Positions 1-57,291 of a stretch of DNA of 57,291 nt are shown here, in pieces. The position numbers were made by a program, and so were the translations under genes. The stretch is from positions 1-57,291 of the forward strand of contig JACQWH010000029.1 in the NCBI GenBank assembly GCA_016209345.1. Reading direction: 5' to 3'. Under the pieces are notes generated by a model. The model was not told where the DNA came from. It saw only the letters and a list, made by a program, of their open reading frames with translations, and made no database searches. The DNA comes from Candidatus Uhrbacteria bacterium. GTDB lineage: Bacteria; Patescibacteriota; Patescibacteriia; JACQRZ01. Numbering within the stretch: the first letter of the stretch is position 1; the number at the start of each line of letters is the position of its first letter.

Positions 1-40
1 ATGACAACGCGGGCGTTATTGGCAGTTTCGTAATTCAAAG
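1..40. repeat. Right end of a type-1 MITE-like palindromic element, truncated by the window edge
   Basis: ATGACAACGCGGGCGTTATTGGCAGTTTCGTAATTCAAAG matches the right ends of the elements at 16734..16892 and 35845..36018 (GATGACA...GTTTCGTAATTCAAAG). Confidence 0.6.
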
Positions 41-70
41 TAATTAGGTCAATTGGGTGAATTCGTGCCG

Positions 71-147
71 CTTACGCTGCTTGCCGTCCCGCGACTCGGA
101 GCTGCCGCAACTCATTCTGCAAAATTTTTATCTTCTTCTTCTGCGCC
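71..147 (-). pseudogene. Relic 3' fragment of a paralog of CDS 14709..15239
   Basis: 71..147 is the reverse complement of 15164..15240, with 72 of 77 positions identical in my manual alignment. It encodes ...KIKILQNELRQLRVAGRQAA-stop and starts directly after the pheT stop codon, so it has no 5' part. Confidence 0.65.
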
Positions 148-2583
148 CTACTCTTTTTTGAGAATGTTCAAAACCTTTTCATGCGCCTCGTCGACTTCCC
201 GCGAAGTCAATGTCCTGTCGGGCGACTGATAGACAATATGAAAAGAGAAGCTTTTGTTGCCCGCGCCGATTTTTTTGTCCCGATAGACATCAAACGGTTC
301 TGCCGATACGATGAGCGGGTGGGCACAGGCAAGTCGGGCGGCGATATCGGCATACGCGCGCTTCTCGCCGACGCATAGCGTCATATCACGCTTCACGCCG
401 GGAAATGCGGGAAGCGGATGATACCTGACCGGAATTCGAGAACATTCGGCGAGCAGGGACACGTCAAACTCACATGCAAAAACAGGATCGTCGATGCCCA
501 GCGCGGCGCGCGTCTTCGGCGATACTTCACCGATATATCCGACACGCGTTCTTCCGCAATAAAGACCGGCGCTCCTTCCCGCGGCGCAGACAGGATCGCG
601 CCCGTCTTCTTTCCGCACGTCCAGAGCAATGCCGAGATCGGCGCATACGCGCGAGACGGTCTCGCGCACGAACGCGAAATGATTTCCCTCTTCCTTTGAG
701 ACATACACGCACGCGCAATACAGTGGCTGGCTCGGTATATCCAGCGTCTCATCGCCGGACGGGTCATGCTCGACGTTCCCTTTCAAAAAAACGCGCGATA
801 GCTGAAACAGCGCGATATTCTTTTCCCTCTGCTGATTTGTCACCACCGCCTCTAAAAGATTTGGGATAAGCGAGCGGCACAGCAGCGGGCGCTCGGCGGA
901 AAGGGGGTTTGCAAGCTCAAAATGCGCGTCGGGATTCAACCCGCACGCAAGCACTGTTTCTTTTCGAGAAAATGCGTACAACTGCACCTCATGAAAACCG
1001 TACTGATACACTAATCTTTTTTTAACCTCTGTCGCAATCTGTCGCTTTCTGTCGATTATCGGCTCACTCAAAGGCATTCGCGGCAAAACCGCGGGAATCG
1101 CATCGTATCCGATAAAACGCACCACCTCCTCAACAACATCTTCGACCGATGCGATATCCTTCCGTCGAAAACTCGGGATGCGCACGGACAGATGATCCGA
1201 TGTTTTTGTAATGTGAAATCCGAGCGCAGTGAGAATACCCGATGCGCGTGCCAATGAAATTGATACGCCCAACATTCTCTCGATCATGGCGACGGTCACT
1301 GTCAGCGGTCGTACCGAAGGGGGCCTGGCATATCGGTCGGCAACCGCGCTCATTACGCGCGCTGCTGGAAATTCATTTTTGAGAATCGAAACGGCTCTAG
1401 CGAGGGCGAGTGAGGGAAGCTCCGGATCAAGATGTTTTTCAAATCTGCGCGAACTTTCCGTTGCGATACCCACGGCGTTTGCCGTGCGGCGAATCGACGG
1501 TCCGTTAAAATTTGCCGCCTCAAGAATAATCGTCCGCGTCCCCTCGTTTACTGACGCATGAACACCGCCGATAATACCGGCGACGGCGACAGGATTATTC
1601 TCATCGGCAATAACAAGTGTCTCTGATGTGAGCGTATATTGTTTTCCGTCGAGCGCCTCGATTGTTTCTCCGTCACGCGCTCTTCGCACAATAATATGCG
1701 CCCCTCCTTTTCTTTCTGAAAGCGTATCATAATCGAACGCGTGCATGGGTTGTCCGTATTCAAGCATCACATAATTCGTCACGTCAACTAAACTGTTTAT
1801 CGGACGCAAGCCCGCAAGCGTAAGCCGTTTTTGCATCCATTCAGGCGATGGAGCCGATGATACTCCATCGACTACAACTCCCATGTATCGAGGGCAGAGT
1901 TCGTGATCTGCTACGTCAACAGTGAGTTGCTTTCCTTTTCCGTGTTTTATTTTTGGTATGGACTGCTCTTTGAAAGGCAGGCGAAACAATGCGGCTACTT
2001 CGCGCGCCATACCGCGATGCCCCCAAAGGTCGGGACGATGGCTTAACGACTTGTTGTCAATTTCAAACACAACTCCTTCATTGCCAAAAAGACGGGACAG
2101 CGGCATCCCGGGAATTGTTGATAGCGCGGAGAGATCTAAAATTTCATGATCATCCTTTGCGGGGAATCTATCACCAAGGCCGATTTCGGATGACGCGCAA
2201 ATCATTCCGTCGCTTTGCACGCCACGAATGGTTGTTTTCTCTAATACTATCGGCTCCCCCTCTCCGTGCCAACGAACCGAAGCACCCGGCAGTGCGACTG
2301 CGACACTCATGCCAACAGCCAGATTAGTTCCACCGCATACAATATGAGGAAGTTCTGCGCGCCCGACATCAACAAGCACGACGCGCAAACGATCCGCGTC
2401 CGGATGCGTCTGTATCTCCTTGATGATGCCGACAACGATAGCGTCAAGCGCGCGTTTTTCCATGTCGGACGATACGCCTTCCACTTCGACCGTGGCAAGC
2501 GACAAGAGGCGCATGATCTCTTCATCGGATACGTCCGAGGGAATATCGACAAATTCCGAGAGCCATTCTTTAACAATCTTCAT
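148..2583 (-). CDS. pheT: Phenylalanine--tRNA ligase beta subunit
   Basis: 811-aa ORF with the PheT architecture: N-terminal tRNA-binding domain (MKIVKEWLSEFVDI...), B3/4 and B5 domains, and a C-terminal anticodon-binding-like domain. Lies near pheS. Confidence 0.95.
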   Translation of the reverse strand: MKIVKEWLSEFVDIPSDVSDEEIMRLLSLATVEVEGVSSDMEKRALDAIVVGIIKEIQTHPDADRLRVVLVDVGRAELPHIVCGGTNLAVGMSVAVALPGASVRWHGEGEPIVLEKTTIRGVQSDGMICASSEIGLGDRFPAKDDHEILDLSALSTIPGMPLSRLFGNEGVVFEIDNKSLSHRPDLWGHRGMAREVAALFRLPFKEQSIPKIKHGKGKQLTVDVADHELCPRYMGVVVDGVSSAPSPEWMQKRLTLAGLRPINSLVDVTNYVMLEYGQPMHAFDYDTLSERKGGAHIIVRRARDGETIEALDGKQYTLTSETLVIADENNPVAVAGIIGGVHASVNEGTRTIILEAANFNGPSIRRTANAVGIATESSRRFEKHLDPELPSLALARAVSILKNEFPAARVMSAVADRYARPPSVRPLTVTVAMIERMLGVSISLARASGILTALGFHITKTSDHLSVRIPSFRRKDIASVEDVVEEVVRFIGYDAIPAVLPRMPLSEPIIDRKRQIATEVKKRLVYQYGFHEVQLYAFSRKETVLACGLNPDAHFELANPLSAERPLLCRSLIPNLLEAVVTNQQREKNIALFQLSRVFLKGNVEHDPSGDETLDIPSQPLYCACVYVSKEEGNHFAFVRETVSRVCADLGIALDVRKEDGRDPVCAAGRSAGLYCGRTRVGYIGEVSPKTRAALGIDDPVFACEFDVSLLAECSRIPVRYHPLPAFPGVKRDMTLCVGEKRAYADIAARLACAHPLIVSAEPFDVYRDKKIGAGNKSFSFHIVYQSPDRTLTSREVDEAHEKVLNILKKE

Positions 2584-2596
2584 ACATCCCTATTCT

Positions 2597-4060
2597 TTAA
2601 TTTTTATAATACTTCGACTCTCTAACCATCTCTTCATCGACCTCCGCAGCTGAAAAATCATGCTTATTCGCTACATTCTCCTTATTTTTTTTAAAAAATA
2701 CAAAACTTTTCATCATCGGTTCATATCGATACCATGAATGCCATACTTCGTCCGATGCATTACTATAACCGACATAAAAAGATGACTTCACTTCATCCCA
2801 TCCGGTACCATCAACGTCAAAAAACGATATATCGTGTCCTCGAAAAGCAGGAGCCGGACCAGATATCCCCGGCTCACCACTATTTGGAATAGACACCCAT
2901 TCACCCCCTCTATTCTGCAAAACATAGACAATTTTTGCTTGCGCTGACACTCCCTCAATGATAATTGCTTGATTTCTTTTCCCGCTCGCAGAGATATGTT
3001 CATTGCTGATTTCTTGGGAATAAAACGTTACTGTATCATCTTTTTCTATACCATAAAAATTGTCACCATTACTATATCGTGTCGTTATTGGAGTTTTGTG
3101 AGTGATAATGCCCCGCGTTTCATTGAGTGTCAGAACGTATGTTGCGCCTTCTTCTTGCGATTGATCAAACGAAAGCCAGAACATACCGTTGCTTTGATAC
3201 GCATACGCACCAATGCCGATACTGACAACCAAAGATGCAAAAAAAATTGTAATGACACTCCATAGGAGCAAATTCTTATTTTTGCGATCAACCCCTTTAA
3301 GTGTATATGGCCGAACATCTTGTTTTATAAAGAGTATCGGCTTTTTTTCCAGTGTTATTCGTATATTCTCGATGCAGGGAGTACCATCGGCGACAATATC
3401 GATACGAAACGGCCTGGTGTTCTCCGTAAACTCCTTTTGAAACTCCTTTTTTTTGCCCTTAAGAATCTTACCGCACCAATACCACGCCTTGTGTGCATTC
3501 AAGTCCTCATTCTTCACGATCTTTCCATCAATCTTCAACTGGATGTCATCGTCGTCTTTTTTTGATTGCGGCGCCATGGCACTTATTGATACTGAAGCAA
3601 TGCCGAGCTCCTGGTATGTCATAAAAACAAGCCATGGCGTCCTGTCTCGCTTTTCTGTTTTGAGTCCATTGAGCTCAACTGTTTTGTTTTCGAGGAGATA
3701 CACCGCAATCGAGGAGAGCAGTGGCTTGCCAAGAACGGAAAAAGAAAGCGTCTGCGCTCCGGCAGAAAACGATGCAACAATATATGCCGTTTGCGCTGCG
3801 CCTTTCAAAATATTTCCGTTCCACAAATCATTGACAAGCAGTTTGTTTTTCCCTCGTATCGAAATAACGTTTTTATTGTTTATGAGCGGCGTCATGCTGT
3901 CTTTTTTCAAAAACGCTCGCCCATTCACCGTATTCTGCCACCAGCTTTTCGCGGATGCATGGATTTCAATACAGTACATACCAGCGACCTGCGCATCGAT
4001 GTTCACAGAGAAATCACTGTTCAAAAAAATGCCGTGCTGTTTGGAGTAAATTTTTTTCAT
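2597..4060 (-). CDS. Hypothetical single-pass membrane protein (orphan, AT-rich)
   Basis: 487-aa ORF with one central TM helix (LLLWSVITIFFASLVVSIGIGAYAY) and no family recognisable by eye. Visibly more AT-rich than the flanking pheT and pheS. Confidence 0.6.
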   Translation of the reverse strand: MKKIYSKQHGIFLNSDFSVNIDAQVAGMYCIEIHASAKSWWQNTVNGRAFLKKDSMTPLINNKNVISIRGKNKLLVNDLWNGNILKGAAQTAYIVASFSAGAQTLSFSVLGKPLLSSIAVYLLENKTVELNGLKTEKRDRTPWLVFMTYQELGIASVSISAMAPQSKKDDDDIQLKIDGKIVKNEDLNAHKAWYWCGKILKGKKKEFQKEFTENTRPFRIDIVADGTPCIENIRITLEKKPILFIKQDVRPYTLKGVDRKNKNLLLWSVITIFFASLVVSIGIGAYAYQSNGMFWLSFDQSQEEGATYVLTLNETRGIITHKTPITTRYSNGDNFYGIEKDDTVTFYSQEISNEHISASGKRNQAIIIEGVSAQAKIVYVLQNRGGEWVSIPNSGEPGISGPAPAFRGHDISFFDVDGTGWDEVKSSFYVGYSNASDEVWHSWYRYEPMMKSFVFFKKNKENVANKHDFSAAEVDEEMVRESKYYKN

Positions 4061-4075
4061 AGTGGCTCACAATCC

Positions 4076-4250
4076 TAGTGCCCTAAGGCACTTTCACGAA
4101 ATAACCTCATCAATTTCATCCCGTCTTCATGTCATCTTTGACCGGAAAAAATCTTCAAAATATGCCCATATTCTTCAGCTTTTGTTCTGACAAATCTGAC
4201 ACGAATCCGGGCGAACTTGAAGATGTTATTTCGTGACAGTGCCTAAACGC
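4076..4250. repeat. Type-3 rod-like hairpin element, copy A
   Basis: Arms AGGCACTTTCACGAAATAAC (4086..4105) and GTTATTTCGTGACAGTGCCT (4225..4244) pair at 19/20 positions. The interior matches the reverse complement of copy B at 53750..53911. The right arm contains the pheS stop codon. Confidence 0.6.
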
Positions 4251-5271
4251 CCCCATAAAACTGCTTTAAAAATGCGAGGTCGCCGCTTTCAAAAAGGCGC
4301 ACATCATCGATGCCGTATTTCAGCATGGCAAGGCGCGTGAGACCGAACCCAAACGCGAGACCCGACCACTTTTTTGGATCAAGTCCGCCTTCTCGCAACA
4401 CGTTTGGATGAATGCGTCCGGCGCCGAATATTTCCAAAAACCCCGTTGACTTGCACAACCGACATCCATCACCGCGGCAAAAAAGACAGGTCACCTCACC
4501 GCTAACTCCCGGCTCAACAAAAGGATAATATTTGGGCCGCAAACGCACACGCGTATCCTGTCCGTACAGATAGCGCGCGGTTGCTTCAAGAATACCCTTC
4601 AAATGCGCAAATGTAATATCGTTGCCGACAATAAAACCCTCGAGCTGAAAAAATGTATGCTCGTGTCGAGCATCTGTTTCTTCATTTCTAAAACATCTGC
4701 CCAGACAAATGACTGCCAACGGCGCGCCATATTCACGCATTGCACGCACTTGCGCGGTAGATGTATGCGTGCGGAGCAGCCGGCCGGGCAAATTCTTAAT
4801 ATAAAACGTGTCCTGCATGTCGCGCGCGGGATGATCGGCGTCAAAATTTAACCCCTCAAAATTATAATAATCGGCTTCCAGCTCCGGACCGTCATATACG
4901 CGAAACCCCATACCCGCAAACATTTCTTCAAGCTCTTGAGAAATAAGCGTAATGGGATGAAGAGTACCGTGCGGCAGAGGCGGTATGAGACATTCCGTGA
5001 CGTCGATTGCTTCGATGGTTTGATGTTCAATAAGCTCTGCGCGCCGCGCGGCGATCGCCTCAAAAATCGCTTTCTTTGCGTCGTTTGCCAATTGTCCCTG
5101 CACCTTCCGTGCTTCCGGATCGAGATTCTTCAGCCCCTTCAAAATGTCCGTCATCACGCCTTTTTTTCGCCCAAACAAAGACAACTCGATTCTGTCGAGT
5201 TCGACTACCGTGCGTGCCTTTTGAATCTTCGTGAGCGCCCCTGACCGGAGTGCTTCTATCTTCTTTTGCAT
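4243..5271 (-). CDS. pheS: Phenylalanine--tRNA ligase alpha subunit
   Basis: 342-aa ORF with class II aaRS motifs typical of PheS (HPITLISQELEEMF..., FRNEETDARHEHTFFQLEG, GFGLTRLAML). Confidence 0.95.
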   Translation of the reverse strand: MQKKIEALRSGALTKIQKARTVVELDRIELSLFGRKKGVMTDILKGLKNLDPEARKVQGQLANDAKKAIFEAIAARRAELIEHQTIEAIDVTECLIPPLPHGTLHPITLISQELEEMFAGMGFRVYDGPELEADYYNFEGLNFDADHPARDMQDTFYIKNLPGRLLRTHTSTAQVRAMREYGAPLAVICLGRCFRNEETDARHEHTFFQLEGFIVGNDITFAHLKGILEATARYLYGQDTRVRLRPKYYPFVEPGVSGEVTCLFCRGDGCRLCKSTGFLEIFGAGRIHPNVLREGGLDPKKWSGLAFGFGLTRLAMLKYGIDDVRLFESGDLAFLKQFYGGV

Positions 5272-5281
5272 TGCCGCGCAG

Positions 5282-5308
5282 AAAAAAAATATGCTGTGAA
5301 CAGCATAT
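5282..5308 (-). terminator. Rho-independent terminator-like hairpin between pilB and pheS
   Basis: The minus strand reads ATATGCTG-TTCA-CAGCATAT followed by T8. It ends about 10 nt upstream of the pheS ATG. Confidence 0.55.
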
Positions 5309-5376
5309 CAAAGAAAAACCTGCCTGTGAAGCCCGACCGTGCCATAGTGTGAGCCGCGTATCGGGCTGCGTTGGGA

Positions 5377-7110
5377 TTATTCTCGCGTGACACGCAAAAG
5401 CTCTTCGAGCGATGTTTCGCCGCGCATCGCCTTGACGATGGTATCCTGCTTCATGGAAAGCAGTTTTTGACGGTTGCGCTCCTTTTGGAGCACATCGATA
5501 TTCACGCGCGTATTGAGAATCTCTTGAAGTTCGTTTGACATGGAAATCGCCTCCACCACCACTGTGCGCCCCTTGTACCCGCTCTTGTCGCAGTCATCGC
5601 ACCCAACCGGTCGAAAAAATTGCGGCTGCGTGCCCGGCGGCATGATTTGTTTCACGAATTCCTGATCGGGCATTGTTGCTATTTCCCCATCCACCTCCGC
5701 CTTGAGATATTCCGGCGTCTCGGTCGGTGCCTTGCATTTCTGACAGAGTTTCCGCACCAGGCGCTGCGCCGTAATGGTGTTGAGCGCCGCGCCGATCAAA
5801 AACGGCTCCACGTGCATATCGACAAGACGGGGAATGACGCCGAGCGCGTCCTTTGCGTGAATGGTCGAAAGCATGAAGTGCCCGGTAAGGGCTGTGTGAA
5901 TCGCCAGCTCGGCCGTCTCGCGGTCTCGGATTTCCCCAACCATAACAATGTTTGGATCCTGGCGCAAAATAGCGCGCAGCCCCGACGCAAACGTCAAGCC
6001 AACCTCCGTATTAATCTGAACCTGGTTCAGTCCGGGTGTTGCGTATTCAATCGGATCTTCGAGCGTGGTGATGTTCACTTTCTCGGTATTGAGCGCCGTG
6101 AGCATGGAATACAGCGTCGTCGACTTTCCCGATCCGGTCGGACCGCTGATAAGCAGCACGCCGGTCGGACGGGCAATGATCTTTTTCAGCACCTCCAGCA
6201 CATTCCCCCAAAACCCCAAATCCTCAAGCGTAATGATTTTTGTCGTGGTTGGCAAAATACGCATCACCACCTTTTCGTTTGCCATCATGGGCAATGTCGA
6301 CACGCGAAGATTAATCTCTTCTCCAAACACCTCGATGCGAATGCGCCCGTCTTGGGGAATACGGGTTTCGTCTATCTTGAGATTTGCCAATACTTTTATG
6401 CGCGCAACGATTGCCGAGTGCATGTGTGCGGGCAGCGCCAAATACGTGCGCATGACGCCATCGACGCGGAAGCGCACGCGTGTTTCTTTCTCGGACGGCT
6501 CGATGTGAATATCCGACGTCCCCACCCCGACCGCCTCTTCAACAATAAGTGTGACGATCTTTGCAACCGGGGCTTTGCGGATTGTTTCACTGATATTGGC
6601 CCGCTTTTTTTTACGCTCTTCGCGCTCAACGACCTTCCGCTCCTCTATTTGTTCGACGGCCTGGGTCACTTCGCTCTGAAACGCGGTATAGTTTTTCATC
6701 GCGTCGCGATACCCCTCCGCCGTCGTAATGTATTTTGACAACGTGTATCCTTCGCGCTTTGCCCAAAACTCAAGCGCTTCCAGCGCCCGGTAGTCGCCCG
6801 GATTGGTCAGGGCAACTTTCACATTCGATTCCTGTTTTTCAAACACAACGATACCGTAATTCTCGGCGACCTGCTGGGGGATAATGGTGAGCACCTCGCG
6901 AGGGATATCGCTGCGCTCCAGATCGATAAAAGGCACGTCATACAGCTCACCCTTCACTATGACGATATCTTTTTCGGCAACGACTCCGCTATCAAGGAGT
7001 ACCTGCTCAACGTCCTTCTTGTCCTTCGTCGCTGCATCCTGAGCTTGCGCGGCCTGCTCGGACGTGATGATTTTTTTGTCTAGAAGCGCTTGAAAAAGTC
7101 GGCTATCCAT
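5377..7110 (-). CDS. pilB: Type IV pilus assembly / type II secretion ATPase (PilB/GspE family)
   Basis: 577 aa with Walker A GPTGSGKSTT, Asp/His boxes, a C-terminal tetracysteine motif (CQKC...CDDC) and an N-terminal GspE-N-like domain. Confidence 0.9.
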   Translation of the reverse strand: MDSRLFQALLDKKIITSEQAAQAQDAATKDKKDVEQVLLDSGVVAEKDIVIVKGELYDVPFIDLERSDIPREVLTIIPQQVAENYGIVVFEKQESNVKVALTNPGDYRALEALEFWAKREGYTLSKYITTAEGYRDAMKNYTAFQSEVTQAVEQIEERKVVEREERKKKRANISETIRKAPVAKIVTLIVEEAVGVGTSDIHIEPSEKETRVRFRVDGVMRTYLALPAHMHSAIVARIKVLANLKIDETRIPQDGRIRIEVFGEEINLRVSTLPMMANEKVVMRILPTTTKIITLEDLGFWGNVLEVLKKIIARPTGVLLISGPTGSGKSTTLYSMLTALNTEKVNITTLEDPIEYATPGLNQVQINTEVGLTFASGLRAILRQDPNIVMVGEIRDRETAELAIHTALTGHFMLSTIHAKDALGVIPRLVDMHVEPFLIGAALNTITAQRLVRKLCQKCKAPTETPEYLKAEVDGEIATMPDQEFVKQIMPPGTQPQFFRPVGCDDCDKSGYKGRTVVVEAISMSNELQEILNTRVNIDVLQKERNRQKLLSMKQDTIVKAMRGETSLEELLRVTRE

Positions 7111-7206
7111 ACAGTGATGTTATTCGGGTAATTTGAGACTGGTGAAAAATGTTTTTTCCTCCTTCTTTTTTCTCCGTTTACAAACGTCTAACGCTTATTT
7201 TTCGTA

Positions 7207-7276
7207 CTGGATCCCGGACATTGCTCGCCATTTGGCGAGCTCCGGGATGGGTCTGTAGCATTTTTCTACAGACCCA
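7207..7276. repeat. Type-4 hairpin module (CTGGATCCCG..CGGGATG + GTCTGTAG hairpin)
   Basis: Shares the scaffold CTGGATCCCG-hairpin-CGGGATG-(G/A)GTCTGTAG-loop-CTACAGAC(C/T)CA with 54954..55009. Its final hairpin is GGGTCTGTAG/CTACAGACCC. Confidence 0.45.
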
Positions 7277-7595
7277 ATTTTTTCTCTACCGGCGGCTGAA
7301 ACGGCGTCCGATTGCCAATCGTGCCTTTTGTCAGGGGCTCTCCCAGGGGATTGCGAAGGCCTTTTATTATTGTATTCTCATAGAGCGCTTTCTGCCAGTT
7401 GACTTTCTTAATCGGGAGTTGCCGTTTTATCTCCAGTTCTGCCAGCGAGGGCGCTTCTTGCGGCGCGAAATAAGCGAGATAATAATATCCGCCGCCGCTT
7501 CCCAGAATGACAATAAAAAGAATGAGGAGGATTGTCTGGCGGGAAAATCCCTTCTTTTTTTTCTGGCCATGCACTGATGAAATGATTTCTGGCAT
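7266..7595 (-). CDS. Small membrane protein in the T4P cluster
   Basis: The start was moved to the Met (MPEIISSV...) lying 4 nt after the upstream gene's stop. One TM helix (ILLILFIVILGSGGGYYYLAY). Confidence 0.5.
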   Translation of the reverse strand: MPEIISSVHGQKKKKGFSRQTILLILFIVILGSGGGYYYLAYFAPQEAPSLAELEIKRQLPIKKVNWQKALYENTIIKGLRNPLGEPLTKGTIGNRTPFQPPVEKKLGL

Positions 7596-7599
7596 ATGG

Positions 7600-8184
7600 T
7601 TACTTCTTCGCGGAGGTGGCAAAATAATAGGTGTGCACCGAAAAACCTGCAACGTTGTTCGCCGGATCGAAAGAAAAGCTGTCTATCGTGGTGAGGCGGA
7701 TGTTCGACAAAAGCGCGGCGATGAGCCGCTGCAACCCGGCGTAGTCAACGTTGATAAATCGCAATGTAAGAGGGACCTCCCGTATTGCGCTTTTTGTGTT
7801 TTTTGCGTTTTCCGCGTTGTCTGAAATATCAATCACCTGCAAACCGACATCGACGTCTTTTGCTATTTTTTCAAACAGCGCGTACAGCGTGGGAATGTCT
7901 TTGTCTGTAGGAAGAATCATGGCAAGCGGATCCTGCTCGGCCTTTGCCGATGCGGTATAGAAGGCAAAAAGCCCCTTGAGGTCGTCACGGTATGCTTTCC
8001 TGCTTTTGAGCAATTCCTGTACGGACTCAACGTTGAGCGGCCCGCCCGCTATGTATTTTTGCAATTGGGGCTGAATGATATAGTAAAAAAACGAGACTAC
8101 AACCGCGGCAAAAATGCTCACGATGAGAAAGGGCGTAAGCGCCTCAAGGATACGAATGGATATTTTTTGCGTTTGGACCGTCAT
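7600..8184 (-). CDS. PilO-like pilus assembly protein
   Basis: The start was moved to MTVQTQ... to remove overlap with the upstream gene. N-terminal TM helix followed by a coiled-coil segment. Sits downstream of the pilM and pilN-like genes. Confidence 0.45.
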   Translation of the reverse strand: MTVQTQKISIRILEALTPFLIVSIFAAVVVSFFYYIIQPQLQKYIAGGPLNVESVQELLKSRKAYRDDLKGLFAFYTASAKAEQDPLAMILPTDKDIPTLYALFEKIAKDVDVGLQVIDISDNAENAKNTKSAIREVPLTLRFINVDYAGLQRLIAALLSNIRLTTIDSFSFDPANNVAGFSVHTYYFATSAKK

Positions 8185-8191
8185 AGAAATA

Positions 8192-8866
8192 TTATTGCGG
8201 GGGCGATACGGCAAAAAGCGCAGGGTCGATCTGGAGTGTGACATTGAAATCAACGCCGATGACATCACCCTGCTGGTCCAGGGACGATGCTATACCGCTA
8301 AACTGTACCGACGTGATGAATCCTTTCGACTCCTGAAACGCAAGGAGCTGGCGTCCGACATTGGTATAACTCGTGGTGCTTGCGGCAAGGGCGACCGTGC
8401 CGTCATCGGCCAGCGCAAGAGTGGAATAAAACACTTCAGGGAGCGTGTTTTTTTCAAGCGCGTTGAAAAAGGGCAGCACCGTCGTGTGCTCATCGAGCAG
8501 CGATTTTATCACGGAAAGCTTGTTTTGAAATGCGATAAGATTGGCGTTCTCCTTTTCCATCTTCGCGATTTCAATGTCAACGGAATCCAATTCCTGGCGG
8601 ATGACGGCAACCTTTTTCTGTTCCTGCGCCCCCCAGACAAACAGCACGCCGTATGCCGCAAGAGCGATTGCCAGCGCCATGACAAAACTGCCGACAAGCA
8701 AACCGATGTTCCGGCGGACAATGGCCCTGCTTGCCTCGCGCAGTACCTCTGACGTCATCAGATTCACTCCGACCGCCTTCTTTTTACCCATGCTGAAAAA
8801 ACCATGCTTCTTCTCTTCTGGTTTGTTTTTACCTTCTTGGGTGCTGTGTAGAAAATCGACTGCCAT
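8192..8866 (-). CDS. PilN-like fimbrial assembly protein
   Basis: 224 aa with a short cytoplasmic N-terminus, one TM helix and a coiled coil (IRQELDSVDIEIAKMEKENANL). Lies immediately downstream of pilM. Confidence 0.5.
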   Translation of the reverse strand: MAVDFLHSTQEGKNKPEEKKHGFFSMGKKKAVGVNLMTSEVLREASRAIVRRNIGLLVGSFVMALAIALAAYGVLFVWGAQEQKKVAVIRQELDSVDIEIAKMEKENANLIAFQNKLSVIKSLLDEHTTVLPFFNALEKNTLPEVFYSTLALADDGTVALAASTTSYTNVGRQLLAFQESKGFITSVQFSGIASSLDQQGDVIGVDFNVTLQIDPALFAVSPPQ

Positions 8867-8884
8867 AGAAAAATGAAAAGGTGT

Positions 8885-10003
8885 CTATTCGCGAAGCGCG
8901 AGCCCGATAGCGACGGAAAACTTCGGTCCTATTGTCTCCAACACCGGCTTGAGATCCGCGGGACACTGGATAAACGACCAGGGGTCGCCCACGAACACGC
9001 GAACATCAAGTGTCTGGGATAAAAACTCCGCTATGCCCGGCATGAGCGCGGTACCGCCGGTCAAAATAATCTTCTCGATAACGCCGGCGGCTTGGGCGGA
9101 GGGCGTAAGCGTATGACTTTTATACAGATCAATCGTGTAGCGGATTTCATGGACGACCGGCTCGAGCGCGGTCTTGATAATGTCGGGAATGCCGCCGGTG
9201 CCGGTAGCAGCGCCGTCTGTGCCCGACCGAATGCCGATATCCCGCTTGAGTTGTTCTGATCGTTTATCCGCGATATGCAAACTGTTGGAAATTGCCCGGG
9301 TAATCCCCGCGCCTCCGTGTTCCAAACTTCGTCCGAAAAACGGCACCCCGTTTTGCATAATGATAATATCCGTGACAGCCGAGCCAATCTCCACAATCAT
9401 AATCTCCCCGGGCTGTGACCCCACGATAGAGCGCGAGAGCGCGAACATCTCCGTTTCAATGCTCACCAGATTCAGCCCGCACATCCCGAATATCTCGGTA
9501 TATTTCTGCACCGTCTCCTTGGCCGCGCCGGTAATGAGTATTTTAAGCGTATCATTATTATTCGGGGATGGCGATGCTTGTTTTTTCCCGAAAGGAATTT
9601 TGAGAAGCGACTGCTCTTGTTTCGGGTTGAGGATTTTATAGTCAAGGATAATCTCATCAAGCGGCAGGGGAATAATTTTTTTCGCTTCCCAATGCACTGC
9701 CGAGTCAAGCTCATCGCCGGAAAGCGGCGGAACGGTAATCAGCGAGGTGAACACCGCGTATGTGGGAAGCGCGGCGGTTGCGCGTTTTGTCGTACAGCGC
9801 GCTTTTTTGACCACCGACTGTATCGCTTGTGCCGTGAGTCCCGAATCCTCTTTGCCAATGGTATGCAAATCGCGCTGAAAATCCTCAACAAACCCATACG
9901 TCACCAATGCATGGCCGTTTTTCACTCGCGCAACCTCCAGGACCTTGATGCTCGACGTACCGATATCGACACCGAGAATATTTGTTTCTTTCTTTTCAAA
10001 CAT
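8885..10003 (-). CDS. pilM: Type IV pilus assembly protein PilM (actin-like ATPase)
   Basis: N-terminal GVDIGTSSIKVLEV phosphate-1 motif and overall FtsA/PilM-like sequence. The ATG at 10003 is preferred over the TTG at 10021. Confidence 0.85.
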   Translation of the reverse strand: MFEKKETNILGVDIGTSSIKVLEVARVKNGHALVTYGFVEDFQRDLHTIGKEDSGLTAQAIQSVVKKARCTTKRATAALPTYAVFTSLITVPPLSGDELDSAVHWEAKKIIPLPLDEIILDYKILNPKQEQSLLKIPFGKKQASPSPNNNDTLKILITGAAKETVQKYTEIFGMCGLNLVSIETEMFALSRSIVGSQPGEIMIVEIGSAVTDIIIMQNGVPFFGRSLEHGGAGITRAISNSLHIADKRSEQLKRDIGIRSGTDGAATGTGGIPDIIKTALEPVVHEIRYTIDLYKSHTLTPSAQAAGVIEKIILTGGTALMPGIAEFLSQTLDVRVFVGDPWSFIQCPADLKPVLETIGPKFSVAIGLALRE

Positions 10004-10037
10004 AAAAACCCTGGGGGACAATTACATATTCATGCGA

Positions 10038-10046
10038 AGTATAGCA
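10038..10046 (-). promoter_or_regulatory. Candidate extended -10 box (TGCTATACT) upstream of pilM
   Basis: The minus strand reads TGCTATACT, 34 nt upstream of the pilM ATG. It belongs to the recurrent TG-n-TATACT motif family seen in this window. Confidence 0.35.
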
Positions 10047-10063
10047 TATATTTTCCGAACGCT

Positions 10064-12343
10064 CTACCACAGCGGGAGCGATTTTGAAAATTCCGCAAGG
10101 CCGGGGGGAGGGTTGACCAGCATGCGTCCGGTGTTGACGATGATCTCCGAACCGCGGTTGCGTCCGCGGTAGACCCGCTGAAACATCATATTCCGAGCGA
10201 CAACGATTCCTTCAATCTCCAGAGGAACATCATAATAGTTCGTTTGCAAAACCGTACATGACGCGCTCCCGTCCGGCTGCTCGCTTTGCGTTCCTGTACA
10301 CGTATCGCCGCGGTCGGGACGAATGGTATGCGTTGTTTCAAACGAAACGCCCAAAGCAGAACATTCGCCTGCGCCCTGTCCGCCGTGCCCCGTACCCGTT
10401 GCAAAGGCATGCTCGGCAAAAAACGTTCCCGCGATCCGCGCAAGCTGTTTTCCTTGAGCAACATCATTCTGCGTTGGCGTACTGCTTGAAGCAAGGCAGT
10501 CGTCAATACTGATATTCCCCCCCGCCTTCCAGTCATCATCCGATATGTCTGCCGGCTTGCCGGGAGGAAGCGCTACGGCAGGGGTCACTCGCTCAAGGAC
10601 GATCCAGGAAATTGATGCCAGCTGGCGTATGTCCTTGACCGCAAGGGAACTATACTCGAACGGACGCTTGATGATAAGGTTGCCGCGAACCACGACGGTT
10701 CCCGCGCCGGGCACGCCGTTCATCGAACTGTAGATAATCTTTTTATCCGCATCATCTTCCCCGAGCACCAAGTCACCATCGTGATAATAAATGACAGCGC
10801 CCAATCCGTTTGCCGAGCTTGTCGCGGCGCTCCAGATTGCCGCTTCGTCGGCAATCCTTCTGACAAGATTTCCTTTTGCGTTTTTCTGCGGCACAAACGC
10901 ATCGGATGCGGGCATAAACCCGGACGTGTCAACGGTGCCAAGCATACTGCGCTTGATAAAGGAACGATTGGCGTTTTGGGACGCGCGCGGAAATGAAAGA
11001 TCGGCCAGTGCGCCTCGCCGCTCTTCCGACGGTGCCCTCGCGCGCGGATCAAATTGTTCTCTTCCGACACGGGAGCATGTCGAATTATCCGGATTGTCGC
11101 ACTCCCCCTCCCATGGAGCAATGACGCCCCTTTTTGTCTCACCGCCCTGGGTATATCGTCCCGTAATAATGATGTAGGGAGTATTGACTTCGCCGGGGGG
11201 CGGGGCGACGCCCGCGAATCCTTTTTTTGCAAAAATGTTTCCGCCCAGGGTTTGAACCCATACACCCGTAAACGACGAGTTCCACTTGCTCCTCTTCGCT
11301 GTCGTGTCATAGCTAATCTCCGTGCATTTCGCTCCGCAGATATTGGGATTCTGCCACAATGAACGGAATGCGTAGCTTGTGCTTCCTGAAAATGATATCC
11401 AGCGAACGCGCGGACTCCACGCCCATCCGACAAATTCCTTTTGCCAGGGATCGTACATGACTTGGTAATGGCAGACGTTCTCTTCCGGATGCAGGATGCA
11501 GTTTTTTCGTTCGGGCCAATTCACATACTCAGCGCCCGGCTCTCTGCCGGGGACGGGAACGGGAACGCTCGCGCTGTAAATCCTGCCGCCAAGTTTTACC
11601 CACCCGTCTTCCTTGAGCTGGCGTATCTTCAACCATCCGTTCACCGGATAGCGGCAATACTTCAGCGTGCGCTTGTTTTTCGGAATATGCTGCGCCATGA
11701 CCTCCTCTGCCGTCATTATTTTTTTCTCCTCGTCCGGCAAGAGCGCTTCATATACTCGCTCGGGGTGGTCGTAATCAAGCTCAGCGTACGCGCCTTTCGC
11801 GACTTGCTGTGGGTAAGCGTCTCGGTCAAGCGGATAGTCATCCCACGGCGGACGCATGCACGTCTGCCCGTCCGGATTCGTGCAAAAATTCTCCGAGCCA
11901 TTATTCCATCCGTACTGATCGCTGTCTCTCTTGCCGCATGTCTTGCCCCAACAGATAGACGGACAGTTGTTTGGCGTTCCCCTTTTTCGCTCCGCGGCGC
12001 AGACAAGCCGGCTGTATGATGACCAGCCGTAAATCTCGGCGCCGCTTTGCGGAGGTTCGTTTTTTTCCGGCAATTTTTGAACGCGGAATGGTGACGACGT
12101 GTCGTCAGCGGGCCACTGATGATAGATCCATCCCAGCATCGTATTCCAGGCGTTCCCGCCGATTGTCGCCGATTCGCTTTTCAGTCGTTTGAGTTCGGGG
12201 CATGGCTCGTCGGCGACGACATCATCGACCGACTCATCTGCCCGAACGATTGCCGCACGACCCGCACCACCAAAAATGACGACCAGGAAAAAAATGATCG
12301 CGTATGCAGCCGTGATAGTATGCGGTATGGTTCGTTGTATCAT
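10064..12343 (-). CDS. Large secreted/anchored Cys- and Trp-rich protein, unknown function
   Basis: 759-aa ORF with an N-terminal hydrophobic anchor (AAYAIIFFLVVIFGGAG). Many Cys/Trp/Pro-rich segments. No family recognised. Confidence 0.6.
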   Translation of the reverse strand: MIQRTIPHTITAAYAIIFFLVVIFGGAGRAAIVRADESVDDVVADEPCPELKRLKSESATIGGNAWNTMLGWIYHQWPADDTSSPFRVQKLPEKNEPPQSGAEIYGWSSYSRLVCAAERKRGTPNNCPSICWGKTCGKRDSDQYGWNNGSENFCTNPDGQTCMRPPWDDYPLDRDAYPQQVAKGAYAELDYDHPERVYEALLPDEEKKIMTAEEVMAQHIPKNKRTLKYCRYPVNGWLKIRQLKEDGWVKLGGRIYSASVPVPVPGREPGAEYVNWPERKNCILHPEENVCHYQVMYDPWQKEFVGWAWSPRVRWISFSGSTSYAFRSLWQNPNICGAKCTEISYDTTAKRSKWNSSFTGVWVQTLGGNIFAKKGFAGVAPPPGEVNTPYIIITGRYTQGGETKRGVIAPWEGECDNPDNSTCSRVGREQFDPRARAPSEERRGALADLSFPRASQNANRSFIKRSMLGTVDTSGFMPASDAFVPQKNAKGNLVRRIADEAAIWSAATSSANGLGAVIYYHDGDLVLGEDDADKKIIYSSMNGVPGAGTVVVRGNLIIKRPFEYSSLAVKDIRQLASISWIVLERVTPAVALPPGKPADISDDDWKAGGNISIDDCLASSSTPTQNDVAQGKQLARIAGTFFAEHAFATGTGHGGQGAGECSALGVSFETTHTIRPDRGDTCTGTQSEQPDGSASCTVLQTNYYDVPLEIEGIVVARNMMFQRVYRGRNRGSEIIVNTGRMLVNPPPGLAEFSKSLPLW

Positions 12344-12367
12344 GCGTGATGGTTTATTTCCTCATTT

Positions 12368-12396
12368 TTGACGTCCTTGCATGATTAGTATATACT
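12368..12396 (+). promoter_or_regulatory. Sigma70-type promoter for the Clp ATPase gene
   Basis: TTGACG (12368..12373), a 17-nt spacer, then TATACT (12391..12396), 29 nt before the ATG at 12426. The -10 lies inside the perfect palindrome GATTAGTATATACTAATC (12383..12400). Confidence 0.5.
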
Positions 12397-12425
12397 AATC
12401 GCAGAAAAACGTGTAGTGTATCGCT

Positions 12426-14696
12426 ATGGAAACACTGTTAAAAAAATGCTCTGACAATCTTCTGCATATTTTCGTTCAGGCGGCAAAGCAGGCGGTTGCG
12501 CAAGGGAAGCGGACCATCGATCCGTGCCATCTTTTTTTCGGCCTTACCCATCCTGACGTGATGGCAGGAGCCGCAAACGGGGGTGCGGCAAGACCCGCGA
12601 AGAAAAAAGTGCGGATCGCCGCGCTGGATTTCTCGCCTCTCAGCGCGCATATTCTTACCCAGGCCGCTCTGTTGGCCGACTCATTGGACCACACAACGCT
12701 GGGCCCTGAACATCTGTTCGTCACGCTCTTGCACAGTACGAACCCGAGTGTCAAAAAAATTCTGAAAAAAAACGAGGTTGATACGCTGTCGCTCCAACAT
12801 CAGCTTTTGTCAATCGTCGACCACTCGACGAAAATACTTGACCTGCTGGACACGTTCGAGCCGCAAGGCGCGGAACATGCCGCGCATGACCACCACCATG
12901 CCCCGGCGCATGCGCCCGGCCCCCAGACCAAAGCCCCGTCTGCGCTCGCGTTTTTTTCCACCAATCTTACGGATGAAAAAAATGCCGCCCGACTCGATCC
13001 CGTCATCGGACGGGGTCCCGAGAGCGAACGCCTTATCCGCATCCTTGCGCGGCGCACAAAAAACAATCCCATTCTTGTCGGACCGCCCGGCGTTGGAAAA
13101 ACAGCTATTGTTGAGGGTCTCGCAAAACGCATTGCGCAGGGCGATGTTCCCCCGTATTTGGCAAACAAGCGCATTCACTCGGTCGATCTTGCTTTGCTCA
13201 TCGCCGGCTGTGCCTTTCGGGGCGAACTGGAAATACGCCTCAAGGCGCTCATAGATGAAGTGCGCGCAAATGAAAACGTTATTCTTTTCATCGATGAAAT
13301 ACATAATCTCGTCGGCGCAGGATCGTCAAATGGCTCAATGGATGTGGCAAATATCCTCAAACCCGCGCTCGCTCGAGGTGAGCTCCGCTGTATCGGCGCA
13401 ACGACCTTTGAAGAATACAAGCGGTATATCGAAGATGATTCCGCGCTTGAACGCCGGTTCCAGCCCATTATTATCAAACAGCCAAGCGCTGAGGAAACGC
13501 ACGCCATTCTCGAGGGCATTCTCCCCTCCTATGAACGCTATCACGGGGTGACGATCATGCCAGAAGCGCTTTCTCGCGCTGTGTATCTGACAGACCGCTA
13601 TGTGACGGAAAAATATTTTCCCGACAAAGCAATAGACGTTATCGACGAAGCGGCGGCGCAGGCAAAAATCGACCCTTCCCTGAATGCAACCATTACTCCG
13701 CAGATAATCGCCACCGTTCTTTCGGCAATGACAGGAGTCCCTCTTGCCGCGTTGAACCTGGAGGAAAAAGAAAAGTTTCTCACGCTTGAACACGCGCTTT
13801 CCCGCTCCATCGTCGGGCAGGATCATATAAAAAAGGAAGTGGCAAAAAGTTTTCAGCGCGCCTACGGCGGCCTGCGGGAAAAAGGGCGCCCGCTTGCATC
13901 GTTTCTCTTTCTCGGCCCCAGCGGCGTTGGCAAAACAGAATTGGCAAAAGTCATCGCGCAAGAGCTGTTCGGCGCCAATGGACTCATAAAACTGGACATG
14001 TCGGAATTTTCAGAGAGCTTTTCGGTCGCACGGCTTGTCGGCGCGCCAAGCGGCTATGTCGGATACAAAGAAGGAGGGCGGCTCACGGAGGGGGTTCGCA
14101 GAAATCCGCACTCGCTCATCCTCTTTGACGAAATCGAAAAGGCGCACCCGCGCGTGCTGAATGTATTGTTGCAAATTCTTGATGATGGCACTCTTACCGA
14201 CATGGCGGGACGCGCTGTTGATTTTTCCAATACCGCCATTGTCCTGACATCAAACATCGGATCGAGCGCATGGAACGGCAGTAGCTCGCTCGGATTTGCC
14301 GCCGGAAACGACACGCGCGCAAACGACACGCGCGGTCGCGTACTTGAAGAGCTCAAAAAAACCCTGAGCGCCGAGCTGCTCAATCGCCTCGATCACACCC
14401 TTGTCTTTCATCAGCTCGAAGAAAAAGATATCCGCGCCATTATTTGCCTACAACTCGAACGGCTCAGGGAAAAAGTATGCGGGATGAATGTCACTCTTTC
14501 ATGGAAGGACAGTGCGGTAAGCGCGCTCTGCAAAAACAGTGCGTTATCGGGTCACGGCGCGAGAGACATACGCCATCATATCGAAGAACATATCGAAGAC
14601 CTTCTTGCCGAATCGCTCCTCTCACGCAAAAATGACAATGAGGCGCTGCCGCTCACGCTCTCCTACCGCTCAGGGACATTTACCCTGCAACGATAA
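12426..14696 (+). CDS. ClpA/ClpC-type AAA+ chaperone ATPase (two AAA modules, no long middle domain)
   Basis: Contains a Clp-N repeat region, Walker A GPPGVGKTA and GPSGVGKTE, sensor motifs, and an LGF tripeptide (SSLGFAAG) resembling the ClpP-docking loop. Confidence 0.85.
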   Translation: METLLKKCSDNLLHIFVQAAKQAVAQGKRTIDPCHLFFGLTHPDVMAGAANGGAARPAKKKVRIAALDFSPLSAHILTQAALLADSLDHTTLGPEHLFVTLLHSTNPSVKKILKKNEVDTLSLQHQLLSIVDHSTKILDLLDTFEPQGAEHAAHDHHHAPAHAPGPQTKAPSALAFFSTNLTDEKNAARLDPVIGRGPESERLIRILARRTKNNPILVGPPGVGKTAIVEGLAKRIAQGDVPPYLANKRIHSVDLALLIAGCAFRGELEIRLKALIDEVRANENVILFIDEIHNLVGAGSSNGSMDVANILKPALARGELRCIGATTFEEYKRYIEDDSALERRFQPIIIKQPSAEETHAILEGILPSYERYHGVTIMPEALSRAVYLTDRYVTEKYFPDKAIDVIDEAAAQAKIDPSLNATITPQIIATVLSAMTGVPLAALNLEEKEKFLTLEHALSRSIVGQDHIKKEVAKSFQRAYGGLREKGRPLASFLFLGPSGVGKTELAKVIAQELFGANGLIKLDMSEFSESFSVARLVGAPSGYVGYKEGGRLTEGVRRNPHSLILFDEIEKAHPRVLNVLLQILDDGTLTDMAGRAVDFSNTAIVLTSNIGSSAWNGSSSLGFAAGNDTRANDTRGRVLEELKKTLSAELLNRLDHTLVFHQLEEKDIRAIICLQLERLREKVCGMNVTLSWKDSAVSALCKNSALSGHGARDIRHHIEEHIEDLLAESLLSRKNDNEALPLTLSYRSGTFTLQR

Positions 14697-14708
14697 CACT
14701 TATGGAGT

Positions 14709-15239
14709 ATGGAAGATACGTCTGAATTCCCCGACTCCCCTTCCTCGTCGCAATCGTCGCGTCGACAAATCATCCAACACATGAGTGTCGTCGAAAAGCA
14801 GATCCGCGAAGCCGAAAAAAAACAAAATCAGTTCAAGGATGAAGCGCGCGCCCACGAGCAGAAAAAAAATCTCTGCTCTGTTCTGGTTGGCGTTGCTATC
14901 GCAAACGACGGCATGACAGTACTCGCCGACGTCGTGAGCTTTGGGATGCTTGGGTCACTCACCGCTCCGACACCCGGCATACTGCGATTTATGGTATCGG
15001 CCTATGAACGAGAACAAAAGCCCGAACGCCTCCTGCGAACAGTTGCGGTGATGGGCTTGAAAGCAATACCGGTCATTAACGTCTTACCCGCGACTACATT
15101 TCTCATGGTTACCGATCTTGTTGAGGCAAGCGCAGACATGGACATGGCACGAAATAAAAAAGAGGCGCAGGAAAAGAAGATAAAAATTTTGCAGAATGAA
15201 TTGCGGCAGCTCCGAGTCGCGGGACAGCAAGCAGCGTGA
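14709..15239 (+). CDS. Hypothetical protein (coiled-coil ends, hydrophobic core)
   Basis: 176-aa ORF starting 12 nt after the Clp gene. Its last ~24 codons are duplicated in inverted orientation at 71..147. Confidence 0.55.
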   Translation: MEDTSEFPDSPSSSQSSRRQIIQHMSVVEKQIREAEKKQNQFKDEARAHEQKKNLCSVLVGVAIANDGMTVLADVVSFGMLGSLTAPTPGILRFMVSAYEREQKPERLLRTVAVMGLKAIPVINVLPATTFLMVTDLVEASADMDMARNKKEAQEKKIKILQNELRQLRVAGQQAA

Positions 15240-15262
15240 GGTGTGCACCATTTTTTGAAGTA

Positions 15263-15271
15263 TGGTATACT
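15263..15271 (+). promoter_or_regulatory. Candidate extended -10 box TGGTATACT
   Basis: The identical 9-mer occurs on the sense strand upstream of three other genes (20260..20268, 32063..32071, 49391..49399). Here it precedes the type-2 hairpin and the TolB-like gene. Confidence 0.35.
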
Positions 15272-15303
15272 GGAACAAATTCAGAAATTCATGCTCTGAT
15301 GAC

Positions 15304-15430
15304 TAAGCACCAAATCAAAAATCTTAAATCACAAATAAATCTGATCAAAATTCAAAACAATCAAAAAGCAGCGCTCTTTTGAATTTGAGATTTGGAACTT
15401 ATTTGGAGCTTGAGATTTTGGATTTGTAAT
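15304..15430. repeat. Type-2 AT-rich long hairpin element, copy X
   Basis: The left arm TAAGCACCAAATCAAAAATCTTAAATCACAAATAAATC... pairs imperfectly with the right arm ...GATTTGGAACTTATTTGGAGCTTGAGATTTTGGATTTG. Homologous in reverse orientation to 34396..34508. Confidence 0.55.
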
Positions 15431-15433
15431 TTA

Positions 15434-15483
15434 CCCCCCCCCCGAACCTACAACCTACCTCCTACCTCCTACCTCCTCCTTCT
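15434..15483 (+). repeat. C10 homopolymer followed by CCTAC-type short repeats in the 5' leader of the TolB-like gene
   Basis: CCCCCCCCCC (15434..15443) is followed by GAACCTACAACCTACCTCCTACCTCCTACCTCCTCCTTCT and then the ATG. Confidence 0.6.
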
Positions 15484-16719
15484 ATGCCCTGGAAACGCAT
15501 CCTCCTCATCATCGGATTCATTGTCGTCGTCATCCTGCTTGGCGCGTTGATTTGGTTTTTCTTTTTCCGTCCAACGCCAATCGCCATATCTCCTGTTCCG
15601 ACCCCGCCCACGCCGAGCCCGCTCCCCATACCCGGCCCGTATATCCCTTCGCCCGGGCCGCTCCCAACACCGACTCCGACACCCTCCCCCCTTCCTGAAC
15701 AGCCACAACTCCCAAAAACCGCCGAGGAAGCAAAAGGAGGGCCCGTCCAGACAACGCAGATTCAGCCGGATGCCAACATCGCACCAGCCCGTTCCTCTGA
15801 CGGCTCAAATGTCGTGACGTTCGACTCCTATACGGGAACATTCCACCGCATAAAGCCGGACGGCACTTCCGAACAGATCAGCGATCAAACATTTTCCGGC
15901 GCCACGAACGTGACGTGGTCGCCGAACGCGGACAAGGCAGTCATTGAATTTTTGGACGATACGAAAGTGGTGTATGATTTTTCGGGAAAAAAGCAGATTG
16001 CAACGCTTCCCAAACATTGGGAATCGTTTAACTTCTCTCCGGATGGAGAAAAAATTGCGTTCAAAAGCATCGCGTCAGACCCGGACAACAGATGGCTTGC
16101 AATAGCAAATGCCGACGGATCGGGCGGCACGCCTATCGAGCCGCTTGGTAAAAAATCCGAACAATTCACACCCCTCTGGTCGCCCTCCAACCAGATTATC
16201 GGTCTCTTTGAAGAAGGACTGGACGGCAATCGAAAAATGTTGTACTTCATCGGACAGAACAACGAAAATTTTAAGTCGGTGACTGTCGAAGGACGTGATA
16301 TCCAGGCGCAGTGGTCCCCGCTCGGTACCCAACTCCTGTACAGCGGCTATTCATCGCGCGCTGGCTTTCGTCCCGAATTATGGATTGTCGACGCGCTCGG
16401 GAGTACGATTGGAAACAATCGCAGAAAGTTTGACATCCAAACATGGGCGGAAAAATGCACATTTGCCAACAACGAGACGCTCTACTGCTCGGTACCAAAA
16501 ACACTTCCCGAGGGCGCGGGGCTTCTTCCCATTATCGCCGAACGCGACAGTACCGGAGAGGCCATTTATAAAATCGATTTGACGACAGGCGAGAAAAGAA
16601 AAATTGCCGAACCGGACGCAGCGCTTATTCTCACCAATCTTGTCGTCTCGACCGATCAGCAACAGCTGTACTTCACCGATAAATATTCCAAGAAACTCTA
16701 TACGATACAACTCCAATAA
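15484..16719 (+). CDS. TolB-like beta-propeller protein with N-terminal anchor and Pro-rich linker
   Basis: PD40-like repeats (WSPNADKAVIEF, FSPDGEKIAFKS, WSPSNQIIGLF, WSPLGTQLLYSG) follow a TM helix and a PTP-rich linker. Confidence 0.6.
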   Translation: MPWKRILLIIGFIVVVILLGALIWFFFFRPTPIAISPVPTPPTPSPLPIPGPYIPSPGPLPTPTPTPSPLPEQPQLPKTAEEAKGGPVQTTQIQPDANIAPARSSDGSNVVTFDSYTGTFHRIKPDGTSEQISDQTFSGATNVTWSPNADKAVIEFLDDTKVVYDFSGKKQIATLPKHWESFNFSPDGEKIAFKSIASDPDNRWLAIANADGSGGTPIEPLGKKSEQFTPLWSPSNQIIGLFEEGLDGNRKMLYFIGQNNENFKSVTVEGRDIQAQWSPLGTQLLYSGYSSRAGFRPELWIVDALGSTIGNNRRKFDIQTWAEKCTFANNETLYCSVPKTLPEGAGLLPIIAERDSTGEAIYKIDLTTGEKRKIAEPDAALILTNLVVSTDQQQLYFTDKYSKKLYTIQLQ

Positions 16720-16733
16720 ATGCAAATAAATTA

Positions 16734-16892
16734 CTTTGAATTACGAAACTACCAATAATGCCCCACGTTGTCATTCCCGCGAAGGCGGGAATCCAGTCCA
16801 TAAAATGATTTTTCTTGTTGGCTGGATCCCGGTCCCCGATCCAGTCGGGGACAGGCCCTCACGCGCCGGGATGACAGTTTCGTAATTCAAAG
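16734..16892. mobile_element. Type-1 MITE-like element (complete copy)
   Basis: Terminal inverted repeats CTTTGAATTACGAAAC / GTTTCGTAATTCAAAG. Internal hairpins TCCCGCGAAGGCGGGA and GGATCCCGG..CCGGGATG. No ORF. Copies at 1..40 and 35845..36018. Confidence 0.65.
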
Positions 16893-16921
16893 AAATTAAC
16901 CAAATTAGGTTAATTATTACC

Positions 16922-18130
16922 ATGAATATATCTCGTTCAGTTCACTTTATTGTCATTCTTGCAATGGCCGTCACCGCCCTTTTTGCTATCCCCGCCTTTG
17001 CCGCGCCACCTGCCGGTACCGGCAGCGTGCGCCTCTCCGGTGATACATTTCCGGATTTTACATTTCAGATACCGATTGGAAATATCGCCGTCATTAACAG
17101 CGATGAAATCGTCAACGGAACGGCAATCGCCATCTATATCGGCATCATCTATCAGTGGGCGGTGGCATTTGCGGCCGTATTGGCTGTCCTTGCGTTCACC
17201 TATGCCGGCGTGCTATGGCTTATTGCCGGCGGGGATAGCGGCAAAGTGACGGAATCGAAAAAAATCATGGGCAACGCGATCATCGGACTCCTGCTCGCGC
17301 TGGGGTCGTATGTGTTTCTCAACGCGATCAATCCAAATCTCGTTCATTTCCAGCCGCTCAAAGTACCGGCTGTCAAAACCATTTCCCTGAATCTTACCCC
17401 CGCGTCAATCACTTCCGGCGGCATCACGGCCACCTACGATGTCGGACATTTTACCGCTCTTGGATTTCCGGCGCCAAACACGGAGGATGACCCCGGTAAA
17501 AAAATCCCGCTCAAGGGTGAAGTTCTCAACAGATGGCAGACATTGCAGCCGCTCGCCATGAAAGCGGCCCAGGCAACCGGCACCGACGTTGGCTTTATCG
17601 GCATGTGGCCCCTCTATGAGAATGGATTTGATACATTTATGGACAACTGCCAAGATACGGACACCAATCAAAATACGCCGTGCAGCGCATGGGGAGACGG
17701 TTGGCAGGTTGGCCTTGGCGTTCATCCGGGCAATATGCTTTGGGCATACGATGGCGGCTTTACCGCGATGTACGGCGATGCAAGCGATGCCACCGTACAG
17801 AAAGTAGGACAAAGCGTTCTTGATGCCGCGAGAGCCGCGGGCAAACCGATTACCATTGTTTCCAATCCATTTCCAGCCGCTTCTCTTGCAACAACGATTC
17901 AGAGCGCAAAAAACGGAGATCAACAGGCCCGACTCCTTATCGCGACTCTTACGAAAGACCCTGCGCTGGGACTGTACCTTGTTGGCGCGCATTTCGGCTC
18001 ACGCGATCTGGGTGGCCGTGGAGCAGATCTTGCGCGCGTGATGGATATGTGGGATAAAAAGGAGAAGGATGGCTACTACCACCCCCAGCGTATCAGTAAT
18101 TATATTAAAGCGGTCTATGACGCAAAATAA
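16922..18130 (+). CDS. T4SS-pilin-like (TrbC/VirB2-like) domain fused to a C-terminal soluble domain (possible glycosidase/VirB1-like)
   Basis: Signal peptide, then two hydrophobic helices with the GDSGKVTESKK loop (IYQWAVAFAAVLAVLAFTYAGVLWLIAGGDSGKV...LLLALGSYVFLNAINPNLV), typical of CPR/Gram-positive T4SS pilin-like proteins. The ~230-aa C-terminal domain is unassigned. Confidence 0.6.
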   Translation: MNISRSVHFIVILAMAVTALFAIPAFAAPPAGTGSVRLSGDTFPDFTFQIPIGNIAVINSDEIVNGTAIAIYIGIIYQWAVAFAAVLAVLAFTYAGVLWLIAGGDSGKVTESKKIMGNAIIGLLLALGSYVFLNAINPNLVHFQPLKVPAVKTISLNLTPASITSGGITATYDVGHFTALGFPAPNTEDDPGKKIPLKGEVLNRWQTLQPLAMKAAQATGTDVGFIGMWPLYENGFDTFMDNCQDTDTNQNTPCSAWGDGWQVGLGVHPGNMLWAYDGGFTAMYGDASDATVQKVGQSVLDAARAAGKPITIVSNPFPAASLATTIQSAKNGDQQARLLIATLTKDPALGLYLVGAHFGSRDLGGRGADLARVMDMWDKKEKDGYYHPQRISNYIKAVYDAK

Positions 18131-19145
18131 AAACAAAACGGCAATAAAAAAATGCGTTCTCGCTTTTTTTGTATCGGCGGTTTTGGCTGGCGTTCTTTTT
18201 TCATCTTCGGTCAATGCCGCCGACAACATCACCGTCACGCTTCAGATCCCGATTATCGGAGAAACGAACGTTCCCGTATGCCAGACGACGATCGGACCGG
18301 GTGGAAATGAAATTCTTGAATGCACCGGCATTGCCCGATATATCGGTATTGTATATCAGTGGGCGGTCGCGTTTGCGGCCGTTTTGGCTGTCCTTGCGTT
18401 CACCTATGCCGGCGTGCTATGGCTTATTGCCGGCGGGGATAGCGGCAAGGTGACGGAATCGAAAAAGGTTATGGGCAACGCAATCATCGGCCTCCTTCTT
18501 GCGCTGGGGTCCTACGTGCTTCTCAATGCAATAAACCCGAACCTTGTCGGGTTTGACGTCCTTCGACTTCCGGGAATCGCAAAAATTGAGCTTGATCTTA
18601 AACAGGTCGAGGACCACGGAGAGGAAACCGGCGATACCGGAGGTGTCGGGGGAATAGAAATAGCCGGCGATGGCAACCTTGATCGCCTCGCCGGATTGGT
18701 GCGCGATAACAAGCAGTTTGGCCTTGAACCAAGCCACTGTCTTGGCTGGGTCCGAAGAGCGCTTGTCCACATCTACGGTGAAGCAAAGTTCGCCGGATCG
18801 CCGCTGATAGGATCGGGCGCGTATCCGGGCCTCGTTGCGAAAAAATTTCTGGATGCAAGCAAGTTCACCGTCGGACTCCAGGGCGTTAAAAATGGTGATG
18901 TTGTTTTTATGCAGACGCCAGGTTCGCATCTTATCGCCATCGGTCGTGATACGGATTTACCGGGATATTCTGTCACCCATATCGGCATTTACTATAATGG
19001 TTCTGTGTATCACCAATTCGGAAAAGCCCTGCGCATAAGCAAAGTCCAAAAAACCCCCTCCGTGGCAAATGAAGACAATGTATTTACTGAGTCGGAAGGC
19101 GCGAAAAAGCTAAAGGTCATCGGCTACGGAAGCATGGGGCTTTAA
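18117..19145 (+). CDS. T4SS-pilin-like domain fused to a CHAP/NlpC-P60-like peptidase domain
   Basis: Same pilin-like module as the upstream gene. The C-terminal domain has a candidate Cys (PSHCLGWV) and His (VTHIGIYYNG) arrangement. The start was moved to MTQNKNK with a signal peptide. Confidence 0.6.
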   Translation: MTQNKNKTAIKKCVLAFFVSAVLAGVLFSSSVNAADNITVTLQIPIIGETNVPVCQTTIGPGGNEILECTGIARYIGIVYQWAVAFAAVLAVLAFTYAGVLWLIAGGDSGKVTESKKVMGNAIIGLLLALGSYVLLNAINPNLVGFDVLRLPGIAKIELDLKQVEDHGEETGDTGGVGGIEIAGDGNLDRLAGLVRDNKQFGLEPSHCLGWVRRALVHIYGEAKFAGSPLIGSGAYPGLVAKKFLDASKFTVGLQGVKNGDVVFMQTPGSHLIAIGRDTDLPGYSVTHIGIYYNGSVYHQFGKALRISKVQKTPSVANEDNVFTESEGAKKLKVIGYGSMGL

Positions 19146-19153
19146 ATTATCGT

Positions 19154-19221
19154 ATGGCGACAACAATTTTCATCTGCTCGCAGTGCGATGCGCAAAGCCC
19201 AAAATGGGCCGGACGCTGTTT
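19154..19221 (+). pseudogene. Orphan duplicate of the radA 5' end
   Basis: ATGGCGACAACAATTTTCATCTGCTCGCAGTGCGATGCGCAAAGCCCAAAATGGGCCGGACGCTGTTT encodes MATTIFICSQCDAQSPKWAGRCL, against RadA MALSVYICSNCDAQSPKWAGRCL. Homology stops at 19221. Confidence 0.7.
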
Positions 19222-19253
19222 GTCAGGAAATAGTGGCAAGTCCGATTTTCTAC

Positions 19254-19931
19254 TCACATGCCGAGTTGATGGCTTCGAACGGCCTCGGTGATTGTCTTTT
19301 TGATTTTTTTCCACGTCACCGCTCTATCAAAAAGTTTTACTCTGTCAATATCGTCATCTTCCTCCGCGTCATTAAAATAGAGTAGCCCCCGAAGAAAAAA
19401 GAAGTGGTTATACATCGGATATTTTTCTAATCCGAAGCGGATCATCTCATCCAGTGAAAAAATGTGTAATAAATAATATATATCAACAAAATCTCGATGA
19501 CGACCACGTTGCGCTATTGCGATGAGCTTCATTGCCGCAATATCCTGCAACGATGCAACCAATACCCCCTGCATAGGTATTGGCGATGCAACAAGCGGAT
19601 ATTCATAATAGAAACAGCTCAAGTGAATATCCGGTTTTGCCAAAAGATCAAAATTATCCTTTATGTCACGCGTTATCTCAATCTGCCAACGTTCTGCCAT
19701 GTACGAATAAAAGAGTTTGCTCAATGTTCCTTTAGCAAAGTGGCGTTGCCGATAAAAATCAAAATCTACTGACGTCCGATGGCCAATCTGTAGTGCGAGC
19801 GCAGTCCCTCCGGCAAGATACATGCCCGTCTTTTTCGTCCACGTAAGCTGTGAAAAAAAACGAGCCCGTGCCGGTGAAAGGACACTGTCAATATAACATG
19901 TTTTCTGTTGTTTTCTGATCATCGTCTTCAT
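19254..19931 (-). CDS. Nucleotidyltransferase AbiEii/AbiGii-family toxin-like protein
   Basis: Has the N-terminal motif LAGGTALALQIGHRTSVDFDFY characteristic of the AbiEii family. 225 aa and AT-rich. Confidence 0.6.
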   Translation of the reverse strand: MKTMIRKQQKTCYIDSVLSPARARFFSQLTWTKKTGMYLAGGTALALQIGHRTSVDFDFYRQRHFAKGTLSKLFYSYMAERWQIEITRDIKDNFDLLAKPDIHLSCFYYEYPLVASPIPMQGVLVASLQDIAAMKLIAIAQRGRHRDFVDIYYLLHIFSLDEMIRFGLEKYPMYNHFFFLRGLLYFNDAEEDDDIDRVKLFDRAVTWKKIKKTITEAVRSHQLGM

Positions 19932-20251
19932 TTACTCATCTTTATTCGCGGCGGAGGAAGCCCTGTTGGCGTGAGAGAAAAAAGAGCTCGCGCATAATCT
20001 CCCTTCGATGGTTGGACATTATATATGGTGGTCCAATAAACAAGCGCATCCTCGCGCCATATTCCACGCGCTGGATATTTGATATACTTTATGAGTGTTC
20101 TCCTGGAAAATGTCCTTAATGCCCATTGAATCTGCTTCCATGTTCCGTAATTTAAAATTTGCGGAATAATGGTTCCTGCGTGCTTTCGCGCATCTATAAG
20201 CGAAAGGTCATACGACCAAAGCGCTGATTGTAAAAATTTTGGTACCGCCAT
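19928..20251 (-). CDS. Small partner protein of the AbiEii-like gene (putative antitoxin)
   Basis: 107 aa, with a 4-nt ATGA overlap onto the downstream toxin-like gene. The LWSYDLSLID...NYGTW...W motif recalls a family often found upstream of AbiEii-like genes (from memory, unverified). Confidence 0.5.
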   Translation of the reverse strand: MAVPKFLQSALWSYDLSLIDARKHAGTIIPQILNYGTWKQIQWALRTFSRRTLIKYIKYPARGIWREDALVYWTTIYNVQPSKGDYARALFSLTPTGLPPPRIKMSK

Positions 20252-20270
20252 ATACTATTAGTATACCATA
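20228..20270. promoter_or_regulatory. Divergent overlapping promoters (radA on +, toxin cassette on -)
   Basis: Plus strand: TTGTAA, 17 nt, then TATACT (20251..20256). Minus strand: TGGTATACT (20260..20268), 8 nt before the ATG at 20251. The two -10 boxes form the palindrome TATACTATTAGTATA. Confidence 0.4.
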
Positions 20271-20287
20271 TTTTAAGCAAAAAATCA

Positions 20288-21685
20288 ATGGCTCTTTCTG
20301 TCTATATTTGTTCAAACTGCGACGCGCAAAGCCCTAAATGGGCCGGACGCTGTTTGGAATGTGGCGGATGGGGAACGTTGTCGCAAGGCGTCGCTGACGG
20401 ACAAAAGAAAGCGACATCAACCGCTGCTCCAGCCGATGCTACCCCCTTCTCGCAAATCTCTCACGAAGATGTCCCGCGTCGCTCAACCGGCATTGCCGAA
20501 GTTGATCAGGTGCTTGGCGGCGGCATTGTTCCGGGGAGCTTGATTCTGCTCGGAGGAGAGCCGGGGATCGGGAAGTCAACTCTGCTTGGGGAAATCGCTT
20601 TGAAAATGGGGTCAGGCACAAATTCTCTTCGCGAAATTGAGCCAGACCCCATTTTCTACTGTTCGGGTGAAGAATCGGCACAGCAAGTCAAAATGCGGTT
20701 TGACCGCCTGATGTCATCCCGAGCGCAGTCGAGGGATCTGCTCTTCATCGGCGAAACGAATTGCGAAAAAATTTGTAGCGCACTCCGCCATCACAAGCCG
20801 GCGCTTGCCATTGTTGACTCCATACAAACGATCGCGTCATCAGATATTCCATCTGAAGCGGGAAGTATCGCACAAGTGCGCGCGTGCACTGTCAAACTCC
20901 TTGAAGTTGCAAAACAGGAAAACATCCCAATCATTATTACCGGCCACGTCACGAAAGAGGGTGGCGTTGCGGGTCCCAAAACACTCGAACACTTGGTAGA
21001 TACCGTCCTGTATCTTGAGGGTGATGCGAGCCAGTATTTTCGCCTTCTCAAAACAGTAAAAAACCGCTTCGGCTCAACCAACGAAATAGGTGTCTTTGAA
21101 ATGACGGGTCAAGGACTTGTCGAGGTAAAAAATCCATCGGAACTGTTTCTTTCGTCGGACAGCGAACACGCGGCGGGCACTGCGACCACCTGCGTCGTGG
21201 AAGGATCGCGCGCCTTTCTCGTTCCCATTCAAGCATTGACGAGCAAAACCTACTTTGGGTATCCTCAAAGAAAAAGCATCGGCATCGATGCAAACCGGCT
21301 GGGACTTCTTGTCGCGGTGCTTTCAAAGCGACTCGGCGTCAATCTCGGCGATCAAGATATTCACGTCAACGTTGTCGGCGGATTGAAAATCAGCGAGCCG
21401 GCAGCTGACTTAGCGGTGTGCGCCAGCATCTTGTCCTCATACAAAAACAAAATGGTGTCTGGTTCCATTTCTTCAAAAATGGTACCTGACACCATTTTGC
21501 CGACTATTTTCTTTGGCGAAGTGGGTCTCACCGGCGAAGTGCGGCCCGTGAGCCATACCGAGAAACGACTCAAGGAGGCGGAAAAGCTCGGCTTCAAGGT
21601 TGCGTATATTCCAAAACAATCAAAGAAAATCTCAACAAGTATTCAGCTTGTTGAGATTAAAAACATTCGCGATCTCGAAATTTAG
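20288..21685 (+). CDS. radA: DNA repair protein RadA
   Basis: N-terminal zinc ribbon (CSNCDAQSPKWAGRCLECGGWG), Walker A GEPGIGKST, the KNRFG motif and a C-terminal Lon-like domain. Confidence 0.95.
   Translation: MALSVYICSNCDAQSPKWAGRCLECGGWGTLSQGVADGQKKATSTAAPADATPFSQISHEDVPRRSTGIAEVDQVLGGGIVPGSLILLGGEPGIGKSTLLGEIALKMGSGTNSLREIEPDPIFYCSGEESAQQVKMRFDRLMSSRAQSRDLLFIGETNCEKICSALRHHKPALAIVDSIQTIASSDIPSEAGSIAQVRACTVKLLEVAKQENIPIIITGHVTKEGGVAGPKTLEHLVDTVLYLEGDASQYFRLLKTVKNRFGSTNEIGVFEMTGQGLVEVKNPSELFLSSDSEHAAGTATTCVVEGSRAFLVPIQALTSKTYFGYPQRKSIGIDANRLGLLVAVLSKRLGVNLGDQDIHVNVVGGLKISEPAADLAVCASILSSYKNKMVSGSISSKMVPDTILPTIFFGEVGLTGEVRPVSHTEKRLKEAEKLGFKVAYIPKQSKKISTSIQLVEIKNIRDLEI
20602..20656 (+). repeat. 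In-frame palindromic insertion element P1 (55 nt)
   Basis: GAAAATGGGGTC...GACCCCATTTTC has 12-nt terminal inverted repeats. It is 100% identical to P3 in recG and encodes (K)MGSGTNSLREIEPDPIF just after the RadA P-loop. Confidence 0.8.
21448..21499 (+). repeat. In-frame palindromic insertion element P2 (52 nt)
   Basis: CAAAATGGTGTC T GGTTCCATTT CTTC AAAATGGTACC T GACACCATTTTG is a nested palindrome. It encodes KMVSGSISSKMVPDTIL in the RadA Lon-like domain, where E. coli RadA is about 12 aa shorter (from memory). Confidence 0.7.
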
Positions 21686-23619
21686 TTTTTGCTCACCAGA
21701 AACGGCAAGAGCCATTTTGCGACATCGTCAGGGCGCGTAGCATCATTCGGGTTGAGCGGGTTGTAGTAATTTTCTATTTCAAGTCCATCGATGAAGCCGT
21801 CACCGTCGGTGTCGGGATTCCCCGGGTCAGTACCAAATTGCTTCTCATCCTGATCGGCAAGAAGATCTTTGTCAGTATCGGGTTTTCTGGTCGCTCCTGA
21901 GTAGGTAATCGCCTGCATGATATTCCACTCCTCCGTAGTCTGGGGAACCTTCCCGTAGACACCCTTAAAAATTTCAATGCCACGCCGTTCGCTGTTGAGG
22001 TTCCGATGCTCGGCGGCCTGGCGCAATCCATAGGCCATAACCATAACGGCGGCCGTATCATTTTTGTTATTCTTAAGATTGGCAACACGCTTATACAACT
22101 GCTTAAAAACGGCTATTGCTTTTTTCTCGGCATCCGCATTACGTTCGGACGGATAGCGGCCGTTTGCAATTTTAATCATGTCTGAAAGGTCTGCATCTGT
22201 TTCGGGTAACTTGCTATATGCAGTTTTGTAAGAATAGGCAACCGCGGCACGCTCGCCAGCGCCAAGTTTTTCTGAATTTGCGTCAACGCCATAGGTGATA
22301 AACTGCGTAAGGGCAGATTTCGTTTGCTCGTTAACAGATTTCACGTCTTGGGTAAGACCCTGCAGATATTTTATTTCTGACTCTTGCTCTTTTACGACAG
22401 AACGCAACTGCTTCAACTCGGCCAAGATGTCATCGTATCGCTTGTCGGCAATAAGCTGTGTCTTTTTTTCAATATCGGCAAGCTGCGTATCGATATCCTT
22501 TGATTGTCCTACCTTTTCTCCGGCAGAGACCGTGCTCGTAGATTCTTGTTTTTTGTTGTCTGGCTCCTTTCCATCAACGCTGATTATAACGGTCTTGACG
22601 GTCTGCTTTCCCGAGAGCGCGCAATTAAGAAAATATTTTGTCGTAATGGCCGGGCGAACTACTGCCGACCCATTCGTCAGCCGCGTCAAACCCGATGACG
22701 CCCATTCGCTGTTCATGTCCCAAAGGAACGTATTGTCCTCCTGTAATACATCGGCGTATGACTGACAGACATCTGCGTTTGTTTTCCATGAGAGGCTGAC
22801 GGTTGCCCCTTTTTGGAGTGACGTCGCGTCGCTGATAAATTCTACCGTTGGCGCGGGGTTTTCTGCATTCACTGTGCTCTCAACATCTATCTCAACCATC
22901 GCCGATTGCTGCTTGGTGCTATTATGGCAAGAGAGCGCATAGAGGGATACCGCTTCGGAGGGCACAACAGCTTCCGAACCGCCCAATGGATTTTTTGTCC
23001 CCGTCCAGTTCGGACCTGATGCGGTACAGGTGTCAGCGTTTGTTACAAACCAGGTAAGCACAGTGCTCTCGCCCTGCTTGATTAACGATTTTGACGACGT
23101 AAGCCTCACGTCAATTGACTCTGTTTTTTCTGTCTTCTTTGTTTCTGTTTTCTGCGTATCCGCAGCAGCAGTAAAGTTCGACGTGGTGAACTGCCGGTCA
23201 TAACCGGTATTCATGTCGGCAGACGCGCCCCGCTTCCATGCCTTGACCTCATAGGTGTACGTTGTATTTGGTTTGAGCTTCTTGGAGAACCACTCGCCGG
23301 GACTCATATAAAAAGACTTGAGGGTTTCGTTTCCTTGGATTGTCGTCGTGAGATAGGGCGTATCGTGCAGAATCGAGATGTTCGGCGATTCCCAGAGAGA
23401 GATGGTGATCTTTTCAACGGGGTGCGAGACGGAGATACCGAACGAACGAACGTCCTCGGCGGTGTTACCCAATGCGTCAACTTTGTCGAGCGTGACGCTA
23501 GTGATCTGGAATTGAGTTTCGTCAGCGTACGCGAATTGAATCGTTGGATATACGGGAACCGAGAGAAGAAAGGTACCGACTATAAAAACGAGCGCGGAAG
23601 AAAAAAATGAAATACGCAT
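21682..23619 (-). CDS. Secreted protein with C-terminal thrombospondin-type-3-like Ca-binding repeats
   Basis: The start was moved to MRISFFSSALVFIV (signal peptide). The C-terminus reads DTDKD...DPGNPDTDGDGFIDGLEIENYYNPLNPND. Confidence 0.65.
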   Translation of the reverse strand: MRISFFSSALVFIVGTFLLSVPVYPTIQFAYADETQFQITSVTLDKVDALGNTAEDVRSFGISVSHPVEKITISLWESPNISILHDTPYLTTTIQGNETLKSFYMSPGEWFSKKLKPNTTYTYEVKAWKRGASADMNTGYDRQFTTSNFTAAADTQKTETKKTEKTESIDVRLTSSKSLIKQGESTVLTWFVTNADTCTASGPNWTGTKNPLGGSEAVVPSEAVSLYALSCHNSTKQQSAMVEIDVESTVNAENPAPTVEFISDATSLQKGATVSLSWKTNADVCQSYADVLQEDNTFLWDMNSEWASSGLTRLTNGSAVVRPAITTKYFLNCALSGKQTVKTVIISVDGKEPDNKKQESTSTVSAGEKVGQSKDIDTQLADIEKKTQLIADKRYDDILAELKQLRSVVKEQESEIKYLQGLTQDVKSVNEQTKSALTQFITYGVDANSEKLGAGERAAVAYSYKTAYSKLPETDADLSDMIKIANGRYPSERNADAEKKAIAVFKQLYKRVANLKNNKNDTAAVMVMAYGLRQAAEHRNLNSERRGIEIFKGVYGKVPQTTEEWNIMQAITYSGATRKPDTDKDLLADQDEKQFGTDPGNPDTDGDGFIDGLEIENYYNPLNPNDATRPDDVAKWLLPFLVSKN

Positions 23620-23647
23620 AGATAATATACGACAGTTAAAAATTATT

Positions 23648-25819
23648 TTACTTCCGCAGCAGTCCGCCCCACTCAACGACTGTAAAGCCGTTGCGCACAA
23701 CACTGCTTAATACTTGTGATTGTAGGGCAACCGGTTCTGTGAGTCCCTCGAAATCAAGGAAGATGCGAATCACTGTGTCTGGTTTTGGTATTACGGAAAG
23801 CGGTGCGAGCGCATTCATCTCACGTGTGCCAAGCCAGCTTAGCCGTGTGTAGGGTGTCGTAGGCATTTTTGACAGCCAGAATTCTAAGAAATCAGCGGCT
23901 TCTTTTTCGTTAAGTCCGAGCTGTGTGAGCTGAAATCTCAGTGTTCCTTCAAGCTGGTCGCGTGCGACAACCGTCCCTCGCGTGATTGTCGGATACTGCT
24001 TCCCGGTCCCCTCCCAAAACAGAGAGTCGTATGTGCCACTCTTGTGCTGTAGCGTTCCATCGGGATACGCACGCACCTGCCAACCGTTGCCATACGCAGG
24101 CTCAGAGATGCGGATCTGCGCATCCACCTTTACTAACACATCTGTTGGCGTTGTCGGATACAGGTAGATGACCGGCTTGCCACACTCAACCGCAGGACCG
24201 TAGCGTGTGTTATTGTATACGACATACCGATTCAACGCATCTTTGAACAAAATGGCAGGATACTTTGCGGTGAACTGTTCGTAGGTGAGTTTTTTGCTAT
24301 CTCCATTCTCATAATATGCCCCACCTGACATCTCATACAGCGCGCGGGCAACAGGATTTGATGATGCCTTAAACCCATAGATTATTTTTTCGGATGCGCC
24401 GACAGTGCCTATTTTGGTGATATCGGCAAGCGAAGCATCGCCGAGTACCGGCGTAAACGATCCGCCGCCACAGCCTCCTGTTGCAAGTTCCTGATACCCG
24501 TCTGTATTTCGTGTGCCGTTACTCCAACGGATACTTGGAACACCGTCATCACCCGCAAGCTCATTCTTGGTGTAATCGTAGGTATATTCAATGCCATTTA
24601 GCGCTTTTAACACAAAGGTCTGCACGCGCAAGGGCTTGATTGATGCTGGACCATCCACTAAATACAGCGTGCCATGTGCGGTAATCGCAACCTGCGTGCG
24701 TGTTTCCTTAAATCCCGGATCACTATACCGAAACCCACCGCGGTCAAGCGCGACCCCCCTATATGTAAGCGTCTCGGGCGCCTTTATCGATGAATACAGT
24801 GTATTTGTGTTGATGCGCACGCCGCGACCAACTGTGCCGCCAAATACTTTCCCGCTTTCCTTGTCGTAAATCTCCGAGTTGCGCGCAATAAATTCATAGG
24901 TTCCGCCCGTGTCTAAAAAGTACGCGTGGTAATCTTGAAGAGAAGGCCCGTCGGAAGGAATCTCTGCAAGAAGAATATCGCGTCCGTTGTCGTTGCCCGT
25001 TTTGTAATAGGTGATGGTCTCCCCATTTGTCTGCATGAACAAAAATGGCGGATTAGATAGTTTTTGCGGCTTGGACAGCCACGCGACGCCCGGATCCCAT
25101 GTCGACGGCGGCGTATATGTCTGTTGCAAGTTGGGGCTGCTGCTGGGCGTTGGAATAATTTGGTTGTCGATGACATATGCTTGCGGGATGTTGCTGATAT
25201 CTCGATTGGTGATGCCAAGCCCGAGCTCGCGCATGATGTTAAACGCATCAGATGGTCGTCCAAGAAAGTAACGTCGGCTGTCTACGGGATTGACATACCA
25301 AGCTTCCCCGTTTCGCTGAGTCTGAAGCAAAATTTTTCCGTGAAGACGCCGCGTAAGGATCATGTCAGTGGGCAGCACCCCCTGTCCCAATGGATCAAAA
25401 TTTTCTTGAAGTTCAATATCGTCGCTATATCCGTCATAATCCGTATCCGTGGCTTGCGGATTCATGCCAAGGGCTTCCTCTACGTTATTTGGAACTCCGT
25501 CCATGTCGGCATCGTCGAACCTGCCGCCGCCCATGGTGTTACGCGCAACACCAACCTGAATTTTACGCAAATTTGTATTTGAGATGCCGAGGCCCAAGCT
25601 GCGCATGAGTACAAATGCGTCAGAAGGTCGCCCCATCGATACACGCGCTCCTGTGTCCGGTCGTACGTACCAAGCTTCACCAAGACTTTCGGTCTGAAGA
25701 AGGATGCGACCCTTGAGGCGATCGGGCAATGCCGCCGCGCTTGCTGAGAGCGTGGGAAGGACTGAGGAAAAAATCATAACGGCAATGATGCCGACACGGA
25801 AAAAGCGAATATACGCCAT
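23648..25819 (-). CDS. Secreted protein with two copies of the GRILLQ..GEAWY ~55-aa domain
   Basis: The start was moved to MAYIRFF (signal peptide). Domain copies begin LKGRILLQTESLGEAWYVRPDTG... and LHGKILLQTQRNGEAWYVNPVDS..., separated by DxDxDG repeats. Confidence 0.65.
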   Translation of the reverse strand: MAYIRFFRVGIIAVMIFSSVLPTLSASAAALPDRLKGRILLQTESLGEAWYVRPDTGARVSMGRPSDAFVLMRSLGLGISNTNLRKIQVGVARNTMGGGRFDDADMDGVPNNVEEALGMNPQATDTDYDGYSDDIELQENFDPLGQGVLPTDMILTRRLHGKILLQTQRNGEAWYVNPVDSRRYFLGRPSDAFNIMRELGLGITNRDISNIPQAYVIDNQIIPTPSSSPNLQQTYTPPSTWDPGVAWLSKPQKLSNPPFLFMQTNGETITYYKTGNDNGRDILLAEIPSDGPSLQDYHAYFLDTGGTYEFIARNSEIYDKESGKVFGGTVGRGVRINTNTLYSSIKAPETLTYRGVALDRGGFRYSDPGFKETRTQVAITAHGTLYLVDGPASIKPLRVQTFVLKALNGIEYTYDYTKNELAGDDGVPSIRWSNGTRNTDGYQELATGGCGGGSFTPVLGDASLADITKIGTVGASEKIIYGFKASSNPVARALYEMSGGAYYENGDSKKLTYEQFTAKYPAILFKDALNRYVVYNNTRYGPAVECGKPVIYLYPTTPTDVLVKVDAQIRISEPAYGNGWQVRAYPDGTLQHKSGTYDSLFWEGTGKQYPTITRGTVVARDQLEGTLRFQLTQLGLNEKEAADFLEFWLSKMPTTPYTRLSWLGTREMNALAPLSVIPKPDTVIRIFLDFEGLTEPVALQSQVLSSVVRNGFTVVEWGGLLRK

Positions 25820-25839
25820 ACACAAGTGGTTACGATTAT

Positions 25840-27642
25840 TTATTTTATTATTATAGCACACAATTGGGATGCGGGAAAGTGGAAAGCTGTCCCGAACGGC
25901 GTGTTCTGCCGATATGGCGCCACACCGGAGGTTATTGTATCGATAATTTTCTTCTTATCCTTACCCCGTAGCAGGCGAGGTTTTGCGCGCACGGATTCGT
26001 GCCCAAGCAACACGAGCGATAATCCCTTATCGGTAAATTCACCGGCAACAATCAATCCCTGCTGAGTTTCTTTTGAGAATGTTTGATCAAAGACAAAGTT
26101 ACCAAGAGAGTATACAATAGGCTTCCCTTGGTACACGCCAATATCTTGAATAACATGGGGGTGCGCGCCAATAACCGCATCAGCGCCCGCATCGATCCAC
26201 TGTTTTGCGAGCTGCTCTTGCTCGGGTGAGTGTTTCGGTTGATATTCGACACCCCAATGGGGAAACACAATGACTCGGCTCGCGTCATTTTTCTTTAATT
26301 CCCGAATGGCGTCAATGATCGGCCGCTGTTTTGGATGCGACAACACGTTCACGCCGATAATGGAAAGCTTCAAATTCTGTCCCTGGAATTCGCAGACGAT
26401 CTGTTCCTTCACCTCCCGCGGATCGCCAATCGGACAGATGCTCTGTTTACGCAAAAGAGTGCGCGTTGTCAGAAGACCGTTCGCTCCCTGATTTAAGGTA
26501 TGATTGTTTGCCAAACTCACGGCCCCAAGTTTGAGATACCGAAGCGCAGATATACCTTGAGGAGAAAAATTAAATGACACATTATTTGCTTTTGGATTTG
26601 ATCGCAGGGGCATATCGCTGATGGGTCCTTCGAGGTTGGCTACGGGCGCATCAACGCCCCAAAAAACACGGTTGCCAAAATCAGAAAACAGGCGGCGGAA
26701 TGAATCCTGTTCGTACCAATACCCTACCGCACGTCCCAGTATGATATCGCCGGCAAACGCAAATGAAACCGACGGCTCCGGCGCGGCCGGCTCGCCCTCC
26801 TCGTACCAACCGAACATATGAGACGTACTCTCAGCGTCAGAATTACCAATAATAACGCCGCTATTGGTGTGATCAAATACGACAAAACGTTTCGTGTCGT
26901 GCCGCACCGCCCACGTTGCAAGAAATGAGAGAACCGCGGGCGCGTCAACCTCCGCTTTTCTCATCAGCAATGGACTGTCGCGACTCACAAGCGCGCGCAA
27001 CGTCAATCGATCGTGAAGATCGGCAAGCGCAGCGGGTTGATAGTGAGAAAAATCAACCGAGGCGACAACCAGACACGCGGGGCAATGCCCATTGAGCGCA
27101 TCGGCAAGCGCCGTAACTTCTTCTTGCGGTGTTTCCATCTTGACGATGATGGGAACAATGCGCGCGTCAGGAAATGTTTGCTTGATGTCGCGAACAATGA
27201 GGTAAATGCTGTGCTCGCCATTGAAACTTTTTGGCTCCTCGCGAACCGTTTTGTTACTTGCAAGTGCATCAATAACACCGACATCTGGCTCAAGTATGCC
27301 AACGCTGGTATTCCACGAGCGCCGGGTTGTCTGAATGTTTGCAATGCCTCGCTCAAAATGATTGGGTCCAATAAGAACAATGGTTTCGGGTTTTCCGACA
27401 TTCTCATATCGCGCTCCTATTGTGCGAAACATCTCCGTCCGCGTCGCGCCAACAATCTCATGATGTGGCACAACTATGCCGGATATGCGCGGTGTGAGAG
27501 ATGGCTGTACTGCTTCAACACGCCCTGATTCAACCGGCACAGCAACCATCGGGGCCACAACGCCAACAATCAGCACACCGACAACGCCCACAGGGATCAC
27601 GAAACAAAGAAACAATATCTTCAGAACAGGATGTACGCGCAT
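25840..27642 (-). CDS. Membrane-anchored fusion of a Memo-like (AmmeMemoRadiSam system protein B family) domain and a CapA/PGA-synthesis metallophosphatase-like domain
   Basis: N-terminal TM helix. Memo-like motifs are VVPHHEIVG, LIGPNHF, EHSIYL and VDFSHY. CapA-like motifs are FAGDIILGR, LANNHTLNQG, FPHWGVEYQ, GAHPHVIQ and SLGNFVFDQ. Confidence 0.7.
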   Translation of the reverse strand: MRVHPVLKILFLCFVIPVGVVGVLIVGVVAPMVAVPVESGRVEAVQPSLTPRISGIVVPHHEIVGATRTEMFRTIGARYENVGKPETIVLIGPNHFERGIANIQTTRRSWNTSVGILEPDVGVIDALASNKTVREEPKSFNGEHSIYLIVRDIKQTFPDARIVPIIVKMETPQEEVTALADALNGHCPACLVVASVDFSHYQPAALADLHDRLTLRALVSRDSPLLMRKAEVDAPAVLSFLATWAVRHDTKRFVVFDHTNSGVIIGNSDAESTSHMFGWYEEGEPAAPEPSVSFAFAGDIILGRAVGYWYEQDSFRRLFSDFGNRVFWGVDAPVANLEGPISDMPLRSNPKANNVSFNFSPQGISALRYLKLGAVSLANNHTLNQGANGLLTTRTLLRKQSICPIGDPREVKEQIVCEFQGQNLKLSIIGVNVLSHPKQRPIIDAIRELKKNDASRVIVFPHWGVEYQPKHSPEQEQLAKQWIDAGADAVIGAHPHVIQDIGVYQGKPIVYSLGNFVFDQTFSKETQQGLIVAGEFTDKGLSLVLLGHESVRAKPRLLRGKDKKKIIDTITSGVAPYRQNTPFGTAFHFPASQLCAIIIK

Positions 27643-27651
27643 AACCTTATC

Positions 27652-27921
27652 TTACGGATTGCGGACAATACCCATGAACAGCGGTTCACTTGTTTGGTCA
27701 TCGCGAATGGCGAAGAAAAATGGGCAATTGACTTCCATATAAAATATCTTTTTTGCGGGTTCGGCCGATGTAATGCCCATGCCGATGCCCGTTACGGCGG
27801 TGACTTCGGTTGCTTCTTCGTTGACATCGACGTATGTTTTATGCATGACTTCGCTGATTTTTAGGTAATCGCCTATGCCGGTAAAATCAGTGCTGTCCTC
27901 AATTCGCGAGCTCGAAATATA
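27652..27921 (-). pseudogene. Serpin C-terminal remnant
   Basis: ...DFTGIGDYLKISEVMHKTYVDVNEEATEVTAVTGIGMGITSA....FYMEVNCPFFFAIRDDQTSEPLFMGIVRNP matches the serpin hinge/RCL and C-terminal signature. The ~300 aa normally upstream are absent. Confidence 0.65.
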
Positions 27922-27928
27922 ACATTCT

Positions 27929-29125
27929 CTAAAACGATTCGATAGTTTTCAGTATCTTCTCAAATGTTTTATCGGAACTGTCCTTAAATTTCATTTCTAA
28001 AAGTACTATACGGGAACCAGAAAAAAGAAAACCCATTGCGGAGCAATACTCTCCGCATTCATCTATGACAATCGCTTTCTTGCCCTCTATCACAACCTCT
28101 TTTGCTTTGACCAATTCATCCTTAATAGAGGTCTTCTCTTTTACTGTTTCATACGTGAGCGCAGACGCCGGATAAACGTATATTCGGGAAAGATAGTCAT
28201 CATCTCCCTCCAGAGCTCCTCCTGTTGTTTTGCGACCAAGCGCAAAACTCCAGAGCGTAGCTGATGATTCTCCAAATATGCCCGAGTATCTCGGCCATTG
28301 TGGCGGCTGCTCGATGATTGGGGTCGGATAGTTCTGCGGGTATTGAAAACGTATGCCGGCTTTCTGATTTTCAAATACGCTGTATGCGACCGATTCATTA
28401 ATTTCGTTATCTATTTTTATTTTTTCAAGGTCGTCATTGGAAATCCCCAGCCCAAACCCGCGCATCATGGCAAACGCATCTGAGGGCCGGCCGAGAAAGT
28501 ATCGCCGGCCGATCCTTGGCTCGACGTACCATGCCTCGCCTCTTTCTTCCACTTGAAGCAAAATTTTACCACGAAGTTTTTTTGTAAACGCTTCGTCAAT
28601 AGGCATTTTACCCGGACCGTATGGATTGTAATTGTTGGCAATTTCTATCGCATCCGAGTATCCATCTCCGTCGCTATCTTTTTGGAGATCGTATCCAAGA
28701 AGATTGCTCATCGCTTTTGTAAAACAGTCGGCATAGCCCTTTCCTGCCGAGCCGGCAAAAAGATCAGAGATACAGGGCTGCACCTCTGCTATGCCGGCAT
28801 TCACCCCCTCTGACGCGTCGCTATACTTTGTCATTTCCGGTGTTACGATACCTATGGGTATCTTTGCCAAATTTACGTTTGTAATGCCAAGACCAAAAGA
28901 ACGCATCATACCAAACGCGTCTGCAGGCCGGCCGAGATAGACGCGCGTGCCCGTGTCGGGACGCAGGTACCACGCCTCTCCTTTGTTTTCTACTTGAAGA
29001 AGAATACGTCCTTTCAATTTCTCGGCCGTCGTTGCGCCGCGTGCGAATTGTGTGACAGAAAAAAACAAAACCCCGCCACCAAACGAAAGAATCAGCGCAC
29101 AATAAAAAACCTTCTTCATATTCAT
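27929..29125 (-). CDS. Secreted protein with two GRILLQ..GEAWY domains
   Basis: Signal peptide. Domain copies begin LKGRILLQVENKGEAWYLRPDTG... and LRGKILLQVEERGEAWYVEPRIG..., with a DSDGDGYSD Ca-binding-like linker. Confidence 0.65.
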   Translation of the reverse strand: MNMKKVFYCALILSFGGGVLFFSVTQFARGATTAEKLKGRILLQVENKGEAWYLRPDTGTRVYLGRPADAFGMMRSFGLGITNVNLAKIPIGIVTPEMTKYSDASEGVNAGIAEVQPCISDLFAGSAGKGYADCFTKAMSNLLGYDLQKDSDGDGYSDAIEIANNYNPYGPGKMPIDEAFTKKLRGKILLQVEERGEAWYVEPRIGRRYFLGRPSDAFAMMRGFGLGISNDDLEKIKIDNEINESVAYSVFENQKAGIRFQYPQNYPTPIIEQPPQWPRYSGIFGESSATLWSFALGRKTTGGALEGDDDYLSRIYVYPASALTYETVKEKTSIKDELVKAKEVVIEGKKAIVIDECGEYCSAMGFLFSGSRIVLLEMKFKDSSDKTFEKILKTIESF

Positions 29126-29190
29126 ATGGTTTCAGTGAATAGTATGGATATAGAGCCCTCTGCAAAAGGGCTCTATAGTATAGCGTGCCG

Positions 29191-31323
29191 CTACTCAAGA
29201 TGCACCGTACCCTGGAATTTTATGATATGATCTTTCAGTTCCGGATACGTTTCAAGAATGCCGACATACTCTTGCGCATACGTTCGTGCTTTTTCAATGA
29301 GCTCGGTATCAAACAATGTTGCGATTTTTAAGCTTGGCATACCGGACTGGCGCAAGCCGCGGACATCACCCTCTCCGCGCAATTCGAGATCTTTCTCGGC
29401 CAACGCAAAGCCGTCATTAGAGGCAACAACCGCTTTGAGGCGCGCAATCTGCTCCCTCTCCTCATTGGTTGGAGCCAAGAAGCAATACGACTGGTGCTCC
29501 GCTCTTCCGACGCGTCCGCGCAATTGATGAAGCTGTGCGAGGCCGAATCGTTCCGCGCCTTCAATAAACATCACGTTGGCATTTGGTACGTCAACGCCAA
29601 CTTCTACGACCGACGTTGTGACAATGATATCGACTTCATGGTCGCGAAATGCGGTCATGATCCTCTCTTTGTCGGCTGGCTTCAGCTTGCCGTGGAGCAT
29701 GGCAACGCGTTCGCATCGAAACGGTCCCTCTGTCAGCCGCTTATATTCCTCGGTCACCGACCGTACGCCAAGCGTGTCTGTAGGATTGATAATGGAACAG
29801 ATAACAAATGCCTGCCGTCCCCTGCCGATCTGTTTTCGGATAAAATCATAGGTCCATCCGCGATAGGATTGAGGGACGATTTTTGTAATGATTTTCTTTC
29901 GCCCTTTGGGCAGGGAGCGGATGGTGGAAATATCAACATCGCCATATACCGTAAGAGCGAGCGAGCGCGGAATGGGCGTCGCGGTCATCGACAACAAGTG
30001 CGGCATCAGTGAGTCGCGATTTTTTTCCCGCAGAACCTTTCTCTGCATGACACCGAAACGATGTTGTTCGTCTATGACTGCGAGCGCAAAATTTTTGAAA
30101 AAAATCTTTTCTTGCAAAAGCGCGTGCGTGCCGATGATGATATCAACACCACCGGTTGCTATCGTAGCTCTTACTTCTTGATTCTTAATTCTTGATTCGT
30201 GATTCTGCGCTGTCAAAAACGCAATGCGAACATCAAAATCCGCAAACAGCTTTTTTAATGTAGTAAAATGTTGCCGCGCCAATACTTCCGTCGGCGCCAT
30301 AAGCGCGCACTGATACCCCGCGCGCACGACGTTAAGCATCACCAGTACGGCGACAATGGTCTTCCCTGCGCCGACATCCCCTTGAAGCAGACGATTCATG
30401 GGCATTGAATGTTCGATATCGCGAAAAATCTCCCACGCCACTTCCTTCTGTTCTCTTGTCAGAGAAAACGGCAAAGATGCGATGAATGTTTTTGTCGCCT
30501 TCGCATCAAAAGGAATGGCGTGCGCAGACAGTTTCGCAAGCGAGTTTTTTACTCTTAAACTTGAGAGCTGATAAAGAAATAATTCTTCGAATTTGAATCG
30601 CCGCTCTGCGGCACGCGCATCCTCCAACCGATCCGGAAAATGAATATCCTCAAGCGCGTCGTATAATGAGGTCATCTGCTCGTTTGCAAGCAGATGGGCG
30701 GGAAGCCATTCACGTACGTCGCCACCACCACACGCATCAAGAGCGTTTCTCATGAGTGTTCGGAATTGTTTCTGGGTGATGCCGGATGGAAGCGAATAAA
30801 CCGGCACCAGGCGAGCGGTATGGAGGAAAATGGGGTCTGGCTCAATTTCGCGAAGAGAATTTGTGCCTGACCCCATTTTCTCATATACAGGACTGACCAT
30901 CTGAAGATCATAGTAACTATCGTTGGTCTTCCCGCTCAGAGAAACATATTCCCCGACATGAAGATTTTTTATCAAAAACGGCTGATTGAACCATATCGCC
31001 TTTATACTCCCGCTCTCGTCAGATATGAGCGCCTCCGTGACGATCATGCGCCTGTTCCGCGATCTTCTATTGCCAATCATATCAATACGCCCATGGATTG
31101 TTGCGCGTGTTCCGATGCTCAGATCGGCAATGGACGCGCTGTATGAAAAATCGTCGAACCGATAGGGAAAATAAAAAATGAGATCCTTGCAGGTCTCAAT
31201 TCCCATCTTCGCTAATTGCTTTTGGAGTACTGTGCCCACTCGAGGCAAGCTCGAAACGGGCATGTCGCTATCCGCCATACGCATTATGAGAGTGGTGAAA
31301 AATAGCTTCCCGGTCAGTTCCAT
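29191..31323 (-). CDS. recG: ATP-dependent DNA helicase RecG
   Basis: Wedge domain plus SF2 helicase motifs (GDVGAGKT, DEQHRFG, SMTATPIPR, the TTSVVEVGVDVPNA region, HQLRGRVGR). The true start is probably a downstream Met (MADSD or MPVSS). Confidence 0.9.
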   Translation of the reverse strand: MELTGKLFFTTLIMRMADSDMPVSSLPRVGTVLQKQLAKMGIETCKDLIFYFPYRFDDFSYSASIADLSIGTRATIHGRIDMIGNRRSRNRRMIVTEALISDESGSIKAIWFNQPFLIKNLHVGEYVSLSGKTNDSYYDLQMVSPVYEKMGSGTNSLREIEPDPIFLHTARLVPVYSLPSGITQKQFRTLMRNALDACGGGDVREWLPAHLLANEQMTSLYDALEDIHFPDRLEDARAAERRFKFEELFLYQLSSLRVKNSLAKLSAHAIPFDAKATKTFIASLPFSLTREQKEVAWEIFRDIEHSMPMNRLLQGDVGAGKTIVAVLVMLNVVRAGYQCALMAPTEVLARQHFTTLKKLFADFDVRIAFLTAQNHESRIKNQEVRATIATGGVDIIIGTHALLQEKIFFKNFALAVIDEQHRFGVMQRKVLREKNRDSLMPHLLSMTATPIPRSLALTVYGDVDISTIRSLPKGRKKIITKIVPQSYRGWTYDFIRKQIGRGRQAFVICSIINPTDTLGVRSVTEEYKRLTEGPFRCERVAMLHGKLKPADKERIMTAFRDHEVDIIVTTSVVEVGVDVPNANVMFIEGAERFGLAQLHQLRGRVGRAEHQSYCFLAPTNEEREQIARLKAVVASNDGFALAEKDLELRGEGDVRGLRQSGMPSLKIATLFDTELIEKARTYAQEYVGILETYPELKDHIIKFQGTVHLE
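30826..30880 (-). repeat. In-frame palindromic insertion element P3 (55 nt)
   Basis: The reverse complement is identical at 55/55 positions to P1. It sits in the same codon phase and encodes the same peptide, (K)MGSGTNSLREIEPDPIF, in the RecG N-terminal region. Confidence 0.8.
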
Positions 31324-31454
31324 GACAATGGCCGGGCGACGAGTTCAGCGCATTTTTGGGACGAAATTTGCTGGAAATGAGCCGGAAGAAACTCACACGT
31401 GATATTTTTCACCACTCTCATTATATTCATCGGAACCCATCACCATCTCTTCAC

Positions 31455-31526
31455 TGCACCCGGTAGGAATCGAACCTGCATTGCGGGATCCGCAATCCCG
31501 TGTCCTATCCGTTGAACGACGGGTGC
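31455..31526 (-). tRNA. tRNA-Arg (anticodon GCG)
   Basis: Manual cloverleaf: acceptor GCACCCG/CGGGTGC, anticodon stem CGGGA/TCCCG, loop TTGCGGA, and a T-arm GCAGG-TTCGATT-CCTAC with one mismatch. 72 nt, with no encoded CCA. Confidence 0.9.
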
Positions 31527-31583
31527 AAAAAAGAACTGTCATGTGCTCCTGCCCATGAAATCAAATGAATCTGCCAAAAGCGC

Positions 31584-32054
31584 CTAGAGTTTAAGCGCTC
31601 GCATGAGCCAATCGAGTATCGGCTCCTGCTCATGCTCTCCGTTTTCCTGGAGAAAATCACGTAAAAACATTCTAACGGATTCCGGCTGACAGTCAATGAG
31701 GGGGATGGGTACGATACTTCGCAGCCCGCGCGCTTCATGAAGATAAAGCACCGGCATACCATCGTCGCGCTTGAGAAGCGAAAACGAGTCAAGGTCGGAA
31801 AATGAATATTTTTTATTCCCGATAACAATACCTTCATCAGTCAGCGTACATTCGATACGCGACGGTTCCTGCATTTGCCGCGCAAAAAGCACGATGACGG
31901 TAATGACGGTAATGACGGTAAAAAGAAAATTGTTCGTCGCAACACTATATACCACAAGGAGCGCGACGACAAGCCCGGCAATGCCATACCACCACGTACC
32001 CCGCTCGTGTTTTTCAAATTCCTGAAATGTCCAGCGAAATGATTGATCTTCCAT
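31584..32054 (-). CDS. Small membrane protein (two TM helices plus a soluble C-terminal domain)
   Basis: The start was moved to MEDQSFRW. The TM region contains VITVITVIT, encoded by a GACGGTAAT x3 tandem repeat. Confidence 0.55.
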   Translation of the reverse strand: MEDQSFRWTFQEFEKHERGTWWYGIAGLVVALLVVYSVATNNFLFTVITVITVIVLFARQMQEPSRIECTLTDEGIVIGNKKYSFSDLDSFSLLKRDDGMPVLYLHEARGLRSIVPIPLIDCQPESVRMFLRDFLQENGEHEQEPILDWLMRALKL

Positions 32055-32062
32055 ATAACAAA

Positions 32063-32071
32063 AGTATACCA
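32063..32071 (-). promoter_or_regulatory. Extended -10 box TGGTATACT, 8 nt upstream of the ATG (leaderless arrangement)
   Basis: The minus strand reads TGGTATACT-TTTGTTAT-ATG, with the ATG at 32054. Confidence 0.4.
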
Positions 32072-32144
32072 TGACTGGAAAACGATACAATGTTCGATCG
32101 GAAAAGGATATATCCACAGCGTCGTTCTCTATAAAAAATAGATG

Positions 32145-32153
32145 TGCTATAAT
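32145..32153 (+). promoter_or_regulatory. Extended -10 box TGCTATAAT, 6 nt upstream of the ATG at 32160
   Basis: TGTGCTATAAT-GGAGAC-ATG. The ORF-track start at 32142 would lie inside this box. Confidence 0.45.
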
Positions 32154-32159
32154 GGAGAC

Positions 32160-33164
32160 ATGGTAGAACTGCTTATGGAAAAACGCATCCTATTTAAAAA
32201 GGGGGAGCAAAGGGAACTGCTCGACCAAATACTCGACCACCTTTCTGTTAAAGACATGGCATTGGCTTGCCGTTGTTCCGAAAGAACAATACGAGATTGG
32301 CATCGTGAAAAATTTTCTATTGATTTTGATTCATTACGAAAACTGTGCGATACAACCGGTGTCACATTTCCCGAAGAAGGTGTTGAAATTAAAAATCGCT
32401 ATTGGTACACATCTATTGGAGCACAACTCGGCGGAATAGCAGCGATGCAAAAATATGGGCGCGTAGGCGGAGATCCAAATCATCGTAAGAAAAAATGGCG
32501 CGAATGGTGGGAGCGAGAGGGAAAATTTAGAAAGGACCTCATCACGAACAATCCTTTATCGATTCAACTTCCAAAACCGTCTCCGGCGTTAGCGGAGTTC
32601 GTTGGCATAGTGCTCGGCGATGGTGGCATAACAAAAAATCAGGTTACCATTACACTCCATAGATTTGATGATAAGAAATATGGAACATTTGTAGCGCGCC
32701 TTATTGCATCTCTATTTAAAGTACCTGTTGGTATTTATCAGGATATGAATGCTCTTGCTACAAGCTATGTTATATCTCGAGTTATACTCGTCAACTTTTG
32801 CGAAAAGCAACTCGGACTTCAAAGAGGAAATAAAATAAAACATCAGGTTGATATTCCTGAATGGATTAAAACAAACAAAAAATTTTCTGTCAGCTGTGTT
32901 CGTGGTCTTATAGATACCGACGGAAGCATATTTGCTCATCGGTATCGCGTAGGCAGGAAGGATTATTCTTACAAAAAACTACAGTTTGTTTCTCGATCAC
33001 AACCGCTAAGGCAATCCGTATTCCACATACTGCAAAATAGCGGGTTAACTGCACGCCTTGGCAGACAGTATGACATATGGATCGATAATCAAAAAGAATT
33101 AACGAAATATTTTAAAATTATAGGGACTCACAATCCGAAACATTTGAATAATTATTTAAAATAG
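32160..33164 (+). CDS. Free-standing LAGLIDADG-family homing-endonuclease-like protein
   Basis: Two LAGLIDADG-type motifs (FVGIVLGDGGI and VRGLIDTDGSI) plus an N-terminal HTH-like region. AT-rich. Confidence 0.7.
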   Translation: MVELLMEKRILFKKGEQRELLDQILDHLSVKDMALACRCSERTIRDWHREKFSIDFDSLRKLCDTTGVTFPEEGVEIKNRYWYTSIGAQLGGIAAMQKYGRVGGDPNHRKKKWREWWEREGKFRKDLITNNPLSIQLPKPSPALAEFVGIVLGDGGITKNQVTITLHRFDDKKYGTFVARLIASLFKVPVGIYQDMNALATSYVISRVILVNFCEKQLGLQRGNKIKHQVDIPEWIKTNKKFSVSCVRGLIDTDGSIFAHRYRVGRKDYSYKKLQFVSRSQPLRQSVFHILQNSGLTARLGRQYDIWIDNQKELTKYFKIIGTHNPKHLNNYLK

Positions 33165-33185
33165 GGTAGCATTCCTAAATCATAG

Positions 33186-33276
33186 GGAGAGGTGAGTGAG
33201 TGGCTGAAACTAGCAGGTTGCTAACCTGCCATACGAGTTTTTTCTCGTATCGAGGGTTCGAATCCCTCCCTCTCCG
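33186..33276 (+). tRNA. tRNA-Ser (anticodon GCT)
   Basis: Acceptor GGAGAGG/CCTCTCC, anticodon arm GCAGG-TTGCTAA-CCTGC, long variable arm (CATACGAGTTTTTTCTCGTATC), and T-arm GAGGG-TTCGAAT-CCCTC. Confidence 0.9.
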
Positions 33277-33425
33277 AATTGAAAAATGAAAAGGGATTCG
33301 AACGGGTAGCAGTCCCAATACTTATCAGGACGCCGATCGAACAGCCGGCGGCTGTTTGGGCGCTACCCCGGGCAAACGACCGAAGGGAGAGCGGAAATCC
33401 CCCCCTCCCCGATTCCAAATATCTA

Positions 33426-34385
33426 TCAATGCATAATAAGCACGCGGCCTATTTTCTCGTCGAAGTGTTTCTCAACGGCTGTCTTAAAAAACACAAATGC
33501 AAACGTCCAGATAATAAACGCCACAACGGTCAATAATGGCGTCGGATATTCGGGAAAATACCGCGACGCGACATACACGGCCAGAACGACATTCATGTAC
33601 GCCAAGCTCGCAGTGTATGCAATGCGTTCGGCGCGCGGCCTCCCTATGCCTACCGCATAGCCGGCGGCATGGGCAAGCACCCCGAACAACAGCAAAATAC
33701 CAATATGCCCCAGCAGCGACAGGTGGATGTTTGCGCGTATCTGTTCGGCATACTGTGCCACGACACCGGCGATAAGCAGGGCAAGCAGCGTGGTTGAAGT
33801 CGGTTTTGCCAAGGGAAGGATCCTGTCGACAGTGCGGCCGCCGACGCACACGCGCAGTACTTGCGCAAGCGCAAGGGGCAGGATCATAATGAGTACCAAA
33901 TTTTGAATCATTGAAACAAAATCAATCGCAACGGTCTGCCCAACCGTAATCGCGGCAACAAGCGGAATGGTAAACGGCGCAAGCACGGAGGTGCTCACGG
34001 TGAGCGCAAGCGCAATCTCAAGCGACCCGTTCGCAAGGGCTGTAAAAAACGGCGCGGACATCGCGGTAGGCATCGCGCCAAGCAGCATAATCGCCGTGGC
34101 AGATGAAGGCGATATCACTCGCGCAATCCAATACGCGCAGACGGGAAAGACAATAAGCATTACCACATTGGCGCACAAAAAACGGACCGGCTGGGCAAGC
34201 GCGTGTTTGCTGTCCTTCGGGTGGAGAGAAAGACCCGCAAGAAAAAATATCCCTTGAAGGAAAAGCGAACTCTGCGAAGAAAGAATCCCTGTCCATGCGG
34301 GGAACAGTAATCCCGCCCCGACCGCCAGAATCATAAGGGACGCATAGGAGAAAATGACTGCTCCTATTCTTTTCAGAAATGCCAT
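33426..34385 (-). CDS. Bile acid:sodium symporter (BASS/SBF-like) family transporter
   Basis: 319-aa polytopic membrane protein whose length and helix pattern resemble the BASS family. Assigned by eye only. Confidence 0.55.
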   Translation of the reverse strand: MAFLKRIGAVIFSYASLMILAVGAGLLFPAWTGILSSQSSLFLQGIFFLAGLSLHPKDSKHALAQPVRFLCANVVMLIVFPVCAYWIARVISPSSATAIMLLGAMPTAMSAPFFTALANGSLEIALALTVSTSVLAPFTIPLVAAITVGQTVAIDFVSMIQNLVLIMILPLALAQVLRVCVGGRTVDRILPLAKPTSTTLLALLIAGVVAQYAEQIRANIHLSLLGHIGILLLFGVLAHAAGYAVGIGRPRAERIAYTASLAYMNVVLAVYVASRYFPEYPTPLLTVVAFIIWTFAFVFFKTAVEKHFDEKIGRVLIMH

Positions 34386-34395
34386 AGTGTATTGG

Positions 34396-34508
34396 AAAAA
34401 ATCACAAATTCAAAATTCCAAGCTCAAAATAAATCTCAAATCAAAAATTCAAAAAGGGGACAAACCTTTCGATTTATTTGTGATTTGTAATTTTGAATTT
34501 GGTGCTTA
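34396..34508. repeat. Type-2 AT-rich long hairpin element, copy Y
   Basis: The right arm GATTTATTTGTGATTTGTAATTTTGAATTTGGTGCTTA is the reverse complement of the left arm of copy X (15304..), allowing a few mismatches. Confidence 0.55.
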
Positions 34509-34626
34509 CTAGTATATACTGCCTGTAGAAGACCTCAACATCTTAGTAGCATACCATATAAAAAAGCTTCTTAAAACACTTATTCCCCCCCTGCTCATCA
34601 ACGCGCTCTGGCATTTCCCCCGCGCG

Positions 34627-35787
34627 GTGTGCGCCGCCGCCCTGTTTGGCTTTCCCGCGCGCCGCCTTTCCTGTATCGCCATTGCGGGCACCAAAGGAAA
34701 AACAAGTACGGCATATTTCCTCCATGGCATACTCCAGCATGCCGGTCACCCGTGCGCGCTCTTTACAACCTCGGGCGGAAAAATAAAAAATGATGCGTTT
34801 CTCAACACCTGGAAGATGACAACGCCAGATCCTTTTTCCTTGCAACGATTCCTCGCCTCAGCGGTTCGCGCGGGCTGCTCACACGCCGTCATAGAGGTGT
34901 CGTCCCACGCGCTCAAGCAGCATCGAACCGTCCTCATTCCGTTTGCTGTTGTCCTTATCACAAACCTTGCGCCCGACCATCTGGAATATCACGCATCCGC
35001 GGATGAGTATATTCGCGTTCATGAAAAAATTCTGTCAAAACATACGCGCGCGATTCTCATCAATGCCGATGATGCGCACAGCGCGTTCTTTGCAAAAGAC
35101 CCGCGAACAATCCCTTTTTCACAATCAACTATTCATGCCGACTGCGCCAAGCCCCCTCCCCAGTGGTGGGCAGCGCTCCAGAAGCCAAATCTTGCCGCGG
35201 CATGCGCGGCGGCGCGTGCGCTTGGAAAAACAAATGAAGACATCTGTTCCGCGCTTTTGACCCTTACCGCACCGCCCGGACGATTTGAAGAAATCATCAA
35301 GGGGCAGGACTTTCGTGTTATTGTCGACTATGCGCACTCGCCCGAATCGCTCATGTTTTTTTTCAAGGCGGTCCGCCCGCTTATTTCACAAAAAATAATT
35401 GTCGTATTCGGGGCTTGCGGCGATAGAGACCCTGTCCAGCGACCACGTATGGGTGCGGTGCTCCAACGCTACGCAGACATGATTATTCTCACCAGCGACG
35501 ACCCCTATTCTGAACAGCCGGCGGATATTGCGCGCCAAGTACAGACAGGCATTACCGACGAATCAAAAGAACTTCTCACTATTCTCGACCGAAAAGAAGC
35601 GATACGAAAAGCTCTGGAAATCGCGCGGAAAAACGACTGCGCTTGCATCCTGGGCAAGGGGGCTGAACAATTTCAAGTGTTCAAAAACAAAAAAATCCCA
35701 TGGGATGACCGTGTAATTACAAAAGTTTTACTTGCCGAGCAATGTGGAAAAAAAACCATGCTTAATCTTACTAATCCGAAGAATTAA
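34627..35787 (+). CDS. murE: Mur ligase, MurE-like (UDP-MurNAc-tripeptide synthetase)
   Basis: P-loop AGTKGKTST, DHLEYH, PGRFE, VDYAHSP, FGACGDRD and a SDDPYSEQP tail. The reading frame is open upstream to 34513 and looks coding (IKKLLKTLIPPLL...), so the listed GTG start is probably too far downstream. Confidence 0.8.
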   Translation: MCAAALFGFPARRLSCIAIAGTKGKTSTAYFLHGILQHAGHPCALFTTSGGKIKNDAFLNTWKMTTPDPFSLQRFLASAVRAGCSHAVIEVSSHALKQHRTVLIPFAVVLITNLAPDHLEYHASADEYIRVHEKILSKHTRAILINADDAHSAFFAKDPRTIPFSQSTIHADCAKPPPQWWAALQKPNLAAACAAARALGKTNEDICSALLTLTAPPGRFEEIIKGQDFRVIVDYAHSPESLMFFFKAVRPLISQKIIVVFGACGDRDPVQRPRMGAVLQRYADMIILTSDDPYSEQPADIARQVQTGITDESKELLTILDRKEAIRKALEIARKNDCACILGKGAEQFQVFKNKKIPWDDRVITKVLLAEQCGKKTMLNLTNPKN

Positions 35788-35844
35788 GAGGTAAGAATTA
35801 TGAATGAACGAAATCAAATCAATGGGTCCCTTAATTCTTAATTT

Positions 35845-36018
35845 CTTTGAATTACGAAACGCCACTTTTGTCATTCCGACCCCGTTCGGCTCACGGTGCT
35901 GTTCGCTCAGGGCAAGCTAGTAAGAAGTGGAGGAATCTATGCAGTTGAAAGGAAAATGTAGATCCCTCGACTTCGCTCGGGATGACAACACGGGCGTTAT
36001 TGCAGTTTCGAAATTCAA
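35845..36018. mobile_element. Type-1 MITE-like element (third copy)
   Basis: CTTTGAATTACGAAAC...GGGATGACAACACGGGCGTTATTGCAGTTTCGAAATTCAA. Its right end matches window bases 1..40. Confidence 0.6.
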
Positions 36019-36043
36019 CATTCTTCATTCAAAATTTCTTACC

Positions 36044-36760
36044 CTACCCGTGCGCGAAGGTAAGCGCGTATATGTCGCCAGCCCCGCCATGTTTCAATGC
36101 GCGTGCCGCTTCCTGCAGCGTTGCGCCGGTCGTATAAACATCGTCTATCAATACTATATCAAATCCGCGAACGCTTTCGGGTTTTATGCACGAAAATGCG
36201 CCGCTCATATTTACCCGACGGTCTTGGCGAGAACGTTCGGTTTGCGGAGATGTCGGTCGGATGCGAACAAGCACGTCGCTCACGCAGACAATGCCTGCGC
36301 GGCTTGAAAACTCGCGAGCGAGAAGCTCTGCCTGGTTGAATCCACGTTCCCGCTCTCGAGAAGGATGGAGCGGAATGGGAACACACAGCGCGCAAGAGGC
36401 GCTGCCAAGCCCGCTCCATACCTGCGCCATGAACGATCCAAGGGCAGGCGCGCTCTTTGTGACAAAGTCGTATTTTAACGAATGTACCATGCGCGCGACA
36501 CGCGCATCTGCATACTGAAAGGCGGCAACGCACTGGAGGAGCGCCGAATCATGGGTGCATCGCGGACAAAAAAATCCGCGCCAAAATGGCGCGGCGCACT
36601 CCGGACATCGGGCATTGGAATGAAATACGAGCGAGCGAGCGCAAGAAACGCATACCCACGCGCCTTCCCGTCCGCAACCGGTGCATTGGGGAGGAAATAT
36701 CAGATCAACCACACCGTCCAAAGCGCTGATAAAAAACCGCCTTATCCCCCCTGATTTCAT
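36044..36760 (-). CDS. comFC: ComF family protein (ComFC-like phosphoribosyltransferase)
   Basis: N-terminal double zinc ribbon (CTGCG..CVSC, CPEC..CPRC) plus a PRTase motif (VLIDDVYTTGATL). Confidence 0.8.
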   Translation of the reverse strand: MKSGGIRRFFISALDGVVDLIFPPQCTGCGREGAWVCVSCARSLVFHSNARCPECAAPFWRGFFCPRCTHDSALLQCVAAFQYADARVARMVHSLKYDFVTKSAPALGSFMAQVWSGLGSASCALCVPIPLHPSRERERGFNQAELLAREFSSRAGIVCVSDVLVRIRPTSPQTERSRQDRRVNMSGAFSCIKPESVRGFDIVLIDDVYTTGATLQEAARALKHGGAGDIYALTFAHG

Positions 36761-36797
36761 ACGTGTATGATTCTGACACCTGGCACCTGAGCCGGCA

Positions 36798-37412
36798 TCA
36801 CTGCCAATATGCGCCGTCCACGATCCATGCAGTGTCTTCCTTTACCAATTTTATAACGATGTCCTGATTATATACGCGGGCATTCGTACTGGTTCCAATA
36901 AGCTCTTTGCGCTGGGTTGCCACTTTCATCTCCGCAATCCCTTTCGCATCGTCAAATATCGAAAGCGTATACTGCAACGACTTGGTCGTCACGCCGTGGT
37001 ACACCGTCTGAAACGTTTTCCTTTTCTGCTCATCAATTTGTTTCTGCGCCCATGCCTTCATGCCGTCCGACATTACCGGCAAAAGCTCTGAAAGGTTTTC
37101 CAGATTCCCCTGGTTCGAGTAGCTGCCAAACCGTTCGACAAACGGCAATACCAAAGAAACCACTTCATTCCCCGGCTTTGCGGAGACGGACGCGACGCCG
37201 GTGTTTGGCGGCGTCAGCACGGCTTGCGTCGTCTCAATTTTTTCGGTACCCCCCGACACTGGCAGGGGTGCCGGCTGTTCGCCGACCAGTTGCTGCCCTT
37301 CCTGCCCCGATTGTTTTTTAAAAAATCCAATAACGGCGATGGAAGAAAATACCACCAACAACACAACGACTATGCCCAGCCCGGCAAGAATAATTTTAAG
37401 ACGTAATGTCAT
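36798..37412 (-). CDS. Membrane-anchored hypothetical protein (position and topology compatible with a VirB8-like component)
   Basis: 204 aa, with an N-terminal TM helix, a linker, and a compact ~130-aa C-terminal domain. Lies directly downstream of the VirB4-like gene. The VirB8 analogy is inference from topology only. Confidence 0.55.
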   Translation of the reverse strand: MTLRLKIILAGLGIVVVLLVVFSSIAVIGFFKKQSGQEGQQLVGEQPAPLPVSGGTEKIETTQAVLTPPNTGVASVSAKPGNEVVSLVLPFVERFGSYSNQGNLENLSELLPVMSDGMKAWAQKQIDEQKRKTFQTVYHGVTTKSLQYTLSIFDDAKGIAEMKVATQRKELIGTSTNARVYNQDIVIKLVKEDTAWIVDGAYWQ

Positions 37413-37415
37413 TTC

Positions 37416-37450
37416 TTAGGGGTTAGGGGTTAGGGGTTAGGGGTTAGGGG
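37416..37450. repeat. (TTAGGGG)x5 tandem heptamer
   Basis: Five perfect units. The sense strand (CCCCTAA)n supplies the last codons and the stop of the VirB4-like gene (..QTPNP-stop). Confidence 0.9.
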
Positions 37451-40400
37451 TCTGCCTCTTCTCATCTTCAAACTCCTTCTTTGCCGCCTCTATTTCCAGG
37501 AGTTGGCGCGGATCGGTGGTGATAAGCTGGTCTTCGGAATACGATGCAACCACCTTGATGGCAACATGTTTTGACCCGGCAAAGAAAATCCCTTCGCCCG
37601 GCCCTCCTTCTAATAATAGATACTTCTCACCCTCTGTCAATAAGAAGGTCTTTTGTACCGCATCGATCGCTGCCGATGATTGTTTGAGCAGAAGTTGAAT
37701 GGCCGAATTTGTCAGGATGGCGCGGCCGTATTGCGAGTTGAGAAAATCATTAACGTCCTGCGTAATGGTCGTCACTCCCAGATAATATTTGCGGCACCGC
37801 TTGGCAAGCGCAAAAATAAATCTGGCTGAGTCCTCATGCTGCATGAGCCACCACGCCTCGTCGATGACCAAAATCCTGCGCTTGATTTGAGATCGCACGA
37901 CATTCCAGATGTAGTTGATGATGGTGTAGATTGCGATAGGGCGCAGCTCGTCTTCCAAGTCGCGCACGGAGAACACGACAAGCTGGTTTTTTGTCTCGAC
38001 ATTCGTCGGCTTATTGAGCAGCCCCGCAAACGTCCCTTCGGTATATTTTTTCAGCTTTCCGGAAAGTCCCGCGCCGCCCTCCATGCCATCGAGCACATCC
38101 TGCAAATCGGTCAGTGTTGGGGGCTCAACGCCGGCGGACAGATCGGTTTGCGGCGTAATGTCTTTCTTCGCGTAGGCCTCCAGGAGCGCGCGATCAATAG
38201 TCGAATCCTCTTCTTGAGAAAACGCTCCCAGCATCAGCCGCATCAGCCCCTTGAGCGTAATGACCGCACTGCGAATAATGTCGGCGGTCGATACTTGCTC
38301 GCCAACCGGCCGCGGCAGATCAAACGGATTGATGCGACTTGTCGAGGAAAGAGATATGTTGACATAGGTACCCCCCACCGCATCGCAAAGATGCTTATAT
38401 TCGCGCTCCGGGTCTATCACCATAATCTCGGTTCCCATCATCATCGAGCGTAAAATTTCCAATTTTATGGCAAACGAGTTGTGTACAAAAAGTCCGCCGT
38501 GTCCTGCAAGAAACACTTCATTGTCGACGGTAAGATCGTACACGTACCGATCGGTATTTTTTATTCTTTTTATTGACGCTATTGGATCCCATATCAGATC
38601 GGCATCTGCAAGATTCTTCAGCTTTGCAATGAGCGCCTTCACGCGAGGAAGGCGAGACGCAATGCGCTGGTATTCGGATAATACATGGTGCGCAGCACTG
38701 CGCAACCGGCCGTATCGCATGTCGCCCCTCTCGCAAAGCCCCGTACGAAGAGAGCGATCGAAATCCTTCATCGAAAGGTTAAGCTGTCGAAATCCATAAT
38801 GAACAGCGTGCTTTACTTGTTCAAAATCTATGCTGTTGTACGAACTATATGACCACGCCCTCAATACATTTGTCGCGTACGGTGATACCCTCTGCTGCTT
38901 TATGTTGTTCCAGGTATGCCCCATCTCTTTCCAAAGAATGCCGTTTGTATTCTTATCGCAAACCCCCATGCCGATAACGGATGACATGTGGGGAAGCGCG
39001 GCTAACACCTCAAGCTCGTCTCTCAATACCTCAAAACGCCGCACCGCCTCATTCATCTGATCAATGACGGCATGGAGCTTCTCGCGCGATGGCTGATACG
39101 ACCCGTTTTTCAGCTCAATACAGTCCTGCATGCCGCGCAGATGAGATGGCAAAAGTTCATAGAGCTCCTGAAAAACGGTTTGGACGGGAATGGTGTCACT
39201 ATTTGTGTTGCTCTTCAAACCGAGAAGCCGCTTCAGCTTTGTATTCTTGCGTTGTGTGACAAATCCTATCGACTCAGCGTAGCGTGAAAGGTTTTCTTGG
39301 CCTGAAAGCGATAGCTGCCAATATGTTCTTCGCGTCTTCCTTGCGGTGTTGGTTGCATATTTATTTTTCTTCGACAAACGAACATGAATACCAAAACGAA
39401 GAAATACATATGCGAGATCGGAAACAAGCGCTTTTGATTTTGAAGTGGCGGTGACGGCATGGTTCTCGGCACACCCGTCTCCTTCAAAATAGGCCTTGAG
39501 AAATTCTGACAGTATGGACGATGACGCCCCAAACAATACTCCGGGAATTCGTTTGTCCGCTGATGTTTTTCCAATACCAAGCGCTTTAATATATTCCACG
39601 ATTACCCGACCGTGAATAACAAATGAGCCATCATCCTTGCGACGATAAAAAGAAAATCCTAGAGTGTTCAGACAATGGATAATATCGCTAACCACCGGTT
39701 TGTCCTCGTTTGAAATAAGAATATACCGTTCACGAATCGCGCCTTCACTCACAATATACCCCATCAATCGAGCTAATTCTGCCGTGAGATGCATAATGGG
39801 CGGCAGTGATGTCCCCTTCAAGCTGGTTGTCTTTGAACACAACCGAACTTCGGAATAGACGGCATGCGGATCAATGCCAAGATACGCAAGTATTTTCGAG
39901 AAATACCCAAGCGGAATCAGGCGACCGGTCCTATAGTTGTACCGGTAGCGATCAAAACGAGGATCGATGATCGCCCCTGCAAGGCGCGCGTAGTTCCTGG
40001 CTAGTACATACTGCCCGCCATCTATGTAGATTCTGCTATTATTCTCCAGCACTGCATATATGTCTTGCGTCGTGGTCGGATGTTCCGACTCCGACAACTC
40101 TCGTGCGAGAGGAATTGATTCGCCCGCGGAAATATCGGCACTCTTGTCTGCAACGACGACTCCATTGCGCAACACGAGCATATTATGGTCGCCCGTCACA
40201 GTAATTTCGCGCCCGCTCTTCATGGTAAACACGAAGAGATCGTCCGGCGCTTCTTTCCGAGCGGCGATGCTCACCGGGCTCCATTCGCCTTTTAATTCTT
40301 TATTAAAAGAATAGACCTGAATACCCGGATCAACGACACCTTCAAGATCATCATCGATCTTCTCAAAAACATGCTTTCTGGCGAGCGCGTCGATGGCAGG

Positions 40401-41306
40401 ACCGATCTGAACGAGCTTAATAGCACCGTCGCTATCCTTCATTAAAACCGGGGAAGATGATACTATGGACTTTCCTGCGCCGCTCGTTGCGAACACGACC
40501 TCGTTCGCGTTTTGCATGCTGAACCGGTCAAAGAGAATCAAGCTGTTATTGTGGCGATTGATGCCGTACAAAATGCCGTTGTCAGACGTGAGATCCGAAG
40601 AAATGAACGGAAACGCGGCAGCGGCAGGAGAGGTGTTCATATTAAATCCTATTGCCACCTCGTCGTTGCATAATGGCAATGTTGAGTTGAACCCCTGTTC
40701 CGCCTGGTAATAAACCCGCTTGGTGAAAATAAGTTTCGACCCGAACAGCCCCTCAATGTCTTCGGTGAGTTTGTCCAGCTCCTCAAGCGAGTTTGCAAGC
40801 AGCGTCATGTACACGCCGACCGTGAAAAAGTGCTCAATGCCCTGCGTGAGATCGTCACGCAAGCGCTCCATGTCGCGCAATGCCGTTTCCGCCATCGGAT
40901 CGCGCGGCTTTCCCTTTTCTTGTCCCGATGATATTTCCGCTTCAACCCTTCCCACTTTATTCCGCAGTTGTTTGAGAACAAGGGGAGTGCCGAGCGGTGC
41001 GAAAAAAATCGAGATGTCAAACGAGGCGGCGTAATTAATGATTGGCGCAAACCACCCGACATTGATATATCGAGGATACCCGATGACAAACACGGTTCGC
41101 GCGTATTTCGCGCCGACGCGCACGTACGACGGCTGTACCTCGAATGACGCGGGGCTGATTAAATCTTTCACGGCAACAAGTCCGCGGCGGTAAGCAAGCT
41201 CCTCTGCGATTGTCTGCTTTTGCTCCTCTTCTTTTTTCTGCGCAAGAACTTTCTTCTCTTGGGTCGGAGCTTTTTTTACCGCTTTTGCAATGGGTCGAAA
41301 GGCCAT
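37437..41306 (-). CDS. virB4: VirB4/TrbE-like T4SS ATPase interrupted by an intein
   Basis: Walker A ATSGAGK|S is split by the insert. Walker B RRILVIDEAWWLM. Also a RKYYLGVTTITQD motif and a VirB4-type region upstream (TVFVIGYPRYINVGWF). Confidence 0.85.
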   Translation of the reverse strand: MAFRPIAKAVKKAPTQEKKVLAQKKEEEQKQTIAEELAYRRGLVAVKDLISPASFEVQPSYVRVGAKYARTVFVIGYPRYINVGWFAPIINYAASFDISIFFAPLGTPLVLKQLRNKVGRVEAEISSGQEKGKPRDPMAETALRDMERLRDDLTQGIEHFFTVGVYMTLLANSLEELDKLTEDIEGLFGSKLIFTKRVYYQAEQGFNSTLPLCNDEVAIGFNMNTSPAAAAFPFISSDLTSDNGILYGINRHNNSLILFDRFSMQNANEVVFATSGAGKSIVSSSPVLMKDSDGAIKLVQIGPAIDALARKHVFEKIDDDLEGVVDPGIQVYSFNKELKGEWSPVSIAARKEAPDDLFVFTMKSGREITVTGDHNMLVLRNGVVVADKSADISAGESIPLARELSESEHPTTTQDIYAVLENNSRIYIDGGQYVLARNYARLAGAIIDPRFDRYRYNYRTGRLIPLGYFSKILAYLGIDPHAVYSEVRLCSKTTSLKGTSLPPIMHLTAELARLMGYIVSEGAIRERYILISNEDKPVVSDIIHCLNTLGFSFYRRKDDGSFVIHGRVIVEYIKALGIGKTSADKRIPGVLFGASSSILSEFLKAYFEGDGCAENHAVTATSKSKALVSDLAYVFLRFGIHVRLSKKNKYATNTARKTRRTYWQLSLSGQENLSRYAESIGFVTQRKNTKLKRLLGLKSNTNSDTIPVQTVFQELYELLPSHLRGMQDCIELKNGSYQPSREKLHAVIDQMNEAVRRFEVLRDELEVLAALPHMSSVIGMGVCDKNTNGILWKEMGHTWNNIKQQRVSPYATNVLRAWSYSSYNSIDFEQVKHAVHYGFRQLNLSMKDFDRSLRTGLCERGDMRYGRLRSAAHHVLSEYQRIASRLPRVKALIAKLKNLADADLIWDPIASIKRIKNTDRYVYDLTVDNEVFLAGHGGLFVHNSFAIKLEILRSMMMGTEIMVIDPEREYKHLCDAVGGTYVNISLSSTSRINPFDLPRPVGEQVSTADIIRSAVITLKGLMRLMLGAFSQEEDSTIDRALLEAYAKKDITPQTDLSAGVEPPTLTDLQDVLDGMEGGAGLSGKLKKYTEGTFAGLLNKPTNVETKNQLVVFSVRDLEDELRPIAIYTIINYIWNVVRSQIKRRILVIDEAWWLMQHEDSARFIFALAKRCRKYYLGVTTITQDVNDFLNSQYGRAILTNSAIQLLLKQSSAAIDAVQKTFLLTEGEKYLLLEGGPGEGIFFAGSKHVAIKVVASYSEDQLITTDPRQLLEIEAAKKEFEDEKRQTPNP
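38478..40469 (-). mobile_element. 664-aa intein with LAGLIDADG homing endonuclease domain in the VirB4 P-loop
   Basis: Begins with Ser (SIVSSSPVLMKD...). Block B TVTGDHNML. LAGLIDADG motifs LMGYIVSEGAI and FLKAYFEGDGCA. Ends ...VFLAGHGGLFVHN, followed by a +1 Ser. Removal restores GAGKSFAIKL. Confidence 0.8.
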
Positions 41307-41393
41307 AGGAATAGGGGTCAGTTGTCAGGGTATAGGTGTCAGAAAGTATTAGGAATGGGTTCTTACTGATAGCTGGAGCATGCAACCTGATTA

Positions 41394-42113
41394 CTAGGAT
41401 AGGGGTACTTCTTCGTCTCCTTCTACCTGAAGATCACTCAGGGGCGCCATACGCTGATTGGATGATGTTTCAGGGTTATAGGTAGTATAGTAAAGTTCTA
41501 TGAGGGACTGCGTATCAAGGCGGACGGTGTTGAGCCCCATGCCGACAAGACCGCCGGCAACGTTGCCGATGCGCTGGTCGAGCATATGCTTACGTTTAAG
41601 AAATTGTTCGTTTTTCAAACGCAGCTCGCCTGCGGCAAAAAAGACCTCATAAAGTTGTTTGAAAAATCCTCGCTTCATATCCGTAGCCGGATCGTATGGA
41701 ATCACGGCATAAAACTTTTTATCCATAATATCACCAAGCTGAACAAGTTCGGCGACGAATTGCCGATAGTCGGCCATCTGCATTTTAAGCAGATCGTTTG
41801 TCTGCTGCGCTTCGAGTTGCTCAAGACGCTTAATATATGTTGTGATGTCGTACTTGCGCGACTGGACCAGCACCTGGAGTGGGTAGTCGATGGTGTTGAG
41901 AAACTGCATATAGGACTGGATCGTCGCGTTCTGTTCGTCTTCCGACTTCAGAAAAAAATTGATGGAAGACACCAGCAGCACGCCGCGCAGGGTGCCGTCT
42001 TTGAGAATGACGGTATCGTTTTTTATCTCGGCAATTTCAAGATGTTTCTGCGTTGATGGCGTACCGCGATTCGCTTTCGGATTGGGCTCTGTTGTTTGTT
42101 TTTTCTTGGGCAT
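41394..42113 (-). CDS. Protein resembling the N-terminal domain of Gram-positive-type VirB4 (possible split-off VirB4 N-domain)
   Basis: HLEIAEIKNDTVILKDGTLRGVLLVSSINFFLKSEDEQNATIQSYMQFLNTIDYPLQVLVQSRK resembles the first domain of PrgJ/TcpF-type VirB4 proteins (from memory). 239 aa plus 625 aa of spliced VirB4 gives a typical VirB4 length. Confidence 0.5.
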   Translation of the reverse strand: MPKKKQTTEPNPKANRGTPSTQKHLEIAEIKNDTVILKDGTLRGVLLVSSINFFLKSEDEQNATIQSYMQFLNTIDYPLQVLVQSRKYDITTYIKRLEQLEAQQTNDLLKMQMADYRQFVAELVQLGDIMDKKFYAVIPYDPATDMKRGFFKQLYEVFFAAGELRLKNEQFLKRKHMLDQRIGNVAGGLVGMGLNTVRLDTQSLIELYYTTYNPETSSNQRMAPLSDLQVEGDEEVPLS

Positions 42114-42117
42114 AGAT

Positions 42118-42158
42118 CAGGTGTCAGGTTGCAGGTGTCAGGTTGCAGGTGTCAGGTT
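42118..42158. repeat. (CAGGTGTCAGGTTG) x ~2.9 tandem 14-mer
   Basis: Direct tandem copies. The sense strand encodes the C-terminal KPDTCNLTPAT-stop of the four-helix-bundle gene. Confidence 0.85.
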
Positions 42159-42516
42159 TATTACCGAGTTTTGTTATGAGGGTATTCAAAATTTTCATAA
42201 CCTCTATGAGTATTGTGTCAACATCATTATACTGGAGGTTCACACCAAAAGGCAATTTCTTTACGACGGCTATCTGTGTTTGCAGTTCAGCGCCCGATCC
42301 ATATGAAATATAAAGAAAGTGCCTATAATCCTTCCGCGTACCCCTCATACTTCCCTCAGCTATGTTTGACGGAATAGAAACTGCCGCTCGTTTCATTTGA
42401 GATGCTAGTCCGAAAACCTCTTCCCGGGGAAAATGACTCGTAAGTTCGTAGATTGCCAGAACCAGCTCAATACCCTTCTTCCATACTATCAAATCCTGAA
42501 ATGACTGTACTTTCAT
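42124..42516 (-). CDS. Four-helix-bundle protein (23S rRNA intervening-sequence protein family), copy 1
   Basis: FQDLIVWKKGIELVLAIYELTSHFPREEVFGLASQMKRAAVSIPSNIAEG...GSGAELQTQ matches the signature of this family. Confidence 0.8.
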   Translation of the reverse strand: MKVQSFQDLIVWKKGIELVLAIYELTSHFPREEVFGLASQMKRAAVSIPSNIAEGSMRGTRKDYRHFLYISYGSGAELQTQIAVVKKLPFGVNLQYNDVDTILIEVMKILNTLITKLGNKPDTCNLTPAT

Positions 42517-42529
42517 AAATTAATTTTTC

Positions 42530-42655
42530 TGATCACTGAAACCTGATCACTGAAACCTGATCACTGAAACCTGATCACTGAAACCTGATCACTGAAACCT
42601 GATCACTGAAACCTGATCACTGAAACCTGATCACTGAAACCTGATCACTGAAACC
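42530..42655. repeat. (TGATCACTGAAACC)x9 perfect tandem 14-mer
   Basis: 126 nt made of nine identical units. Each unit contains the palindrome TGATCA (with GATC) and TGA triplets on both strands. Confidence 0.95.
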
Positions 42656-43110
42656 TAAAACAACTCCGTCTCCTTCTCCTTTGCTTCACCCATATATGCC
42701 CCTCCGGTATCGACAATAAGCGCGAGATCGGCGAGCCGATGCCCGCTCACGCGCGGCGGTAAGGGCGGCGGGGTTTCCTTCAAGGCCTTTTCCTCCTTCG
42801 TCTCTTTTGCCGTGTGAATGACGCGGCGCACATCCTTTCTCCATACGCGCAGTGTCGGCCGGCTTGCCGTGCGCAGCGTATTGAGGAGAAAAAAATGGAA
42901 GGGCTGTCCGTTGATCCGCACAAACCCAAGCACGCCCGCGCATCCCCCGACAAGAATGGCGACAAAAATGAAGGCGGTCAGGTCTGTTGTTTTGTACGCA
43001 ACGAACAACAGCGCGCAGGCAACGAGGATGATCACAAACTGCCGAACGGTAATCGGCCCGAGTATGCGGTCTTCATTTTCAATAAATTGCGGAACGGTTA
43101 TTTGGTCCAT
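42655..43110 (-). CDS. PrgI-family (VirB3-like) T4SS membrane protein
   Basis: The start was moved to MDQITVPQFIENEDRILGPITVRQF, followed by two TM helices, the pattern typical of PrgI-family proteins. Confidence 0.65.
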   Translation of the reverse strand: MDQITVPQFIENEDRILGPITVRQFVIILVACALLFVAYKTTDLTAFIFVAILVGGCAGVLGFVRINGQPFHFFLLNTLRTASRPTLRVWRKDVRRVIHTAKETKEEKALKETPPPLPPRVSGHRLADLALIVDTGGAYMGEAKEKETELF

Positions 43111-43135
43111 GTCAACAAGAATTAAGAAACAAGAA

Positions 43136-43531
43136 TTAAGAATTACGAACAATCGATTTTGTGCCCTTAATAAGCCCGTTTGTTATTTTACTTACTGTTA
43201 TAGTATGCTGTGCGAGCGCTTGAAATATCTCCTTTTCAATATATCCGATATCACGCGCAATGAGTAACTGATTCTAAACTTCTGTAAGTGATCCGAGTGC
43301 TATCGAGTAGAACTGTGCCTTCTCCTTATATGACCCCCTGCCAAAACCCTCAGCAATGTTTGATGTTAATGAAACGGCAGCCCTACGAAGTTGATTTGTT
43401 AACCCAAACTGTTCTTCCTTTGGAAAGGATTGGGTTATCTTGTATATTTTCAGAACAAGGGTGTGGCCTTCTTGCCATGCTTTCAAATCTGTAAATGACC
43501 GGATCGTATGCTTGCTTAATTCTTGATTCAT
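43136..43531 (-). pseudogene. Four-helix-bundle protein, copy 2, with one in-frame TAG
   Basis: An 85-aa ORF, then TAG (43274..43276), then 45 more in-frame codons (NQLLIARDIGYIEKE...IVRNS-stop). The TAG aligns with Gln (CAG) of copy 1 (GAELQTQ against LTEV*NQ). Confidence 0.7.
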
Positions 43532-43555
43532 GATTCTTGATTCCTTTCTGCAAAT

Positions 43556-43564
43556 AGTATATCA
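43556..43564 (-). promoter_or_regulatory. Candidate extended -10 box TGATATACT upstream of four-helix-bundle copy 2
   Basis: On the minus strand, TGATATACT lies 24 nt upstream of the ATG at 43531. Confidence 0.35.
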
Positions 43565-43586
43565 TCGTTTTCCCGTACTCACAAAG

Positions 43587-46049
43587 CTAGAACCGTAGCT
43601 TTTCATTCAACTCCAACAGCGCGTCAAACTCTTCCGCCGTGAGATATTCTTTTCCGGCTGTTTTTCTTTCTTCAACCAGCTTGTTCATATCCACGCCGAT
43701 ATTGATTTGCCCAATCTCAAGATAGAGCGCGTAGACATCGCTTTCCTTCCATGCCTTTATCGCTTCTGCCTTTTTCGTCAGCGATTGTTTTTCAAGCGCC
43801 TGAATTTTTTCATAGATACGCTTTACCGACTCTTTCGGGTCTTGGGAAAGCCGGCGAAAATCCTTAATGGTAAGCGCGCGAATCTCATCAATCACGCCAA
43901 CGAGCCGCGGCGCTGCTTTCACATCCGCAACTTTCGTTTTCGGGGCGCCCGCCGTCGGCGTTGCGCGAACCGTCACGGGAATGGGAATAGGTTTCAGGTT
44001 ATAGGTTTCAGGTTTCAGGGGGGGTGCAGTACTAGGGGCTAGGGTAGAGGGTTTAGGGGTTAGTTGGGGACCAACAGGGGTTGCGGGTGGGGTCTGTACC
44101 TCCCCTTGATTCGTGATTCTTGATTCTTGATTCTGTCCCGTGATTCGTGATTCTTGATTCTGCCCCTGCCCTCCTCTTGCCTCCCCTTGATTCGTAATTC
44201 GTGGTTCTTGATTCGTGATTCCTGTTTCCTGTTTCTCCGTCTTTTCCAGCGATAATTTTTCGTTTTTCATTTTTCGTTTTGCGCTTGACTGCACCAGCAT
44301 CGGCACGCCATCCACTTCTTTAATGACCATCACTGGCTCAGGTTTCAGGTTATAGGTTTGAGGTTTCAGGGGTGGCTCAGGAACAGGTTGCAGGTCATAG
44401 GTTTCAGGTTTCAGGGATGGTGTGGCTGACCCCATTTCTGCCATTGATTCGTGATTCGTGATTCTTGATTCCTGCTTCTGTGCCCCCCCTTGATTCGTGA
44501 TTCTTGATTCCTGATTCTGCCCCGTGATTCGTGATTCCTGCTTCTGTGCCCCCCCTTGATTCGTGATTCGTGATTCTTGATTCTGCCCCGTGATTCTTGA
44601 TTCTTGATTCTGCCCCGTGATTCCTGAATCGTAAAGCTGTTCTAACCCCTTCCCCGCCACAATCGCCTGCGCTGCCACGTTCGCCTCTTTCAAAAGTTTC
44701 TCGGCATCCTCAGGAGACAATCCGGCGCCGCCATCGGCAAGCGCCGCTTTCAGCCGTTCGCTCGTATCAATACTGTTGCGAATATTGCGCACGCGCGATG
44801 AAAGAATCGGCTTTACCCGGCTAGTGACATCGTCGGAAAGTTTTACCGCAGCCGCCTCAAGAATATGTGTGATAACCCTGTCATAATCAACCACCAAGGC
44901 AGGTTGTAGGTTGTAGGTTGTAGGTTGTAGTAAGGGCTCGGGGTGTACCGACGCCACGGCAGCAACGTCATTGCGGGGAAGCGCAGCGACCGCAGGGAGA
45001 GATCCCTCTTTCTCTTGATTCGTAATTCGTGATTCTTGATTCTGTCCCGTGATTCTTGATTCTTGATTCTGTCCCGTGATTCTTGATTCTTGATTCTGTC
45101 CCGTGATTCTTGATTCTTGATTCTGTTCCTCCCCCGGCACCCCCGGCAGCTCTCGCGCGGTTTTCGCCTCAAGTTCCGCCAAGTGATATGGGATAACCAT
45201 CCAGTGTTCCGGCGATGTCTTCTGAAAACTTTCCGGAAAATTTTTCAACACCGTAAATGTTTCAAACAGCCGCCGCAATGCCTCTTTGTCCTTTTCCGAT
45301 AGCTTCTTTGCGTTCGCGTTATCTGTCATGTACTGCGCGATTTTAATGCTTGACGCAGTCCCGCCGGAAAATCCCAAAAGATCCTGAATCCAATTGCCAA
45401 CGGTCGGCGGCTGCCCGTCTTTTTCCCCAACGCGCATCGTCTCTTTGCCAATATGCTCCTCGTTTGCGTAGAGCGATTTAAGAAGCGTATCAACGAATCC
45501 CTCGATGTTTGAAATGAGAAAAATGATGGTGTTGTTCAGTGACACTTTGTACGGATCGTCGGGGGCATAAAAATGACAGGTAAGATTTTTCTCAAAAAGC
45601 GCCGCCATGTCTACCGCTCCCTTTTCTCTATTGGCATCAAGATCTTCAATCTCTGCCGCTTTTTCGCGCAACGCCTCATTTATCGTTTTCAACAACAATG
45701 GCATGGTCTTGCTCTCTTCAAGCGCTTTTTCCGGATCACCGTATTTTTTTTGAAAATACTCAATGTGATTCCCAAAAAAATCAATAAATGGCAGAACGAG
45801 ATTAATAAAAAATGTCCGCTCGAGTGCTGTTGCTTGCTCCTCCGAAATGCCCAAACGCTGCAAAAATATTCCCCTAAGATCTTCAGGCCGTATATTTTTT
45901 TTGAACAATTCCTCAATGATATCATTGAGAGCATCCTGCTCCTTTGTAAAAAGATTGAGCTGCGACTTTACCGAATCTATCCAATAATAAAACTCCGGCG
46001 ACAGTAAAATCGATCGAATATATTGTGGTATGTTTTCAAGATATGACAT
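43587..46049 (-). CDS. 820-aa protein with globular ends and long low-complexity repeat linkers
   Basis: Long ORF in operon orientation. The N-terminal ~290 aa and C-terminal ~120 aa look globular. The middle is made of GQNQESRIT, PETYNLKP and P/T/A-rich repeats. Confidence 0.6.
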   Translation of the reverse strand: MSYLENIPQYIRSILLSPEFYYWIDSVKSQLNLFTKEQDALNDIIEELFKKNIRPEDLRGIFLQRLGISEEQATALERTFFINLVLPFIDFFGNHIEYFQKKYGDPEKALEESKTMPLLLKTINEALREKAAEIEDLDANREKGAVDMAALFEKNLTCHFYAPDDPYKVSLNNTIIFLISNIEGFVDTLLKSLYANEEHIGKETMRVGEKDGQPPTVGNWIQDLLGFSGGTASSIKIAQYMTDNANAKKLSEKDKEALRRLFETFTVLKNFPESFQKTSPEHWMVIPYHLAELEAKTARELPGVPGEEQNQESRITGQNQESRITGQNQESRITGQNQESRITNQEKEGSLPAVAALPRNDVAAVASVHPEPLLQPTTYNLQPALVVDYDRVITHILEAAAVKLSDDVTSRVKPILSSRVRNIRNSIDTSERLKAALADGGAGLSPEDAEKLLKEANVAAQAIVAGKGLEQLYDSGITGQNQESRITGQNQESRITNQGGAQKQESRITGQNQESRITNQGGAQKQESRITNHESMAEMGSATPSLKPETYDLQPVPEPPLKPQTYNLKPEPVMVIKEVDGVPMLVQSSAKRKMKNEKLSLEKTEKQETGITNQEPRITNQGEARGGQGQNQESRITGQNQESRITNQGEVQTPPATPVGPQLTPKPSTLAPSTAPPLKPETYNLKPIPIPVTVRATPTAGAPKTKVADVKAAPRLVGVIDEIRALTIKDFRRLSQDPKESVKRIYEKIQALEKQSLTKKAEAIKAWKESDVYALYLEIGQINIGVDMNKLVEERKTAGKEYLTAEEFDALLELNEKLRF
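45029..45129. repeat. 27-nt tandem repeat (GTGATTCTTGATTCTTGATTCTGTCCC) x3 plus a shortened unit
   Basis: Units at 45049..45075 and 45076..45102 are identical, and 45103..45129 has one mismatch. The sense strand encodes (TGQNQESRI)n. Confidence 0.9.
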
Positions 46050-46058
46050 AGCATTACA

Positions 46059-49000
46059 TTAACTGCCAAGAGATCTCTGCGCAACATCTTGAATGTCAGT
46101 ACTTGCCGTGCCAAACGTTCCTGCCCTCGCACGATCCAGTACTTCCTGGGTAAATGCCGTAATATTCGAAGATGCCCTTCCCTTATTAATATAGTTCTCA
46201 GCGCCACCACGTACAAGCCGTGAAAATGCACCAAGATTAAGTCGGGGAACTCTTAGCTGGACTTGACTTGTACGATTTGTGAGTGTTTCCCGAGTCATAC
46301 CCGCCAATACGCTCGAGTTCGCTGAGTCGGTCAGAATGCCTTCTATGGCAAGCCCGTGGGTAGCAGGATTGAATGCACCGGGAATCGCACGGCCATTATT
46401 ATCCATTGCAAATAGTGCGTTAACGGCTCCATCCCCCGCAGCGCCAGAAAATTGACGTAAATCACGCGCAAAAACTGCATTGAAATCAACTCCTCCGCTC
46501 GCATTTCTCGTAACTGCAGTTCCGGCGGCTAATTGAGCTTCGAGACGAGTCCTGTACACGTCAAGCATACGATTGCGTACATTCGCCGAAACCTTTCTAG
46601 TATAATCACCAAGCTTGTCAACTGTTGGGTCAGCTAGATTATCAATAAAATCATTGTTCACGTCGGTTTCTCGAATTTGGGCTGGCGCCAGCTCTTCTGT
46701 GCGCAATAATTCCTGCCACTGTGCGTTATTCAGCCGTGAAAGCGTCTCACGGCGCACGTCGGCATCGGCATCTTTCAAAAAAGGGCCCATCTTATTGACA
46801 TCGGGGTGCATCAAATTTGCAGGAGAAAAATTCGGCGCCGCATTTGCTCCGGTAATATCAGCAATTTTAATATCTTTTGCGGTAACTTGTCCTGTTTTAA
46901 ATAACTGCTGCCACTGTTCATCGGTCAATGCTCGCATCATGCGAGTCCGAACATCTGCGGTCACTTTCTTAAGATATTCGCCGAGCCGATCAACTGTTGG
47001 ATCTGCAAGGGCTCCTATAAGCGCTTGAGCCTGGGCGTTGTCATTCGGATTTCCCGGGACCGTAATATCTGCCATTTTAATATCCTCCGGTTTCCACTTT
47101 CCCGAGCGAAATGATTCAATTCGTTGATCGTGTGTCATGGGGCGCAAGGCGTCTTGCGGGCGTTTAGTTTTGATAAGCCGATCAAACGACTCTACGGTCC
47201 CTGACATAGCATTATGCCCCTGAACCATGCGTCGTATTTCGTCCGCCGGACGATCGCGCAATCCATCTTCTTCTATCAATGATTTTAATAGCCCCATTCT
47301 TTCTTCATCGGTATCGGCATGTCCCGGTATTACTCCTGTATACATTTCCCATTTTTCTTCATTTGATTTGCCCGCATGTTTCTTTGCAATTGCGTCAACG
47401 GCATTTGCCTGTGCTTCATTTGCATCAACTTTCTGTACCTCCCCCCAGCGCCCCAACCTGCTTAATTGTGATGGTCCAACAACCGCGGCAGCCATCAATC
47501 CGCCCGGAAGTGCACCAGCGGCAGCTCCGCCCAAACCAGCAACACCCGACCCCGCCCAACCAAGAGCAGCAGTACGAACCGATGCACCAAAAAATCCCGC
47601 AAACCCTCTCCGCAGCGTTGCTAAAAGCCCTCGAAACTCTGCCGCTTGCACAAGATTATCATGGTGATCGGCAGAAGCATTATGCTGTTCAATGATTTGA
47701 TTATTTTGATCGATTCGTGTTTGTAGGCGCGTTGCCTCATTTTCATGAGTTGTCGCAAGTGGAATGTTGCCTTGACCACGTGCCTCCTGCGCAAGTCGAA
47801 TATGCTCATCGCGTTCACGCTCATCAGCTTGAACCGTATTCTGTCGTTGTACGACGTCGGCGCGCAGCGTTCCCGCCGCCTGACGATTTGTATCTGCCTC
47901 AAGACTATTGTTCCTTTTCTGCTCCTCAATGCGGGTACGAAAATCCCTCCCAAACCCAAGCTCAAAATGTCCGCCGGTCAATGCGCCGGTACTCGTTCGA
48001 ATAACATTATCAAGTCCGTGTTCAACTTGCCTGTACCCTCGAGCAACCGCCTGACCCGCTTCTGTCTGCATGGCCCCGCGAATTAATTGCTGTGCACCCT
48101 TACGAGGTGCGGACGCGACAACACCAATCGCGCTTTGCACCCGATCGGTAAGCCGTTCAACGCGCTCCTTTCTTCTCTTCTCCCACCTACTCCCCAACCC
48201 TCCCAGTACTTCGCGACCGGTACGAAGCGGATTAAACGGTCCGCGTTTTCCTTGCATATAGTCCTTAAATCCGCTAATCGCCCCGCCGGCCATACTCCCG
48301 CCAACCGAGGAAAGCTGCTGGGCAGCCATCAGTGATCCTATCAACAGACCAATGCCAAGGATGTATCCGGCCATACCGCCAATGGTTGAAATACCGCTCT
48401 GTCCAACGTCTGCCAGCTCTCCGGCTAAAAACTTTCTATCCTCAAAATGAACGCCGAGCTCTGTAGCGATATAGATATCGTTTGAATCGTTGATACCATT
48501 TCCAGCAACTGCAACGATTGTAAAGGAAAGCCAGAGAAAAAATGCCATGACCGGCCCCACCAAAAGATAATTGATAAACTGATCCCACCATTTTGAAGCA
48601 TACCCCCTATCTTGGGGAAGCGACATAAGAAAAAATGCGGCGGGTGAAAGAATGATGAGAAACCACAACGCAATAATACGGATAACAAGAATTGCTACCA
48701 TGATGGCGATGACAATGAGTGCCAAACTGACAAAAATAAGCGCGAGAACCATCCCCATTAAAGCTGACTCGGCTTGCACCTGTTTCGCCTCTCCGGATCC
48801 GCTAAAAAGCACCATTGACAACAGCCGATTGAGTCCGATAAGCACGGCAAAATTACCGCCGCCGGCTTGTGAAAACGCCCCGACAAATGTCATCATTACT
48901 ATTTGGGCAAAGTCGATAAACAGTCCACAAATTGTCTTGGAAAAATTTACAAGAATTGCCGCGGCGAGAAATTTCGGCAATGTTTGAGAATAGCTGTATT

Positions 49001-49367
49001 GCTGCTGTTGTAAAATGGTGCCTAGTGCTATTGCCAGGAGCACCACGACAAAAAACATATTGACCACATCGCGAACCACCACCCATCCGGTCGTCACGGC
49101 TGTTGACGCAAGAAACTGGTTATACTGCGCTATGGCAAGAAGCAGGTACATCAGATTGACAACCAGTCCGCCGATGAGCTGGACGAGCAACGCGATGAAC
49201 CCACCCAAAACCATGCCAAACGCCCGCGCAGTAGCATCACCAACCCAAGAAAAAATCCCCGCACTGGCAGAAGTGCGAAATCCAAAAACGCCAACAATAA
49301 TAATGAGCACAACAATAACACTCGTCGTGCTGACAAGCCGCTTGTTCTGTAAAAATTTGTGCATCAC
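46059..49367 (-). CDS. VirB6/TrbL-like polytopic membrane protein with a long soluble C-terminal region
   Basis: The first ~400 aa carry many TM helices. The C-terminal ~650 aa are hydrophilic and hold three ~50-aa internal repeats (TVDRLGEYLKKVTADVRTRM.., DVNKMGPFLKDADADVRRET.., TVDKLGDYTRKVSANVRNRM..). Confidence 0.6.
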   Translation of the reverse strand: MMHKFLQNKRLVSTTSVIVVLIIIVGVFGFRTSASAGIFSWVGDATARAFGMVLGGFIALLVQLIGGLVVNLMYLLLAIAQYNQFLASTAVTTGWVVVRDVVNMFFVVVLLAIALGTILQQQQYSYSQTLPKFLAAAILVNFSKTICGLFIDFAQIVMMTFVGAFSQAGGGNFAVLIGLNRLLSMVLFSGSGEAKQVQAESALMGMVLALIFVSLALIVIAIMVAILVIRIIALWFLIILSPAAFFLMSLPQDRGYASKWWDQFINYLLVGPVMAFFLWLSFTIVAVAGNGINDSNDIYIATELGVHFEDRKFLAGELADVGQSGISTIGGMAGYILGIGLLIGSLMAAQQLSSVGGSMAGGAISGFKDYMQGKRGPFNPLRTGREVLGGLGSRWEKRRKERVERLTDRVQSAIGVVASAPRKGAQQLIRGAMQTEAGQAVARGYRQVEHGLDNVIRTSTGALTGGHFELGFGRDFRTRIEEQKRNNSLEADTNRQAAGTLRADVVQRQNTVQADERERDEHIRLAQEARGQGNIPLATTHENEATRLQTRIDQNNQIIEQHNASADHHDNLVQAAEFRGLLATLRRGFAGFFGASVRTAALGWAGSGVAGLGGAAAGALPGGLMAAAVVGPSQLSRLGRWGEVQKVDANEAQANAVDAIAKKHAGKSNEEKWEMYTGVIPGHADTDEERMGLLKSLIEEDGLRDRPADEIRRMVQGHNAMSGTVESFDRLIKTKRPQDALRPMTHDQRIESFRSGKWKPEDIKMADITVPGNPNDNAQAQALIGALADPTVDRLGEYLKKVTADVRTRMMRALTDEQWQQLFKTGQVTAKDIKIADITGANAAPNFSPANLMHPDVNKMGPFLKDADADVRRETLSRLNNAQWQELLRTEELAPAQIRETDVNNDFIDNLADPTVDKLGDYTRKVSANVRNRMLDVYRTRLEAQLAAGTAVTRNASGGVDFNAVFARDLRQFSGAAGDGAVNALFAMDNNGRAIPGAFNPATHGLAIEGILTDSANSSVLAGMTRETLTNRTSQVQLRVPRLNLGAFSRLVRGGAENYINKGRASSNITAFTQEVLDRARAGTFGTASTDIQDVAQRSLGS

Positions 49368-49390
49368 AGTGCTCTAATCGTGATATGCAC

Positions 49391-49399
49391 AGTATACCA
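49391..49399 (-). promoter_or_regulatory. Candidate extended -10 box TGGTATACT upstream of the VirB6-like gene
   Basis: The same 9-mer as at three other sites, about 26 nt upstream of the start codon. Confidence 0.35.
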
Positions 49400-49484
49400 C
49401 AGGGAAAATGCAAGGGGAACAGTATGTATTCACTATTTTTCAAATAAAACTCTGCCAAAAATTGTAAAAGTATGGACTTAAATT

Positions 49485-51089
49485 TTACAGCCCCCATAAT
49501 CCCAACTCATAATCGGTCGTTACTTCTGCGTCAATCAATGCCTGCCGTTCTACTATTGGCACGGCACTTCTCCCTAATCGTGCGCGTATAATAGGAATAA
49601 GATACATATTCCGAAATGTAGAGTCGTGTAATGTTTTTAAGTCAACGAGTTGATATACATACGAAATGTTTGGCATTGTACGTATTTTTAATACCTCCGC
49701 CCTCATTGTTTTATATGAATCAATACCCTCAAGTAGCGAATGACAGAGCTGCTGAAATAAAAGCGGTCGTACCCGGATCCTTAGAAAGGATCCAAATTGT
49801 GGAACACTCATACGAGAAATTCTTTCAAACAGCGTATCGACTGTATGCTGATGGCGCAGAGTATCTGCTGAATATCGCGTGATATCGGCTCCATTCCCTG
49901 CGGCTCGCGCCTTATCAAGATTTTTTTTTGCCGTTTCGAGTTCTGCGCGAGCGGTGCTTAAAGTAGCTCTATCTGCGATGGTAAGAGCCGCGAATGGCTC
50001 AAAAACCTCTTTCTGAACAGCATCTACAAAACCCTCAATATTCTTCAATCGATCGGGAAGCCGATCATAGCGCCCCTGACGTTCAGCAAACCGCCTGCGA
50101 CTTTCATTGGGAAATCGTATCTTCGGTTGCGGTGTATCGTCGAGCAAATCAAGGAGACGACTTTGTTCGGGATCAATCGCCTCTACCTGTCCAACAAGAG
50201 TATTGTAACCACTTGTACGAGTACCCGGTCGTGATAGCACGCGCGCCTGTTCTTCAAATGATGCCGTCTGCTCTCCCATAAGCTCACTCCCTCTCTCTCC
50301 GGCAAACTGTCGCGCCACCCTATCAACACCTGGATCAATACTTCCGGGCGCAACTAGATTAAGTCGGAGCGCTTCGTATACCTTTGGTCGAACGCCTGAA
50401 CCTGCCTGCGTGCCGAGCAGGGTGTTGATCTGCGCCTGAAGCCCTGCATTGCCAGTCACTGCCACAGGATCAATAGGAATCTGTTCAAGCGTCATATCGT
50501 GCATGATCTTTGAAATTCCGGCGAACATATCCGCAAACGTAGCTGCATCTGCCGGATCCGGTCCCCCGCCGGGATTCCGCGGATCAGGACTCAGCAAATC
50601 GGCTATTCGCCTCTCGATAATTGTTTTTAAATAATTTTGAAGTCGACCATTATATCGCGGGGCTGCTTTGCTTTCAAAAAAATTCGTAAATCTTCGCATA
50701 CCATAGCGATCGGGATCTTCATATATTTGATTAACCAGCTCATAGTTACCAGCATCCAATGCTTTTTTAAAGTCGGTGATCACTTCGTAAAAACGATCAC
50801 CCTCTTTTTTCCCTTCTGGAATCATCGACATGACCGCTCGACGGATAAGATCTTCATCAATGTTCACATGACGACCATGCAGCGTTGCCTTCTGCAACTC
50901 ATGAATCACAAGCTCGTTGATAAGATCTGTCTGCCGCACCTCCTTTTCTCGATCAAGCCGACACGCAAGCTGACCCAGCGCTTCTTTATTTTCCTTTTTC
51001 AATTTTTGGAAAATCTCCCCGGTAATTCTACCCTCATTTGTCGTCGGAGTATACCGCGGCATGCTCAGTTTATCTGGTGAAAGAATCAT
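49485..51089 (-). CDS. Hypothetical soluble protein (534 aa)
   Basis: Long ORF co-directional with the operon. No TM segment or recognisable motif. Confidence 0.6.
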   Translation of the reverse strand: MILSPDKLSMPRYTPTTNEGRITGEIFQKLKKENKEALGQLACRLDREKEVRQTDLINELVIHELQKATLHGRHVNIDEDLIRRAVMSMIPEGKKEGDRFYEVITDFKKALDAGNYELVNQIYEDPDRYGMRRFTNFFESKAAPRYNGRLQNYLKTIIERRIADLLSPDPRNPGGGPDPADAATFADMFAGISKIMHDMTLEQIPIDPVAVTGNAGLQAQINTLLGTQAGSGVRPKVYEALRLNLVAPGSIDPGVDRVARQFAGERGSELMGEQTASFEEQARVLSRPGTRTSGYNTLVGQVEAIDPEQSRLLDLLDDTPQPKIRFPNESRRRFAERQGRYDRLPDRLKNIEGFVDAVQKEVFEPFAALTIADRATLSTARAELETAKKNLDKARAAGNGADITRYSADTLRHQHTVDTLFERISRMSVPQFGSFLRIRVRPLLFQQLCHSLLEGIDSYKTMRAEVLKIRTMPNISYVYQLVDLKTLHDSTFRNMYLIPIIRARLGRSAVPIVERQALIDAEVTTDYELGLWGL

Positions 51090-51131
51090 ATGATAAATTT
51101 ATTCTTCAAATGTAATGATGTTTGCAGCGGA

Positions 51132-52586
51132 TTACTCAGGAAACAAAGAATCGTATGCATCATTGAGGCGGCTGACATTGTCTGCGTATGTTTTTACGGC
51201 ATCATAATATACGCGAACGGCGTTTGTATAATCCGTTGCGAATGTTTTTTGCATAGCACTATCAGGTGAATGCTCTCCCTGTAAAAAATTTACTGACCGC
51301 TCCTCATATAAAGATGCCACCTTTCTTTCAGAGTCCAGAATGCGCATACGTGCCTCTTCGATGATCCCGTGGTCGCCGTTTTCACCTTTCAATATATCAA
51401 TAAGATACGCCGTACGACGCCGTTCGTCATCGGGATTAATAATCGCTTTCAGGGCATGTAACTCATTTTGTTTTTGCGCAATGTTATCGAACAATTCAAT
51501 TGCTTGCCACCGTGCGTTTAAGAACAACGCGTCAGCTTTTTCTTTAAGCTCATCATGTAGAGATTGCTTGCGCTCCTGTTTCGCTCCGCCTCCCGAATAT
51601 CTGTTAACTATAGCAATCAACTGCCGCGCATCATCCTGGAGAGAGCGCGTCATTTCTTTGAACGTACCGGCGAGCTGATTCGCCGAAGCACTATCATTCT
51701 GTTCGAGCCGTTCACGCGCTTTATTTCTATAATATCGCGTAAACGCGGCCTTTTTATCGAGTGCCATATAGAGTTCTTCGAGGTGCTCCCTGGTGCTTGG
51801 GGTCATACGCCCAAACTCTTCTCCATCAAGCCGCATGCGTATATCCGCAACCAAATTCCTGCACCCTGCAAATGCGATTTCAGTTTGAAAAATATTGTCA
51901 TGAATTTGATCTGCGCGTTGCTCTGGAGTTTTTTTTGGGACTCCGATGTCAATGATCTCAGAAATACTTTTTCGAGTGCGTGCCGCTTTTTGGTCAATTG
52001 ATTCCTCCTGATTTTCATTTCCAACAATTGATTCTGCGCGATCTTCCAGTTTAAAAAAATCTCCGTGGAGCCGAACCAAGCGCAAGCGCAATTTTGCCAA
52101 TGTACCCAAATAAATATCATCAAGTATACCCATAAGATCGGGCCGCACCTTATGGGAGAGCAGCTTCTTGCATTTTTCATAAACGTCTGCCAATATCGCT
52201 TCCGTCATTTCGCACTTTTTGTTTTGTTCCGCATACTCTCGGCCAAACAGCTCGCCCACACTGGCCAGATCACCCAAAACCATCCGCTCTTCATGCGGTC
52301 GTTGTCCCGCCATAAACTCCCCGACAACCTCATCCAGTATTTCATGGTCAATCCAATCCATTTCATGAACATTGCCATACTGCCTCTGAAAAATATCACG
52401 ACTTTTCGAAATAAAATCCTCTATTTGTTTTAGATCTTGAAATTTTCCTCGGTAAACTTCATCGGCAACAAGACCATCGAATATCATTTTTATTTTTTGA
52501 TATTTGTACGCAATGTTTGGATCATCCATACTTCTCATCTTCCACGTACCAACTCTTAAACTGTCGCGATCTGATAATATCTTCAT
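51132..52586 (-). CDS. Hypothetical soluble, helix-rich protein (484 aa)
   Basis: Long ORF whose start overlaps the upstream small ORF by 4 nt (ATGA). No recognisable motif. Confidence 0.6.
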   Translation of the reverse strand: MKILSDRDSLRVGTWKMRSMDDPNIAYKYQKIKMIFDGLVADEVYRGKFQDLKQIEDFISKSRDIFQRQYGNVHEMDWIDHEILDEVVGEFMAGQRPHEERMVLGDLASVGELFGREYAEQNKKCEMTEAILADVYEKCKKLLSHKVRPDLMGILDDIYLGTLAKLRLRLVRLHGDFFKLEDRAESIVGNENQEESIDQKAARTRKSISEIIDIGVPKKTPEQRADQIHDNIFQTEIAFAGCRNLVADIRMRLDGEEFGRMTPSTREHLEELYMALDKKAAFTRYYRNKARERLEQNDSASANQLAGTFKEMTRSLQDDARQLIAIVNRYSGGGAKQERKQSLHDELKEKADALFLNARWQAIELFDNIAQKQNELHALKAIINPDDERRRTAYLIDILKGENGDHGIIEEARMRILDSERKVASLYEERSVNFLQGEHSPDSAMQKTFATDYTNAVRVYYDAVKTYADNVSRLNDAYDSLFPE

Positions 52587-52798
52587 ATATGATTGCGCAA
52601 TGATGATCGAACCTTCTTTGCCGCGGACTCATCTGCTTTGTTCTGCAGTGCGGCAATATCCTGCATATATGTTTTCTTAAGCGCGCGAATATCCGCATCA
52701 TATGCTTTTGCGGCGTCTTTCAGTGCGTCTAATAATTGCCTTTCGGTCATGTGCCCGGTTTTCATAGAAAAATTGGTGATAATGTATGATAATGGCAA
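52583..52798 (-). CDS. Small coiled-coil protein (start uncertain)
   Basis: 71-aa ORF translationally coupled to the 484-aa gene. Alternative starts at 52765 or 52750. Confidence 0.45.
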   Translation of the reverse strand: MPLSYIITNFSMKTGHMTERQLLDALKDAAKAYDADIRALKKTYMQDIAALQNKADESAAKKVRSSLRNHI

Positions 52799-52799
52799 T

Positions 52800-52818
52800 A
52801 ATGGGGTCAGTCCCCATT
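52800..52818. repeat. 19-nt palindrome AATGGGGTCAGTCCCCATT resembling fused termini of the P1/P3 element
   Basis: The left half AATGGGGTCAG is identical to the P1 left end, and the right half CCCCATTT resembles the P1 right end. It overlaps the HepT-like stop codon. Confidence 0.5.
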
Positions 52819-53232
52819 TCGTTCAACCATGCGTTCTATGACGGCAACGTAATCTTGTATGTCTTCCTTTTCGCGTCCTATCATCCTCAGCATGAGTTCT
52901 CTATCAACTGTCTCATATCGATGTACGAGCCGATTGCGCAACCCAACAATTGGGGCGAGGCGCTCGGCTAATTTTTCTGACACTATATTGTTGTCCGCAA
53001 GTACCCGAAATGTTGATTGAAAATCATCGGGAACCGAGAATGCTAAGGCACTGATAAGATGATTATTCATATCAATGACCTCATCGACGATGAGCTGAAT
53101 CACACGTTCAACGGCATAGTAAAAAAAGATTTTTCGAGACATACCATCCGCCATTGCCAAAAGCTCAGTCAAATCATTATAATACCCTCTCACTCGTTCA
53201 ATGCGTCTTTGGAGAAAAATTTTATCGATCAT
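52807..53232 (-). CDS. hepT: HepT-like (DUF86/HEPN) RNase toxin
   Basis: R-x4-H HEPN motif in GLRNRLVHRY. 141 aa. 4-nt overlap with the upstream nucleotidyltransferase gene. Confidence 0.75.
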   Translation of the reverse strand: MIDKIFLQRRIERVRGYYNDLTELLAMADGMSRKIFFYYAVERVIQLIVDEVIDMNNHLISALAFSVPDDFQSTFRVLADNNIVSEKLAERLAPIVGLRNRLVHRYETVDRELMLRMIGREKEDIQDYVAVIERMVERNGD

Positions 53233-53633
53233 ATATTCTTGTCAAAAAAGCGCCTGACTGCGGCATCAGTCATCGCAAAAATAGGCGCTGCCTCTGAAAA
53301 CCTTTGTTTGGCATAGACAAAAAAATCCGTATACGCTGTCGGCTCTTCTTGATAGAGGACGTGATTATTCTTAATGACCTCCATGAGAAGAAGTGGTGGC
53401 GCTTTATACAAATTCGTAAAATCCGCCGTCATGCCAAATATATTGATAAACTCCGTCGCGAGGTATACTTCGTCGGTAAATGAAAGCGCCTTTTGAGGGA
53501 GGACACCGATATCAATATCGCTTTCACGATGCGTCCGTCCATGTACCTGTGAACCAAAAAGCAGCACGAGCTTCAGCCCATACTTCTCGGCTACTTCCGC
53601 GATCTTCTTTTCTTGTTTTTCTGTTATTTCCAT
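53229..53633 (-). CDS. mntA: MntA-like minimal nucleotidyltransferase antitoxin
   Basis: Has LFGSQVHGRTHRESDIDIGV, the GS-x(n)-DxD motif of minimal nucleotidyltransferases. Confidence 0.75.
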   Translation of the reverse strand: MEITEKQEKKIAEVAEKYGLKLVLLFGSQVHGRTHRESDIDIGVLPQKALSFTDEVYLATEFINIFGMTADFTNLYKAPPLLLMEVIKNNHVLYQEEPTAYTDFFVYAKQRFSEAAPIFAMTDAAVRRFFDKNI

Positions 53634-53749
53634 TGTTCTACTCTATCAAATGTATGTTCGTTCCGCAACGCTTTATACATCCCGCCATGTTTATTCCCGT
53701 GCGTAGTTGCTTTATCGAAGAAATCATACGGGGTGTGTATGAGTATTGC

Positions 53750-53911
53750 TTAGGGTTTGGAAACAAATAACCGCTCCAAGTTCGCTCATAGTTACGTCAG
53801 ATTTATGTTAAAAAATCTGAAGAATATAGTCATATTTTGAGGATTTTTTTACGTAAAGATGATGTGAATATGAGATGAGATTGGAGTGGTTATTTGTTTC
53901 CATGCCCTAAG
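53750..53911. repeat. Type-3 rod-like hairpin element, copy B
   Basis: Arms CTTAGGGTTTGGAAACAAATAACCGCTCCAA and TTGGAGTGGTTATTTGTTTCCATGCCCTAAG pair at about 28/31 positions. The interior is the reverse complement of copy A's interior (AAAAAATC.TCAAAATATG.C.ATATTCTTCAG). Confidence 0.6.
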
Positions 53912-54082
53912 ACGGTTCTGATTCAACGGGATTCCAGATATACTCTGGTTTGTTTGGTTGTAAGGATGATGCCAAATTTCTTAAATGATATTTTACCGTG
54001 CCGCCACAAGAAACGCAAATCAAGATGGGATTAATAACACAACTCTCGTGGGGTCAGACACCTTTTACTCTAAGCCGGGAGA

Positions 54083-54868
54083 TTACTGGTACCATTCTGC
54101 TGGCCGGGCAAATGCATGCAACCCATCGAATAGTGCTGCTAAAGATTCTGCAATGTTGCGGTGCGTAATGGTTACAACGAGATTCGTGTCAGGAAAAAGG
54201 AAAGCGATTTTATCGCCATAGATAAAAAGGAGCTGCTGAAAAGGAAGAATTTCCTTGGGAAGTGTCCGCATGCTCCAGTCACGCGCGGTAAGGACTTCGA
54301 AATTTCGTTTGCTGAGCATTTTTTTCGGAACTGAGATTGATTCTTCCGTAAAGATCGCTTTAGCGACAATATGCCGATCGGCGTTTTTTCGAAAAAATGC
54401 GCCTAACTCCTCTTCAGAAAGGAGAAGAAATTCGGCACCAATTGCTTTTTTCCCTTCAATGACCCGAAAAAGAGATCCTGGCTCTTGAGCGGACACCTCT
54501 TCGTAAATTTTATAAAAACCTTCCTTTGATTCTGTAATCTCTACAACAGGGGTTTGGCGCTCAATTTTTTCAAGCGACTCCAGACGCGGAACAATGCGTC
54601 TGAGGTCAGCGGCAACAGAGCTCATTGATGATGCCAAATCAGAGGGAGGCAGTGGAATAAATCGAAGCTTTTTTCCACGCCGCGTTTCTTTTAGTAGCCC
54701 CTTTCTGACCAAGTTTTTAATATGGAAGTAAGTTGCGGTTCTGTTTTTGCCGATTTTTTTTGCTATGTCAGAAGCCCCGGGATCGGCAAGCGAAAGCGCG
54801 GCAAGATAAATCGTGCTTTCAATTTCTGAAAAACCAAATTTCTGTAAAATTGTTTTTACGTGTTCCAT
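54083..54868 (-). CDS. TrmB-like transcriptional regulator
   Basis: The start was moved to MEHVKTILQKFGFSEIESTIYLAAL. N-terminal winged HTH (ASDIAKKIGKNRTATYFHIKNLVRKGLL) plus a C-terminal effector-like domain. Confidence 0.6.
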   Translation of the reverse strand: MEHVKTILQKFGFSEIESTIYLAALSLADPGASDIAKKIGKNRTATYFHIKNLVRKGLLKETRRGKKLRFIPLPPSDLASSMSSVAADLRRIVPRLESLEKIERQTPVVEITESKEGFYKIYEEVSAQEPGSLFRVIEGKKAIGAEFLLLSEEELGAFFRKNADRHIVAKAIFTEESISVPKKMLSKRNFEVLTARDWSMRTLPKEILPFQQLLFIYGDKIAFLFPDTNLVVTITHRNIAESLAALFDGLHAFARPAEWYQ

Positions 54869-54953
54869 GACACTATATTGAGACTGGTGAAAAACGGTTT
54901 TTACCGACCTATTGAGGGCTTTCATTGAATAAAAGCCCTTACAGATAACGCCT

Positions 54954-55009
54954 CTGGATCCCGCAACCATGTGCGGGATGAGTCTGTAGAACAAAATTCT
55001 ACAGACTCA
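54954..55009. repeat. Type-4 hairpin module, second copy
   Basis: CTGGATCCCGCAACCATGTGCGGGATG followed by GAGTCTGTAGAA-CAAAA-TTCTACAGACTC. Confidence 0.45.
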
Positions 55010-55038
55010 TATTAGCACATTGGAATATAAGGAAACCG

Positions 55039-56337
55039 CTATTGGGCAGATGAGGATGCCTGCGGAACCGCTGAGAGATTATCATTTGTGATGCCCAGCC
55101 CCCTTTTTCGCATAATGTCAAAGGCGTCGGAAGGCCGCCCGAGAAAATAGGCGGTCATAGTGGCGGGATCGATGTAATACGCCTCGCCATTTTGCTCAAC
55201 GTGGAGCACGATGGCACCGGCAAGCCGTTGTCCGAGCATGATATCTTTTACTTTCAGTTGCTTTTCACCGCTTGGCACAATCCCAAAGAGCCGTTTGAGG
55301 TCGTTGTTGCTTATGCCAATGCCCTGCTTTCGCATAACAGCGAAGGCATCTGCGGGCCGCCCCAAAAACGTGCGATCCCCGGTATTGGGATTGACATACC
55401 ACGCCTCGCCTGCCGACTGCACCTGGAGAAGAATTCTCCCTTTGAGGTGGGAAAGTTTTTTTGGGAGCGGTTGTTGTACGTGCTGCTGTTGTTCCCCGCG
55501 CGGTTGCACTTTTACCTCGTATCCAAGCGGCAGCTTCTCCCAGCCGGCAGGAATAGCGCAGGGCGTTGGAAATTCTTTTATCTCGCCTGTTGATTTATTC
55601 CGCGCTCGCGCAATAATTTGAATACAAAAGAGGGATTCTTTTTTTTCATCTGCAATCGCCTCCACCTTCTCCTCCTTTTTTATCTCATCCTCCGGATATA
55701 TAACGGCAGATGCGTCGCGTGGCACATCACACCATTGTGCGCGATATTCTTTTGTTTGAGTAACGCCCTCCTTCGTATACGTATCGCGTATCACGCATAT
55801 GTCTTTTTCTCTTGGATCCTTCACGTCAATAACAACTTGTTGGTATGGTATGAGCTTATTCCTGACCGAGTACGTGCCGGGACGCTGGAAGATATAGCTG
55901 TACACGGGTTCTTGACTTAAGGGGGCGGGTTCACTCATGCCAAAGTTTGCAAGCTTCCCGTCGGCGCTTTCGACAAGAAGCGACCGGCTACTCCTATTAA
56001 AAAAATACAACCTCGTACCTGCGAGCGTTTTCACAGTTTCTGTCTTGATCAATTCTGCGGCAGTGATGGTGTCGCTGTATGGTCGATAGGAAAATTTTTC
56101 AAACCCTTTCTCGTTATACGTGATATCGCGATTGCTATACGTTACGCGAATTGATGAAACACCGGCAACGATTTGGCTCCCGAACATCCCCGGGTTCGAG
56201 AGCGGCGGAATGTCGCGCAGATCTTCCGCGCGATTGGGAAGATTGATAGAGAAATCATTGTTATACGTATTCGGCTCCCCTGCCGCAAATACCGCGATTG
56301 GGAAAAATGCAATGATGCCAATAATGATTTTTTTCAT
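55039..56337 (-). CDS. Secreted protein with two C-terminal GRILLQ..GEAWY domains
   Basis: The start was moved to MKKIIIGIIAFFPIAVFA (signal peptide). Domain copies begin LKGRILLQVQSAGEAWYVNPNTG... and LAGAIVLHVEQNGEAYYIDPATM... Confidence 0.65.
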   Translation of the reverse strand: MKKIIIGIIAFFPIAVFAAGEPNTYNNDFSINLPNRAEDLRDIPPLSNPGMFGSQIVAGVSSIRVTYSNRDITYNEKGFEKFSYRPYSDTITAAELIKTETVKTLAGTRLYFFNRSSRSLLVESADGKLANFGMSEPAPLSQEPVYSYIFQRPGTYSVRNKLIPYQQVVIDVKDPREKDICVIRDTYTKEGVTQTKEYRAQWCDVPRDASAVIYPEDEIKKEEKVEAIADEKKESLFCIQIIARARNKSTGEIKEFPTPCAIPAGWEKLPLGYEVKVQPRGEQQQHVQQPLPKKLSHLKGRILLQVQSAGEAWYVNPNTGDRTFLGRPADAFAVMRKQGIGISNNDLKRLFGIVPSGEKQLKVKDIMLGQRLAGAIVLHVEQNGEAYYIDPATMTAYFLGRPSDAFDIMRKRGLGITNDNLSAVPQASSSAQ

Positions 56338-56715
56338 ATAGAGATTGTTAATAGTTATCGCCCGAAGGACGCGATTCTGCATTTTTGTTTGCAAACCTGC
56401 CCCTGATGGATAAAATTCGAACTTTTTTCAAGGAAAATCCTGACGCTGACTTCTGACTAGCACCGCGCCGTAGCTTTAGCGATGATTGCGCGAGCAAATA
56501 TCGCGTGAATACGAAAACATCACATACTGGCTTTCATCACCACAGACCCAGCTATCGCAACACTCTGTATTATATCTCGGTTTTTTGGATTTGCGCACAA
56601 TCCAGATGACGGGATGTTCTGATTTTTCTTGTTAGTTTTCTTTATTGTTTTTTGCATAGTGAAAATAAATTCTCTCAAAAGTGCATAGTTTAAACGAGGG
56701 AAATGCTCTTTCTTG

Positions 56716-57291
56716 TCATGCCATCAATAAGAAAAACCATAGAGGGATTGAGAGTCGGTTATCGCGATAGGTGAAGTCGTGGTCACGGGTAACAAGCGCG
56801 CTTTCCCGCAATCCCCATTTAGCACAGAGACGGTCAAGCGATTTGAGAGCGGGTACGTCGCGGCGCCATTTCACTTCAAGGGGCAAAAGAGAGTCGGCCT
56901 CTTTGACTATGAAATCAACTTCGTATCGGTCGGATTCGCGATAATACCATATCCCACTGTTGATCCGACCCGATAAGCGGCGCCGTACCGCGGATGCGAC
57001 AAGATTCTCCGCGTATATGCCCATTTCAGTAGTGTCATCGTAAATATCCATTCTACTCTTGAGCACTGCCGCGCGCACCGCGGAATCCATCGCGTAAAAT
57101 TTGACCTTACTCGCGCGCCTTTGCCGCAAAACCCTTTTTGTCTTCGTCCTTTCAACTGAAAAAATGAGAAATGTCTGTATGAGATACCGTAAGTATTTTT
57201 CCAGAATCGACGGAGATATGTTGATGTTCCGCGCCAATTTGCTAAACACTATTTCCTCACCGGCGCAATCAAGAATGCTGACATACAACGC
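56716..57291 (-). CDS. C-terminal part of an AAA+ ATPase with a DUF4143-type domain (5' end outside the window)
   Basis: KFYAMDSAV...GIYAENLVASAVRRRL...YEVDFIV...LPLEVKW matches the pattern of the COG1373-type ATPase C-terminal domain. The ORF is open to the window edge. Confidence 0.6.
   Translation of the reverse strand, partial: ALYVSILDCAGEEIVFSKLARNINISPSILEKYLRYLIQTFLIFSVERTKTKRVLRQRRASKVKFYAMDSAVRAAVLKSRMDIYDDTTEMGIYAENLVASAVRRRLSGRINSGIWYYRESDRYEVDFIVKEADSLLPLEVKWRRDVPALKSLDRLCAKWGLRESALVTRDHDFTYRDNRLSIPLWFFLLMA

Follow-up and report, generated by a model that had tools for sequence, protein, structure and literature searches.

How do Patescibacteria open the cell wall for their T4SSs? 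These organisms account for a large share of bacterial diversity, and their cultivated members live on other bacteria. Their T4SSs are MPF-FATA-like and include VirB2-like arrays; a recognisable VirB1 is lacking from most of the genomes that encode pilins of this kind (PMC12102498). The pilin arrays comprise 2-11 genes, which are very divergent within an array, with a mean identity of 25% (PMC12102498, PMC12857230), and in the single species tested, Ca. Southlakia epibionticum, the T4SS and its VirB2-like pilin array are essential (PMC12857230, PMC12102498). From an ultrasmall groundwater bacterium of the Uhrbacteria (Patescibacteria), we here describe a pair of tandem genes that may explain how the wall is opened, located in a stretch of DNA of 57,291 nucleotides (the window). 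In their products a pilin hairpin appears to be covalently joined to wall-cutting enzymes, which provides a concrete and testable link between 'pilins' and wall breaching. The locus also contributes domain X, with its confident predicted fold and likely active site, and a case of concerted evolution in what may be an assembly module.

A tandem gene pair with related N-termini and distinct C-termini

The two genes, A and B, and their signal peptides are placed as follows.

16922..18130, + strand: gene A, 402 aa, with signal peptide, VirB2-like hairpin and domain X (ORF; orthologues with the same architecture)
16922..17002, + strand: Sec-type signal peptide of gene A, residues 1-27 (…AIPAFA / APPAG), assigned by eye; AF2 helix 6-20
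18117..19145, + strand: gene B, 342 aa, with signal peptide, VirB2-like hairpin and NlpC/P60-like domain (ORF, orthologues)
18117..18218, + strand: Sec-type signal peptide of gene B, residues 1-34 (…SSSVNA / ADN), assigned by eye; AF2 helix 4-29

Both ORFs are present on the + strand, in agreement with the original prediction of tandem genes that each encode a signal peptide, a pilin-like module and a C-terminal domain of their own. The ATG at 18117 (MTQNKNK..., 342 aa) agrees with the N-termini of gene B orthologues, and an alternative ATG at 18069, which would yield 358 aa, lies 4 nt downstream of an AAGGAG box; we thus keep both as candidate starts. With the start at 18117, the last 14 nt of gene A are shared with gene B, and the genes form a co-oriented overlapping pair that is probably co-transcribed. 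A promoter and terminator scan returned sites no more frequently than in shuffled sequence. The N-terminal 157 residues of the two proteins are 58% identical, with no similarity past them. Orthologues of gene A measure 383-400 aa with unchanged architecture, and orthologue dN values of 0.14-0.36 with saturated dS indicate selection.

The N-terminal module resembles T4SS pilins

The portion shared by the two proteins centres on a helical hairpin.

17120..17329, + strand: helical hairpin of gene A, residues ~67-136, loop GGDSGKVTESKK (AF2 helices 67-101 and 106-136; PF18895; hhalign)
18324..18533, + strand: helical hairpin of gene B, residues ~70-139 (AF2 helices 70-104 and 109-139; PF18895)

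As in VirB2-like pilins (PF18895, PF04956), a signal peptide precedes two hydrophobic helices with a short charged loop, and the genes are tandem paralogues. Scores against PF18895 (T4SS_pilin) lie around its curated cut-off of 26.6 bits: hmmscan yielded 22.0 bits for A and 23.7 for B, both under it, and a six-frame search gave 27.0 for B (over) and 26.2 for A (under). Scores above the cut-off, at 27-32.5 bits, were reached by paralogues whose module is 70% identical. The same genome has a separate, PF18895/TrbC-positive array of nine genes for short pilins on contig C32, with the hairpin at the C-terminus, and comparison of the module with this array by hhalign gave 98.5% (E 4e-15). By these profile comparisons, the N-terminal module is homologous to the VirB2-like T4SS pilins of the genome, the assignment to the T4SS pilin type having been part of the original prediction.

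Described pilins are short and carry a C-terminal hairpin, whereas in A and B the hairpin is N-terminal and the proteins, at 402 and 342 aa, extend well past it into globular C-terminal heads of 160-240 residues. The modules of A and B are also near-identical. By eye, the module is ~90% identical across proteins whose heads are just 45% identical. The AF2 confidence of both hairpins is only 50-70.

Gene conversion within the hairpin

The near-identity of the two modules peaks in a central tract.

17150..17263, + strand: gene-conversion tract in gene A, 38 codons, dN 0, dS 0.20; exact core 17180-17244
18354..18467, + strand: gene-conversion tract in gene B; exact core 18384-18448

Positions 17180-17244 and 18384-18448 are the same over 65 nt, exact to the base (alignment columns 101-165). 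This core lies within a direct repeat of 241 nt (17103-17343 and 18307-18547; 84% identity), and no further copy of the repeat exists in the 1.06-Mb genome. Shuffling of alignment columns gave p = 3.5e-5 for a run of at least 65, and for the 21 consecutive identical codons, shuffling of synonymous states among same-residue codons gave p = 0.001. Within this single module, dS rises from 0.20 over the central 38 codons to 1.92 distally.

That the identity arose without conversion, through selection on the nucleotides (RNA structure, codon preference) or as an assembly artefact, is very unlikely. Throughout the family the tract encodes a nearly invariant peptide, so that constraint on the protein explains part of the 65-nt identity. 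Nucleotide identity in the core, however, is 97% between the paralogues A and B and 68-84% to orthologues that encode nearly the same peptide; the dS contrast points the same way, and a same-genus genome, where identity between the A and B cores is 74%, lacks the identical tract. Both genes are intact, in the same order as in relatives. Judging from these alignments, the near-identity of the hairpins is due to strong purifying selection together with recent conversion between the tandem copies. The proposal that the 65-nt identity between diverged flanks reflects gene conversion is thus borne out by the shuffling tests, the dS contrast and the comparison of paralogues with orthologues. The pair is a clear case of concerted evolution that affects the presumed assembly module alone, the two proteins being otherwise unrelated, and a homogenised hairpin under divergent heads is in line with an interface for assembly or docking that both proteins share.

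The C-terminal domain of gene B is NlpC/P60-like

Searches of Pfam and NCBIfam returned nothing for either C-terminal domain, with Peptidase_S26 (E 0.25) and StxB (E 0.16) at chance level. Sequence searches of the PDB with single sequences, family profiles and a profile of 27 diverse domain X sequences gave no match for either domain, the best matches, isochorismatase (E 0.065) and mL42 (E 0.039), being judged chance. Features of the C-terminal domain of gene B (domain B) could be placed with hhalign.

18669..19142, + strand: NlpC/P60-like cysteine peptidase domain, residues ~185-342 (hhalign, conserved residues, model, Foldseek)
18738-18740, + strand: Cys208 (hhalign-aligned)
18978-18980, + strand: His288 (hhalign-aligned)
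19011-19013, + strand: His299 (hhalign-aligned, as is the GDVVFM motif)

Comparison with NlpC/P60, represented by an alignment of 30 PF00877-positive sequences from Patescibacteria loci, gave 93.8% (E 1.7e-7, 85 columns) and paired the Cys208, GDxVF, His288 and His299 columns of domain B with their NlpC/P60 counterparts; a negative control of domain B against SLT gave P 0.88. A local NlpC HMM matched two family members at E < 1e-3, and Pfam hmmscan found no match for domain B even at E <= 1. The CHAP/NlpC-P60-like Cys...His arrangement predicted for the second gene (SHCLGWV and THIGIYYNG) is present. No member of the family deviates at Cys208 or His288, and at position 299 His occurs in 6/7 sequences and Asn in 1/7. 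In the model, Cys208 opens helix 208-220 and His288 begins a strand, His288 and His299 lying on consecutive strands. Both the Cys-His-His order and its placement on the secondary structure are those of the canonical NlpC/P60 - CHAP triad.

A papain-like alpha+beta fold was looked for in the AF2 model of gene B, whose confidence is low (mean pLDDT 59.7 overall and 70-85 across the domain). With this low-confidence model, the top 4 Foldseek matches of domain B were all the peptidoglycan hydrolase Cg1735 of Corynebacterium glutamicum (PDB 8AUC/8AUD; NlpC/P60 PF00877), at E 0.04-0.46. Domain B shares with NlpC/P60 endopeptidases the Cys at the helix start, the GDxVF strand, the His on a strand and the third His, and differs from them in having ~20 residues more from the GDVVFM strand to the His, as well as in its lack of a Pfam match. 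The family is small, with 9 clusters in 5.8 billion proteins, and a wider search with the B-domain profile returned just the same family. Profile alignment and residue conservation together make it clear that domain B belongs to the NlpC/P60 superfamily, and we infer that it cuts the peptide stems of peptidoglycan.

Genomic context and relatives

Two genes of the T4SS-like operon serve as reference points in the window.

37437-41306: VirB4-like gene
42655-43152: PrgI/VirB3-like gene

The VirB4-like gene is 18.3 kb and ~15 ORFs (our own count) from gene B, in keeping with a predicted distance of ~18 kb. The pair thus falls within the range of ±20 CDS used in published work on these pilins (PMC12102498). 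Its immediate neighbours are clpC-like, beta-propeller and radA genes, outside the T4SS operon. The cargo of this clpC-like/radA site differs among genomes, and relatives carry arrays there in which the same hairpin is fused to SLT, X or NlpC/P60. On one related contig the gene immediately upstream of the gene B orthologue carries the same hairpin joined to a genuine SLT domain (E 2.9e-18); hairpin-SLT and hairpin-NlpC/P60 genes also adjoin in a same-family genome, and A and B are likewise adjacent in a same-genus genome. X was found in 3/41 relatives and in 4/301 genomes of the phylum, and B in 2/41 relatives; given this rarity, neither is a general requirement of the T4SS machine. In addition, the genome encodes Ddl (peptidoglycan synthesis) and a separate SH3-SLT protein, and a search of the rest of it for a canonical NlpC/P60 gene found none.

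Two further candidates noted by eye have no Pfam support: a CHAP-like C-terminus in P0012, which we dismiss and for which an iterative local search drifted to linker or Ig-like regions, and a LAS/M15-like partner gene in G007, which we retain as a side observation.

Domain X, a candidate peptidoglycan hydrolase

The C-terminal domain of gene A is of a different kind.

17399..18127, + strand: domain X, residues 160-402, unannotated, all-alpha (AF2 pLDDT ~85-95; conserved columns; Foldseek)

Among 27 diverse sequences, Cys243, Cys254, Gln262, Gly264 and Asp346 are invariant, and Glu233 and Trp229 nearly so; the Glu, the two Cys and the Asp are invariant in a set of 52, while Trp261, Tyr284 and Asp222 are invariant among close relatives only. 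In the model, Glu233 ends helix 223-234 and is followed by the Cys243-Cys254 loop and the WQxG strand, part of a region of short strands (243-267), with seven helices after it.

When the uncropped gene A model was searched with Foldseek, the top 13 PDB matches were all MltE, followed by MltC and goose lysozyme, so that the top structural matches of domain X belong to the Family 1 lytic transglycosylases/GH23 (MltE, MltC, goose-type lysozyme, SLT PF01464). The MltE matches are weak, with E 0.28-1, probability 0.16-0.60 and TM 0.36-0.44 on the target. As in GH23, a Glu stands at a helix end and is followed by a small beta region, where WQxG resembles GLMQ, and then by a helical lobe; unlike GH23, domain X has Asp346 as a second, invariant acid and two Cys of the disulphide type, and the SLT motifs include neither the acid nor the Cys pair. 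By hhalign, Glu233 aligns with the catalytic Glu of SLT, although the match is not significant: P was 0.035 and 0.15 against SLT and 0.22 against SLT_3, whereas a positive control in the same set-up, SLT against SLT_3, gave 91%. Indeed, the relationship to GH23 is insignificant by every sequence or profile method. A search of the gene A model against viral structures returned tape-measure-like helices only and was uninformative.

Domain X also went unmatched when Pfam was run on the orthologues of gene A. Ten small remote homologues had no Pfam family, which leaves domain X without a transitive link, and PF13702 (Lysozyme_like, CwlT type) had zero matches in 201 genomes of the phylum and hence provided no comparison alignment. 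The original prediction had put both C-terminal domains down as putative cell-wall hydrolases; the homology of domain B supports this, and domain X stays a candidate, with no Pfam or PDB sequence match, insignificant comparisons with SLT and SLT_3 and Foldseek E values of 0.28-1.

The family of domain X comprises 127 representative clusters, and most of its occurrences are in multidomain proteins. Among 52 of the 127 representatives, X shares proteins with SLT (7), Amidase_3 (3), M23 (2), M15_4 (2), Amidase_2 (2), VanY (2) and CHAP (2). Ten proteins contain both X and SLT, in one case in the order hairpin-SLT-X, and X may therefore have a function other than glycan cutting. Elsewhere, X + CHAP and X + NlpC are found in single chains. 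At the locus itself, domain X occupies the slot that is held by an SLT fusion in relatives.

Domain co-occurrence and locus position suggest that domain X is wall-related. A non-enzymatic role, with X as a peptidoglycan- or ligand-binding or regulatory domain, gene A as an adhesin or adaptor on a pilin tether and B as the sole catalytic member, is rather doubtful. It would agree with the lack of significant sequence similarity to any family of hydrolases and with the position of X in larger proteins, mostly beside a recognised catalytic domain, as is typical of binding modules. Yet the invariant residues listed above, Glu and Asp among them, are active-site-like, X is the sole extracytoplasmic domain in gene A and its orthologues, it replaces SLT beside a peptidase gene, and its best fold matches, at E 0.28-1, are all lytic transglycosylases or lysozymes. 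We thus consider domain X, a rare unannotated family, to be a candidate new peptidoglycan hydrolase and probably a wall-cutting enzyme. Since the MltE resemblance is weak and Pfam and the PDB offer no match, a glycan-cleaving activity of the lysozyme or lytic transglycosylase kind is one that we infer from the model.

A proposed membrane-tethered pair of wall enzymes

The reading that we prefer, at a probability of about 0.55, is that A and B constitute a membrane-tethered glycosidase-plus-peptidase pair that does the job of VirB1, each with its head facing outward on a pilin hairpin. Both products would be exported via Sec and their signal peptides cleaved, and the VirB2-type two-helix hairpin would retain each in the cytoplasmic membrane. 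The expected topology has the N-terminus outside, the Lys-rich loop GGDSGKVTESKK inside and the C-terminus outside, which would place the C-terminal domain on the outer face beside the peptidoglycan. There, domain B (Cys208-His288-His299) would cut peptide stems and domain X would cleave the glycan strand, the pair thereby supplying the glycosidase and peptidase activities that are usual for a single VirB1-like protein in monoderm T4SSs. Through the pilin module, the enzymes may join the pool of pilins or be brought to the site of T4SS assembly. What they open would be the cell's own wall and possibly that of a host, in which case the enzymes would be displayed on the surface against the host wall.

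The predicted pair resembles the VirB1-like hydrolases TraG (pIP501), PrgK (pCF10), CwlT (ICEBs1) and TcpG (pCW3) in being membrane-anchored and extracytoplasmic and in combining a glycan-cleaving with a CHAP/NlpC-P60 activity, their peptidase being of the superfamily to which domain B belongs. Each of those hydrolases is one polypeptide that has an ordinary N-terminal anchor and is encoded within the T4SS operon. In A and B, in contrast, the activities are divided between two genes, each on a pilin hairpin; the genes lie outside the T4SS cluster, 18.3 kb from the VirB4-like gene; and the putative glycosidase comes from an unannotated family, being neither SLT nor a known muramidase. We found no mention of hairpin-wall-enzyme fusions in the open-access papers and preprints searched, including PMC12102498 and PMC12857230, and the gene pair is a new combination of known parts.

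A pilus armed with these enzymes would be an alternative arrangement: the hairpins would be true pilin subunits, extracted by the T4SS and co-polymerised with the C32 pilins as minor or tip components, and the fibre would drill through the host wall. The homology of the module to VirB2-like pilins speaks for it, as does the nine-gene array of short pilins, which could form the shaft; conversion that homogenises the module while the heads diverge is what a shared polymerisation interface would lead one to expect, and reviews speculate that the Patescibacterial T4SS builds a host-directed pilus (PMC12857230). A head of 17-27 kDa, however, may not fit in a helical fibre such as the F- or T-pilus, systems of this kind have yet to be observed with a pilus, and hairpin confidence in the AF2 models is just 50-70, so that we regard an armed pilus as unlikely. 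The same holds for a wider proposal, for which we see little chance, that in this Uhrbacteria lineage the T4SS 'pilin' is a modular display scaffold, with a hairpin kept identical and thus compatible by gene conversion and with swappable SLT, NlpC/P60, LAS-like and X heads, built into a fibre or platform that breaches the host wall, and that X is a new peptidoglycan glycosidase family.

Compared with the tethered pair that we favour, a purely domestic role would separate A and B from the T4SS: the hairpin would be a mere anchor of pilin ancestry, and both proteins would be autolysins that remodel the cell's own wall in growth and division. Their location between clpC-like and radA genes, outside the T4SS operon, is in line with this, and so are the capacity to make peptidoglycan (Ddl), the presence of a separate SH3-SLT protein and the failure to find another canonical NlpC/P60 gene in the genome. 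Such a role is nonetheless quite improbable: the distribution of the genes is very patchy even within the family, unlike that of core division enzymes, and the anchor is specifically a T4SS pilin module, conserved beyond what a generic anchor would need (~90% against 45% in the heads).

Two overlapping genes share a pilin-like module and diverge in their C-terminal domains

The window corresponds to contig 22 in a genome of 1.06 Mb (93% complete), and its region 16922-19145 is taken up by two ORFs in the same orientation:

16922-18130, + strand: gene A, ORF of 402 aa
18117-19145, + strand: gene B, ORF of 342 aa from the ATG at 18117, the first 14 nt shared with the end of A

The 18117 start gives B an N-terminus that agrees with those of its orthologues, but is not fully settled, because an AAGGAG box lies 4 nt ahead of the competing upstream ATG at 18069; no Shine-Dalgarno sequence is recognisable for A, nor for B if it starts at 18117. 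A palindrome-rich non-coding element (16734-16892) takes up the space between gene A and the preceding beta-propeller gene, 29 nt 5' of the A ATG.

By eye, both proteins carry Sec-type signal peptides (…AFA/A in A, …VNA/A in B). Next come the conserved residues LQIPI.G and then two long hydrophobic helices, connected by GGDSGKVTESKK, that form a hairpin. BLASTP aligned A and B with 58% identity over their first 157 residues and returned no match beyond them. The original prediction of differing C-terminal domains thus stands, while its reading of the first as a hydrolase found no backing in database matches, since domain X (the C-terminal domain of A) gave no Pfam, NCBIfam or PDB sequence match by any route.

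The shared hairpin is related to VirB2-type pilins

The predicted pilin module was only partly recovered by the Pfam T4SS_pilin profile (PF18895), whose curated cut-off is 26.6 bits: with hmmscan A and B remained below it (22.0 and 23.7 bits), and in a six-frame search B alone passed (27.0 bits, versus 26.2 for A). Paralogues on related contigs, whose module is 70% identical, reach 27-32.5 bits, and alignment of 15 A/B-type modules to eight short pilins of the genome's own array gave an hhalign probability of 98.5% (E 4e-15, 73 columns). AF2 modelled both N-terminal modules as helical hairpins with modest confidence (pLDDT 50-70). At the level of profile comparison, these data establish the hairpin as a homologue of VirB2-type pilins. 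VirB2 adopts an N-out, loop-in, C-out topology. If the signal peptide is cleaved, and with a loop rich in Lys, the same arrangement is expected for A and B, and would place their C-terminal domains outside the membrane.

PF18895 matches 11 genes in the genome, namely A, B and the main pilin array:

Contig 32 of the same genome (L019), 3546-9388, - strand: nine tandem PF18895 genes

In two of the three array genes scanned, the hairpin forms the C-terminus of a short protein (211-244 aa). The third (8117-9388) encodes 422 aa with an N-terminal hairpin (residues 59-123), and the ~300 residues C-terminal to it have no Pfam match. The array is adjoined by solute-binding protein and signal-peptide-peptidase-like genes.

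Domain B is an NlpC/P60 domain

The C-terminal domain of B has no Pfam match even at E <= 1 and belongs to a tiny family (9 clusters among 5.8 billion proteins), in which Cys208 (HCLGW), GDVVFM and His288 (THIGIYY) are invariant and position 299 is His, or Asn in one member. When compared with an NlpC/P60 alignment built from 30 loci with PF00877 matches in other Patescibacteria, the family aligned at 93.8% (hhalign, E 1.7e-7) with coinciding Cys208, GDVVFM, His288 and His299 columns; the negative control against SLT gave P 0.88. A low-confidence AF2 model places Cys208 at a helix start and both His residues on consecutive strands, and the four best PDB matches of this weak model are all the NlpC/P60 peptidoglycan hydrolase Cg1735 (E 0.04-0.46). 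The CHAP/NlpC-P60-like Cys…His arrangement proposed for the second gene is thereby placed in the NlpC/P60 superfamily, to which domain B is assigned by alignment with an intact triad; it would be expected to act as a peptidase.

Domain X defines a new, probably wall-active family

A profile of domain X (residues 160-402 of A) recovered 127 representative clusters from a set of 1.84 billion proteins, and the homologues mostly lie within proteins of 500-1450 residues. In 52 scanned proteins, its partners were SLT (7), T4SS_pilin (4), Amidase_3 (3), and M23, M15_4, Amidase_2, VanY and CHAP (2 each), while local HMMs run on 144 proteins (B-family included) gave 14 hairpin-X, eight X-SLT and one hairpin-SLT-X architectures. 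All 52 of these homologues share an invariant Glu, two invariant Cys and an invariant Asp; a diverse set of 27 sequences shows no variation at Cys243, Cys254, Gln262, Gly264 and Asp346, and almost none at Glu233 and Trp229. The AF2 model is confident (pLDDT about 85-95); in it, helix 223-234 carries Glu233 at its C-terminal end and precedes short strands and seven helices.

A fold search with the uncropped A model returned E. coli MltE as its best 13 PDB matches, then MltC and goose-type lysozyme, all weak (E 0.28-1, probability <=0.6). Hhalign aligned Glu233 to the SLT catalytic Glu, though only with P 0.035 and 0.15, and found nothing against SLT_3, where the control of SLT against SLT_3 in the same set-up reached 91%. 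Membership of X in GH23/SLT is thus not established. Family-level conservation and wall-related company are evident from the alignments and architectures, and we regard X as a new family, probably wall-active. That it is a glycan-cleaving, lysozyme-like enzyme has roughly even odds, on the basis of active-site-like conservation, weak fold matches that all point the same way, domain company and locus position. Since X and SLT occur together in ten proteins, X may instead have a role other than glycan cleavage.

Many non-pilin X proteins (P0012, P0064, P0039, P0045 and about 25 larger ones) continue after X with a Gly/Ser linker and a recurrent region of ~100 residues, possibly Ig-like; DUF11 is matched in 6/52 family members. 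Domain X is duplicated within a single open frame in proteins of ~1160-1210 aa (G068:C1:288505-290616 and G095:C8:1305-3386) encoded by two Patescibacteria genomes (1.3-1.4 Mb) that belong to another family.

The pair lies in an apparent variable island 5' of radA

The pair is preceded by a PilM-containing cluster, a ClpB/ClpC-like ATPase, a small membrane protein and a TolB-like beta-propeller protein, and is followed by an AbiEii toxin cassette and radA. The T4SS-like cluster begins 18.3 kb downstream, in agreement with the ~18 kb originally proposed.

The clpC-like to radA frame is conserved among relatives and the gene content between varies: across positions 12426-21685 of the window, L001 (same-genus genome), L004 (another related contig) and L018 (G007, same family) it comprises two to six hairpin fusions and bare pilins, with the AbiEii cassette in the window. 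The site 5' of radA behaves as a variable island. The same-genus genome has five tandem fusions of 327, 458, 385 (A orthologue), 340 (B orthologue) and 374 aa, the last B-like by its C-terminal sequence, and a short pilin on the opposite strand. The related contig carries, in order, a 372-aa fusion, a 350-aa hairpin fusion with a bona fide SLT (PF01464, E 2.9e-18), a B orthologue and radA; G007 carries a beta-propeller gene, an A orthologue, a 330-aa hairpin fusion and a bare pilin. Two other family genomes encode hairpin-SLT fusions, one adjoining a hairpin-NlpC/P60 gene, and a genome of another family encodes hairpin-SLT_3; such SLT, SLT_3 and NlpC/P60 fusions were seen in five other loci. 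As either a hairpin-SLT gene or an A orthologue lies just upstream of the B-type fusion in relatives, X and SLT alternate in the slot preceding the peptidase fusion.

X is rare (3/41 relatives, 4/301 genomes of the phylum), as is B (2/41 relatives), whose closest named homologue is from a Candidatus Uhrbacteria MAG. Orthologue comparisons (dN 0.10-0.36, dS saturated) indicate purifying selection.

In the 327-, 458- and 372-aa fusions (L001 3529-5893, + strand; L004 842-1960, + strand) the C-terminal domains match nothing in Pfam and resemble neither X nor B; they are possibly further unannotated heads. The tail of the 330-aa G007 fusion (L018 4231-5223, + strand; FHNPAGRAADI … HKDHLHVAV) has no Pfam match and is LAS/M15 zinc-peptidase-like by eye only.

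Gene conversion is restricted to the module

The 65-nt identical core with diverged flanks, noticed in the original prediction, is exact to the base (17180-17244 = 18384-18448) and sits inside a 241-nt repeat of 84% identity with only two copies genome-wide. A and B show no synonymous difference over 21 consecutive codons but many toward the module 3' end; NG86 gave dN 0 and dS 0.20 for the central 38 codons, versus dS 1.92 for the distal 27. The 90-nt core is 97% identical between A and B, versus 69-84% to same-genus and 68-73% to third-contig modules, and the two cores of the same-genus genome are merely 74% identical. With 97% between paralogues and 68-84% to the modules of other genomes, protein-level constraint does not account for the tract by itself, and the predicted conversion is upheld: a recent event of about 115 nt explains the tract.

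The core shared by A and B is nearer to the same-genus B orthologue (83-84%) than to the same-genus A orthologue (69-71%), which tentatively suggests B-to-A transfer. Module flanks are 76-79% identical within the genome, versus 50-75% to most orthologous or paralogous modules compared, suggesting older rounds of homogenisation.

A proposed split, pilin-tethered pair of candidate wall enzymes

We propose that A and B, both heads being putative enzymes, would together be the counterpart of the bifunctional VirB1-like hydrolases known from monoderm T4SSs, split in two and tethered through the pilin module. Unlike the latter, they are distributed over two genes outside the T4SS operon. The hairpin could be truly polymerised, the enzymes decorating a fibre directed against the wall of a host; we prefer the reading in which it would merely anchor and target them.

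A survey of patescibacterial T4SSs found VirB2-like pilins to be widespread, often in arrays, mostly in genomes without a detectable VirB1, whose role might be taken by other glycosidases (PMC12102498). Hairpin-enzyme fusions would be candidates for this missing role. A full-text search of open-access papers and preprints (PF18895, T4SS_pilin, Patescibacteria with VirB2 and peptidoglycan hydrolase) yielded just that survey and a review, and such fusions are unmentioned in both. The component families (pilins, NlpC/P60 peptidases, VirB1-like hydrolases) are already known. The novelty lies in their covalent combination, in a pair split over two genes and placed outside the T4SS operon, in domain X, and in gene conversion that is confined to the module. 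The pilin-hairpin/wall-enzyme design is apparently undescribed, and the window is one instance with some features of its own.

Additional features of the T4SS-like cluster

The cluster contains a PrgI/VirB3-like gene and the following genes:

37437-41306, - strand: VirB4/TraG-P-loop ATPase, ORF of 1289 aa
42124-42516, - strand: '23S rRNA-intervening sequence protein' gene (PF05635, E 1.6e-34)

The ATPase ORF is split by an intein with a LAGLIDADG homing endonuclease (Intein_splicing E 3.5e-15, LAGLIDADG_3 E 3.4e-19), and the PF05635 gene is flanked by a gene for a 239-aa unknown protein and by the PrgI/VirB3-like gene.

Follow-up and report, generated by a model that had tools for sequence, protein, structure and literature searches.

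A DUF6922/AbiEii cassette lodged in the 5′ end of radA, beside an orphaned radA start, in an uncultured Uhrbacteria bacterium

Introduction

The closest described counterparts of the locus reported here are the SXT/R391 ICEs at the 5′ end of prfC and the dusA elements (e.g. IMEVchUSA3), which insert at the 5′ end of a gene, are bounded by direct repeats and leave the gene intact with a new promoter; in the dusA elements the altered N-terminus is 61% identical over 35 residues (PMC2791158; bioRxiv 10.1101/2021.06.18.448947). Rhs/CDI toxin and T6SS effector-immunity arrays are characterized by C-terminal displacement, orphan modules and homologous or homology-facilitated illegitimate recombination (PMC5361080). 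Near radA, pneumococcal prophages occupy attB_scr upstream of the dut-radA operon, and their integrations have been linked to transformation inhibition (bioRxiv 10.1101/2024.08.13.607808).

Here we describe a 1,065-nt DUF6922/AbiEii toxin-antitoxin cassette that is lodged in the 5′ end of radA. It lies in a 57,291-nt stretch of DNA from an uncultured groundwater Uhrbacteria (CPR) bacterium; this whole stretch is called the window, and all positions refer to it. In CPR bacteria, whose genomes are tiny and in which few enzymes of mobile elements have been recognised, the entry and turnover of accessory genes, such as toxin-antitoxin modules, is a puzzle. At this locus radA, a gene important for repair and recombination, provides a recurrent landing site within a conserved part of its coding sequence; the displaced start survives as a scar, and the gene appears to be re-wired to a predicted promoter inside the insert.

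Results

The locus comprises the following features:

18069–19145, plus strand: upstream gene U, a pilin-like module fused to a hydrolase-like C-terminus
19154–19222, plus strand: orphan radA 5′ end (the stub), nt 1–69 of a radA, MATTIFICSQCDAQSPKWAGRCL
19190–19222, plus strand: core copy 1, coding for AQSPKWAGRCL
19223–20287: cassette, 1,065 nt, AT-rich, DUF6922/AbiEii
19223–19253, minus strand: cassette 3′ tail, downstream of the AbiEii stop
19254–19931, minus strand: AbiEii-family nucleotidyltransferase, putative toxin, 225 aa (Pfam PF08843)
19928–20251, minus strand: DUF6922 protein, upstream partner and putative antitoxin, 107 aa (Pfam PF21956)
20226–20307, plus strand: 82-nt block 100% identical to relative L090, covering DUF6922 codons 1–9, the promoters and radA codons 1–7
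20228–20288, both strands: interleaved divergent predicted promoters (consensus scan)
20288–21685, plus strand: intact radA, 465 aa, MALSVYICSNCDAQSPKWAGRCLECG... (TIGR00416)
20324–20356, plus strand: core copy 2, the repeat of 19190–19222

The cassette exactly fills the space between the core of the stub and the ATG of radA, with a GC content of 0.35–0.475 vs 0.53–0.58 in the flanks. Gene U, whose match to Pfam T4SS_pilin (E=3.6e-5) falls under the cut-off, is the conserved left neighbour of radA in Uhrbacteria, and genes of the same kind abut radA in L096, L097 and L100. The orphan reading frame starts at 19154 with MATTIFICSQCDAQSPKWAGRCL..., 8 nt past the stop of gene U, and stays open to 19291. 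The product of the intact gene matches the TIGR00416 RadA equivalog with 531 bits (cut-off 403) over residues 4–462, shows Pfam matches to Zn_ribbon_LapB, AAA_25 and ChlI (zinc ribbon, RecA-like ATPase and Lon-like domains) and is 85% identical to P0122 and P0123. Orphan start, cassette, intact radA and repeat had all been described in an initial annotation of this DNA and were recovered where it had placed them.

A repeat search returned a 51-nt direct repeat (19172–19222 and 20306–20356) with 86% identity. Compared by segment, the two radA 5′ copies agree at 5/20 positions in the preceding 20 nt, at 20/36 in nt 1–36, at 32/33 in nt 37–69 (the core) and at 4/16 in the next 16 nt; identity jumps from 56% to 97% at the left edge of the core and homology stops at nt 69 (nt 1–36 vs core, Fisher p = 5e-5). 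The flanking repeats with their near-identical core (32/33 at 19190–19222 and 20324–20356) are attL/attR-like. The local alignment of stub and radA scored 68, a value reached by 0/3000 shuffles (null 15.2 ± 2.2), and a 20-nt core pattern occurs twice in the window vs 0.05 expected occurrences. The core copies are more alike (32/33) than core copy 1 is to the radA cores of relatives (26–30/33), and both carry the synonymous choices GCC GGA CGC TGT TTG, absent in relatives. When radA was used as a tblastn query, the stub matched residues 1–24 at 75%; it also matches Zn_ribbon_LapB (E=2.6e-5) and keeps the conserved I-C-S-x-C-D residues.

The stub at 19154–19222 is what was once the native radA start, in its old place 8 nt past gene U: its 20-nt leader and first 36 nt match the gene U/radA junction of L100 at 42/56 positions (14/20 + 28/36) vs 25/56 (5/20 + 20/36) for the window's own new 5′ region. 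This bears out the initial annotation, which had read it as the orphaned original start. The first 36 nt of the new radA are in turn 31/36 identical to the native start of L096, where the site is empty.

A second repeat, D2 (19227–19254 vs 20633–20660, 75%), could have been left by the radA body or by a palindromic element. It is better explained as the cassette 3′ tail, of which positions 19226–19252 weakly match the L103 sequence that follows the stop codon of AbiEii (85% over 27 nt, E=0.045).

The AbiEii protein matches Pfam PF08843 with 63.6 bits (cut-off 22.5) as well as twelve PADLOC AbiEii models. Its motifs GGTALALQIGHR-SVD-D and RGRHRDFVD are kept in the five family members compared, and the NTase motifs (GG..., hD.D, R/K..RD..D) are present as YLAGGTALALQIGHRTSVDFDF and AQRGRHRDFVDIYY, likewise kept across five members. 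The small gene leads and its end overlaps the start of the AbiEii gene by 4 nt. DUF6922 also lies upstream of AbiEii at all other loci examined in which that part is present (L001–L008, L091, L101 and L103); L009 is cut off at its upstream end. The DUF6922 protein reaches 41.2 bits against Pfam PF21956 (cut-off 27), its only match, with none among PADLOC and NCBIfam models. Its AlphaFold model is all-helical (pLDDT 88), and a fold search found no PDB match at E<4. The cognate AbiEi antitoxin (COG5340, N-terminal winged helix) is absent, its place being taken by DUF6922. The pair probably acts as an AbiE-like addiction or defence module in which the NTase toxin is neutralised by the small upstream partner. 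Neither of the two genes is a recombinase, in agreement with the absence of an integrase noted in the initial annotation, and no recombinase was found among 10 other window ORFs tested.

The assignment of DUF6922 as antitoxin is putative; the PDB search matched it to no antitoxin or DNA-binding fold.

By consensus scan, a sigma-70-like motif that reads into radA (TTGTAA-17-TATACT, 20228–20256, plus strand) lies inside DUF6922 codons 6–8. On the minus strand, a motif for DUF6922 (TTGATT-17-TG-TATACT, 20288–20260) predicts a near-leaderless transcript. Promoter motif matches in this AT-rich DNA numbered 10 vs 3.2 expected. Homologous promoter regions are found in L001, L103 and L091, and L090, which has lost the toxin genes, has kept the piece with the radA promoter within the 82-nt block of 100% identity. 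This arrangement suggests that radA is severed from its upstream operon and would now be transcribed from the predicted promoter, whose −35 box sits in the first DUF6922 codons. The predicted radA promoter is interleaved with the near-leaderless promoter of the cassette, so the two probably compete or share regulation.

Related genomes hold other cargo at the radA 5′ site, which marks it as a genuine hot spot for recombination, of a kind that is broadly known. The radA clade has three members (window, L090 and L091), united in the radA tree with support 96/91; each carries an insert and an orphan stub here, and the cargo differs: the DUF6922/AbiEii pair in the window, a pair 40%/32% identical to it in L091 and a 608-aa gene in L090. 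The event is not private to this genome. L091 combines a decayed stub, which contains a stop and is ~53% identical in nt 1–36 (hand count), with its DUF6922/AbiEii pair; L090 has, besides a stub and the 608-aa gene, the promoter region and the opening 14 codons of DUF6922. For each of the three stubs the alignment score was reached by 0/3000 shuffles. Every locus has one stub only, with no array of successive orphans. The stubs end at similar radA positions, about nt 66–79, and the tails at the cargo/stub junctions differ across the three genomes (31-nt, about 7-nt and 0-nt). The initial annotation had tied the duplicated radA fragment to the cassette, and this holds in part: L090 keeps the duplication without the toxin pair, but around another insert.

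In four other Uhrbacteria (L096, L097, L100 and L094), examined for empty sites as had been proposed, the site is indeed empty and radA directly follows the upstream gene. No stub was present at the empty sites of L096 and L097, the two tested (p = 0.8). L101 carries a cassette in the same position and orientation with no detectable stub (p = 0.15), and duplication is therefore not obligatory. A possible 24-nt stub in L101 was rejected as not significant (p = 0.15). L098 has a marginal 16-nt repeat of the radA start at a VapB-like gene (p = 0.049). Scanning metagenomes with the core pattern yielded one relevant locus, L094, which is empty; in a RadA search of genome contigs, the relatives among the matches listed showed ≤54% identity. 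Scans of viral contigs found nothing related, and four exact 22-nt matches in them belong to an unrelated phage family.

Copies of the cassette also occur next to pilin genes (L001 and L103), where homology begins ~30 nt beyond the end of AbiEii and goes no further than the −35 box adjoining the radA ATG in the window. The L001 copy is homologous to window positions 19263–20290 with 72% DNA identity, and the window AbiEii is 74% identical to that of L001. A radA-like arm or core is absent from these pilin-locus copies; the initial annotation had suggested looking for the core beside other copies of the cassette. Since the −35 box marks the end of these copies, a cassette origin of the replacement radA codons is not demonstrable. 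Of the earlier proposal that the element brought both a promoter and a replacement 5′ end, the first half stands as a prediction, with the promoter inside DUF6922 and kept in L090; the second is uncertain, given where those copies end and the 31/36 identity to L096. A 78-nt direct repeat around the L001 cassette, considered as a second 5′-end duplication, is the shared 5′ end of two tandem pilin paralogues.

Logan contigs from three of four groundwater runs span the left junction (18600–19474/19482), and run X4 bridges the cassette interior. The right junction passes through the 82-nt block, which is common to a relative 5–10 times more abundant; only two left and two right paths meet there, and they pair by depth (~10x with ~10x, ~75x with ~75x). 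This block is the longest exact match between the window and L090, whose radA genes are 79% identical overall (MAFFT). Informative sites change affinity along the junction, with 11 L090-like sites (20248–20305) followed by 15 L091-like sites (20314–20390) and then a mixture (permutation p = 0.02). The same samples contain all three of these lineages, window, L090 and L091. An affinity switch between clades within the radA body was rejected, as a sliding-window comparison shows none. In the Logan contigs of the four runs, which as contigs drop rare variants, this lineage showed no allele with an empty site, no joint left by deletion and no circular junction.

Discussion

As the best explanation overall we put forward a homology-driven insertion or exchange at the radA core, to which we give about even chances of being right. 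It is favoured by short mosaic tracts that the window shares with two co-occurring relatives. The structure would have arisen, and would move among co-occurring relatives, through recombination inside the 33-nt AQSPKWAGRCL segment, which may be the only stretch alike enough between diverged radA alleles. Host homologous recombination would most likely act on incoming DNA, either a circle or the insert-bearing allele of a relative taken up by transformation. Action of an integrase encoded by the element is less probable. Each exchange would leave the recipient's own first codons behind as an orphan and join promoter, new 5′ end and cargo to the resident gene body. Several observations weigh against this explanation. 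The new radA codons lie outside the cassette at other loci and are 31/36 like the native start of L096, the identity of the cores could stem from later gene conversion instead of the founding crossover, and the similar end points of the stubs would be explained no less well by a site-specific enzyme or by one ancient event. The absence of an empty site, deletion joint or circle from the Logan contigs of the four runs counts on the same side, as do the L101 cassette without a detectable stub, the 3.2 promoter motif matches expected in such AT-rich DNA and the fold search of DUF6922, which matched no antitoxin or DNA-binding fold.

Such a single event is the alternative that we take most seriously, while thinking it probably wrong. 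An ancient insertion with tandem duplication of approximately the first 70–85 nt of radA in the ancestor of the window, L090 and L091 would have been inherited vertically, its cargo later swapped or eroded, with gene conversion between the copies and exchange with relatives keeping parts alike; the core would then be the best-conserved, repeatedly converted part and not the crossover site. The presence of insert and stub in all three clade members fits this account, as do the stub ends at about nt 66–79, the synonymous choices that each stub shares with its own radA (GGCCGGACGCTGTTTG in the window, GGACGATG in L091, the promoter end and first codons in L090) and a non-radA ...CGAT motif common to the stub tails of the window and L091. 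However, the window stub is undecayed, keeping its frame, its conserved Cys/Asp and, leader included, 75% identity to the functional L100 junction, whereas the L091 stub, supposedly of the same age, has acquired a stop and is ~53% identical in nt 1–36 by hand count. The window cassette is moreover 74% identical to copies at another locus vs 40% to the cassette at the same site in L091, and the three cargo/stub junctions, with their tails of 31 nt, about 7 nt and 0 nt, differ.

The initial annotation had instead favoured an element that recombined at a core site inside radA and brought its own 5′ end and promoter. Spelled out, this would be a non-autonomous integrative element mobilised by a site-specific recombinase whose gene lies elsewhere, with promoter, new radA codons and core as attP and the radA core as attB, in effect a miniature of the SXT-prfC and dusA islands. 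The sharp rise in identity, 56% to 97%, on entering the core from the left, the end of homology at nt 69 and the reuse of one site by different cargo with similar end points are what such an enzyme might produce. We nevertheless consider this origin doubtful: neither the cassette nor the 10 other window ORFs tested encode a recombinase, the pilin-locus copies carry no radA-like arm or core, the Logan contigs of the four runs show neither a circle nor an empty site, and stub ends vary by ~10 nt between genomes.

A chimeric assembly across the 82-nt block, which would mean that the cassette and this radA are not neighbours, might be suspected because unitigs break at 20255 and resume at 20300 and because block 20226–20307 is identical in an organism at 75–175x depth, but we reject it as highly improbable on the depth pairing of the two left and two right paths in run X1 (9.8x with 10.0x, 78x with 75x), with the L090 assembly independently pairing the other two paths, stub and radA sharing private synonymous variants and the independent L091 assembly showing the same architecture.

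If exchange at the core is homology-driven, as we favour, the displacement logic of polymorphic toxins extends to the 5′ end of a housekeeping gene, and the locus offers a testable case of a selfish module coupled to the control of RadA. RadA is the helicase that drives transformation-linked recombination, and it could delete such elements. A bolder and rather speculative version, which we would not expect to hold, is a recombinase-free 'homing' cassette: radA 5′ repeats would bracket the toxin-antitoxin pair, and co-occurring CPR bacteria would acquire it by taking up DNA and recombining it, with their own homologous recombination machinery, at the 33-nt core that codes for the zinc finger. 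Every such transfer would orphan the recipient's start codons and place RadA under the interleaved, probably autoregulated promoter of the cassette. With RadA under that promoter, the selfish module would control the machinery that spreads it and could cure it.

Among known systems, the pneumococcal attB_scr prophages likewise place a mobile element between radA and its native transcription signal, but those are full prophages that encode an integrase, the 22 bp that they duplicate lie outside the coding region of radA, and their effect was measured experimentally. The cargo resembles AbiE type IV toxin-antitoxin and abortive infection systems in its AbiEii toxin gene and in its operon layout, two genes overlapping by 4 nt with the smaller one leading. 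It differs in that the partner is DUF6922 and not AbiEi (COG5340 wHTH). With the SXT/R391 and dusA elements the locus shares insertion at the 5′ end, flanking repeats and an intact gene with a predicted new promoter and an altered N-terminus, here with 17/23 residues identical. Those elements, however, are 20–100 kb long, encode a tyrosine integrase and a directionality factor and have demonstrated excision, whereas the insert in radA is 1.07 kb with two genes and no recombinase, and no excised form was seen in the Logan contigs. Rhs/CDI and T6SS displacement is mirrored here at the opposite, 5′ end of a gene, which encodes a DNA-repair helicase; the cargo forms an operon of its own and not a new tip of the same gene, and there is one stub per locus instead of an array. 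As in those systems, recombination would fall within a conserved coding stretch and the old end is kept alongside as a stub with part of the core, while toxin-protector cargo turns over among co-occurring relatives, with mosaic tracts at the junction.

Organization of the radA locus

At this locus, a small cassette lacking an integrase lies at the 5' end of a housekeeping gene whose start has been displaced. The initial annotation described a stub, a two-gene insert and an intact radA at 20288, with which the sequence agrees:

18069-19145, + strand: upstream gene, a pilin-like/hydrolase fusion, ending 8 nt ahead of the ATG at 19154
19154, + strand: ATG of the orphan radA start, whose frame codes MATTIFICSQCDAQSPKWAGRCL, the first zinc-knuckle of RadA
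19254-19931, - strand: AbiEii-family nucleotidyltransferase (PF08843, 63.6 bits)
19928-20251, - strand: DUF6922 protein (41.2 bits), overlapping the AbiEii gene
20228-20256, + strand: predicted radA promoter TTGTAA-17-TATACT (consensus scan), reading into radA
20288-20260, - strand: predicted DUF6922 promoter TTGATT-17-(TG)TATACT (consensus scan)
20288, + strand: start of the intact radA (TIGR00416, 531 bits)

The insert is AT-rich, with a GC content of 0.35-0.475 against 0.53-0.58 in the flanks. The nucleotidyltransferase motifs of the AbiEii-family protein are intact. Its DUF6922 partner carries a nearly invariant N-terminal motif, PxFLQSALWSY, and its AlphaFold model (pLDDT 88, pTM 0.74) is all-helical with five helices and found no PDB match by Foldseek (best E = 4.2). 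In gene order, and only there, the pair resembles an AbiE-type module, of which it would be a putative example; its partner is not AbiEi. Another DUF6922/AbiEii pair lies a few kb from a reverse transcriptase (RVT_1) adjoining a bAvd-like gene (L003 9469-10648, L004 6220-7219), which suggests a candidate diversity-generating retroelement.

The stub as a former radA start

The two radA 5' copies in the window are identical at 20 of 36 positions over nt 1-36 and at 32 of 33 over nt 37-69, the core (Fisher p = 5e-5). Similarity is at chance level upstream of the ATG and beyond nt 69, where the stub frame continues into unrelated sequence. The repeat is real and far above chance.

The closest proteins to those of the window are from Candidatus Uhrbacteria. 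With the N-terminus excluded, a RadA tree places the window together with P0122 (locus L090) and P0123 (L091) in one clade (support 96/91), and P0124 (L096), P0125, P0128 (L100) and P0129 in a second. Comparison with related radA loci, as the initial annotation had proposed, found empty sites: radA directly follows the upstream gene in L096, L097, L100 and L094, with a gap of 1-77 nt in the first three. No upstream radA-like stub was detected in L096 or L097, both tested (p = 0.8).

The stub is a mosaic, with leader and first 36 nt of the native, L100-like type and a core carrying its own genome's synonymous variants. With its 20-nt leader it matches the native L100 junction at 14/20 and 28/36 positions, compared with only 5/20 and 20/36 for the window's own new radA 5' region. 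Because of this match, and because it retains the conserved I-C-S-x-C-D residues, the stub is a genuine former radA start still in its original position, which bears out the earlier view of an orphaned original start.

Recurrent insertion at the radA 5' end

Further loci carry cargo at the same place. In L091 a pilin gene is followed by a stub in decay (71% over 66 nt, interrupted by a stop), then by a DUF6922/AbiEii pair, the promoter region and finally radA. This pair shares just 40% and 32% identity with the window's, which is closer, at 74% and 72%, to a copy at another locus (L001). The stub of L090 extends over 14 nt of leader and precedes an unrelated gene of 608 aa, window-type DUF6922 codons 1-14, the promoter region and radA. 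L101 belongs to a more distant radA lineage, and its cassette (67% identical) occupies the corresponding position in unchanged orientation; a significant stub was not found there, and the first radA codons overlap the cassette's -35 box. In L098, a VapBC-like pair abuts radA. The 5' end of radA thus serves repeatedly as a place where cargo lodges and turns over, and the insertion is not confined to this genome.

The 608-aa gene of L090 (4085-5911), which stands behind the same promoter where the cassette would be, has a weak SLT match alone (E = 0.006), and dense GGGGTCAGG/CCTGACCCC palindromes lie upstream of the stub (3800-4010). In L098 (4326-5004; also in L099), a 93-aa gene and a PIN-domain gene lie directly upstream of radA, co-directional and with a 4-nt overlap with its start; the radA start region (GAAAAATATGAAGGAA) is repeated where the 93-aa gene begins (p = 0.049).

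Limits of the cassette and its predicted promoters

Two same-subfamily copies adjoin a pilin gene (L001, L103), and their homology with the window runs from ~30 nt beyond the AbiEii stop (19226) to a -35 box touching the radA ATG (20290). By these limits, the cassette (19223-20287) exactly fills the space between the two radA copies. It is divergent from a pilin-family gene in both copies (L001 3501-4649, L103 3-674); this gene is intact in L103 and broken in L001 (residues 1-32, ~700 nt of unrelated sequence, residues 47-160), where a Y1 transposase gene lies at 2481-3122.

The initial annotation proposed that the element brought its own radA 5' end and promoter. The first part is not established, since the replacement codons are absent from the cassette at L001 and L103 and match the native start of L096, an empty-site locus, at 31/36 positions. 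The second fares better: L090 has lost the toxin genes but keeps exactly the promoter segment, which supports the inference of a cassette-derived radA promoter. No exact match between the two loci is longer than this 82-nt segment (100% identity); their radA genes are 79% identical overall. The predicted minus-strand promoter ends 8 nt ahead of the DUF6922 ATG, so its transcript would be near-leaderless, and the -35 box of the predicted radA promoter falls within DUF6922 codons 6-8. As the two predicted promoters interleave, they should compete or share regulation.

Origin of the structure

We favour an origin by recombination driven by homology inside the conserved core, in which either a circle inserted in the Campbell manner or a relative passed on an allele that already bore the insert. 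Along the working radA, sites differing between L090 and L091 are first L090-like (11 sites, 20248-20305), then L091-like (15 sites, 20314-20390) and then mixed (p = 0.02), and the window, L090 and L091 lineages co-occur in the same samples. Of the two main rivals, the stronger, though less likely than the favoured origin, is that one ancient duplication took place and gene conversion has since kept its copies similar in part. A recombinase acting in trans, as for SXT-prfC and dusA elements, is less probable still; no recombinase was found in the cassette, as the initial annotation had noted for an integrase, or in ten other window ORFs tested. A 340-aa ORF at 32142-33164 has weak LAGLIDADG_3 and HTH_26 matches (E about 4e-4 to 6e-4) and adjoins a region that bears a tRNA, with an exact 75-nt match to L098 at 31455-31529.

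An assembly artefact is highly improbable. In Logan contigs from four groundwater runs, the left junction is spanned in three of the four and the cassette interior is bridged by a fourth. Unitigs break at the right junction because it crosses an 82-nt block (20226-20307) that is shared without a mismatch by a relative whose abundance in the same samples is 5-10 times higher. The block is entered by no more than two paths on the left and two on the right, which pair by depth (~10x/~10x, ~75x/~75x), and the stub shares private synonymous variants with the window's radA; we therefore treat the stub-cassette-radA structure as real. None of these contigs showed an empty site or a circular form, but contigs cannot reveal rare forms. 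Within radA, a ~55-nt palindromic element occurs twice in frame (20602-20656, 21449-21501), with an identical inverted copy at 30826-30880; contig depth is 100-850x over 20602-20755 against ~10-15x in the flanks.

Overall, the observation made in the initial annotation is confirmed and its interpretation only partly supported. Homology-driven recombination within the core would follow a logic similar to that of Rhs/CDI/T6SS displacement, in which orphan ends are left behind (PMC5361080).

Follow-up and report, generated by a model that had tools for sequence, protein, structure and literature searches.

The DNA analysed here, referred to as the window, is a stretch of 57,291 nucleotides on a contig from a Candidatus Uhrbacteria (CPR/Patescibacteria) MAG. 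As the list below shows, it carries radA and recG, both intact, and the neighbouring genes encode PheRS, type IV pilus proteins, ClpB, a T4SS-like cluster and toxin-antitoxin pairs. Among the window ORFs scanned against Pfam there was no transposase, whether of the RAYT (Y1/HUH) type or any other. Palindromes were located inside both repair genes and at further positions.

20288 to 21685, + strand: host gene radA with Zn ribbon, RecA-like ATPase and Lon-like domain; three palindromes lie inside it
20602 to 20656, + strand: P1 (55 nt), occupying the radA loop that follows the Walker A helix (site 1); encodes KMGSGTNSLREIEPDPIF; 66 bits, E 2e-16
20714 to 20738, + strand: palindrome of a second family, TCATCCCGAGCGCAGTCGAGGGATC; fills radA loop 2 (MSSRAQSRD) with the loop length almost unchanged
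21448 to 21499, + strand: P2 (52 nt) in a loop of the radA Lon-like domain (site 3); encodes KMVSGSISSKMVPDTIL; 74 bits; apex opposite to that of P1
21500 to 21511, + strand: degenerate extra right arm CCGACTATTTTC; adjoins P2 and takes the place of the native codons GTT GTT ATC
29191 to 31323, - strand: host gene recG, with all domains; carries P1
30826 to 30880, - strand: P1 in recG, in the wedge-domain loop between YEK and LHTARLVPVY; encodes KMGSGTNSLREIEPDPIF; 55/55 identical to the radA copy
35961 to 35985, - strand: intergenic copy of the second-family palindrome; 0 mismatches to a search pattern with one free position
44421 to 44439, - strand: possible solo arm AGAAATGGGGTCAGCCACA in an 820-aa repeat protein; E ~2.8, not significant, membership uncertain
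52797 to 52820, no strand assigned: possible minimal member AATGGGGTCAGTCCCCATT, overlapping the HepT stop codon; E ~2, not significant, membership uncertain

The P1 sequence in radA is GAAAATGGGGTCAGGCACAAATTCTCTTCGCGAAATTGAGCCAGACCCCATTTTC, and the recG copy is its exact reverse complement on the + strand. A preliminary description of this DNA had stated that the two copies were 100% identical and shared sense and codon phase, and both statements were confirmed: all 55 of 55 nucleotides agreed, and with radA on the + strand and recG on the - strand the copies were read in the same sense and phase and added the same peptide. The identity ended precisely at the 55-nt borders. Such identity between two unrelated genes indicates recent copying. 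At radA site 1, the element-terminal I-F stands where the native V-I of a beta-strand precedes YCSGEES, indicating that translation through P1 appears to be required for the fold. Splicing or intein-like removal was rejected, since the length is 3n+1 and I-F fills the native V-I position. In a sliding identity comparison around radA site 1, the window was most like the related contig L122, but the signal was too noisy to do more than hint at a recombination tract. A heptamer-repeat segment was observed in recG, at 30162 to 30209 of the window.

P2 was present in the radA Lon-like domain, as had been described. Compared with P1, its arm showed a G to T change plus the compensating C to A change in the other arm (GGGG/CCCC against GGTG/CACC), and in the family alignment this pair was GC in four sequences and UA in four. 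Its relation to P1 was upheld, with the amendment that the P2 apex matches P1 in reverse orientation. In the sister genome L121, radA site 3 carried the exact reverse complement of the window P2 (50/50 nt) with the same flanks, then a full additional right-arm copy, CCAGACACCATTTTG, and then the same segment CCGACTATTTTC as in the window. The radA genes of the window and L121 shared 78.6% DNA identity, and at site 3 the upstream flank was divergent right up to the element border, the patch of identity between these two co-occurring genomes being confined to the element and about 20 nt. Neutral decay does not fit a flipped copy that is fully identical at this level of gene divergence, which suggests conversion, recent exchange between co-occurring populations, or constraint.

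The second palindrome family was found in radA loop 2 and between genes. The intergenic copy differed from the loop 2 copy only at the position left free in the search pattern, and no such match was expected by chance. Loop 2 of the L121 radA contained another member, ATCCCGGCCTGCGCCGGGAT. In the same Uhrbacteria genomes this family has the form TGTCATCCC-variable palindrome-GGGATCCAG, with the architecture and post-gene position of the P1/P2 family. Two smaller elements had also been proposed as P1 relatives. The mini-palindrome at the HepT stop codon exists, and its stop-codon position is typical of the family, but its family score was not significant. The half-copy in the repeat protein matched 15 of the first 18 nucleotides of P1, but was not supported by the family model.

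To place the segments, 25 RadA and 23 RecG homologues were aligned, and codon alignments were made against six related contigs (L121-L127). The inserted segments were limited to a few close relatives. Site 1 of radA was empty in L121, L125 and L127, site 3 was empty in L122 to L127, and the recG site was empty in L124, L125 and most RecG homologues. RadA site 3 had 13 residues in 101 of 103 homologues and was longer only in the window (25) and in L121 (30). The segments are lineage-specific, as the preliminary description had anticipated, and most RadA and RecG orthologues lack them. Compared with solved structures, the inserts were gaps of +9 and +12 residues (RadA 5lkm) and +7 residues (RecG 1gm5). 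In a RadA AF2 model made from 103 sequences (mean pLDDT 86), site 1 lay between H96-108 and E122-125 and loop 2 between H131-141 and E151-154, each with a pLDDT dip to 70, and site 3 lay between H371-386 and E406-408, with pLDDT 55 at residues 391-400. All three radA segments were thus placed between secondary-structure elements at pLDDT dips, and the inserts are predicted to occupy surface loops of RadA and RecG, the position that had been expected.

These alignments bear on the explanation that the segments are a protein-level feature, either a selected loop module or an ancestral loop, or that they are an assembly artefact. The encoded peptides are loop-compatible, Gly/Ser/Pro/Asp-rich and read in one phase only, as a protein feature might be. 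However, the nucleotide identity over 55 nt is perfect between unrelated genes, orthologues lack the segments, the DNA is palindromic with compensatory changes, and the same family has intergenic members. Independent assemblies from other samples carried different but related palindromes at the same loops, which excludes an ancestral feature and an artefact alike, and a 55-nt repeat is probably shorter than a typical read, making misassembly unlikely. We regard this explanation as largely refuted and hardly credible.

A covariance model (R1) built from nine clade members identified exactly three full copies in the window (two of P1 and one of P2), about 9 further copies in 91 kb of close relatives, and 1 match in 873 kb of unrelated radA loci, the last being radA-containing contigs with RadA of about 50% identity that served as a negative control only. 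Folding energies ranged between -28 and -36 kcal/mol, the three window hairpins having values of -28 to -29, and dinucleotide shuffles gave z-scores between -5 and -8. Compensatory double changes were found in 10 of 21 stem pairs, indicating that the element needs its hairpin. The basal 12-15 nt of the arms were conserved across subfamilies, and the apex was variable yet still palindromic. The family has a terminator-like shape, with an A-tract, a GC-rich stem and a T-tract; P1 and P2 were not called by a simple terminator scan, the T-run being paired within the stem.

All nine copies were 3n+1 long, at 49, 52, 55 or 58 nt, and all genic copies were read in one phase, giving K-M-G/V-S-G...P-D-P/T-I-F, a peptide rich in Gly, Ser, Pro and Asp. 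The phase giving ENGV contained a stop in every copy, and the phase giving KWGQ...LTPF was usually open and never used. The A-tract of every genic copy formed an in-phase AAA Lys codon. L121 carried four copies: one at radA site 3, a decayed one in recG, one at 3640-3694 that overlaps a stop codon, and one at 7908-7956 in the gap separating convergent genes. One radA copy each was found in L122 and L123, and a minimal copy followed a gene end in L124. The sister genome L027 carried a copy in the central loop of an MFS-type transporter, KMVSGIVSAKTIPDTIF. The elements had been described as residing in DNA-repair genes, which is true of the window copies but not of the family, given the transporter copy. 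Rfam contained no family for the hairpins, and a literature search by sequence string returned nothing relevant to the element sequence. A protein-database word-index search with the encoded peptides gave 4 word-sharing candidates, none with E <= 10, indicating that the number of in-frame copies is low.

The stability of these stems and the compensatory changes that preserve them could also mean that the hairpins are functional cis-elements within the genes, with the peptide as a tolerated by-product. At the RNA level they might tune RadA and RecG expression by pausing the ribosome, by offering a target to an RNase, or through attenuation or termination coupled to translation; at the DNA level they might be structure-specific protein-binding or recombination sites. 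The 100% conservation of P2, although flipped, between genomes in which 21% of radA positions differ would fit such a role, as would the relatives at terminator positions and the confinement of the window copies to DNA-repair genes, where intragenic REPs are also often found (PMC3733652). However, the inserts are missing from most orthologues, including close ones, the type of element at a given loop varies by lineage, copies decay in sister genomes, the terminator scan was negative with the T-run paired within the stem, and one copy lies in an unrelated transporter gene. A cis-acting function is therefore unlikely in our judgement, at either level.

The sites themselves retained signs of how copies arise. 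No target-site duplication was found at the P1 flanks (TT/TA and GA/CT), where native codons were missing and not duplicated. A 52-55-nt element gave a net gain of +24 to +36 nt, with 15-31 nt of native loop codons gone. The preliminary description had spoken of sequences inserted in frame; their presence in the loops stands, but plain insertion is too simple a reading, since native codons are missing. With no target-site duplication and with codons replaced, classical cut-and-paste insertion is not supported, and the replacement is indistinguishable from insertion followed by deletion. At the recG site (GAR AAA) and at radA site 3 (AAC AAA), the left junction coincided with an A-rich Lys codon that is native to the gene.

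Different palindromes strike the same loops repeatedly. The element at radA site 1 was P1 in the window and belonged to a different subfamily in L122, and L123 retained a decayed copy. At the recG site, where the window has P1, the L121 copy was decayed and had one arm duplicated; L210 and L211, from other assemblies, each carried a different palindrome there, that of L210 being perfect over 15 bp. Tandem arm duplication was found at radA site 3, in recG and at 7740-8000 of L121, and also in other phyla. The decayed copies in sister lineages (L121 recG and L123 radA site 1) speak against any requirement for the hairpin after its entry into a gene.

Quasipalindrome template switching would be expected to flip an asymmetric centre that lies between perfect arms, to duplicate arms and to symmetrise changes at the apex, and no recombinase is required for these outcomes. 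This mutagenesis was reportedly worked out by Ripley and by Lovett and colleagues. It would account for the centre inversion, apical symmetrisation and arm duplication seen here, but it is a mutational process and not an element family, and it is not known to copy a palindrome to a new locus.

Related palindromes were sought beyond the clade by scanning 185,579 species genomes with the pattern AAAATGGNGTC-N20-45-GACNCCATTTT. Look-alike palindromes were found at at least 120 loci, in hosts including Rheinheimera, Massilia, Pseudoduganella, Omnitrophota, Anaerolineales, Planctomycetota, Nitrospirota and other CPR, with several copies per genome and a genus-specific inner sequence. The 14-nt arm AAAATGGGGTCAGA recurred in palindromes at terminator positions in many phyla. 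Among the 112 unique matches listed, the free base of the pattern was G in 79% and the next three bases were AGA or AGG in 70%, compared with about 3% expected, indicating that conservation reaches beyond the required pattern. Among the matches listed, the moderate-G+C loci lay between convergent genes in 23 cases, tandem genes in 20 and divergent genes in 1, and many look-alikes were 0-10 nt from both stop codons, which is the position of REPs and bidirectional terminators. The possibility of a neighbouring transposase was rejected, as no recurrent gene family was found beside 120 look-alike loci among the matches listed, and no parent insertion sequence was found there or in the window. The family is not phage-borne. 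Scans of viral contigs gave 1 match with the pattern and 1 and 0 with two composition-matched controls, a comparison that is uninformative as a control.

The repeated arm could also be an uptake signal or a conversion-promoting sequence that aids the transfer or restoration of genome-maintenance genes through transformation and homologous recombination. Such a role has been proposed in Neisseria and Haemophilus for DNA uptake sequences arranged as inverted pairs. The placement in radA and recG, the inverted-pair, terminator-like architecture and positions, the pilus and competence-type genes in the window, and the identity patch shared with L121, limited to the element and about 20 nt in two co-occurring genomes, would all suit such a role. 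However, the arm motif had 11 matches in the window (up to 2 mismatches) against 6.5 expected, and it occurred roughly once every 10-20 kb and not roughly once every kb. In the Rheinheimera, Massilia and Uhrbacteria loci, essentially every occurrence of the 10-mer was a palindrome arm. Since single copies of the motif show no over-representation, a DUS/USS role was rejected, and we consider the wider uptake or conversion explanation very improbable.

We consider it probable that P1 and P2 belong to a hairpin repeat that is selfish and non-autonomous, that normally resides at gene 3' ends, and that occasionally lands in ORFs and is translated within RadA and RecG. P1 and P2 would be copies of a small, hairpin-forming, terminator-shaped, REP/MITE-like family, with its usual home in the Uhrbacteria clade, as for the look-alikes of many phyla, directly after stop codons. 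New copies would arise from existing ones by a hairpin-dependent process, most likely replication-associated template switching or short-patch conversion starting at A-rich microhomology, or alternatively through an unseen single-strand transposase of the HUH/RAYT type acting in trans. Genic copies would survive only in tolerant surface loops, in the stop-free, Gly/Ser/Pro/Asp-rich phase and with the frame kept; they would then be translated as part of RadA or RecG, essentially as selfish or neutral passengers that later decay and probably bring no host benefit. Several observations weigh against this reading: no transposase or RAYT gene turned up among the scanned window ORFs and no gene family recurs beside the look-alike loci listed, P2 is unchanged between diverged radA genes, the in-frame copy number is low, and the window copies are concentrated in two repair genes. 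The core of the preliminary description, a mobile palindromic repeat that is translated in frame, absent from orthologues and RPE-like, was borne out.

RPEs (Ogata et al. 2000) are described in PMC10969869 as palindromic selfish repeats of about 150 bp that lie in frame in unrelated, often essential genes, are translated at positions compatible with the fold, and also occur as intergenic copies. The Uhrbacteria elements resemble them in being hairpin-capable palindromes that are in frame and stop-free in unrelated ORFs and absent from orthologues. They differ in length (49-58 nt compared with about 150 bp) and in host, which is a CPR bacterium and not Rickettsia. Furthermore, their arms also occur in terminator-position palindromes from a wide range of phyla, the Uhrbacteria elements take the place of native loop codons, and different elements have settled repeatedly in the same loops.

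The likeness to RPEs stands, but RPEs are not the sole closest precedent, as intragenic REPs often lie in DNA synthesis and repair genes. Most GTAG/CGTC REPs follow the 3' ends of genes or lie in the gaps of convergent pairs (Di Nocera et al. 2013); the intragenic ones are a minority, many of them in such genes, and REPs were found at about the same recB site in two Xanthomonas species (PMC3733652). The Uhrbacteria family shares the preference for gene 3' ends and convergent gaps, as in the L121 copies at 3640-3694 and 7908-7956. However, the P1 and P2 termini are GAAAATGG.../...CCATTTTC, with no GTAG or CGTC tag at either end, no RAYT gene was found among the window ORFs scanned, and the elements are 49-58 nt compared with 20-40. 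In addition, they have a conserved base and a hypervariable apex, with all clade lengths 3n+1.

Small non-autonomous inverted-repeat elements such as Correia elements, SPRITE/BOX/RUP and intragenic ERIC, together with MITEs and terminator-like repeats, include some that are terminator-shaped and some that are fused in frame to host ORFs (PMC10969869, PMC3184786, PMC3049150). Unlike MITEs, the Uhrbacteria elements lack a target-site duplication, are much shorter, and each consist of one hairpin and not of two terminal repeats around a core. Integron attC sites are similar in architecture only, in that a palindromic centre that varies sits on a conserved base and mismatches mark the strand; no R/L core sites (GTTRRRY and inverse) are visible in the P1 and P2 sequences.

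CPR genomes are tiny and are considered poor in mobile elements. The new features here are the CPR host, a distinct family with a cross-phylum arm, the 3n+1 rule with only one phase in use, hot-spot loops that are used more than once, target codons that are replaced, and an orthologous copy that is flipped yet identical. The absence of target duplication, the replaced codons, the duplicated arms and the flipped copy point to templated, replication-linked spread, unlike classical transposition. Essential repair proteins tolerate passengers of 17-19 residues and take them up repeatedly at the same loops, and in this way nature maps where RadA and RecG permit insertions. Annotation is affected too: the inserts make CPR proteins look more divergent than they are and can mislead alignments and phylogenies.

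More tentatively, the Uhrbacteria elements might be the part, visible in coding regions, of a broad and so far undescribed class of terminator-position hairpins that propagate themselves, with a conserved base, AAAATGGGGTCAGA / TCTGACCCCATTTT, and a fast-evolving, always-palindromic apex, distributed over Proteobacteria, Omnitrophota, Chloroflexota, Planctomycetota and CPR, with the second family built alike; we hold this to be a doubtful but conceivable extension. If so, either a conserved structure-specific activity that recognises the hairpin base, as in attC or RAYT systems, or a universal copying route linked to replication would be implied, and the link between palindromic repeats and DNA-repair genes could become testable. 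This recurrent association, REPs included, could be addressed with Uhrbacteria genomes. In the window, all three full copies sit in two DNA-repair genes, radA and recG, which together make up about 7% of the coding sequence (estimated from gene lengths), a larger share of copies than random survival would predict.

Inserts of 8–25 residues were found in the RadA loop after the Walker A helix (site 1) in many other CPR RadA proteins. Alignment A5 contained the site 1 inserts of RadA orthologues P0070, P0112, P0056, P0063 and P0011. The CPR inserts in this loop resemble translated simple intergenic repeats, such as NSKFEIRNSS, CQMSNVRQMS and TSASLGMT. In-frame colonisation of the post-Walker-A loop may be general across the CPR. 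Repeats were also present in recG and elsewhere:

30162–30209, AATCAAG/AATCACG-type heptamer repeats, in frame in a second variable recG loop (QNHESRIKNQE)
44090–45127, many repeats of this type, in the ORF of the 820-aa repeat protein
43117–43157, repeats of this type, intergenic
37417–37447, 42529–42656 and L121 (sister genome contig) 3725–3770, short intergenic tandem repeats 5′ of genes

Other RecG orthologues carried different inserts in the QNHESRIKNQE loop. Among the intergenic tandem repeats upstream of genes was the 14-nt unit CTGATCACTGAAAC, repeated nine times, and telomere-like GGGGTTA heptamers were observed both here and in the sister genome.

Palindrome arms, the conserved basal half-stems of the P1/P2 hairpin family, were arrayed in L121:

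L121 7740–8000, intergenic region between convergent genes, with one full palindrome amid tandem partial arms

This region consisted almost wholly of such partial arms (CAGAAATGGTG..., ATAATGGGGTCAG..., CTGACCCCATTAT...), and arms appear to have slipped there repeatedly.

Duplications and other features were identified in the window:

71–147 and 15164–15240, inverted 77-nt duplicate, 94% identity
11–45, 16729–16763, 16872–16915 and about 35985–36015, dispersed intergenic repeat GGGCGTTATTGGCAGTTTCGTAATTCAAAG...
16922–18130 and 18069–19145, adjacent T4SS-pilin-like ORFs
19155–19235, truncated second copy of the 5′ end of radA (MATTIFICSQCDAQSPKWAGRCLSGN*)
19254–20251, AbiEii/DUF6922 toxin–antitoxin cassette
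37437–41306, TraG/VirB4-like ATPase, split by a LAGLIDADG-domain intein

One copy of the 77-nt duplicate formed the final 25 codons of ORF 14709–15239, and the other lay directly 3′ of the pheT stop codon. The intergenic second-family palindrome was adjoined by one GGGCGTTATTGGCAGTTTCGTAATTCAAAG... copy. The two T4SS-pilin-like ORFs shared 84% identity over 241 nt (17103–17343 vs 18307–18547) and are tandem paralogues.

The AbiEii/DUF6922 cassette was flanked by full radA and, upstream, by the radA remnant, which was 86% identical to 20306–20356 over 51 nt. The cassette appears to have entered at the start of radA, duplicating that start. Among the related contigs compared, the same cassette preceded radA in L124 and was absent from this position in L121, L125 and L127. 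The intein-interrupted ATPase had the same arrangement in L124.

Follow-up and report, generated by a model that had tools for sequence, protein, structure and literature searches.

A probable chromosomal T4SS with an ABY1-class gene arrangement in a Candidatus Uhrbacteria bacterium

The window that we have analyzed, a whole stretch of 57,291 nt from Candidatus Uhrbacteria bacterium (GCA_016209345.1 JACQWH010000029.1), contains at positions 36044-52798 an operon region that probably encodes a chromosomal Patescibacteria T4SS, derived from MPF-FATA systems, with an ABY1-class gene arrangement and working as proposed below. Uhrbacteria are a lineage that we take to be placed in class ABY1 (GTDB). 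The machine would be built around a seven-gene core encoding an extended VirB6, p820, PrgI/VirB3, TrsD, VirB4, a VirB8-like protein and ComF, with pilin genes, recG and radA further downstream. While the anatomy of the T4SS-like unit ending in comFC, proposed in the initial annotation, is borne out, only seven of its twelve genes are conserved class-wide. The absent relaxase, the link of ABY1 systems to comF, recG and radA, and the DNA-import hypothesis were published in 2025 (PMC12102498). What is new here is the VirB8 fold, p820, p534, the distribution of p71/p484 and the recent insertions.

All twelve minus-strand ORFs reported initially were found, with gaps of -4 to 138 bp between them. 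The run had been said to begin at 52798, but HepT/MNT lies on the same strand 8 bp upstream, and the fraction of coding capacity with no assignable function, put at more than half, is ~47% when recomputed. Terminator-like sites in the operon show no excess over shuffles which, together with gene spacing, fits a predicted single operon. The setting is chromosomal, the contig carrying housekeeping genes (pheS/pheT, clpB, tRNAs and a Mur ligase), and TA modules (HepT/MNT and AbiEii) flank the T4SS locus both here and in relatives. As had been claimed, no relaxase or VirD4-type coupling protein (T4CP) family is found among the scanned ORFs of the 57-kb window; integrase families are likewise missing from them, and no VirB1-type hydrolase was identified.

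The conserved core and its components

The order and strand of the VirB6, p820, PrgI, TrsD, VirB4, VirB8-like and ComF genes are kept in five close loci and in ~80 more distant ones, and this recurrence argues that the arrangement is not due to chance. The ~80 species-level genomes concerned, in which VirB4 identity is 64-77%, are labelled Uhr-, Magasanik-, Falkow- or Buchananbacteria, and gene counts are over 85 loci. Conservation of gene order in relatives, raised by the initial annotation, thus holds class-wide for the seven-gene core but not for the remaining genes, p534 being confined to a narrow clade and p71/p484 to L001-L003.

The VirB4 ATPase precursor (37437..41306, minus strand), composed of a 625-aa extein and a 664-aa intein, matches the NCBIfam model conju_CD1110, whose prototype is CTn2 (E=4e-97, 326.3 bits, cutoff 325), and Pfam P-loop_TraG (9e-25). 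By profile match, it is a predicted member of the FATA / Patescibacteria lineage. Its Walker B motif (VIDEAWW) is present, and its Walker A motif would be made whole by splicing. The small 151-aa PrgI / VirB3-like membrane protein (42655..43110, minus strand) displays a hydrophobic hairpin and a clear Pfam PrgI match (2.8e-10, 41 bits, cutoff 27). Homology with L001 and L004 places its start at ATG 43110, not TTG 43152, and a homologue occurs in 79/85 loci. Profile matches also uphold the earlier calls of an intein-containing VirB4, of ComFC and of two four-helix-bundle genes, of which one is intact and the other broken.

Between the VirB4 and PrgI genes lies that of a 239-aa TrsD/TraC-like protein (41394..42113, minus strand), found in 83 of the 85 loci at an invariant position and 92% identical in L001. 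The initial description of this protein as VirB4-N-domain-like is partly sustained. It matches NCBIfam TrsD weakly (E=2e-5, 24 bits, cutoff 200) and, over residues 102-220, the VirB4_plasma model (1e-8, far under cutoff), and its homologues have a precomputed Pfam TraC-like match, but it exhibits no pairwise similarity to the N-domain of the window's own VirB4. It may be distantly related to the N-terminal domain of VirB4 proteins.

The 204-aa bitopic protein (36798..37412, minus strand), originally placed in the position of a VirB8 analog, consists of a TM helix (residues 3-34), a disordered stretch (35-80) and an NTF2-like domain (82-203). Its AF2 model, computed from a 43-sequence alignment, has a mean pLDDT of 84.7, rising above 90 in the domain, and its top Foldseek matches are CagV (4.5e-6), PrgL, TraE and VirB8, with E values from 4.5e-6 to 4e-4 and TM-scores of ~0.55-0.65 normalized to target, together with TrwG. 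The predicted structure thus agrees with that placement and supports a VirB8 fold. A homologue is encoded directly 3' of VirB4 in 70/85 loci. Other NTF2-like proteins are also present in the Foldseek list.

At the other end of the core, the 1102-aa extended VirB6-like polytopic membrane protein (46059..49367, minus strand) is composed of a TM domain (~48228-49367), with at least seven hydrophobic segments within residues 8-350, and a hypervariable 722-aa tail (46059-48227). The Pfam TrbL match is sub-threshold (E=0.0017, 18.6 bits, cutoff 25.9), and TrbL is the sole Pfam family matched among its homologues (6/30, best 2e-5); PDB sequences gave no match. The tail contains approximately three copies of a 65-aa repeat, and such tails share a mean identity of 13% with no Pfam match. 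The earlier VirB6/TrbL-like call is thus weak yet consistent.

Next to it, p820 (43587..46049, minus strand) is, judging from its conservation and its AF2 model, a predicted and previously unannotated component conserved in the ABY1-class T4SS, with homologues in 77/85 loci that invariably lie between VirB6 and PrgI. This 820-aa protein has no TM segment and exhibits three small helical domains (residues 1-130, 385-470 and 715-820) modeled with a pLDDT of ~90, connected by disordered, repeat-built linkers (<50 elsewhere). Foldseek, PDB and Pfam gave no match. Its ESRITNQ linkers correspond to heptanucleotide arrays unique to the present genome.

The core ends with ComF, or ComFC (36044..36760, minus strand), in which a double zinc ribbon (Pfam DZR_2, 1.8e-9, 37.7 bits, cutoff 27) is combined with a phosphoribosyltransferase domain (Pfam Pribosyltran, 2.2e-6, 27.5 bits, cutoff 26.3); TIGR00201 is matched as well (E=1.8e-27, 96 bits, cutoff 233). 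ComF is on the same strand and adjoins VirB4/VirB8-like on the 3' side in 46 of the 66 informative loci.

Two VirB2-like pilin genes are found outside the operon (16922..19145, plus strand), 18 kb from the T4SS core. Their products share a near-identical 75-aa two-helix hydrophobic module, matching Pfam T4SS_pilin just under the cutoff of 26.6 bits (3.6e-5, 24.2 bits, and 1.7e-4, 22.0 bits), which is fused to C-terminal domains of no assigned family. While the pilin part of the pilin-hydrolase fusions described initially is thereby tentatively retained, no hydrolase family was found in the C-terminal domains. The VirB6 and pilin identities are tentative, resting as they do on sub-threshold profile matches. 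Pfam matches confirm the two other genes that had been reported in the window, radA (20288-21685, plus strand) and recG (29191-31323, minus strand). Across 40 loci, recG (21) and radA (16) lie in the 10 kb that follow VirB4, and pilin homologues follow the T4SS core in 13; none of the three lies on the 5' side.

Insertions and upstream genes

The intein (38478..40469, minus strand; residues 280-943) interrupts the VirB4 Walker A motif between GAGK and S, and its boundaries, from S280 to HN943 followed by S944, were fixed by comparison with the empty allele of L001, whose VirB4 is 91-96% identical to the exteins. Pfam Intein_splicing (3.5e-15) and LAGLIDADG_3 (3.4e-19) are both matched. With Ser1, a block B TGDH (TxxH), a terminal HN followed by Ser+1 and two visible LAGLIDADG motifs, it corresponds to a canonical (class 1) intein with a homing endonuclease, for which splicing is predicted. 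Seen only in the window and in L004/L005, it is missing from 80 other loci, and its GC3 is 0.51 vs. 0.62 for the exteins.

Two cassettes carry 23S_rRNA_IVP four-helix-bundle genes. In cassette 1 (42117..42656, minus strand), the gene (42124-42516; Pfam 1.6e-34) is intact, and 541 bp in the window occupy what is a 9-bp spacer in L001. Complementary 14-nt/7-nt tandem arrays, nine copies of CTGATCACTGAAAC and three of CAGGTGTCAGGTTG, bound this gene, with 43-nt arms that are 74% complementary, and the arrays are predicted to pair in both MFE and centroid RNA folds. Cassette 2 (43114..43543, minus strand) contains a pseudogene (Pfam 2e-29), that is, a full-length ORF (43136-43531) with a single in-frame TAG (43274-43276). 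Here, 474 bp compare to a 30-bp spacer in L001, and the boundaries are complementary heptamer arrays, with arms (43119-43145 and 43517-43543) that are 85% complementary. The empty sites in relatives, which bear out the invasion by selfish elements proposed initially, show the intein and both cassettes to be recent insertions of apparently selfish nature.

Three genes precede VirB6. That of p71 (52583..52798, minus strand), a small predicted coiled-coil protein with no meaningful match in Pfam, NCBIfam, PADLOC or PHROG, overlaps the start of p484 by 4 bp with its stop. The soluble p484 protein (51132..52586, minus strand) has no match in these four collections and no TM segment, and its GC3 is 0.41 vs. 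0.56-0.65 for core genes. Homologues of p71 (48% identity) and p484 (52%) occur in L001-L003 only; both are missing from L004/L005, and p484 from L087 and L088 as well. As far as gene content can tell, p71/p484 is a variable module found in the window and L001-L003 only. The p534 gene (49485..51089, minus strand) encodes a soluble protein with no TM segment, for which an exhaustive HMMER search of 1.84 billion representatives returned only four full-length clusters and a 44-aa N-terminal fragment. Both homologues with enough flanking DNA (L087 and L088) are directly 5' of VirB6, and in L088 p534 is 28% identical vs. 93% for VirB4. These comparisons mark p534 as a first gene that is limited to one clade and evolves very fast.

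Whether these three genes belong to the machine can be questioned. It is possible, if doubtful, that only the seven-gene core is functional and that p71, p484 and p534 form a variable, TA-adjacent island upstream of VirB6, unrelated to secretion. The absence of p71/p484 from the remaining p534-carrying relatives (L004/L005, L087 and L088) would fit such an island, as would the TA genes invariably located 5' of the region, its GC3 of ~0.40-0.44, resembling that of HepT/MNT, and a 44-aa duplicate of the p534 N terminus kept 5' of p71 in L001, a likely scar of rearrangement. The DNA 5' of VirB6 is also wholly different in other ABY1 genomes, where unrelated large Cys-rich proteins occupy the p534 position. 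However, p534 homologues hold their place directly 5' of VirB6 at 28-41% identity, which suggests selection for linkage, and the genes of this region lie just 42-117 bp apart, no terminator-like site separating them.

Proposed working and alternatives

In the machine that we propose, VirB4, with its intein spliced out, would be a membrane-docked ATPase, VirB3, VirB6 and VirB8 would form a channel across the single membrane and wall, and VirB2-like pilins would provide an external filament touching the host cell. Such a T4SS would move some macromolecule between epibiont and host, with p534, specific to its clade and quick to diverge, as an accessory or substrate gene and p71/p484 as a variable accessory module, while the intein and IVP cassettes would be foreign, selfish elements. 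Since relaxase and coupling protein are absent nearby, classical conjugation seems not to be involved, although the lack of a T4CP in the window is weak evidence because its gene may lie elsewhere in the genome, a frequent situation in Patescibacteria; a relaxase, too, may be encoded outside the window. Since comF is tightly and conservedly linked to the core, and recG and radA more loosely so, we favor DNA import as the direction of transport, though with low confidence.

Export of proteins, instead of import of DNA, is conceivable, though we consider it rather unlikely. In that case, p534, perhaps p484/p71, and the VirB6 tail would be delivered or exposed to the host, and comF would be present by inherited order. 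The quick divergence and low GC3 of p484, p71 and the VirB6 tail would suit host-interaction proteins, as would the disparity between p534 (28% identical) and VirB4 (93%), and p534, p484, p71 and the VirB6 tail all lack TM segments and family matches. Moreover, in Southlakia, which belongs to a different class and is the only genetically tested relative, the T4SS is essential and comEC, comF and dprA are not (PMC10633639). The essential role of the T4SS there cannot use the Com pathway since these genes are dispensable, and Wang et al. proposed protein export (PMC10633639). On the other hand, neither a secretion signal nor a toxin domain nor an immunity gene was recognized, p534 is limited to one small clade, with unrelated proteins in its place in other ABY1, and the same-strand adjacency of ComF (46/66 loci) is tighter than casual synteny.

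A more specific form of the DNA-import reading, which we deem improbable, is that the ABY1 block is a dedicated machine pulling DNA from the attached host and passing it directly to ComF and to recombination or salvage, with p820 taking over substrate handling from the missing coupling protein; if true, bacteria would have their own equivalent of archaeal Ced. The least likely reading is that of an ICE transfer module or plasmid remnant with relaxase, coupling protein and oriT beyond the window. In its favor, the best VirB4 model is of the CD1110 (CTn2) conjugative family, the locus has TA modules on its flanks in the window as well as in related genomes, and the T4CP gene of Patescibacteria is frequently located far from virB4. 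Against it, synteny with comF, recG and radA over ~80 species at 64-77% VirB4 identity suits vertical inheritance, no relaxase, integrase or T4CP was found in the 57 kb, and only 109 relaxases were counted in all surveyed Patescibacteria genomes, just 15 of them near virB4 (PMC12102498).

Comparison with known systems

As in MPF-FATA systems (pGO1/pSK41 Trs, pIP501 Tra, pCF10 Prg and CTn2), the VirB3-TrsD-VirB4 order corresponds to TrsC-TrsD-TrsE, VirB4 fits the CD1110 model (CTn2 of C. difficile) best, the modeled VirB8-like NTF2 protein appears comparable to PrgL or TraM, and the set is of monoderm type, without VirB7, VirB9 and VirB10. However, in contrast to these conjugative T4SSs, neither a relaxase nor a coupling protein nor a VirB1 hydrolase was recognized, and the present locus, which has putative VirB2-like pilins, is chromosomal and vertically conserved, with an extra conserved, cytoplasmic p820 between VirB6 and VirB3.

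The ComB system of Helicobacter pylori, which is of the diderm VirB type and includes VirB7, VirB9 and VirB10, acts upstream of ComEC/ComFC. T4SS-like DNA importers also occur in archaea, namely Ced (PMC9905601). Like Ced and ComB, the present machine combines an ATPase of VirB4 type with a putative VirB6-like membrane protein and a putative VirB2-like pilin, has no relaxase or T4CP nearby, and is associated with recombination or competence functions. By analogy, the resemblance would be functional and architectural only, since there is no family-level homology to Ced (CedB model, 31 bits vs. a cutoff of 700). As for VirB6, a polytopic N-terminal domain with a very large hydrophilic C-terminal extension is reminiscent of the extended VirB6 paralogues of Rickettsiales (PMC12857230), from which the present tails differ in being unrelated, hypervariable within the class (13% identity) and part of a monoderm-type system.

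The closest likeness is to the Patescibacteria ABY1 T4SS (Quinonero-Coronel et al. 2025, PMC12102498; Southlakia, PMC10633639), with which our locus shares VirB4 and PrgI/VirB3 and, on weaker profile matches, TrsD, VirB6 and VirB2-like pilins, as well as a chromosomal location, no relaxase/T4CP nearby and comF, recG and radA in the locus (PMC12102498). While the profiles used in that study found only ~50 VirB8 homologues, most ABY1 loci that we examined encode a VirB8-fold protein 3' of VirB4. The study describes neither the conserved p820 family nor the p534 specific to one clade. The present locus further differs by the intein in its VirB4 and by its pair of IVP cassettes. P-loop inteins of ATPases have been catalogued, including a few in VirB4 (Novikova et al. 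2016, PMC4760082), and ours resembles them in its position inside Walker A, its Ser1, TxxH and HN/Ser+1 motifs and its LAGLIDADG endonuclease, but Uhrbacteria represent a new host lineage.

Composition and conservation of the locus

Our analysis establishes which parts make up the minus-strand T4SS locus at 36044-52798, how they are conserved, that their setting is chromosomal and that the window has no conjugation-specific genes. All twelve ORFs of the initial annotation were found where it had placed them, with intergenic distances of -4 to 138 bp, and the locus is a clean, fully intact example of its kind in ABY1, a class of Patescibacteria. NCBI annotates the contig as Candidatus Uhrbacteria bacterium; the housekeeping genes on it (for pheS/T, clpB, radA, recG, tRNAs and a Mur ligase) show it to be chromosomal.

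As for gene identities, nearly all of the original calls stand. The intein-containing VirB4, of 1289 aa, belongs to the CD1110 (CTn2) family (NCBIfam E=4e-97, 326 bits vs. a cutoff of 325) and displays P-loop_TraG, Intein_splicing and LAGLIDADG_3 domains in Pfam. The 165-aa ORF described as PrgI/VirB3-like scores above the Pfam threshold, with its start corrected to the ATG at 43110 (151 aa). The 239-aa protein (TrsD), likened to the N-domain of VirB4, indeed hits the TrsD profile and also a VirB4 profile over its N-terminal portion, with significant E-values and scores far under the cutoffs; among its homologues, a TraC-like domain is annotated in precomputed Pfam data, and no pairwise similarity was found between TrsD and the N-domain of the window's own VirB4. 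The last gene, called comFC, encodes a canonical ComF, in which a zinc ribbon is combined with a PRT domain, and both small four-helix-bundle genes flanking PrgI belong to the 23S_rRNA_IVP family (IVP). One of these had been termed a pseudogene; it is a broken copy, yet consists of a full-length 131-codon ORF interrupted by a single in-frame TAG. The weakest call is VirB6, which has at least seven hydrophobic segments: its TrbL match is sub-threshold, TrbL is the sole family matched among 30 homologues, and a profile of its transmembrane domain found no match in the PDB. Two original statements needed correction, since the share of coding capacity left unassigned is about 47% rather than more than half, and the run does not start at 52798 but continues upstream, on the same strand, into a HepT/MNT toxin-antitoxin pair 8 bp away.

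Promoter and terminator scans gave counts not clearly over those of shuffled sequences and were uninformative on operon structure. The strongest terminator-like hairpin of the region (36576-36598, minus strand), an 8-bp stem with seven G-C pairs followed by a T-run, lies in the zinc-ribbon coding part of comF, ~170 nt past its start, and may be a coincidence of Cys/Pro/Arg codons. The Rfam matches in the window came to two tRNAs, neither of them within the locus.

Gene order is kept in five close metagenomic relatives (L001-L005). A species-level scan with spliced VirB4 as the query and one genome per species returned 80 further loci, with VirB4 identities of 64-77%, labeled Uhr-, Magasanik-, Falkow- or Buchananbacteria or generic Patescibacteria. 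We take this set to correspond to GTDB class ABY1. When six-frame ORFs of all 85 loci were searched with the window proteins, homologues were found for TrsD in 83, PrgI in 79, the 820-aa protein (p820) in 77, the 204-aa protein encoded after VirB4 (p204) in 70, ComF in 55 and VirB6 in 54, the lower counts being mostly due to contig ends and to the flank of only 10 kb. The order VirB6-p820-PrgI-TrsD-VirB4-p204-ComF, on one strand, is conserved almost everywhere in these 85 loci, and ComF is directly downstream in 46 of 66 informative loci. Within 10 kb of VirB4, in the 40 loci with enough flank, recG (21/40), radA (16/40), VirB2-like pilins (13/40) and a conserved 411-aa protein (13/40) occur downstream, never upstream, a layout that the window shares.

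In the window, the 411-aa protein (15484-16719, plus strand) shows only faint β-propeller matches but is strongly conserved, with E-values down to 1e-106; the number of ABY1 loci that have it downstream of the T4SS core equals that for the pilin genes. It is a candidate for another unrecognized T4SS component. The two adjacent genes at 16922-19145 (plus strand) encode a nearly identical 75-aa VirB2-like two-helix pilin module joined to unrelated C-terminal domains of about 200-250 aa, one of which exhibits a Cys...His pattern reminiscent of NlpC/CHAP peptidases. For the pilin-hydrolase fusions proposed earlier, no hydrolase family or PDB match was found for these domains. A toxin-antitoxin module (19254-20251) adjoins the pilin genes. 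In the stretch separating comF from recG, a free-standing ORF (32142-33164, plus strand) with a weak HTH and a LAGLIDADG-like domain lies between tRNA-Arg (31454-31527) and tRNA-Ser (33186-33276).

Two conserved subunits

The AlphaFold2 model of p204, computed from a 43-sequence alignment, displays an N-terminal transmembrane helix, a disordered spacer and an α+β domain with pLDDT >90. Foldseek against the PDB places VirB8-family structures first (CagV at 4.5e-6, then PrgL, pKM101 TraE, Agrobacterium tumefaciens VirB8 and TrwG), with other NTF2-like proteins mixed in lower down the list. Together, the modeled fold, the bitopic topology and the fixed place after VirB4 make p204 a predicted VirB8-like subunit, as its position had originally suggested. 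Sequence profiles alone found nothing, and a profile search against the PDB returned only noise. In a published survey (PMC12102498), VirB8 homologues numbered only about 50, "nearly all" of them from ABY1, probably because sequence profiles miss proteins of the p204 type. A predicted VirB8-fold subunit mostly missed by profile searches is one concrete lead.

The second protein, p820, is a real, class-wide and unannotated component of the T4SS locus. It has no transmembrane segment, and its AlphaFold2 model consists of three helical domains predicted with confidence (residues 1-130, 385-470 and 715-820), with long disordered linkers between them, the C-domain being the universally conserved part. 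Foldseek found no match to this model with E below 2, and a profile of the C-domain (44 sequences) gave only noise against the PDB and Pfam. From its location and architecture, p820 may be a cytoplasmic adaptor or scaffold. As a class-wide conserved subunit, it is worth including in any structural or genetic study of the machine.

Within the p820 gene (43987-45126), ESRITGQNQ/ESRITNQ peptide repeats are encoded by in-frame heptanucleotide arrays (TGATTCG/CTTGATT, plus strand), whose unit also flanks the neighboring IVP pseudogene. The window protein has 12 copies of this repeat versus 0-1 in ten homologues, in which the linkers contain other repeat-derived peptides instead, for example AVAALPRND. 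It seems that repetitive DNA finds a sink in the disordered linkers of p820.

Fast-evolving genes and insertions

Comparison of the window with its relatives L001 and L088 reveals a sharp split between a slow core and very fast flanking genes. Identities (L001 and L088, respectively) are 92 and 88% for TrsD, 91-94 and 93% for the VirB4 exteins, 87 and 80% for PrgI, 76 and 69% for p204, 73 and 59% for the N-terminal ~770-800 aa of VirB6, and 58 and 54% for ComF. For p820, the values are 49% in L001 and, in L088, 53% over the N-terminal part and 82% over the C-domain. The 534-aa protein p534 falls from 68 to 28%, the distal VirB6 tail is 33% identical in L001 and not matched in L088, and the 484- and 71-aa proteins (p484 and p71), with 52 and 48% in L001, are absent from L088. 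GC3 is 0.55-0.65 in core genes versus 0.37-0.44 in p534, p484, p71, the VirB6 tail and the IVP genes, with the intein intermediate at 0.51. VirB6 tails from 24 genomes share a mean identity of 13% and match no Pfam family; that of the window contains about three copies of a 65-aa repeat. The fast-evolving p534 and VirB6 tail are natural candidates for host-specific contacts or substrates.

Searches of Pfam, NCBIfam, PADLOC and PHROGs gave no meaningful match for p71, p484, p534, p820 or the VirB6 tail; the only one, a weak tape-measure match of p71, was read as a coiled-coil artifact. When 1.84 billion representatives were searched exhaustively with HMMER, four full-length clusters were all that proved related to p534, and no wider family emerged; the two relatives whose flanking DNA is long enough are encoded immediately upstream of VirB6. 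BLASTP gave no convincing sign that p484 and p534 are paralogues. Directly upstream of VirB6, other ABY1 genomes usually encode unrelated, very large Cys-rich proteins of 800 to over 1250 aa (L016, 2-4030; L060, 1-4080; and 17 further loci). An HMM of these proteins matched no window ORF, ruling them out as p534 relatives; they may be T4SS-associated surface adhesins.

The pair p71 and p484 is confined to the window and L001-L003, being absent from L004/L005, L087 and L088. Between HepT and this pair in L001, a 44-codon ORF (8017-8151) duplicates the N terminus of the p534 homologue at 55% identity and looks like a rearrangement scar; its position suggests that p71/p484 entered the 5' end of p534 by insertion or recombined there. 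Toxin-antitoxin modules (HepT/MNT, AbiEii) recur at the upstream edge of the operon in this clade (window, 52807-53633; L087, 2813-3556; L088, 4137-5026).

The selfish insertions are an intein and two IVP cassettes. The intein (VirB4 residues 280-943; 38478-40469) starts with Ser, contains TGDH and ends with HN followed by Ser. It splits the Walker A motif between GAGK and S, which in the VirB4 allele of L001 is uninterrupted (GAGKSFAIK). P-loop inteins are common, and a few VirB4 inteins have been catalogued (PMC4760082). Besides the window, only L004/L005 have this intein, which is absent from the other 80 loci; its identity with theirs is 80.5% versus 92.5% for the N-extein. That the intein is shared with L004 and p71/p484 with L001 suggests that these elements move or recombine independently. 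At 37416-37451, five perfect TTAGGGG units in tandem run across the VirB4 stop and the spacer that precedes p204. They supply the last VirB4 residues (TPNP-stop), where the C terminus in L001 differs.

The spacers at the two IVP sites measure 30 and 9 bp in L001 versus 474 and 541 bp in the window; L004 has an NYN-domain gene at the first site, and in other ABY1 genomes IVP genes occupy various spacers within this operon. In both window cassettes (42117-42656 and 43114-43543), the IVP gene lies between tandem heptamer or 14-mer arrays that are mutually reverse complementary, with arms of 43 nt (74% complementary) and 27 nt (85%), respectively. The predicted stems lie at 42117-42159/42539-42651 and 43119-43145/43517-43543. 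These arrays are predicted to pair into a terminal stem enclosing the ORF, the only part of the fold consistent between MFE and centroid; folding of the whole cassettes was not significant (z-scores -1.7 and -0.6). This IVP-in-stem architecture is that of 23S rRNA intervening sequences, but the window copies sit in mRNA spacers instead. In other ABY1 loci, period-7, -14 or -21 arrays occur within 150 nt of 6/16 IVP genes versus a 3.2% baseline. Judged by eye only, the arrays on either side of IVP genes in L039 are also reverse complements, as is one pair in L072. We found no literature on IVP genes with heptamer arrays.

Possible substrates and relation to known systems

By analogy with established T4SS biology, hexamers of spliced VirB4 would attach to VirB3, VirB6 and VirB8, together making up a channel through the single membrane and wall, VirB2-like pilins would build an external filament, and the machine would act at contact with a host bacterium. 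What it carries can be stated only tentatively. DNA import, to which we give a limited chance, is favored by the tight linkage of comF, together with recG and radA, and by precedents for relaxase-less importers, of which the ComB system of Helicobacter pylori is one. Ced is another (PMC9905601). Protein export, likewise a possible but doubtful role, or host contact is favored by the hypervariable soluble proteins and by the result for Southlakia, where epibiotic growth requires the saccharibacterial T4SS but not comEC, comF or dprA (Wang et al. 2023, PMC10633639). Conjugation is very improbable, the window having, as first noted, no visible relaxase or VirD4.

The T4SS of Patescibacteria described by Quinonero-Coronel et al. 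2025 (PMC12102498) is exactly the system of the window. Its VirB4 clade is related to MPF-FATA, the monoderm conjugation machinery type; TrsD, PrgI/VirB3, VirB6 and VirB2-like pilin arrays are widespread in Patescibacteria, in which relaxases are rare and coupling protein genes usually lie far from virB4; and ABY1 loci contain comF, recG and radA, "suggesting functional coordination," with import of DNA or other macromolecules from hosts as the closing hypothesis (PMC12102498). Extended VirB6 proteins are also a recognized category (PMC12857230). The initial finding is therefore real and correctly read, and its interpretation equals, but does not exceed, current knowledge. Few machines have been shown to be essential to an epibiotic way of life, and Patescibacteria T4SSs are among them. 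While our findings leave the current picture unchanged, they refine the parts list of the published system; new are the assignment of a VirB8 fold, the p820 family, the contrast in evolutionary rates and the dating of the insertions.
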